From: Catajapyx aquilonaris
Lineage: Eukaryota
Length of the DNA: 33,239 nt
Direction: 5' to 3'
Assembly: GCA_000934665.2 (NCBI GenBank)
Contig: KZ539106.1
Span: 1-33,239, forward strand
Part shown: piece by piece, positions 1 to 33,239 of the stretch
How the letters are laid out: each line of letters starts with the position of its first letter
Position numbering within the stretch: position 1 is the first letter of the stretch
The notes under the pieces: model-generated
Told to the model about the DNA's origin: nothing
The model's input: the letters and a program-made list of their open reading frames with translations, nothing else
Databases searched by the model: none
Made by a program: the position numbers and the translations under genes

Positions 1-2
1 CC

Positions 3-266
3 GCGGCCGCAAACCAGAGCCAGGCCGGAGCGTACGCATCAATGTTCATCCCAGCCGTGCCTCACCAGCAGCACCATTCGACATTAGTCCACCAGCCGAT
101 GCACCAGGTACGATCCCGTTTACACCCGGAAATCCGCATGGGCTTAACTCTCTTTCCGATTCCGCAGGATACTGGAAGCTCCGCCGGTCAGCGTTCGCAG
201 GGCGGCCAGCAAGGGAAAGGCGTAGGCAAGCAGACGTACTCCAGCCCATACTGGAACACCAATTAA
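3..266 (+). CDS. lig: C-terminal coding end of a lingerer / UBAP2(L)-like protein (partial; probable exons <3-107 and 168-266)
   Basis: Frame open from the window start to TAA at 264-266. It ends ...HQQHHSTLVHQPMHQ|DTGSSAGQRSQGGQQGKGVGKQTYSSPYWNTN*, matching the UBAP2/lingerer C-terminus as I recall it (HQQPHSQ..HHHL.QD..SGSGQRSQ....K......Y..SPYW.N). GTACGA at 108 and TTCCGCAG ending at 167 define a 60-nt intron. Confidence 0.85.
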   Translation, partial: AAANQSQAGAYASMFIPAVPHQQHHSTLVHQPMHQVRSRLHPEIRMGLTLFPIPQDTGSSAGQRSQGGQQGKGVGKQTYSSPYWNTN

Positions 267-1790
267 TACCGGCAGACGATCTAACTTGGGCTCAGATAAA
301 CACCGTTACGCCAAGGGGGGAAAAAATGTGTACACACACCTTCTTTAGGTTCATTATAATTTTTTCCCAGTCGTACCCCTGTTCGTGAGATAACCGGATA
401 ATAGTTCGCTATTTCGAGCTATTCTCTTTTCTATTGCTATGTGAGACATAAAGATGGGGGGGAAAAAGTATTTGTAGTGTAAGTAATGCCCTCTCCCCCA
501 CATTTCTTTTTTAATGTAATGAGTGGGGGGGGTGAATTAAATATACAGGCTTTGTGATGTGGGGGGGAGGCGAGGAATTTAAGGATACAATTTTTTCATT
601 TAAAATAGGTCAAACTTGTCCATATTTAATGAACTATAAGTAAATGAAGCGAACATACACATTGTAAGATGTACTGGAAATTGCGCTCACACTTGCATTA
701 AGGTTTAAAAAGTATAAAAAAAAATAGTTTTTTTTTTCTTTTTTCTTTTTAAATGAATACAAGAGTTTAAAAAAATAATGATAAACCAGTGGAAGTGGAG
801 AGTATTTAAAAGAAAAAGTATGCTTTTCAGTTGCGTGTAATTTTTCAAATCGTACAAAGTTTTTGCTTGTCGTTCGTTTGTCGTTGTTTGTGGCGTAGGT
901 GGTCTGTGTGTATTGTTTTCTCTCTCTGATCTTTTTTTTTAAATATAATTTACTTTCCCTTTTTTTTAAAAAAAAACACATACTGTAGGGGAATTTACAT
1001 TGATGGAGTTAAAAATGAAAACTGGTTTTTTGAAAATTTTGTACATTTTTTTTGGTTTAAAAAAAAAAGTCAACTTTATTATTGAGGTGGAATGTGTGTT
1101 TAGTCATGCTTGTAATTTTTTGGGGGTCTTGGAGGAAAAAAAAAACTAAATTTGAAGCGAAACCCAAAGAACAAGGAAAAAAAGGCAATTATCTTTTTCA
1201 AACTCTTCAAATCGTCTTTTTTGCCATACAAGAAGAAAAAAACAAGTACATTTATTGTGTGGATGGAAGTTTGTAGTGTAAATGTGAGTGGCTTAAATTT
1301 TTTTTATCGGATTTTTTCCCTGTCCAATCTCCAAATGTTATTTTTTTTGTCTCAAGTTCCCATCGAGTTTTCTCAATTTTTTTTTGTTGTAGTTAGCTAT
1401 TCTATTATTATATTATTATTATTATTTACTACTATTATTGTTATTAAAAACTGACTGCAAGACAAAGTGTCACATTAAAAAAGAGGTAATAATACTATGA
1501 TTTCTTTGACTGCAGCGAAACAACTTATATATATATTATAAATATTAAGTGGCGTGTAAAGAACAAAATGGCAGCCACTGGAAGTCTTAATGTACTGATT
1601 TTTTTCCACCTGGTTACTATATTTGAAGAAAAAAAAAAAGCCCTGTGATATAGTACTCTTTTCGGGAGAGTTACACTTGACCTTTTGACCCCCCCTACAA
1701 CTGACCACCAACTTTTATGCTACATAATCAGACTTCCCTCACTTCTTTTTTTTGATCTTATTTAATGAATAAAATGAAAGGAACCCCCTC
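267..1790 (+). other. Probable long AT/U-rich 3' UTR of the lingerer-like gene
   Basis: Follows the stop codon; homopolymer-rich with no credible ORF; AATAAA near 1768 followed by GT-rich sequence. The end point is uncertain. Confidence 0.5.
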
Positions 1791-2407
1791 CCCTTAAACT
1801 TTTTGATTCCTATTACTGTGTATCATAATGTGTAGTGTTGTTTAGCCATATTTTTTTATTCGCAACAATGTTGTGGATTGGACTTTTTTTGTGGTATCGA
1901 TGCGATTTTTATTTCTTCTTTATATAACCCCCCATAGAGAGAGGGTTTTTTTTGCCCCCATTTCCACCCCCGAGAAAATACGTATACCAAAATGTTATGA
2001 AAACCGTTCGCAGCAGTCTGATTTTTCTTATTAAATGCCTTTGACTTTGTCCTATCAATGGGAGTCATTCACTTCATTTATTTATTTTGCTGTGTTTTGA
2101 AGACTGTGGTTAACATCGGCATAACCCAAAGGTAACCCGAGTTATTACAAAGTCGAGCTGTAGTAAGATGAACAGCGCAGTGCGATGAAGGAAAATTATA
2201 TCGAACTTGCCCTGCATAATTGCATCGTATGGGGTTATAATTAATTGCAAGTCCAGTCGTTGAAAAAGCTTGCATATAATATTGGCCTGATGAGACAAGC
2301 ATCTGAAGTCCACCATAGTCTCACTATTTTATGGTATGATAAGTACTGAAGCAGTAAAAAGGTATGAAGATCATAGAAACAACTGGCTCATGAGGGTGAC
2401 AAAGGGA

Positions 2408-3245
2408 TTCCCTCTGGTGATAAGTCATCCGGCACAAATGGTGTCCCTCCAGGGAGAAATCATGCTGAAATGGTCCAGAAGTCGTTCCCAGACAAGGTTT
2501 CCCTCCGGCGAGAATCTACGAATAAAATTGCTTCCCTCTGGTGAGAAGTGCTGCACAAATGGTGTGCCTCCGGCGAGAATCTACGAATCAAATGGCTTCC
2601 CTCTGGTGAGAAGTCGTCCGGCACAAATGGTGTCCCTCCGGGGAGAAATCATGCTGAAATGGTCCAGAAGTCGTTCCCAGACAAGGTTTCCCTCCGGCGA
2701 GAATCTACGAATAAAATAGCTTCCCTCTGGTCAGAAGTGCTGCACAAATGGTGTCCCTCCAGGGAGAAATCATGCTGAAATGGTATGCCTCCGGCGAGAA
2801 GTCGTTTCCAGACAGGGTTTCCCTCCGGCGAGAATCTACTAATCAAATGGCTTCCCTCTGGTGAGAAGTCGTCCGGCACAAATGGTGTCCCTCCAGGGAG
2901 AAATCATACTGAAATGGTGTGCCTCAGGCGAGAATCTACGAATCAAATGGCCTCTCTCTGGTGAGAAGTAGTGCCGCACAAATGGTTTCCCTCCAGGAGG
3001 AGATTCAGGTGAAATGGCATGCCTTCGGGGAGAAGTCGTTTCCAGACAAAACTACGTCCCTCCGGCGATCATCTATATTTATACACGACTGAAATGGCTT
3101 CCCTCTGGTGAGAAGTGCGGCACAAATGGTGTCCCTCCAGGGAGAAGTACTACTGAAATGGTGTCCCTCCAGGGAGAAGTACTACTGAAATGGTGTCCCT
3201 CCAGGGAGAAGTCGTTCAAGTTATAATTTTCCTTCCGGCGAGGAG
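2408..3245. repeat. Complex minisatellite: ~32-bp monomers with a partial 189-bp higher-order repeat
   Basis: Recurrent core CCTC(C/T)(G/A)G(C/G/T)GAGAA...AAATGG; the block starting at 2408 recurs at 2597 (189 bp later). Confidence 0.9.
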
Positions 3246-3441
3246 CCATGGGCATGAAACGGCTTCCCTCCTGTTATTCCGGAAAGGTTCGAACCGCTAT
3301 TTTAAGAGCGGCTACTTCTCAGTAGCAGCCGCCGAATCGCAGTTATCCTCAAAAATAGCGGTTTTTTTCTACCAGCTATTTCCGACCGTGATGCGATTTG
3401 TGTTCCCTCTTTTCATAACGAACTTTTTTTGATTGTGAAAA

Positions 3442-5632
3442 ATGGCGGGTTCGAACGTCGTGTCCGATGCAGCTCTTCTTCACCCCCAATTCTCCAGGCT
3501 GGTGGACCAGCTGGAGGGCCTTGTGCTGGACCAGGACTCCAGGCTGTACCGGGATGCGAAGGAGACGAAGGCGCGGGCCGGGAGGGACGCCGGGGTCAGG
3601 CGAAGGGAAGCTCTGAGGGCGCACTTCCTGTGCCAAGCGGCAAGGGAGGTCATTCGAGGTGACCCTGCCTTCAAGGTCAGGCAGGTCATTCATTCTCCAG
3701 GGTTGGTCACTAACTCGGCCTGCTTTCCAGCCCCTGCATAACAAGTACCTCACGTTGATGGCCAACATGGATGGTGACGATGATGGGATGAAGCCAGCAA
3801 ATGGTCACGATGAAAAGAGGAAGGATCAGGCACCGGTTCTGATGGGAAAGGTCGAGGAAACAATGAGGGGGTGGTGCAAGAGGACCATCTCCTTCTACGG
3901 TAAACACCACCAGGACGAGCGCTTCCTCCCGTAATAATTACAATGGAAATTAGCCATCATTACTTACAAATTACAAAATACCGTACGTGACGGCATGTAA
4001 GACGCAAGGGCAACTAACCCCCCATTTCAGCAGATTTATTCAGGCGGAAAAGGTGTATTTACGCATACAAGATGCAGGACGATTTTTTTGAGCCACTTTT
4101 GGGGGAAGTAAAGTGCGCCTTTAATATGCTGTCAAAAATACACGATAAGTGATAATCAACCAGACATAACCACTGCCAATTAATAAGTAACAATAAATAA
4201 TAAGCAGTAACTTATTGACGAATAACTGATTACCATTGTCATCAATATTAACCAATAATTACAACTTATTGTAATTTTATTGGATTACTTACTTAACAGC
4301 TGTTACTTATAATACCTGGACTGGTAGAAATCACAACTAGTACATGTTAAATATTAATAATTAGCAACTTTTATAATACCGTAATCACTAATTAAATCAC
4401 TTAATACTAAATGATGAATACGCCTCAAAATAATCAAGTCACTTTTGAAATTAATAAATAATTGAAGAATACGGCCGCCGAAATAATTTACAACTAACCA
4501 TTAAATTAATTATGCACAAATAACTTAATGACTAATAATAAATGGCCATTAAAATTAATTATCTATTACAGCTAAAATAATTCATAAACAGGAAACAATT
4601 TATTATGCATAAATAACAGCTAAAATAATAACAAGTAATGATAATGTATGCCATAAATAGCCATGAAAATAAATAAATGACCATTAAAATTTATTACCTA
4701 TAACAGGTAATACAATCATTCATAAACAACAGCTAAAATGTGAATAAATCAGCAGCTAAAATAATTAAAATAGCAGCTGAAATAGTTCATAACAAATAAA
4801 TGGTCATGGTATTCGTAAATAGCCATGAAAATAAATGACCATTAAAATTAATTATCTATAACAGCTAAAATAATAATTCATAAACAACAACTAAAGTAAT
4901 AAGAATAGCAGGTAAAATAATAAATGAGAAATAAATGGTAAAAATAATAATGGCTATTGACTCTTGTGATACGTATAATGGCTTGATATTATTAGGTCGT
5001 AATGTGAGAGAGTGACATGTTTTATTCTGTGCTACAGGCAGGAGTGGTCTGGTGCTGAAGCAGCTGATGGCACTACCGGAGGTGGCCCAGGAACAGGTTG
5101 AGACGTTGGAGTCGCTTCGGCGTAGTCTGGATGAGGAGACGGCGAGGCAAGGAGCGCTTCTGATGAGCGTGGGGAATGCGGCTGGAGACATGGTGACGCT
5201 GCTTGTCAGCGGGGAGCTGGCCCAGTCGCTGTCCACGGCACAGGAGTGCGCACAGCTGGCCACTGCGGAGATGGAGGCGCGGAGTGGGCTCATGGAGTAC
5301 AAGTGCCGGTGAGGAGCTTCACTGCCTGCGTTTCCGCACTCACGTTAACAGCTTCTTCTCTCGCCAGGAACTACAATATGAAGGTATTCGAGTGTCTGTA
5401 CCAGCGCAACAAGGTGTACAACGCAATAGCACAGGTGTACGCCGGGCTGAAGAAAAGGATCAAGGAGAAGCAGAAGAGGGAAGCGGAGCTGCGGGAAAAA
5501 CTGGAGGCGTACCAAGCGCTTGGAAAGGAAATGACAGCAATTGCCAAAGAGTACGCCAAGGTCAAGGAGAGGATCAGGAAGACACAAGCAGCCATACTGC
5601 ATGTCGAACAACCAGCAGCAGCCAAGGACTGA
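3442..5632 (+). CDS. HAUS4: HAUS augmin-like complex subunit 4-like protein, ~312 aa; exons 3442-3675, 3731-3899, 5038-5308, 5368-5632
   Basis: Four GC-rich blocks join in frame through GT-AG introns (phases 0, 1, 2). N-terminal HPQFSRLVDQL...EALRAHFLCQAAREVI and C-terminal LEAYQALGKEMTAIAKEYAKVKERI resemble recalled HAUS4 motifs (NPYFSKLLLNL...WLRSEIL...IQEL; LNSYEVLGEEFDRLVKEY..LK). The ATG sits in AAAATGGCGG. Confidence 0.75.
4480..4960. repeat. Degenerate AT-rich tandem repeat in intron 2 of the HAUS4-like gene
   Basis: Repeated AATAAATGACCATTAAAA, ACAGCTAAAATAA and TTCATAAACA modules. Confidence 0.7.
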
Positions 5633-5979
5633 CGACTTGTGGACCATTTGGAAAACTACATCATCACTGATTAATCAATTATGTAATTATTGTTAATGAC
5701 CAATAAGGGTATAAAAGCTGTGAGAATTGTTGAGCGAGGCCGTTGCCTTGCATTAAAGTTGTTGCATTGAACACTCATAATTTTTTTTCGAAACACACTT
5801 TCTTAGAGTCGAGCTATATTTTTGAGAAGTTCTGTACACTTGCATTAGTACGATTACGTACAACGTTCGTCACTTGGCAACGCTGACTGACATTGTTGTC
5901 CGATTCGACAAACTGATTTCTGATCACAGCTGAAATTCAGAGCAGATATCATTTTTGTGAGAAGTTGTGTCGAAGTGCA

Positions 5980-6312
5980 ATGGAAGGCTGGAATACGCCT
6001 GGAAAAATTGACTCCAGGTCGTTGGAGTTCATGCGTCTCTTCAGAGAGATTGAGCAGCGAATGTGCGGAGCGGACTCCAGGCCAACGGACAACATAACGA
6101 AGGCTCAGAAGCAGATAAGAGACATCGAGGGGATGATCAACCAGGCGGAGAAGGACTTGGGACCACCGCTTCTGTCGCAACCTGTAAGTGCACGTTAACC
6201 ATACGATCATGTCGATAGTAATTACTCTTTTTTTTTTCAACAGCTATTTCAAGACATTTCCATGGCATCGATGCCAGGAAACAGGCGGAGACGACAGGAC
6301 CGTCGGTGTTAG
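5980..6312 (+). CDS. Putative small ~90-aa helical protein of unknown function; exons 5980-6183, 6244-6312
   Basis: GC-richer ORF MEGWNTPGK...PPLLSQP ends at a perfect GTAAGT donor (6184). A 60-nt intron ends in poly-T CAACAG (6243), followed in frame by LFQDISMASMPGNRRRRQDRRC*. Confidence 0.5.
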
Positions 6313-6553
6313 GTCGAGATCACAGCGCAAACTGTGAATAATATCCTTTATGGAATATATCCAGAACGAGCATGTTGTATACATAAAACCCATGAATTCA
6401 GTTCAAACTGCATTTTGTCCGTTCAGTCTTCCATCATAGGCCAAACATTGCAACCGTTACATGCTGACATGTCGCAAAAAAAATCCTCTCGTTGTCCGAT
6501 CAATTTCTTAGGTGTATTACACTATCATCGGCGAATCTTGTCCGCATGTAAAT

Positions 6554-7075
6554 TCACGTATGAAACCGTCTGTGACATGCTAGATCCCCGTAGATTACAA
6601 ACGGCTTTTGACATACATCGCATGTGTAGGGTTTCTTCCCAGTGTGGCATCGCAAGTGTGCTGTTAATGTACTGAGGGCACTGTATGACTTGTGGCAGTA
6701 CTTGCACTGGAATCGTTTGGCGCCCGAGTGTATCGTTGTGTGCTGATACAACCGGCTGGCTTGCGAGAAGGTCTTCTTGCATACGGTGCAAATGTACGGC
6801 TTATGTGCCGTATGTACTCGATGGTGCACAATCAGTTCGCTCTGTTGATAGAATGACTTCGGGCAGGTCTTGCAAGTGAACGGCCTTTTTTTGTTGGCGT
6901 AGCTCGTCTCGGCCGATTCGACCGCAATGGGATCTTCATCGATTGGCTCAAATTTGGGCATCACTGCGACCATCTCTTCATCTGCAGCTTCTGATTTGAT
7001 TTCAGCTGACCCCGCAATTGTTGGCGGATCTGGGCATGCCGCAGCTTCCTCTTTCTTCACCGTCACCAAAGCCAT
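6554..7075 (-). CDS. C2H2 zinc-finger protein, 4 fingers, ~173 aa, with an acidic VKKEE/IKSE/PKFE N-terminal region
   Basis: Four CxxC-x12-HxxxH fingers with TGEKPY-type linkers (HTAHKPY, HSGAKRF, HTGKKPY). An acceptor TTGCAG lies 4 nt before the ATG at 7075, implying an upstream untranslated exon; the ORF-track start at 7111 is probably intronic. Confidence 0.88.
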   Translation of the reverse strand: MALVTVKKEEAAACPDPPTIAGSAEIKSEAADEEMVAVMPKFEPIDEDPIAVESAETSYANKKRPFTCKTCPKSFYQQSELIVHHRVHTAHKPYICTVCKKTFSQASRLYQHTTIHSGAKRFQCKYCHKSYSALSTLTAHLRCHTGKKPYTCDVCQKPFVIYGDLACHRRFHT

Positions 7076-7372
7076 GGTTCTGCAATAGGTGTGTAAATTA
7101 GGCAAATACATTGCCTCATACTTTTACGAAACAACAACACATAAGCGTCATTAAAACATTAAACGAACTGGAAAACCTATTGCGCTAATAATTGTTAGCG
7201 CTACTTCATGACTTGTGATCTTCCCTAATTACTGGGACTGCCTTCTTACTAGCTCACACTATGCGTACCAATCTCACCGTCGTTTCCACCCTGTCAGACA
7301 CCCTGCTGGAGCTCTAATTAGAGCCATAAATTATTAATTATCGCATTTAATTTAATGGATCGACCAAGGTCA

Positions 7373-7465
7373 GCCGCCATCTTGGGTGCGTTCCGACCGT
7401 CGCTTTAGTTCTGTTCGTATTCAAACACGACCGCAATGACGTCACTCCAAATCCGGATGCAGCCG
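7373..7465. promoter_or_regulatory. Bidirectional promoter module, copy 1 (between the zinc-finger gene and F-box unit 1)
   Basis: GCCGCCATCTTG (YY1/Pho-type) at 7373-7384, then GGTGCGTTCCGACCGTCGCT and AAATCCGGAYGCAGCC, all repeated upstream of other F-box copies. Confidence 0.6.
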
Positions 7466-7602
7466 ATTATATGGATTATCTTCCATCTTTCCTAATGAAG
7501 TTAATGAACACGTAATTTATACAATGTACCAAAAATGCGATTGCACTATTTATCAGGTTTAATTGGTTTCGTCGGTTCTAATTTGGTGGGGGGGGGGGGG
7601 GG

Positions 7603-7624
7603 NNNNNNNNNNNNNNNNNNNNNN
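7603..7624. other. Assembly gap (22 N) after a poly-G run
   Basis: N characters in the sequence. Confidence 1.
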
Positions 7625-7761
7625 ATTATTTTCTTGAATTCCTTTTTCTCCTGGATTCCGGTTGATTGTTGCTGCCGGGCCTTGTTGTTGGGTTGCGGCT
7701 TGATTGTTGGAGGCCTCCGGATCCAGGGGAAGGGATTGGGAGGTTGGAAGGAAGAAGGGGG

Positions 7762-9479
7762 ATGATGATGGAGACTGGAAGGATGCAGATGCAGATGGAG
7801 GCTGAGGAGAATGGTGGGAACGCTGAGGAGACAATGGCCACGAAGAGGAAGAGGGTGGACATGGGCAGGGGGGTGGAGGAAGAAGAAGAGGAGCCAGGGA
7901 GAAAGGTGAAATAAAATAGGAAAAAATAAAAAAAAATGCTGGTGTCATGTGCATGACATATGGCGCTGATTTTTACCTGTGTGGTAAGTGCTTCTTACGG
8001 TTGCAACCCAATAATATTACACTGCCTTCGTTTCAGATTGCTGGTGGATTGGGTGTCTCGGCGGTGCAGGCGAAGAGAGCGGGAGAAGCAGCGGCCGAAT
8101 CCAAGTTGCCTGGCAAGAAGCAGGTTCGTGTGACTCTTGCGGCCCAGAAGGGAGGCAGCAATGGCCGACATTGTCAAGTAGAAGCAACGGTGAGTGGGGG
8201 ATGACAATGAGCTAACTTGGCAGCCGAGACTCACCATACCTGATGATGATCATTGTCTATAGTCTATTGTGTACTACTTTACATACTTCTTGCTTTTTGC
8301 AGGCTAGGTGCAGGACCTTTTCCAGCCTGCCTGATGAGATGAAGGCAAAGGTGTTCTCGTACCTGGACTGGGGATCCCTCTACAGGAGCACGCTGGTGTG
8401 CAAAGATTGGTGCAGGGTGGCCACGGAGTGGATGGGTATTAGGAAGAAGATGACTTTGGACGGCCGGCACTTCACTCTTGAGGAATCTGTGGTTACGATC
8501 ACTAGCAACAAGACCCATCTGAAGGCAATTAACTTGAGGCATTGGGATGGAGAGAAGGCTGATTCACTGCTGAAAGTGGTAGCGGAGAGTCTTCCTCATC
8601 TGAAACATCTCCATGCTTTGGATATGTTTGTGCCACAGAATATGCTGGAACTGATTGCACGAGAGTAAGTAAAGGAGGGTCGATATGGTGCGATAAGTGT
8701 CATTTGTCATCAGTTCATTACTTTTATTTTTACCACACAGGTGCAGCGAACTGCAGGACATATCCCTGAGCAGTTTCAACTGGTATGGGGATTACTGGAG
8801 GCATCCCCTGGATATTTTGAGTTTCTGCCGAGAGCTAGAAAAGATAACCATACGTGGTAAATGTTTCCCTCCGCCATCGAACAAGGTCACTGGGCAACAC
8901 TGCCCGAAACTCACCAATGTGTCGCTTCTCACGGACACTGCTGACAGGGAAGTGGAAGTGCTCGCCTGTACTCTAGGGGGCCAGCTGAGGAAACTCACGG
9001 TTGAATATTTCAGTAATCCGGAGTCCTTCCTTCTCTTTGCACACTTCCCGCAGCTGGAGGAGCTGGAATTCCAAACCTGTGTCTTCCTAACCGATGCAGG
9101 CCTGGAAGATGGGATTGGGAGACTGCACAACCTCCGTAGCTTGACCCTACTATACCCCTACTACTGCACTGCACAAAGTTTGCGGAGGTTTTTCTCCAAC
9201 CCGAACATTGTGTGTAGCCTGGAGAAGCTCAGCCTTTCTTGTTGCTCACTGGACGACAGTTGCATATCAGCCATTGCTGCAAACTGCCCTCTCCTGACTC
9301 ATTTCTGCTTGATGAGAAACAACCGGGTCACCAACGCCCCGCTCCTAGACCTGGTGAGGAGGTGCCGCAATCTCCAGCGCCTCGTACTCAACTCGTGCAG
9401 CAAGCTGGACCTGGGCGCAGAGGCCCTGGGTCAGTTCCGAGCGGCCAGCACCACCCTCCAAATTTCTGCATCTCCCTGA
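7762..9479 (+). CDS. F-box/LRR (FBXL-like) protein, array unit 1, ~465 aa; exons 7762-7905, 8037-8189, 8303-8664, 8741-9479
   Basis: F-box FSSLPDEMKAKVFSYLD..SL....LVCKDW; cysteine-containing LRRs (CISAIAANCPLLTHFCL, LVRRCRNLQRLVL); exons join in frame (1398 nt) with GT-AG introns conserved across paralogues. Confidence 0.9.
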
Positions 9480-9816
9480 TTCCACCTGATTGACGCATCA
9501 CTCACAGTTAAACGTCACATCCTCGGAGGTTCATGTTGAAAGAAAAAAGTACAGCCCTTATGGTGGATGTAATGAGTTTGCTCTTGAAGTGAAACTCATT
9601 ATCGGTACACATTTTAAATGTGTAAGAAGTGGTTGAGTTTTTACGAGATAATCTTAAGATTAACAGTTTCAGTGCATTGAGTGGGACTGCTGTGCCTTAC
9701 TTAATGACAATCGTTGCAATAACTATCTGAATCCACATGTTGAAGGACATGAAATGCCGAATGTACAGTACTAATGTCTGTATTTTATACAGTCTTTTTA
9801 AGACCATGTATTGAAT

Positions 9817-10386
9817 TGAAATTAAACTGACACAACTGGAACCGAGATTTTCCATCGTGTAATGAGCATGTCCACCACGAATCGGATTCAATTGTAAATC
9901 ATTGGACGATCTTTCCAGAGAAAATTTACATAGCCCTTCAAATTGCTGACAGGATTTCCTCTCTTATTTTTACATTTTTTTTTTTGTCATTTGCATCCAA
10001 TTTTTTTAAAGAATCACTACGGTAATTTTGATCTGAAAAGATGAGCAACTTGGTTGTAGGCAGTGTCATTGTTCTGAAAGGTGTTGACGAGCTTGATGAA
10101 ACTTGAAGTATTTTTATTACAATAATGTGTAATGTGGATGCACAGAGAAGCAAGTGGTCCAGCACATGCAGTCGTAATAATAATACTCCTTGGGTCATGT
10201 TACGTCGCTGATGGTATTAATTGAAAAATCATGAAATATACATTTTAGGCTAATGAAATTTTTGTCATTGCTCTGTTTAGGCCATGACGCATGTTAGGGG
10301 TGACAAAATGAAGGCCAGTCAAATTTCCCTTTCGGAACGGAATGTGCAGAAGTGCCTGGGTGATTGGAAGAGCAATATTGGGTAAG
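9817..10386 (+). repeat. Duplicated downstream segment, copy A (copy B at ~16309-16879)
   Basis: Long colinear high similarity, e.g. CACGAATCGGATTCAATTGTAAATC and CGGAATGTGCAGAAGTGCCTGGGTG in both copies. Confidence 0.9.
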
Positions 10387-10841
10387 GACTGTCAGCAATG
10401 AAGGGAGACTATATTGATACCATGTGCTCAACACAAGTAGCAAGTGTTTTTTTCTTCGTCATGTAATGACCAAAGAGCATACGAACAGTACAGCACAGTA
10501 ATTGGCTGGTAAATGAATAGTCATGTTGTGCCTCCCTAATACGACTGGGACTGCTCCTTTGTAACTCACATTATCCTTACAAATATTAACTTAGTCGCAA
10601 TAAATAAAGAGGTCAACTGGGACAATAAATCACAACTTTTGCTGCCAATTAACATATTTTTTTGCCTGATCTATGCCTAAAATGCACACTATTCCATGCT
10701 AATTAATGAAACTATTTTTAAAATGCAAAATTAGCTCACCCATAAATTATGCAGGACCGAAAAAGGACACAATAATTTTTCTTGTGCCGTCTAATATGTA
10801 GAATGCTGTGAGCAATAATTGCATTATGCATTTATGCAAAA

Positions 10842-10871
10842 CTAGCAGTGGAACCCGTTCTTCGCACCCGT
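10842..10871 (-). mobile_element. Possible Helitron-type 3' terminus (relic)
   Basis: The minus strand reads ACGGGTGCGAAGAACGGGTTCCACTGCTAG|T: a degenerate GCGAAG-loop hairpin about 10 nt before CTAG, followed by T. Confidence 0.4.
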
Positions 10872-11050
10872 TACGTACCACCCGGCATCGTTACGTACAA
10901 CCTACAGCGATTTACTGGGAGTAGCATAAATTTTTGGAGATTGGAATGTCTGTGAATTCATAATCTTATAATTTGTGTCAGAAGATTTTTAAAAGGCAGA
11001 ATAAAATATTAATGACACGAAAATTTGAAATAAAAGTAGGAAGGAAGCGG

Positions 11051-11932
11051 AGGCTCCCCTAGAACAATAAATTACTGTGGCAAGACCGATTGATTGTTGT
11101 TTGATGAAAGCTATATTCCCTGATCCAAAAACCGCGTAACTGCACGAACGCGCACACACACAAAAAATCCATTTTCAAACACCCGGCCTGTCAAAATCTG
11201 ACATGCACTTATTATTATTCGGACCCACCGGGAATAACGGTCTGTATAATTTTAAGTGTAAATCCCCCCGCTCTCATAAATATAACCTAACGAGCCAAGC
11301 AGTTACATATGCTGGTCACGAAACGCGCTGGAAAAGTTTGGGCGCAAATATTCCTTTGCATTCCGCACTTTAGGGTGCGAATCAGCACTGCCGTCAGATG
11401 TAAGAAGACCGTAACTCAAAAACTAGTAGGGGTGAAAGTCGCATGCATGCCCTGCACTAATCCCCTCTGAGTCAGGGGGGATTAGTGCATGCGATTTTCA
11501 CCCTCATCAGTTTTTGAGTTACGGTCTTCTTACATCTGACGACTGCTGCAGTCGTTTCAGTTCCCCCCCCCCCCCAACTGCTTCTACCTGCATATGTACA
11601 GTATTATTGTATTTGTCTCGCAATATTAGAGCATATATGCTTGATGTTTCAGAGGAATTTTTGCGCCCAAACTTTTCCAGCGCGTTTCGTGACCATCATT
11701 TATTGTAACTGTTTGGCTCGTTAGGTTATACTTATGAGAGCGGGGGATTGACACTTAAAATTACAGACTGTTATTCCCGGTGGGTCCGAATAATAATAAT
11801 AAGTGCATGTCAGATTTTGACAGGCCGGGTGTTTGAAAAGGGATTTTTTTTTTGTGTGCGTTCGTGCAGTTGGGCGGTTTTTGGATCAGGGAATATAGCT
11901 TTTATCAAACAACGATCAATCTAGGGGAGCCT
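11051..11932. mobile_element. Non-autonomous foldback DNA transposon with ~300-bp inverted arms (~11051-11355 / ~11652-11932; weaker match out to ~10992/11952)
   Basis: AGGCTCCCCTAGA pairs with TCTAGGGGAGCCT; CAAACACCCGGCCTGTCAAAATCTGACATGCACTTATTATTATT has its reverse complement near 11790-11835; no ORF; no clear TSD. Confidence 0.85.
11383..11548. mobile_element. Palindromic MITE-like hairpin nested inside the foldback
   Basis: Perfect 32-bp arms 11393-11424 / 11509-11540, plus inner stems GGGTGAAA.TCGCATGCA/TGCATGCGATTTTCACCC and TGCACTAATCCCC/GGGGATTAGTGCA. Confidence 0.8.
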
Positions 11933-12539
11933 TGTGTTAATTTTGCTGCCTTCATTCGGCCGAGCCCGTCTTGGGACTCGCCAGTTCCGCGGAGAGGATG
12001 AGGAACCCAGCTCTGTGCAAGGGATAGGGGACTCGGAGGCTCTCAGTTATTAGCTCTTGGTAGTAGTACAAAGAGGATAATCGACGAGGGTTCTAAGAGA
12101 AGCGTAAGTATGAGTGGCTGTGTCCATTTAATCACAATTTATTATTCGACCATTATTTCCAGATGAAATCCGATCGAGGGAGGGAGGCACGGGCAGGGCC
12201 TTCGCAGATGGGCCGCGTCGGGGACCAGCAGGAGGGTTTGGTGCTGGGGACTACACGACGCATTGACCCCAGGTACCAGTGTTATCAACTTACAGGTGAT
12301 GACGAACGAGGCAGTGGATCAGTTTATGCGTAAGTAATCCTCATTGTCACAACGTACAAATTACAATCATTATTCTGACTAATCGTTTTCTCGTCTCCAG
12401 TTCTTCCGCAATAGACCGCGCAGTGCGTCGCAGCGCTATCCCGCGTGTTCATCTGGGTGTGTGTGTGGGTGATGTGTTTGCATGTGTTTGTACTTATATT
12501 TGTCTGTATGGCATTCAAATGTTCAATAAATGTTTTGTA

Positions 12540-12810
12540 ATATCAGTAATCAAACATACAACATGTTGACCTAGCTCGTTTCCCATATCATTTTTCAGTG
12601 GCCATAAAAAAAAACGGTAAGCATTCTTGCGCCATTCATTTGAGTCTTGAACTATAGATTCGGTCGTGCATTTCCAGCACTCCTTCCACCACCCTCTAGA
12701 ATATATTATAAATTCAGTGTTGTTTGCAGTCGTGCAGATACCTGAACTCGATTTTGCCATTGCATTGCGAAGATTTCTGCGACAACACAAAGGTGGACGT
12801 CTGCTGCCTT
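12540..12810 (-). pseudogene. Relic ORF resembling the P2X7 C-terminal (ballast)-like Cys-rich domain found in transposon accessory proteins
   Basis: PLCCRR...GICTT....EF...SR...DSNEWRKNAYRFFLW, then in a shifted frame GKRARSTCCMF. The recalled P2X7 pattern is LCCRKKPGACITTSELF...SR...NSRLRHCAYR.Y..W...PSCC.W. Confidence 0.45.
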
Positions 12811-13794
12811 CGTGAATGAAATGTAATACAGTTATTAGTTCCTTAATAGGATTCCTAATGCCAGCAGGTTGGAGCATTCCGAGTTTCGCTCAAAACGCGG
12901 GGTTCCTATTGTTATTAATTATTTAATAATTATTGTTTCCGAACATGGTATTTCTAGCGAAGCAAAGTCATTCCATGAGAAATGGGCCAGGGTGGTTGCT
13001 CGACCATCTAGTTATTTTTTAAAAAAATATTTTCACCATATAGGTAGTCTTGATATTGACTTGGTCAAAACAGGCCCACGGAAACGCATGCGCATGTAAA
13101 GAAAAAAAGTATTTCAGGTATCATGCTAGAGCTACTTGTGACATGCATGGCACAAATCGCACATGAAATTATGGGTTTTCGACACCTTAGAGTTCATATT
13201 TGCTGTCAAAAATGAAAAAAGAGAGACGCCCTGTAAAAAGTTATCAAATTATTTTAGGAGGTCCAGTTCCCCAGATGCTACAAGCCCGTGGTGTGTGGAT
13301 TAGGACTGCCCCTCCTTATCTGCTCCCCCGTGGCCTGCTCAAAGCCCTTGGCAACATATCCGGCCACTTGATTCGGAATGACCCCTATATTTCGGGCATT
13401 CTGGTTTTTTGACTGCCCCGAGGTCAAAAAGCCAAATTAATGCAAAATTAATGGTCATTGTTAGTTACGAGTGACCTAAGGGACACGCAAATAGCGATAA
13501 GATTCCCTGCGCGTTCGGTTTTTCTCATTCCCACTCCACTTGTGGCATGTGTAATGTGAATAATTTCCTCCAATTAATTGGACACTTATGCTAAAGCGTA
13601 TGGCCATCAAAAAAGACGATGGGTGTCCCAATTGAGTCCTTGTTTCCCGGCTATCCAATGGCATAATTTGTGTTCGTTTTGGTGCCTTTGCAATGGACAA
13701 AACATGAAAATCTGCTGTACATATAAAGGGATGCAAGCAGTAGTAATGAAATCTCTGGGCCAAGACGCAGCGCAGCAAAGGGGTAAGAATTCTC

Positions 13795-14770
13795 GTTAAT
13801 TTGAAATGTAAGGATGGTTGAGTTGTTACGAGATAATCTTAAGGTTAAAAGTTGTCACTAATATACTTTTTGAAACAATCGGTTTTCATGGCCAGTATTA
13901 ATTTCTCATATGTTGTACTTTCCCAACGTACGGTTTGTCACTTTCGTTAAACTTGTGCTTGCAATACTTTGCAGGACTGAAGTGCCTTATGTAATTGACA
14001 ATCACTGCCATACTACGTGGTGTCTGAATCCACATGGTGAAAGACCAGCGATAGTTTGTACACCGAATGCGCATTTTGGCTGTATTGAAAATGTATGCCA
14101 GGAACTGAAATTAAAGCAATATGCGGTAATGATTAAAAGTGATTAATATCCAGCCAGTTCCCATTCATATGTGTAGTTATTTATTTATTTATTTCACAAC
14201 CCCTTGCTAAGGCAAGGCCCTTTTCCGGGGACACAAGACTCCAGTTCCTAGAAATCAAAAATCAAATGCGAGCTTAATCAGGGCAAATGATCGTGGTGCA
14301 TATCAAAATGGATCGTGACATGCTTATGGCGTGAAAGGGAATTTTAATTAAACTGATGGCCGATGTACCTAGTTTGTTGTTACGCAATAAAGCTCATTGC
14401 CTTTTACGGACTGGGAATGTAAAAGAACGGTCGAGTTTTTACCAGCCGAAGAACGTTAGGGTCAAAAGTTCACTAATCTCAATTTTGGAACGAATCACTT
14501 TTAATCACCAGTGCATTAATATTTCATATGTTGTGGTTGCTGCAGTACGCTGAGTGGGATTGTTGTGCTTTACCGATTGCCAAATGTTGCAATAAGTATC
14601 TGAATCCACATGTTGAAGTACCAGCGAGGGTTTTTTTTATGCCGAATGTACTGTACTACCTACTGTATTTAATACAGACTGTTTAATCCCTTTTATTTTG
14701 AATTGAGATTAAACTGACACAACAGGAAACGAGGATTTTCCATCATGTAATGAGCATCTACAGCACGGTA
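13795..14770 (+). repeat. Orphan copies of F-box 3' flanking modules with no coding sequence
   Basis: ~13795-14165 matches ~19345-19670 and ~29475-29830; ~14320-14510 matches ~30455-30650. Confidence 0.75.
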
Positions 14771-14820
14771 ACTGGAGGAGGATCCTAAAAATTAGTGCCA
14801 AAATTCGGACCTGAAATTAT

Positions 14821-16255
14821 TGGAACACTGTGGAGACAAGGGCCACAAAGAGGAAGAGGGTCGAGTTGTGCAGGGGGGTGAAGGAAGAGGAGAAGCCACG
14901 GAGAAAGGTGAAAAAAAAAAATTTGAAGAAAATGTCGGTGCAATGTCTTTGGGGTGACTGCACCAGTACTGACCATCAGCCAATCATTTTGCATGGAGAT
15001 TGTGTACATACTTAAGCAATTTTCTTGTCAATTGCAGGGTAGCGTCAAGACCTTTTCCGACCTGCCCGACGAGATGAAAGCAAAGGTGTTTTCGTACCTG
15101 GAGGAGGAATCCCTCCGTACGGGTGTCGAACTGGTGTGTAAGGATTGGTACAAGGTAGCCAGGGAGTGGCTGGGTCATAGGAAGAAATTGACCTTGATTG
15201 GCCAGAAATTAACTCTGAGAGATTCAGTGTGGATGATCCAGAGAAACAGGACCTATCTGAAGTCGGTTACTTTGATGACCTGGTTTGGAGCAAATGTTAA
15301 TTCGCTGCTGAAAGAAGTAGCCAAGAACCTTCCTCTTCTCGAGTGTCTCAGTATTTATGATGCTTCGGTGTCACAGAGTGCGCTGGAACTGATTGCACGA
15401 GAGTAAGTAACCAGCGAATTTTTGGTGAAAGTAGTGCGTAAAGCATCATTTATGATCAGTTCATTATTTTAATTTTTACGACACAGGTGCAGCCAACTGC
15501 AGTGCGTCCACCTACACAATTTCCATTGCAATGAGGGGTACTCCAAGCATCCCCTGGACATTATGAGTTCTAGCCACGAACTAGCAACAATGGCCATATA
15601 TGATTTTCGGTTACCTCCACCATCGAAGGAGGCCACTCGGAGAAACTGCCCGAAACTGACACACCTCTCGCTTCTTGGGGGTACCGCCGACAGTCAAATG
15701 GAACCATTGGCCTGCACTCTGGGAGGCCAGTTGAGGAAACTCACAATTAGTTTCTTCAATGAGCAGCAGTCCTTCCTTCTACTGGCACACTTCCCACAGC
15801 TGGAGGAGCTGGAAATCAATAACTGTTTCTTCTTGACCGATGATGGCCTGAACGATGGGATCGGGAGACTGCACAACCTCCGTAGCTTGACCCTGCAATA
15901 CTTCTACCACTGCACTGCACAAGGTTTGCGGAGGTTTTTCTCCAACCCAAACGTGGTCGGCAGACTTGAGAAGCTCATCCTTTCTCGTTGCCCAACTCTG
16001 GATGACAATTGCGTATCGGCCATTGCCATGAACTGCCCTCGTCTGACTGATTTCCGCTTGTGGCAAACTGACAACGTCACTAACGATGCACTGCTGGGGT
16101 TGGTGAGGAGATGCCGCAACATCCGGCACCTTGAGCTCTGCGAGTGCAAGAAGCTGGACCTGAGCTCGGAGGCCCTGGATCAGTTCCAGGCGGCCAACAG
16201 GGGTCGACAGCTACAAATTTCCACGTCACTAACTCAATTCAAAAGTTGGATATGA
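14821..16255 (+). pseudogene. F-box/LRR unit 2: 5'-truncated (no promoter module, no ATG) but otherwise open; exon remnants 14821-14907, 15038-15402, 15487-16255
   Basis: Begins mid exon 1 (WNTVETRATKRKRVELC); in-frame TGA at 14812 upstream; F-box and LRR exons uninterrupted; exon 2 absent. Confidence 0.7.
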
Positions 16256-16308
16256 TTCCATATGTACGCTGAACGTACAATCGACTGTATTGATACCTAA
16301 TGTTCAGC

Positions 16309-16879
16309 TGAAATTAAACTTGACTCGACAGTAACAGAGTTTTTCGATCATGTAATGAGCATGTCCAGCACGAATCGGATTCAATTGTAAATCTCTGGAT
16401 TGGACGATCTAGCCAGAACAAATTTACATAGCCCTTCAAATGCTGACAGGATTTTCTCTCTTTGTTTTTAAATTTTTTTGTCATTTACATCAAATTTTTT
16501 GAAAGAATCCCCTACGGAAATTTTGATCTGAAAAGATGAGAAACTTGGTTGTAGGCAGTGTCATTGTTCTGGAAGGTGTTTGCGAGCTTGATGAAACTTG
16601 AAGCATTTATTACAAAAATGCGTAATGTGGACGCACAGAGAAGTGGTCCAGCACATGCTGTCGTAAGAATAATACGTGACTTTTTCCTCCTTGGGTCATG
16701 TTAAGTCACTAATGGTATTAATTGAAAAATCATGAAATATACATTTTAATCTACTGATTACTGTGTTTAGGTCATGACGCATGTTAGGGGGCGACAAAAA
16801 TGAAGGCCAGTCAAATTTTCCCTTTCGCAACGGAATGTGCAGAAGTGCCTGGGTGGTTGGAAGAGCAATATTGGGTAAG
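16309..16879 (+). repeat. Duplicated downstream segment, copy B
   Basis: Colinear with 9817-10386. Confidence 0.9.
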
Positions 16880-17113
16880 AAAGTGCAAGGAATGGTCACA
16901 CGTTCAAGAGCGAGTGTCGTAATTCTTTTGCAGGTGCGGCGGACTGTGAATTGTTGATGTGTGATGCTGCAACTTCTGCGTTTGTCTCGCTCTGGAGGTG
17001 TGAGAGAAGGTCGATATTATTAGTCTATAGCACTTCATGGACTCGGATTAGGACCAGAAATTATTATTAATTAATTATCTCTCATAATTTCCTGGAAAGT
17101 AGCTCAAGAGTCG

Positions 17114-17375
17114 GCCGCCATCTTTGGGGTGCGTTCCGACCACCGTTTCCGGTCCGTTCCCTCCTCTCCTATTCGGACGCACACCAAATCCGGACGCAGC
17201 CCACATTTATGTCTATTGCACTAATAAGCAAGTGTTAATTTACATAATGAGCAAAATTTAATTGCATTGTGCAGCATGTGCGATTTCATTATTTGACAGG
17301 TTTAACTCATTGCGTTGGTTCGCATCGTCGGGGAAATATGGCAACAGGTGGTTGAGCAAATCCAAGATGGCCGCC
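17114..17375. promoter_or_regulatory. Promoter module of unit 3 (outward-facing YY1-type motifs)
   Basis: GCCGCCATCTTT at 17114-17125 and CAAGATGGCCGCC at 17363-17375. Confidence 0.6.
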
Positions 17376-17545
17376 GACAATGGAACGCTTCGAATATTGT
17401 TTCCCTCTTTGTTGAGCTTCGGGTTGATTGTTGCGACGAGTTAGACGCCTTCCGATTGTTGGAGAGGGGTCCCGCAGGATTGGAGAGGGTCCGGAGCAGG
17501 ATTGGGGAAGGAAGGAAGGAAGGACACTGGGGAAGCAGGGTGGTG

Positions 17546-19212
17546 ATGGAGACCAGGAGGATGAGGAGGCTGAGGGAGGCTGAGGAGAGGGGAAGAAACG
17601 CTGTGGAGACAAGGGCCATGAAGAGGAAGAGGGTGGACGAAGAAGAGGAGACACGGAGAAAGGTGAATAAATGGAAATAAAGTGTCCCTGCTATCTGTAT
17701 GGCTTTGGAGTGACCGCACCAGTGCTGCTCAACTAGTGGCCCTGCCGAGGCGTATCCCAACCGACCTCCGATTTTTGAGATTGTTGTGCTTTTGTATTCT
17801 CCTGCCATCTACTTTTCAGGTGCCGAAGTCCCAAATTAATTGGGATATGCCCAAGGTCACATATTCCAGTTGTAAAATTGGTCCGCGATGGAAAATCCTA
17901 TTTTCTTGCAGCACAAAAAAAGCTGTTTATCTCAAAATTAACTCTGGTTGGGATATGCTGTTTTTCCTCTGAGTGCCTCAGTTGTTTATTTACGGTACTT
18001 GTTTACATACCTAACCCATTTCTTTGCAATTGCAGGCCAGCGTCAAGACCTTTTCCGACCTGCCTGATGAGATGAAGGCAAAGGTGTTCTCCTACCTGGA
18101 CAGGAAATCCCTCTGCACGAGCACCCTGGTGTGCAAGTATTGGTTGAAGGTAGCCAAGGAGTGGCTGGGTCTTAGGAAGAAAGTAATTTTGAACCTGCAG
18201 CGATTTACTCTGGAGGAATCGGTGCGTGTGATCATGAACAACAGGAGTCACCTGATGTTGGTTACTCTGATGGACTGGAATGGAGTGAATGCTGATCATC
18301 TACTGAATGTAGTAGCCAAGAGTCTTCCTCACCTGAAGTTTCTCAGTGTTCATAATATGTGGGTGCCACAGAATATGCTGGAACTGATTACACGGGAGTA
18401 AGTAAAGGAGGGTCAATGTGGTGCATTAAGTATAATTCAGTTCATAAATTTCATTTTTACGACACAGGTGCAGCGAACTGCAGGAAATCCGCCTAAGAAA
18501 CTTCAACAGGAATGAGGATTACTGCAGGCATCCCCTGGACATTTTGAGTTCCTGCCAAGAGCTAGAAAAGATAACCATAGATGGTCGATGTTTCCCTCCG
18601 CCATCGAACAAGGTCACTGGGCGAGACTGGCCAAAACTCACCAACTTGTCGCTTCTCACGGACATTGCTGACAGGGAAGTGGAGGTGCTCGCCTGCACTC
18701 TAGGGGGCCAGCTGAGGAAACTGGCGTTTCAATCCTTCATTAATCCGGAGTCCTTCCTTCTCCTCGCACACTTCCCTCAGCTGGTGTAGCTGAAATTAGG
18801 ATGCTGCCACCACTTAACTGATGCTGGCCTGGAAGACGGGATTGGGAAACTGCACAACCTCCATAGCTTGACCCTATCGGAGATCACCTCCTGCACTGCA
18901 CAGGGGTTACAAAGGTTTTTCTCCAAGCCGAATGTTGTGGGTAACCTTGAGGAGCTCCGCCTAGATAATTGCTCAAAGCTGAACAACAGTTGCATATCAG
19001 CCATTGCCATGAACTGCCCTCTCCTGACGGATTTCTACTTGATGGAAAACAGCCAGGTCACCAAAGCCCCGCTCCTTGACCTGGTGAGGAGGTGCCGCAA
19101 TCTCCAGTACCTCTATCTCAGCTGGTGCAGGAAGCTGGACCGGAGGACCAGAAAGGCCCTGGATCAGTTCCAGGCTGTGAACAGCAAGCTTCAAATTCAT
19201 GTACTCCCTTGA
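17546..19212 (+). pseudogene. F-box/LRR unit 3 with an in-frame TAG at 18787-18789; exons 17546-17662, 18036-18397, 18468-19212
   Basis: Paralogous CTG GAG GAG CTG reads CTG GTG TAG CTG here; the same frame continues to the normal stop at 19212; exon 2 absent. Confidence 0.85.
17750..17958. mobile_element. Old MITE-like insertion in intron 1 of unit 3
   Basis: Imperfect inverted ends GCGTATCCCAACC...TTTTGAGAT / ATCTCAAAA...GGTTGGGATATGC; absent from the paralogous introns. Confidence 0.5.
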
Positions 19213-19695
19213 TTCCACCTGATTGACGCATCACTCAAAGGTACAAGGTCACATCCTAAGAATTCCATGTTGCACATGAACAAACACAAAAAGTCCAGCC
19301 CTTATGGTGGATGTAATGAGTTTGAAGTGAAACTCATTGTCTGTAGGAATTTGAAATGCGTAAGAGTGGTTGTTACGAGATAATCTTAAGGTTCACAGTT
19401 GTCACTAATCTACTTTTTGAAACAATCAGTTTTCATGGCCATTATTAATGTTTTATGTCGTACTTTCTCAACATACTGTTTGTCACTTTTGTTAAACTTG
19501 TGCTTGCAATACTTTGCATTATTGCAGTGCCTTATTTAATTGACAATCACTGCCACACTGTGTTTGTACACCCAATGTGCATTTGGCTGTATTGAAAATG
19601 TACGCCTGGAATTGAAATTAAAGCAATATGCGGTACTGATTGAAAATGATTAATTTGCCACCAGTTCTCTTTTATTCAGCTCCGTTCCTTTGTTT

Positions 19696-19992
19696 GTGAA
19701 GAGGAAGAGGATGGACATGGGCAGGGGGATGGAGGAGAAGCCCGCAGCTTGGGTGGAGGGCTGAGGAAACTCACAGTCCGTGGCTTCATCTATCAAAAGT
19801 CATTCCTTGTCCTTCCACACTTCTCTCAGCTGGAGGAGCCGGAGCTCCAACACTGTTTCTCCCTAACCGACTCTGCCCTGCAGGACGGGATTGGGAAACT
19901 GCGCAACCTCCATAGCTTGACCCTGGTAAATTTAACCTCCTGCACTCCGGAAGGTCTGCAGAGGTTTTTTTCCAGGCTGAATGTGGTCAGCA
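19696..19992 (+). pseudogene. Internally deleted F-box/LRR relic (exon 1 end fused out of frame to mid-LRR exon)
   Basis: VKRKRMDMGRGMEEKP is directly followed, in another frame, by LRKLTVRGF...LQRFFSRLNVV. Confidence 0.85.
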
Positions 19993-20807
19993 AAAGCTCA
20001 TTATGTATACGGGTTTGGTTGTAGGAACAGTTGAGTTTTTTTTTTTTTTTTAAAAGGGAAAGAATGTTAAAAGTTGCCATGCTGTTTGAAACAATCAGTT
20101 ACATTGTTGTTGTTTTTTTCATGGACAGTATTAATTGCTTATGTTGTACTTTCCCAACGTACAGTTTGTTACACTTTTGAGCGGGATGATTGCAGTGCCA
20201 CATGTAATTGACAATCACTGTGATAAGGTGTGGTGTCTGAATCCACTTGTACGCTGAATGTACTGTACAATCAACTGTATTGATAAAATGTGCTCAACTG
20301 AAATTAAACTTTGACTCAACAGTAACCGATGTTTATTTTTTTCCAATCATGTAATGAGCATGTATGGGACTGTACGTAATTGGGCTGATAAACAAATGGG
20401 ACCGGCAACTACGAAGAACATGTCCCCAAAGATTTGTGCCGCTTTTTAAAGCTGGATCGTACAGCTCTGAAGTAGTCTAGGAAGAAAAGTAGACGAAATA
20501 TTCTGGGATTATCTCTCAATGGCGGCCATCTTGAAGATGCATTCCGACGCCCGCTTTGGTTGCATTCCGACGCCCGCCCTCTGTTCCTATTGCCAGGTCC
20601 GTTCCTTCGTAACTTAATAAATAAATAAATAAATATACCGAGACTGCTCCTTTGTCACTCATATTATGGTCACCAATATTAACTGAGTGACCCGACCTGT
20701 CCCGAGTGTCAAATTAGCTGAAATTAGGACCAGAAATTATTAATTATCGCATATAATTTCATGCCCGATTTCATGTATAATAACGACAAGGTCGGAAGGT
20801 CCAAGTT

Positions 20808-21084
20808 CCGCCATCTTGGGTGCGTTCCGACCGTCGCTTACGGTCCGTTCCGTACGCTCATATTCGGACGCAACCACAAATCGTGCCACTCCAAATCCGG
20901 ACGCAGCCGTATTACATATCATTCAATTTTTTACTAATTAAACTAATTAGCAATTAGTTTATATAATGTACAAAAAAATGCGATTGTGCCTGATTGCACT
21001 AATTGTCCCATTTAACTGTCTCCGTTACAGTTCTATTGCGAGGAATCTGGCAACAATGCCGAATGAAATCCAAAGATGGCCGCC
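20808..21084. promoter_or_regulatory. Promoter module of unit 4 (an extra degenerate half-copy lies at ~20521-20590)
   Basis: CCGCCATCTTG at 20808-20818 and AAAGATGGCCGCC at 21072-21084. Confidence 0.6.
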
Positions 21085-21281
21085 GACAATGGACCAAGTT
21101 CGAATTATTTCGTTTTGTAACTTTTTTGATTATTCTTCTTCTTTCGTGTCTCCGTTGATTGTTGGCCAGCCTCAGTTCGATTGCGGCTTGATTGTTTGGA
21201 GGACAGAAGGTCGATCCGGACCCCCACAGGAGAGGGTGGGATTTGGAAAGGGACGGGCACTCCGGAGGGACACTAGGAAGG

Positions 21282-22628
21282 ATGGAGACTAGAAGGATGA
21301 AGAGACAGAGAGAAGCTGAAGAGAAGGGAAGGTACACAAGGGCATCGGGAATGAAATGGATGAACTACTGCAAGGGTCGGCCCTGGAGAAAGGTGAAGAA
21401 TAAAAAAAGCCATCCTTTGTTGACACTTTGTTTACAACAACAATTTGTTGACAATTTCAGACCTTTGCCAGCCTGCCTGATGAGATGAAGGCAAAGGTGT
21501 TCTCGTACCTGGACTGGGGATCCCTCTACAGGAGCGCGCTGGTGTGCAAGGATTGGTGCAGGGTGGCCAAGGAGTGGATGGGTATTAGGAAGAAGATGAC
21601 CTTGGATGGCCGGCACTTCACTCGGGAGGAATCGGTGCAGGTGATCATGAACTACAGGACCCACCTGAAGTCGGTTACTCTGATGCACTGGAACGGAGAG
21701 GATGCGGATTCACTCCTGAAAGTAGTAGCCCATAGCATTCCTCACCTGAAGCGTCTCAGTGTTTGGGATACCTCGCTGTCACAGAATATGCTGGAACTGA
21801 TTGCACGAGAGTAAGTAAAGGAGGGTCGATATAGTGTAATTTATGATCAGTTCATTATTTTCATAACACAGGTGCATCGAACTGCGAGACATCTCCCTAA
21901 GAAGTTTCAGCTTGAATGAGGATTACTCGAGGAATCCCCTTGACATATTGAGTTCCTGCCGAGAGCTTGAAAAGATAACCATAGATGGTCGAGATTTCCC
22001 TTCGCCATCATACAAGACCACGGGGAGAAACTGGCCGAAACTGACTGACGTGTCGCTTCTCAAGGACAGCGCCGATATGGAAGTGGGAGTGCTCGCCTGC
22101 ACCGTTGGAGGCCAGCTGAGGAAACTCACTCTTGAATCAGAAATTTTACGGGACGCCTTCCATCTGCTCGCACGCTTCCTTCAGCTGGAGGAACTGACAC
22201 TCCAATCATGTTTCTTCTTGACCAATGCTCGTCTGCACAACGGGATCGGGAGACTGCGGTACCTCCGTAGATTGACCCTGAGAAAGACCTACTGCACTGC
22301 ACAAGGTTTGCGGAGGTTTTTCTCCATGCCGTACGCTGTGGGTAGCCTTTCACATTGCTCAAACCTGGACGATGGTTGCATATCGGCCATTGCCATGAAC
22401 TGCCCTCTCCTGACTCGTTTATGGCTGGTGGAATGCCACAAGGTCACCAACGGCTCGCTCCTGGACCTTGTGAGGAGATGCCGCAAACTGAAGTACCTTC
22501 ACCTCAACTGGTGCCTCGAGCTGGACCGGAGTGCGGAGGCCCTCAAACAGTTCAGGGCCGCAAGCAGCACACTCCAAATATATTCATTTCCCTCCTTCAC
22601 GCCACCAGTCGAACCTATCACTCTGTAG
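21282..22628 (+). CDS. F-box/LRR unit 4, ~405 aa; exons 21282-21392, 21461-21810, 21872-22628
   Basis: Exons join in frame (1218 nt); F-box TFASLPDEMKAKVFSYLDW; lacks exon 2; 5-aa deletion in one LRR. Confidence 0.85.
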
Positions 22629-22864
22629 TCGCAATGTCGTATCCTATGCATACCAGACTAGTGCATGCCTCATCAGGGTGGATGAATATTGTGCAGATCC
22701 TCCACTGGTTAATTTGGATCGTTAACATGACTGGCATGTTAAAAGGGAACATAATTATGTAAAAGGATGTTGGATGGGACCAGTTTGATGCTAAGCAAAT
22801 CTCATTATCTATATGGATTTGAAATGTAAGAACTACTGAGATTTTTACAAGCTAAAGAATGTTA

Positions 22865-23025
22865 AGGCCATTTCACAAAAAAATGTCGCGCGGCAAACGG
22901 CGCGCGTTGCGGCAAATTTATTATTTATATTTGTTATTGCCAACAATTGGCAACAATAAATACAAATCAAAAATTTGCTGCAACGCGCGCCGTTTGCCGC
23001 AGGACATTTTTTTGTGAAATGGCCT
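22865..23025. mobile_element. PIF/Harbinger-type (Tourist-like) palindromic MITE, 161 bp, TTA target-site duplication
   Basis: AGGCCATTTCACAAAAAAATGTC...GACATTTTTTTGTGAAATGGCCT flanked by TTA (22862-4, 23026-8); empty paralogous sites near 14455 and 30580. Confidence 0.9.
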
Positions 23026-23466
23026 TTAAGGTCAAAAGTTGTGGTCACTAATCAGCTTTTGAAACAGTTGCATTGTTTTCATGGCCAGTATTTGTTTTTC
23101 ATGTAGCGTGTTTTCCTACGTACCGTTTTTTATTCGTCGTCCAACTTGTAATTGCAATACTTGGAGGGTGATTGTGGTGCCTTATTGAAAATTATTAATT
23201 GACAATCACTGCGAGAAGGCGTCAAAAAGACCAGCCGTAATTTGTACGGCAAATGAAGGATATACCTGTATTGAAAATGTACACTTGGAATTGAAATTAA
23301 AGGCGATTCACACTTTCACAGTTGAGTTTTCCCATCCTGTAAAATGAGCATGCCTACCAATATTAACTTACAGTTAGTGTCAGCCCTGCAGGAGCTCTAA
23401 TTAGGGCCAGAAATTATTAATTATGGCGTATATATAATTTCCCCGGATAATAATAACGAAGAGTCG

Positions 23467-23752
23467 GCCGCCATCTTGGGTGCGTTCCGACCGTCGCTTC
23501 CGGGTCCGTTCCCTCTGCTCATATTCGGACGCTACCACAGGGCGCGTCATTTCTAAATCCGGACGCAACCCCACATTTCTGTCTATTGTACTAACAAGCA
23601 AGTGTTAATTTACTTTGAGTGCATCATGCAATTATTCTAATTATGCAGCGTGTGCGATTTACACTATTTGACAGGTTTAACTGGCCGCTTTGGTTCGAAT
23701 CGGGCGGGGAAATATGGCAACAGGTGGTTGAACAAAATCCAAGATGGCCGCC
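23467..23752. promoter_or_regulatory. Promoter module of unit 5
   Basis: GCCGCCATCTTG at 23467-23478 and CAAGATGGCCGCC at 23740-23752. Confidence 0.6.
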
Positions 23753-23950
23753 GACAATGGAACGCTTCGAATTTCTTTCTGTTTAATTGTGTTTCCTTAA
23801 TTGTTGAGCTTCGGGTTGATTGTTGCGACGGGTTAGACGCCTTCCGATTGTTGGAGGGGGTCCCGCAGGGGCCTCTGGAGATAGTACATCCGGAGCAGTG
23901 AGAGGGAAAGGGACGAAGGAGGTTGAAGGACACTGGGAAGCAGGGTGGTG

Positions 23951-25763
23951 ATGGAGACCAGGAGGATGAGGAGGCTGGGGATGGCGAGGGAAGCGGAGGA
24001 GAATGGTTGGAACACTGTGGAGACGAGGGCCATCAAGAGAAAGAGGGTCGAGTTGTGCAGGGGGGTGGAGGAAGAGAAGCCCTGGAAGAAGGTGAAAAAA
24101 AAATGGAATGCAAATTATTGTTGGTGTCATCTGTATGGCTTTGGGGTGACCGCACCAGTGCTGTCCGTCAGCCAGTCTTTTGCCTAATTAATTTTCACAT
24201 AACTGCATCATTTTCAGCGCTTTTAATGATTGCAAACATTTGTTACACTTTGGTTTTGTTTCAGATTTCTTCTGGGTTGAGTGTCTCGGAGGTGCAGAGG
24301 AAGACACCAGGAAAATCGGTGGGCGATTCCAAGATTCGTGACAAAAAGCTGGCTCGTGCCTGCAAGACTAGGAAACGCAGCAACCGGCGACAATGTCAAA
24401 TAGAAGCAACGGTGAGAGCTTATCCCTGCTACTGGGTTGCAGAGGCCCACAATACCTGAATGTAAAATTGTTCAGATATGTGTTTACACACTGAAGCAAT
24501 TTCTTGATAATTGCAGGCCAGCGACAAGACCTTTTCCTGCCTGCCAGACGAAATGAAGGCAAAAGTGTTCTCGTACCTGGAGGAGGAAACCATCCGTACG
24601 AGGGTCGTACTGATCTGCAAAGATTGGTACAAGGTAGCCAGGGAGTGGCTGGGTCTTAGGAAGATGATGGTCTTGGATGGCCAGCGTTTGACTCTGGAGG
24701 CATCAGTGCAAGTGATCATGAGCAACAAGACCCATCTGGGGTCAGTTACCTTGAGGTTCTGGACTGACGAGGATGCTGATTCACTGCTGAAAGTAGTAGC
24801 CGAGAATCTTCCTCATCTGAAGCGGCTCAGGATTCGTGATGCCCAGGTGTCCCAGAACACGCTGGAACTGACAGCACGAGAGTAAGTAACCAGCTAATTT
24901 TTGGTGGAATCAGCACATAAGGAGTGTCACTTATCATCAGTTCATTCCTTTCATTTTTACGACACAGGTGCAGCCAACTCCAGCACATCCACCTAATAGG
25001 CTTCCACTGGGATAAGTATTCAGTGCATCCCTTGAACATTTTGAATACCTGTAGGGAACTGGAGAAAATAACCCTCTCTGGCTATGTGTATCCTCCGCTA
25101 TATGAGGAGGCCAGTGGGAGAAATTGGCCGAAACTCACCGACGTTATGCTTCGCATAACATCCAATTCTGATAGGGAAGTGGAACTGCTTGCCCGCAGTC
25201 CGGGGTGCCAGCTGAGGAAGCTCACTGCCAGTTTACTTCTCAAACAAGAGTCCTTCCTTCGCCTCGCACACTACCCACAGCTGGAGGAGCTGGAAATCCA
25301 AGACTGTTTATTCCTAACTGACACTGGCCTGCACGATGGGATTGCGACACTGCGTCACCTCCGTACCCTGACCCTGGCAGAGACCCACCGCTGCACTGCA
25401 CAAGGTCTGCGGAGGTTTTTCTCCAAACCAAACGTGGTCGGCAGACTTGAGAAGCTCGACCTTTCTTGTTGCCCAAACGTGGACGATGGTTGCATATCGG
25501 CCATTGCTGCGAACTGCCCTCTCCTGACTCATTTCTACTTGATGGATTGCCACGAGGTCACCAACAGCTCGCTTCTAGACCTGGTGAGGAGATGCCGCAA
25601 CCTCCAGCGCCTTCACCTCCCCAGGTGCAACAAGCTGGACAAGAGCGCGGAGGCCTTCATTGAGTTCCAGAAATTAAGCAACACGCTCATAATTTCTGGA
25701 TTTCCCTTCTTCATGCCACCAGTCATACGGATCCTTCGCAGTCGTAAGGTCGTATCATACTAA
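23951..25763 (+). CDS. F-box/LRR unit 5, ~482 aa; exons 23951-24091, 24265-24411, 24517-24881, 24968-25763
   Basis: In-frame join (1449 nt), canonical splice sites, F-box TFSCLPDEMKAKVFSYLEEE, LRRs intact. Confidence 0.9.
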
Positions 25764-25840
25764 TTCCCTGCTGTACACAAACAGACAAGTACGTGCTTCA
25801 TCAGTGTGTACGAATATTGTGCAGTTCCTCCACTAGTAGA

Positions 25841-26409
25841 GCCGGCCTTGGTGGACTAGTGGTTAGCGCGCTCGCCTCTGGTCCCAAGGTTGTGGGTTCG
25901 AACCCGGCCGAGGTCGGTGACTTTTCTCCGGGTGGTAGAAAAGTCAGAGTGCGCCTTCCTTCGGAGGGGAAGTAAAGCCGTTGGTCCCATGTGCTTGTGA
26001 CATTGCACGAGTGCACGTTAAAGATCCCCAGAGTGGCCGAATTTCCAGGAGGAGGACCACCCTCTGGCGTCGGTGTTGGGCCTTAGAGGCAGAAATAGGC
26101 CGACGGTAACGTACGCGCCCACAGATGTTAAGGTCCTGGGTTCGATCCCAGCCCGGGGACACCCCCTTCATCTCGTGCAGAGTTCATTGGGTCACCTCTG
26201 GCTTCGTCTCGGGTGGTATTTCCTACAGACTAAACCACCTGGGGGAGTTCACTAAAAATGGCCACATAAAGACATTGCACTGCACCTTGCACATCCCCTC
26301 CTGTCATCCCGCCCGTGGGCCCGGGCGCTTCAATAATTTGGTTCCAAATATGTACATCGTACAAATAAAGGTCCGTGCTACATGCCGAGAAGGCCAAGCA
26401 CTACCCGGA

Positions 26410-26464
<55 letters not shown>

Positions 26465-26470
26465 GTTATT
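25841..26470 (+). mobile_element. tRNA-derived SINE, apparently dimeric, with a (TAT)n tail
   Basis: A box TGGACTAGTGG (~25852), B box GGTTCGAACCC (25895-25905), body CCTTCCTTCGGAGGGGAAGTAAAGCCGTTGGTCCC recalled from insect SINEs, second T-arm/B box CTGGGTTCGATCCCAG (~26136-26151), (TAT)n at ~26409-26470. Confidence 0.85.
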
Positions 26471-26666
26471 ATGTACAGTACAGCGCAGTAATTGGCTAGC
26501 AAATGAATAGCCATGTGCTTCCCCTAATGTTACTGGGACTGCTCCTTTGTGTCTCATATTATGCTTACCAAATATTAACTTAGTGTACCGACCGTCAGCT
26601 CTAATTAGGGCCAGACAATTACTAATTATCGCATAATTGATTTCCTGGATAATAGCTCAACGGTCG

Positions 26667-26955
26667 GCCGCCATCTTGGGTGCGTTCCGACCGTCGCTTA
26701 AGGTCCGTTCCTTCTGCTCATATTCGGACGCAACCTCAAAAATTAAAAGAGGCACTCAAGATCCGGACGCAGCCCACTGTTATGTCTATTGTACTAATTA
26801 GAAAATGTTAATTTGCATAACGTGCAACATTAATTACTGCAGTGTGTGCGAGGCAATTACACTATTTGTCCGGTGGTCAGGTTTAACAGGCTGCTGTTGT
26901 TCGAATCGGGGAAATCTGGCAACCTGGCAAGCAGACAAAATCCAAGATGGCCGCC
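26667..26955. promoter_or_regulatory. Promoter module of unit 6
   Basis: GCCGCCATCTTG at 26667-26678 and CAAGATGGCCGCC at 26943-26955. Confidence 0.6.
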
Positions 26956-27167
26956 GACAATGGAAAGCTTGGGATTTCATGCTGACGTTTTATAGACGTC
27001 CGTGGTTTATATTTCCCCTTTTTGTTGAGGCTTAATTGTTGGAGGGGGTCCCGCAGGGCAAGAAATATAGATCTTGCCCGCAGGGGGCCTCTGGAGATAG
27101 TACAACCGAAGCAGTGAGTGGGGAAGGGACGGAGGAGGAAGGAAGGACACTGGGAAGCAGGGTGGTG

Positions 27168-29412
27168 ATGGAGACCAGGAGGATGAGGATGGCGAGGGAG
27201 GCTGAGGAGAGGGGAAGAAACGCTGTGGAGACCAGGTCCATGAAGAGGAAGAGGGAGGACATGAGCAGGGAGGTGGAGGAGAAGCCACGGAGAAAGGTGA
27301 AAAATTTTTTTTTGAAGAAAATGTTGGTGTAATCTGTATGGCTTTGGAGTGACCGCACCAGTGATGTTCACCTTGTGGCCATTTCAGTCATGATTATTGT
27401 AGCTAGTCGTGAGCGTAGTGTGCTTGTGGCAGTTACGCTGAACTCGACGACGACAAAATTTACCTTGGTGTATTTCCAGGAAATTTCAAGAAACCTGTTA
27501 ATTTTTGTGCGCGACTAAACTGCATCGTAGTGCAGATGCAGTTATGAGGATACCGTTGCATTTTATTTATTTTTTTGGGACTAAGCTGCTAATTTTGGCA
27601 TGGTTGGTGCGAATCTCATAGGGCCGAATTCAGAGAGGTTGCTTAACTTAAACGTGCCTGATTAAATCCTTTAGTCATCCTCGATTAGCAAATTTAAAAG
27701 TGCTAGCAAGTGCGATTAGGGGGCGTTTAGCGCTAATCGCCGTCTTTGTATTAGCAGGTTGATTAAATTTGCTAATCGAGGATGACTAAAGGATTTAATC
27801 GGGCGCGTTTACGTTAAGCAACCTCTCTGAATTCGGCCCATAATGTCTAATATTATCGGCCAATCTTTTTGACTGGATCTACCGTGCTAAGTTTCATGCG
27901 ACGTGATGATTATATGTGCGTCTTACAGTTGCAATTCTCTCATTTTGTTTCAGATCGCTGGTGGGTTGAGTGGCTCGGAGGTTCAGGTGAATACAGCGGG
28001 AAAATCAGTGGCTAAGGCCAAGATTCGTTACAAGAAGCAGACTCGTGTGACGAAGGGAGGCAGCAGCCAACAACATTGCCTAGTAGAAGCCACGGTGAGT
28101 GGGGAGGCTAATCGCCTTGGTAACTGGGCTGCCAAGGCTCACGAATGCTTGCACTTGAAATGATATTTGTTTATATGCGCTACTTGTTTACATATCTAAC
28201 CAGTTTCTTTGCAATTGCAGGCCAGCGTCAAGACCTTTTCCAACCTGCCTGATGAGATGAAGGCAAAGGTGTTCTCGTACCTGGAGGAGAATACCATCCA
28301 TAAAAGAGTCACACTGGTGTGCAAGGATTGGTTCAAGGTGGCCAAGGATTGGCTGGGTATCAGGAAGAAAATAGTTTTGAACCGGCATCAATTGACTCTG
28401 GAGGAATCGGTGCATGCGATCATGAACAACAAGGCCCACCTGACGTCGGTTACTCTGATGTACTGGGATAGAGAGGATGGTAATTGTCTACTGCAAGTAG
28501 TAGCCAAGAATCTTCCTCACCTGAAGCGTCTCCATACTTTGGATCTGTTGGTGTCACAGAATACGCTGCAACTGATAGCACAACAGTAAGTAAAGGAGGG
28601 TCGATATGGTGCGTTAAGTGTCAGCTATGTTCAGTTCACTACCCTTTTTTTTACTACACAGGTGCAGCAAACTGCAGGACATATGCCTAAGATGTTTCCA
28701 CGGGTATGAGGAATACTGGAGGCATCCACTGGACATTTTGAGTTCCTGCCGAGAGCTAGAAAAGCTGATCATAGATGGTGGATGTTTGCCTCCGCCATCG
28801 AACAAGGTCACTGGGCAAGACTGGCCGAAACTCACTGAAGTGTCGCTTCACATGGACAACGCTGACAGGGAAATGGAAGTGCTAGCCCGCACTCTGGGGG
28901 GCCAGCTGAGGAAACTCGTAGTCAGTGTCTTCACCAACCTGAAGTCCTTCCTTCTCCTCACACACTTCCCTCAGCTGGAGGAGCTGAAAATCTATTCCTG
29001 CCAGAAATTAACTGATGCTGCCCTGCATGACAGGATTGGGAGACTGCGCAACCTCCGTAGCTTGACCCTGTTCATGTTCCACTCCTGCACTGCACAAGGT
29101 CTGCAGAGGTTTTTCTCCAAGCCGAATGTTGTGGGTAGCCTGGAGAAGCTCAACCTTTCTTATTCCTCAATTCTTGACGACAGTTGCATATCAGCCATTG
29201 CCGTGAACTGCCCTCTCCTGACTCATTTCCACTTGGTGAGAATCAACGAGGTCACCAAATCTCCAATCCTTGACCTGGTGAGGAGGTGCCGCAATCTCCA
29301 GTACCTCCAACTCAAGGAGTGCAGGAAGCTGCACCTGTGCGCGGTGGTCCTGGGTCAGTTCCAGGCGGCAAACAGCAAGCTTCAAATTTCTGCATGTCCA
29401 TGTTGCACATGA
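27168..29412 (+). CDS. F-box/LRR unit 6, ~461 aa; exons 27168-27296, 27954-28094, 28221-28585, 28662-29412
   Basis: In-frame join (1386 nt), canonical splice sites, F-box TFSNLPDEMKAKVFSYLEE, LRRs intact. Confidence 0.9.
27621..27839. mobile_element. Palindromic MITE (Harbinger-like), 219 bp, 3-bp ATA duplication, in intron 1 of unit 6
   Basis: GGGCCGAATTCAGAGAGGTTGCTTAAC... / ...GTTAAGCAACCTCTCTGAATTCGGCCC with ~78-bp arms; ATA on both flanks. Confidence 0.9.
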
Positions 29413-30131
29413 ACAAAAAAATAGTACAGCCCTTATGGTGGCTGTAATGAGTTTGAAGTGAAACTCATTACCTGTAGGAATTTGAAATGTGTAAGAATGG
29501 TTTTGAGTTTATACGAGATAATCTTAAGGGGAAAAGTTGTCACTAATCTACTTTTTGAAACAGTCCGTTTTCATGGCCAGTATTAATTTCTCATGTTGTA
29601 CTTTCCCAACATACTGTTTGTCACTTTGTTCAACTTGTGATTGCAGTGCCTTATGTAATTGACAATCACTGCCGTACTGCGTGGTGTCTGAATCCACATG
29701 TTGAAAGACCAGCGATAGTTTGTATACGGAATGAGCGTTTGGCTGTATTGAAAATGTACGCCTGGAATTGAAATTAAAGCAATATGCGGAAAGGATTGAA
29801 AATGAATAATATGCGGCCAGTTCCCTTTCATTTATTTATTTTACAGCACCTTGCTAGAGCAGGGTCGCTTGTCGTTGTGTCACTGGTTGCGGTCCCTTAC
29901 TTCATGACAATTATTGTTGGAAGAAGTATCTGAATCCACATGTTGAAGGTTCAACAGTGATGGACGAAGATCCATGCAGACCCACAGTGGTACGGATGGA
30001 AGGGACGCAGGGGAAGAGTACAAGGACGGTTACTGAGACTGCTCTTTTGTAACTCCTATTATGCTTACCACATATTAATTTAGTGTCCCGATCATCAGAC
30101 GCCATGTAGGAGCTCTAATAGGTCATTTCAG

Positions 30132-30441
30132 ATTGTTGACGGTTTGGGTGTCTCGAAGGTTCCGGCGAAGACACTGGGACAATCGGTAGGCGATTCCAGG
30201 TTACGAGACAAGAAGCAGTCTCGTGGGGCTTGTACATTCACGACAAGGGGAGGCGGCAACCAACATTGTCAAGTAGAAGCAACGGTGAGTGCGGGATGAC
30301 AATGAGCTAATTAAGTTGGTAACTGGGCTGCCCAGACACACAATACCTGTGATCATTACTATTTTACATACCGGTACGAGAGCAATACCGGTACGAGAGC
30401 AATTTCTTGATAATTGCAGACTAGCGCCAAGACCTTTGCCA
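30132..30441 (+). pseudogene. F-box array relic: intact exon 2 (30132-30284) and the first ~20 nt of exon 3; another exon-3 acceptor stub near 30960-30992
   Basis: TTTCAG|IVDGLGVSKV...QHCQVEAT|GTGAGT, then TTGCAG ACTAGCGCCAAGACCTTTGCCA fused to a 3' flank module. Confidence 0.85.
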
Positions 30442-31756
30442 CCCCGCGTCGTAGCATGCCTGGCGTGAAAGGGAATTATTAAACTGATGGCAGACGTAAC
30501 TAGTTTGTTGTTAAGCAAAGCTCATTGCCGTTCATGGATTAGAAATGTAAGAATGGTCGAGTTTATACCAGCCAAAGAATGTTAGGGCCAAAAGCTCACT
30601 AAGCTGCTTTTTTGAAACAATCAGTTTTGATCACCAGTATTAATTTTTTATGTTGTGTTTGATTTGTTGTGCACAGATTGTCGTTGTGTGTGATGGAGGA
30701 TTGTGGTGCCAAATTGACAATCACTGTGATAAGGCATGGTATATCTGAATCCATGCAAAGACCAGCAATAACTTGTAAGCTGAATGTGTACAATTTGATA
30801 TCACGTAGAGATTGTAGACTCGATTGAAATAATTAAACTGATGCAGCAGCAACCGAGTTTGCCCATCATGTAATGAGCATGTACAGTCACGGTAACTGGG
30901 CCGCAGAGACTCACAAAACCTGTACTTAAAAATGATCATTACTCTTTTACATACTGGTACTTAAGCAATTTCTTGACAATTGCAGGCTAGCGCCCTCGAA
31001 TTGCCCCCAAATACTTTCAGACTTGGATGGAAATTGGGGAACTTTTTCTTTCCCTGACAAGCCGAAACCATGACATTGAAATTTGTACGAATTGATTGAT
31101 TGATTGTTGATTGTACGAATCTTCGTACTTCGCGAGAAATAAATGAATTTGGGAGATTTATTTCATACAAAGTACGACGATTTCAGCAAATTCATTTGGC
31201 ACTGTTCTCAAGGTTGTTATTCAGTGTATTTTAACGTATTTCTAAATTAAATCAGGCTAACAGTTGGCTGGTAGTGATTTAATTTCAAGGTTTTACGGCG
31301 ATTTTTTTTTTGGAAATTAATTTTTGCGACTTCTATAGAAGTGGAAAGTTCTTCCAAAGACATTCATAGTGTACAGCATGAACGTGTAAGTATAGCTGTC
31401 ATTATTTGTAAAACATCTTATCCGTATCTTCAGAGTATGAGATTGGAAAGGAGTCGAGGAAAAAATATTTGTTTTATTTCCAATAGAGGATTGCATATGA
31501 ATAATAGAGCTTCACTGCTTGTCTCTAGTCGTAACACATCTCCTTCATGACATTTCCTCAGATGGCCCCAAATACATTTGCTTTTGTGAGAAATCGCAGC
31601 ACTTTTTTCTTGCGTCTGAGAATGTCAAGATGTCTCTCAAAAGCCATGGCACAACAATGCAATGGGAATGGTCACGCACATGAATTAAACTCTAACTGAC
31701 AGTTTGATTTTGGGTGAGTCTCGAAACGCTTCTCACTTGTTGGGTTTGAGTGTCTT

Positions 31757-33069
31757 TTACTTACCGTGTACGTTATTGACATGTTGCCTGATACTTTGTC
31801 TGCCTGCAAATCTTTTCCCGCAAACGTCACAAGCGTAAGGCCTCTCCCCAGTGTGACTCTGCCGAATGTGGGTCTCTGCTTTACACTTGCTTTGGAAAGA
31901 CTTAGAACAATGGGGGCATTTGACAGGATTTGGAAGAATCTTGTGTGTCCTCATATGATAGTAAAGGGCATTTTTTGTCTTGCAGGATTTCCCACATTCT
32001 CCACAAACATGGGGTTCATCTTCCATATGTAGCAACTTGTGCTCTTTCAAACTACTTCTGTGACGAAAAGCCTTACCACACACGTCACGTTCAAAGGGCC
32101 TTTCCCCAGTGTGGGTAGAACCGTGCCTTGCCAAACTAGCCTTAGTAGTGAATTCCATTCCGCACAGAGTGCACCTGAACCTCCCCTCTGAGCCTGCCTT
32201 GGTATGCCTCCTCAAGTGAATCTTCAGGTATTTCTCATTCTTGAAAGTGGAGGGGCAGAATTTGCATTTTAATAATTGCCCCTGCTCAACATGAATCAGT
32301 TTCCTGTGACATTTCAAGTTGTTCATAGTCTTAAACCCACTGTTGCAAACATCTCAAGCAAAGGGTTTTTCCTCCCCATGTACACTTGCATGACTCTTTA
32401 AGGAAGAGTCCGAATGAAATGCCTTGTCGCACACTATGCAAACGTGAGTTCTCTGGTGCACTCTAATATGAGACAGTAATGATTGTTTCTTGCTGTAGGA
32501 CTTGTTACAAATGCGACACACGAGTTCATGGGAGGCAGTGTGAAGCTGCAGCCTGACCTCCGAGAAGAAGGACTTGTCGCATCTGGTGCACTGGTGGGGC
32601 TTCTCTCCTGGATGGGATTCCTTGTGGAGGCTAAGAGATCCCAAAGTCTTGCATATTTTGCCACAAAGGTCACAAGGGAAAGTACTGTGGGAGCCTCTGT
32701 GGGCTCTTAGCTTCCTTTTCTCATCAAAAACCAATCCACAGACCGGACAAGGGAAAGAAGTCTGTGCCTTTGTGCTCTCTTGATTAGCCTTTGCCTACAA
32801 AAAATGACAGCATGAAATTATACAAAGACGACTTATGCATGATCTTGCCACTGCAACTGCTTAAAAACCGTTCCCACCATTCCCTTCTCCCTGAGACTAT
32901 CATCTGAATGGTTCTGCTTCTTCATCCTGAAGCTCTTCAGAATTTCCATTGTGGAAGAACCTTGAACTGCATCTGGCTCCGGTTTGACACTGATGGTCAA
33001 GATAAAACCACTGTCCGCAGCTGCATTTTCACCCGCACCCTCTGCCCCCTCTTCATGTCCCACTTGCAG
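31757..33069 (-). pseudogene. Multi-finger (~12) C2H2 zinc-finger gene with an in-frame TGA; exons 33069-32878 and 32794-~31765; 5' end not identified
   Basis: The ORFs at 32354-32734 and 31757-32326 are one frame split by TGA at 32356-32354 (KPFA*DVC). Acceptors TTTCAG (33070) and TTTGTAG (32795), donor GTGGGA (32877). A second finger has C>R (PFERDVC). Confidence 0.75.
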
Positions 33070-33239
33070 CTGAAATTAAAAGCAGGCTGGTTCCATTTCA
33101 ATCCAGACGGTGGGTGCCCAGTCATGGTCTTCGATTTTTTTTAAAAAAATATATGTGAAACCTACATCCAATTGAACCCTTATGGAGCAATCAGTTTTAC
33201 GAGATTAAATTTAGTTATCGATATATTATTATTTCTTTC

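Follow-up and report, generated by a model that had tools for sequence, protein, structure and literature searches.

A tandem birth-and-death array of FBXL-type F-box/LRR genes with a frozen scaffold and a probably diversifying LRR face

Gene organization of the array

An F-box/LRR gene with three or four predicted exons was found in six tandem copies (U1-U6) on the plus strand at positions 7762-29412 of the window (the whole stretch of 33,239 nucleotides analyzed in this study), and the same number of units was obtained by DNA repeats and, separately, by tblastn. The array, six units and two remnants, spanned 22 kb. The limits given in the initial annotation were exact: 7762 is the ATG of U1, and 29412 the final base of the stop codon of U6. 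Its six "units" were all present, but proved to be multi-exon genes, only three of which were evidently intact.

U1 (7762..9479), with GT/AG junctions and frames that were apparently intact, consisted of four exons: 7762-7905, 8037-8189, 8303-8664, and 8741-9479 (stop included), predicted to encode an acidic N-terminus with a KRKR motif, a basic segment, the F-box with LRR1-3, and LRR4-12 with a terminal strand, respectively. U5 (23951..25763; exons 23951-24091, 24265-24411, 24517-24881, and 24968-25763) and U6 (27168..29412; exons 27168-27296, 27954-28094, 28221-28585, and 28662-29412) were also apparently intact; intron 1 of U6 was longer through an insert bearing a 77-nt inverted repeat. 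Exon 2 was found in these three units, and the other three carried three exons each together with lesions. U2 (14815..16255; exons 14815-14907, 15038-15402, and 15487-16255) was the most divergent copy (pairwise dS of 0.50-0.55 against the other units), and is probably defective: its first exon was truncated at the 5' end, with no in-frame ATG. U3 (17546..19212; exons 17546-17662, 18036-18397, and 18468-19212) contained an in-frame TAG at 18787-18789 within LRR8, where the other copies encode Glu. Contigs from DNA runs gave no alternative base at this codon, and U3 is a probable pseudogene. In U4 (21282..22628; exons 21282-21392, 21461-21810, and 21872-22628), exon 1 (21282-21392) was degenerate and the KRKR motif was gone, while LRR10 had lost five residues and LRR9 one.

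A remnant at 19650..20024 (plus strand) was an open frame in which an exon 1-like piece was fused to LRR7-9 only (tblastn match at 19762-19974, 54% identity). Downstream of the array, an orphan exon 2 (30132..30284, plus strand), in which AG and GT were retained, is a relic of one more unit. Since three of the six copies carried lesions, part of the family is decaying. With a pairwise dS of 0.20-0.57 among the units, the array is a tandem birth-and-death family, in which tandem duplication was accompanied by the gain and loss of genes.

A conserved element containing CCGCCATCTTGG, a repeat family detected by DNA repeats and by blastn, was located at 7374..7446 (plus strand), ~390-500 nt before the ATG, and further copies were found at 17117-17189, 20808-20880, and 26668-26740. 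For each unit, this element may represent a promoter or 5' UTR.

Over 5.3 kb, each of the DNA runs yielded 394-435 contigs, some of which joined unlike units, and the summed contig depth was 150-690 over conserved exon parts versus 25-40 over unique spacer. The depth and the joints, which do not amount to a count, hint at more copies of the family. The same near-identical contigs and cross-unit joints, together with the N run at 7604-7625 in this draft assembly, would also be in line with a mis-assembled repeat array whose mosaic copies and lesions are chimeras. However, independent run contigs, from runs that may themselves be the source of the assembly, matched unit-specific stretches exactly (e.g., 518 bases at 21803-22320). 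Furthermore, the units differed by 20-30% in DNA and should therefore be separable in assembly, and we regard an artefact of this kind as scarcely credible.

Domain architecture and predicted fold

Each copy was predicted to encode a charged N-terminus containing KRKR, followed by the F-box, and then by 12 LRRs and a terminal strand. All three of the F-box exons scanned (U1, U2, and U4) exceeded the cut-off of F-box-like PF12937 (24.3 bits): 35.7, 34.3, and 38.1 bits, respectively. LPDEMKAKVFSYL in this region was identical in all six copies, and the F-box profile matched the F-boxes of beta-TrCP, TIR1, FBXL17, and SKP2 from solved Skp1 complexes. The AlphaFold model of the F-box consisted of three helices (pLDDT of 60-68). 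The predicted products are, by the profile recognition of this ~45-residue motif, members of the F-box family.

The LRR region consisted of twelve repeats of 23-29 residues each. The AlphaFold model of exon 4 of U1 (pLDDT of 91.2, pTM of 0.90) contained 10 strand-helix units with strands at repeat positions 3-7, and exon 3 contained three such units. The LRR profile matched FBXL2 (8.5e-25) and FBXL17 (4e-19) in the PDB, and the best Foldseek matches of the model were FBXL17, COI1, FBXL2, TIR1, and SKP2. An RNI/FBXL-type LRR solenoid was thus predicted directly after the F-box, the arrangement of FBXL proteins. The F-box/LRR identity proposed in the initial annotation was borne out by both lines of evidence, the PF12937 scores and the modeled solenoid.

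The KRKR motif suggests nuclear import. On the other hand, the layout resembled that of SSGP-71 of the Hessian fly, in which ~13 degenerate LRRs, each 20-30 residues long, follow an N-terminal F-box, and which binds host Skp (PMC4617103). By analogy, the array might encode secreted effectors that mimic host F-box proteins. SSGP-71 proteins are secreted, whereas, when set side by side by description, the array proteins had no visible signal peptide: their N-termini were highly charged, with the KRKR motif in its place, and no hydrophobic stretch or core was found when the predicted N-terminal translations were judged by eye. We consider a secreted function highly unlikely.

Relationship to known F-box proteins

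FBXL2, FBXL17, SKP2, TIR1, and COI1 share with the array an N-terminal F-box followed by an LRR horseshoe with repeats of ~26 residues. In spite of this common layout, structural alignments with these proteins were only 15-18% identical, and single stretches of 57-69 profile positions were aligned with FBXL2 and FBXL17, the two best PDB matches. The repeat signatures GGQLRKL and CTAQGLRRFFS and the charged KRKR N-terminus were found in the array and not in these FBXLs. Orthology to a named FBXL (e.g., FBXL2) was rejected because of the single short stretches, the low structural identity, and the absence of a relative above ~50% identity in protein searches.

Two proteins in a public representative library were colinear with the array over most of its profile: P0031 (386 aa; 362 of 388 positions, 186 bits) and P0115 (397 aa; 339 of 388 positions, 151 bits). 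They shared the F-box position, length, and GGQLRKL motif of the array, were ~28-31% identical to its proteins over the LRR exon, and are therefore true relatives of the family. The nearest Atlas cluster to P0031 was one of chordate F-box proteins labeled "hypothetical protein"; it offers a lead and no more. The description of the family as lineage-specific was consequently only partly right: no relative above ~50% identity was found, but two full-length colinear relatives existed at ~30%.

F-box expansions have been described as tandem clusters with rapid gain and loss, a constant F-box, and a fast-evolving substrate-binding domain (PMC8120010, PMC3030570, PMC3719486). The array resembled the nematode and plant expansions in all of these respects, and belongs to an already known kind, since plants, nematodes, and some insects have such expansions. 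Positive selection on sites is known in nematode and plant F-box families. The nematode expansions are known for FTH/FBA2 domains rather than LRRs; the array also differed from them in that its selected sites tracked the LRR period, and in that only six copies and remnants were visible.

Conserved scaffold and variable face

Among the 388 aligned codon columns, 119 were invariant as amino acids, with a dS of 0.33 and a dN of 0.002; the corresponding values for LPDEMKAKVFSYL alone were 0.42 and 0. Because silent sites in these columns have diverged to this extent, their invariance is due to purifying selection, not to recent conversion. The constraint on the scaffold was strong even in the lesioned copies, and omega at repeat positions 12 and above was 0.52-0.53 (below 1, p = 1e-7).

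The mean pairwise amino-acid difference was 0.65-0.82 at repeat positions 5, 7, 8, and 10, versus 0.09-0.30 at core positions 1, 4, and 6. All four conserved and all four variable sets of strings quoted in the initial annotation were found exactly in the alignments. Variable sites recurred periodically at repeat positions 5-11, which corresponded in the AlphaFold model to the outward residues of the strand and the loop after it. The mapping on a model that had been proposed as a check placed the variable residues on outward-facing parts of the strand and in the loop next to it; the zone covered the strand plus the following loop, and not the strand alone.

In plant resistance-gene LRRs, the exposed xxLxLxx residues are periodically hypervariable, the leucine core is conserved, and tandem paralogues exchange sequence. 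The array resembled them in its periodic variation at exposed strand positions, its fixed leucine core, and exchange, and differed in that the loop was as variable as the strand itself and that the output domain is an F-box rather than NB-ARC or a kinase.

Exchange was observed between U1 and U4, which had 4 differences in the 129 bases of the F-box region versus 212 in 939 bases elsewhere (P = 1e-7): at least one tract passed between copies, one having been demonstrated. Trees of different partitions conflicted (e.g., U1 with U4 at 99%, U3 with U6 at 97%), and a homoplasy test for recombination was marginal, the observed value being reached in 136 of 2000 permutations.

Site-specific selection

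Codon models were fitted to the six sequences by partition with our own code, keeping the M0 branch lengths and computing naive posteriors; the models allow single-nucleotide changes only and treat each partition as free of exchange. Overall omega was 0.61-0.76. With seven partition trees, M2a (-5096.43) was favored over M1a (-5122.88; LRT of 52.9), with 16% of sites at an omega of 3.4, and the LRTs for M7/M8 and M8a/M8 were 68.3 and 56.9, respectively. The M1a/M2a LRT was 27.5 without U3, 49.7 with 13 partitions, and 18.6 (p = 9e-5) when a star tree of the three intact copies was used; the harshest variant, a 4-class gamma on the codon rate, reduced it to 9.73 (p = 0.008). Across variants, 16-26% of sites were assigned to a class with an omega of 2.5-3.4, which was favored over omega = 1, and the LRT was at most 1.7 in all eight null simulations. 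The site models proposed earlier (M7/M8 and others) thus yielded a class with omega above 1 for a minority of sites in the six copies.

A posterior above 0.8 for omega > 1 was obtained for 28 sites: 25 in the LRRs and three in the F-box region. Within LRR1-12, 20 of 24 such sites were at positions 3, 5, and 7-11 (Fisher p = 2.5e-9) and 14 of 24 in the textbook xxLxLxx class (p = 1e-5); with the intact copies, 28 of 33 high-posterior LRR sites were at positions 3, 5, and 7-11. Nei-Gojobori omega at positions 5, 7, 8, 10, and 11 was 1.86, 1.82, 0.97, 1.25, and 1.59, respectively, and 1.02 for the xxLxLxx class. Pooled classes were borderline, and not robustly above an omega of 1: in the structure-corrected register, positions 3, 5, and 7 gave 1.62 (p = 0.067) and xxLxLxx 1.31 (p = 0.18), versus 2.2 (p = 0.006) and 1.5 (p = 0.052) in the uncorrected register. 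With six sequences and borderline pooled class tests, positive selection is indicated in the substrate-binding domain and not in the F-box.

These values bear on neutral birth-and-death ("genomic drift"), in which redundant duplicates would keep the fold while exposed residues drift and the family heads for decay. The lesions in three of the six copies, the two remnants, and the high overall omega are in line with it, as are the omega of 1.0-1.5 for the textbook exposed class, which is not clearly above 1, and the shrinkage of the LRT to 9.7 under rate variation. Nevertheless, we consider drift unlikely: the class with an omega of 2.5-3.4 was favored in every model variant, including that of the three intact copies alone, the scaffold remained tightly constrained in the lesioned copies, and no null simulation exceeded an LRT of 1.7.

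Possible function of the array

We consider it probable that the array consists of FBXL-type genes with a frozen scaffold and a positively diversifying face, encoding receptors with differing specificities for changing targets. The F-box would dock on Skp1-Cul1, and the choice of the protein for ubiquitination would fall to the concave LRR face and its rim loops. Selection keeps the F-box, leucine core, and helical back fixed, and outward strand residues and the next loop (positions 5-11) evolved faster than silent sites in the site models, such that the copies may be receptors differing in specificity for a shifting set of targets. The initial interpretation stood in its F-box/LRR fold, variable outward residues, and minority of sites with omega above 1, and held incompletely in lineage specificity.

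The diversification may instead be real but aimed at the animal's own proteins, the copies having divided endogenous substrates among them or gained new ones, perhaps with roles in the germline or development. Endogenous substrates are the rule for most characterized animal FBXL proteins, and there was no immunity-related hint in the window, where the neighbors of the array were HAUS4 and C2H2 zinc-finger genes. By analogy, however, recurrent change at the same surface positions of every repeat and rapid turnover appear more typical of conflict-driven families, and we regard this alternative as possible but somewhat doubtful. As to the targets of diversifying receptors, a germline-encoded, probably nuclear repertoire in a non-vertebrate animal, resembling the LRRs of plant resistance genes, with hypervariable concave and rim residues reshuffled between tandem copies by gene conversion, and wired to SCF so as to recognize and destroy fast-evolving foreign or selfish proteins (of viruses, transposons, symbionts, or drive elements) in a single step, is conceivable, though improbable on present evidence.

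Animal F-box/LRR proteins outside nematodes are mostly few, old, and conserved. If the diversifying-receptor reading is true, the array would provide an animal case for the idea, from plants and worms, of E3 adaptors as arms-race receptors, and its three intact, closely related candidate receptors with differing surfaces could be used to identify bound targets; the case is built on six predicted sequences from one array.

Among the neighboring genes, HAUS4 resembled a Xenopus protein faintly. This and the CpG o/e speak against a vertebrate without pointing to any phylum, and the insect origin proposed in the initial annotation was not supported. The whole stretch had a CpG o/e of 0.71 and a GC content of 44%, the latter differing from the very GC-poor genomes of aphid parasitoid wasps, for which 232 and 68 lineage-specific F-box/LRR genes are reported in two species (PMC7257214).

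Array Organization and Predicted Genes

Every exon-sized block of the F-box/LRR gene was found in six copies (U1-U6) on the + strand of the window at 7762-29412 by a DNA repeat search, and tblastn with U1 as the query recovered the same six units together with two partial units; the agreement between these searches confirmed the six-unit tandem array proposed in the initial annotation. The start-to-start spacing was approximately 3.0-3.7 kb, and the first two units were 6.7 kb apart. A copy of the 3' flank of U3 and U6 at 13798-14168 (85% identical to 29479-29831) had no gene before it, suggesting that a unit once present between U1 and U2 has since been lost, which may account for the 6.7-kb spacing. 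The window had a GC content of 44% and a CpG observed/expected ratio of 0.71, and neither Rfam matches nor tRNA genes were detected in it.

Using conserved GT/AG junctions and reading frames, the predicted gene consisted of up to four exons: exon 1 encoded a charged, KRKR-containing peptide; a basic exon 2 occurred in U1, U5, and U6 only (153, 147, and 141 nt, respectively, each divisible by three); exon 3 encoded the F-box together with LRR1-3; and exon 4 encoded LRR4-12 followed by a terminal strand. An orphan copy of exon 2 was located at 30132-30284, and a gene fragment with LRR7-9 only at 19650-20024. In the predicted exon model, U1, U5, and U6 were open from ATG to stop. U3 carried TAG at 18787-18789, where the other copies have Glu, and DNA sequencing runs of the organism reported no alternative letter at this site. 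In U2, exon 1 was missing its 5' half and there was no in-frame ATG, while U4 had a degenerate exon 1 and was missing six residues in LRR9-10.

In the sequencing runs, 394-435 contigs per run matched the 5.3 kb at 17400-22700 with at least 95% identity, and the summed depth was 150-690 on conserved exon parts and 25-40 on unique spacer, an excess that is not to be read as a copy count. Several contigs joined U3-like to U4-like sequence (e.g., 17723 to 21468, and 18180 to 21698). These results suggested further close, mosaic paralogues elsewhere in the genome.

F-box/LRR Identity and Fold

The F-box exon passed the Pfam F-box-like cut-off in all three copies scanned, and its profile matched the F-boxes of beta-TrCP, TIR1, FBXL17, and SKP2, for which Skp1 complexes have been solved. 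The profile of the LRR exon matched FBXL2 (8.5e-25) and also FBXL17. The AlphaFold2 model of U1 exon 4, for which the input alignment contained the paralogues and two distant relatives, had a pLDDT of 91.2 and pTM of 0.90, and showed ten strand-helix units with repeat positions 3-7 as the strands. The mean pLDDT of the exon 3 model was 79.6: 60-68 in the three F-box helices and approximately 87-92 in the three LRR units. The best PDB matches by Foldseek were FBXL17, COI1, FBXL2, TIR1, and SKP2. Pfam, profile matches, AlphaFold2, and Foldseek all bore out the assignment as an F-box followed by an LRR solenoid. Orthology to any of these five proteins was rejected, because identity was 15-18% and the best sequence matches covered single stretches only.

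Conserved Scaffold and Variable Face

Of the 388 columns in the six-copy codon alignment covering exons 3 and 4, 119 showed no amino acid change, while the dS of their codons was 0.33; in LPDEMKAKVFSYL, dS was 0.42 and dN was 0. Recent homogenization between the copies, which would also leave columns unchanged, was ruled out by the dS of 0.33, and the invariant columns are therefore held by purifying selection. The repeat backs were thus conserved as annotated.

When the twelve repeats were stacked, the mean pairwise amino acid differences were 0.09, 0.21, and 0.30 at positions 1, 4, and 6 of the core, respectively, and 0.65, 0.68, 0.78, 0.82, and 0.63 at positions 5, 7, 8, 10, and 11. The Nei-Gojobori omega values at the latter five positions were 1.86, 1.82, 0.97, 1.25, and 1.59, respectively, versus 0.45 at positions 12 and beyond. 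Since in the model the outward side of the strand was made up of positions 3, 5, and 7 and the loop that follows it spanned positions 8-11, the variable zone corresponds to the predicted concave sheet and its rim. The hypervariable concave face of the initial annotation was found in the outward strand residues, but variation was not confined to them and extended to the loop after the strand (8-11).

Exchange between Copies and Selection on Sites

The nearest-neighbor copy shifted along the length of the gene, and trees of seven partitions were in conflict with good support: U1 grouped with U4 in the F-box partition (99%), U3 with U6 in the next partition (97%), and U4 with U5 in the last (85%). 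Within the F-box region, U1 and U4 had 4 differences over 129 bases, as against 212 over 939 in the remainder (P 1e-7), showing one exchange tract between copies. A homoplasy-clustering test was marginal, with the observed value reached in 136 of 2000 permutations.

Goldman-Yang site models (F3x4) were applied using code written for this analysis, with a separate tree for each partition and branch lengths fixed from M0 except for one global scale. Omega under M0 was 0.76. The comparison of M1a and M2a over the seven partitions gave an LRT of 52.9 (p 3e-12), with 16% of sites at an omega of 3.4, and this value was 49.7 with 13 small partitions and 27.5 when U3 was left out. With the intact copies U1, U5, and U6 on a star tree, the result (LRT 18.6, p 9e-5, omega 3.1) was free of topology error because there was no topology to get wrong. 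In eight data sets simulated under M1a, the LRT was 0-1.7. M8 was favored over M7 and M8a (LRT 68.3 and 56.9, respectively); however, when a four-class gamma distribution on the codon rate was included, the LRT between M1a and M2a was 9.73 (p 0.008; 18% of sites, omega 2.5), and the pooled classes were borderline. After the register of LRR1 had been shifted by one residue on the basis of the exon 3 model, these pooled tests became weaker: omega at positions 3, 5, and 7 was 1.62 (p 0.067) instead of 2.2 (p 0.006) in the initial register, and that of the textbook exposed-strand class xxLxLxx was 1.31 (p 0.18) instead of 1.5 (p 0.052). The pooled estimates count against a strong claim of positive selection.

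Twenty-eight sites had a posterior above 0.8, 24 of which were in LRR1-12. Positions 3, 5, and 7-11 accounted for 20 of these 24 (p 2.5e-9 by Fisher's test), and xxLxLxx for 14 (p 1e-5); the run with the three intact copies placed 28 of 33 high-posterior sites at positions 3, 5, and 7-11. On the AlphaFold2 model, the candidate selected sites clustered on the strand and the following loop, as had been anticipated. We read these results as indicating that the rate of evolution of the predicted binding face equals or exceeds the neutral rate and is far higher than that of the scaffold, and that a minority of sites in this face very probably exceeds the neutral rate.

Relatives and Possible Function

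A word-indexed search of 5.8 billion proteins found no close relative: 3659 longer candidates yielded 17 weak generic matches, the best of which was 46% identical across 22% of the query, and 1277 candidates close to the query in length yielded none. A HMMER scan of 1.84 billion representatives yielded 13,244 matches at E <= 0.001, nearly all of which reflected generic multi-stretch LRR similarity. Among the 166 matches listed of these 13,244, only two unnamed proteins, P0031 (386 aa) and P0115 (397 aa), were colinear with the 388-position profile (362 and 339 positions, respectively), and no others had the GGQLRKL signature; both were approximately 30% identical to the array family over the LRR exon. 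This shared layout indicates, as judged from sequence, that the family is present outside this genome in diverged form. An Atlas search returned generic FBXL clusters only, and none of 190 pattern matches in a metagenome scan was confirmed.

The domain layout, (predicted) fold, scaffold constraint, and periodic fast change are direct results of this analysis. In the proposed mechanism, the F-box would dock onto Skp1-Cul1, the concave face and rim would bind a protein destined for ubiquitination, specificity would vary from copy to copy, and nuclear targeting may be provided by the KRKR motif. The data gave no support to the insect origin or the foreign protein targets suggested in the initial annotation, and a vertebrate source is unlikely in view of the CpG ratio of 0.71 and the faint similarity of the neighboring HAUS4-like protein to its Xenopus counterpart. 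F-box families that are lineage-specific and evolve rapidly are well documented for plants and nematodes, F-box/LRR expansions of 232 and 68 genes have been reported in aphid parasitoid wasps (PMC7257214), and the SSGP-71 effectors of the Hessian fly, with an F-box and approximately 13 LRRs, reportedly bind host Skp (PMC4617103); the array therefore belongs to an already known sort of F-box expansion. The titles and abstract openings of 12 of the 13 papers matching F-box/LRR gene family expansion under diversifying selection in invertebrates mentioned no such family in the genome of an invertebrate. The most attractive feature of the array is its clean periodic signature, similar to that of R-genes.

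Flanking Genes, Upstream Elements, and Repeats

A HAUS4-like gene (augmin subunit 4) was located upstream of the array at 3400-5670 (+). Its last exon matched Pfam HAUS4 (E 4.4e-7) and, weakly, Xenopus HAUS4 (E 0.005); its first exon had no match in PDB, and none of 270 candidates matched the protein in a word-indexed search. C2H2 zinc-finger genes were found on both sides of the array at 6554-7123 (-) and 31757-32794 (-), the latter of which may be broken because its two adjacent open frames meet at a stop (32353/32354).

A conserved element with CCGCCATCTTGG was present upstream of U1, U3, U4, and U6 (7374-7446, 17117-17189, 20808-20880, and 26668-26740, respectively); blastn detected a more diverged copy at U5 and none at U2. 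Its core is similar to YY1-type promoter motifs. At 7590-7625, a run of G leads into an assembly gap of 22 N, approximately 140 nt before the start codon of U1.

Within the extra sequence lengthening intron 1 of U6, a 77-nt inverted repeat (27621-27697 and 27763-27839; arms 96% complementary and 65 nt apart) looks like a miniature inverted-repeat element. A (TAT)21 microsatellite was located between U5 and U6 (26410-26472). A complex tandem repeat at 2400-3212, with nested periods of approximately 32, 65-67, 100, 131, and 189 nt (94% matches for the 189-nt period), was crossed by open frames on both strands.
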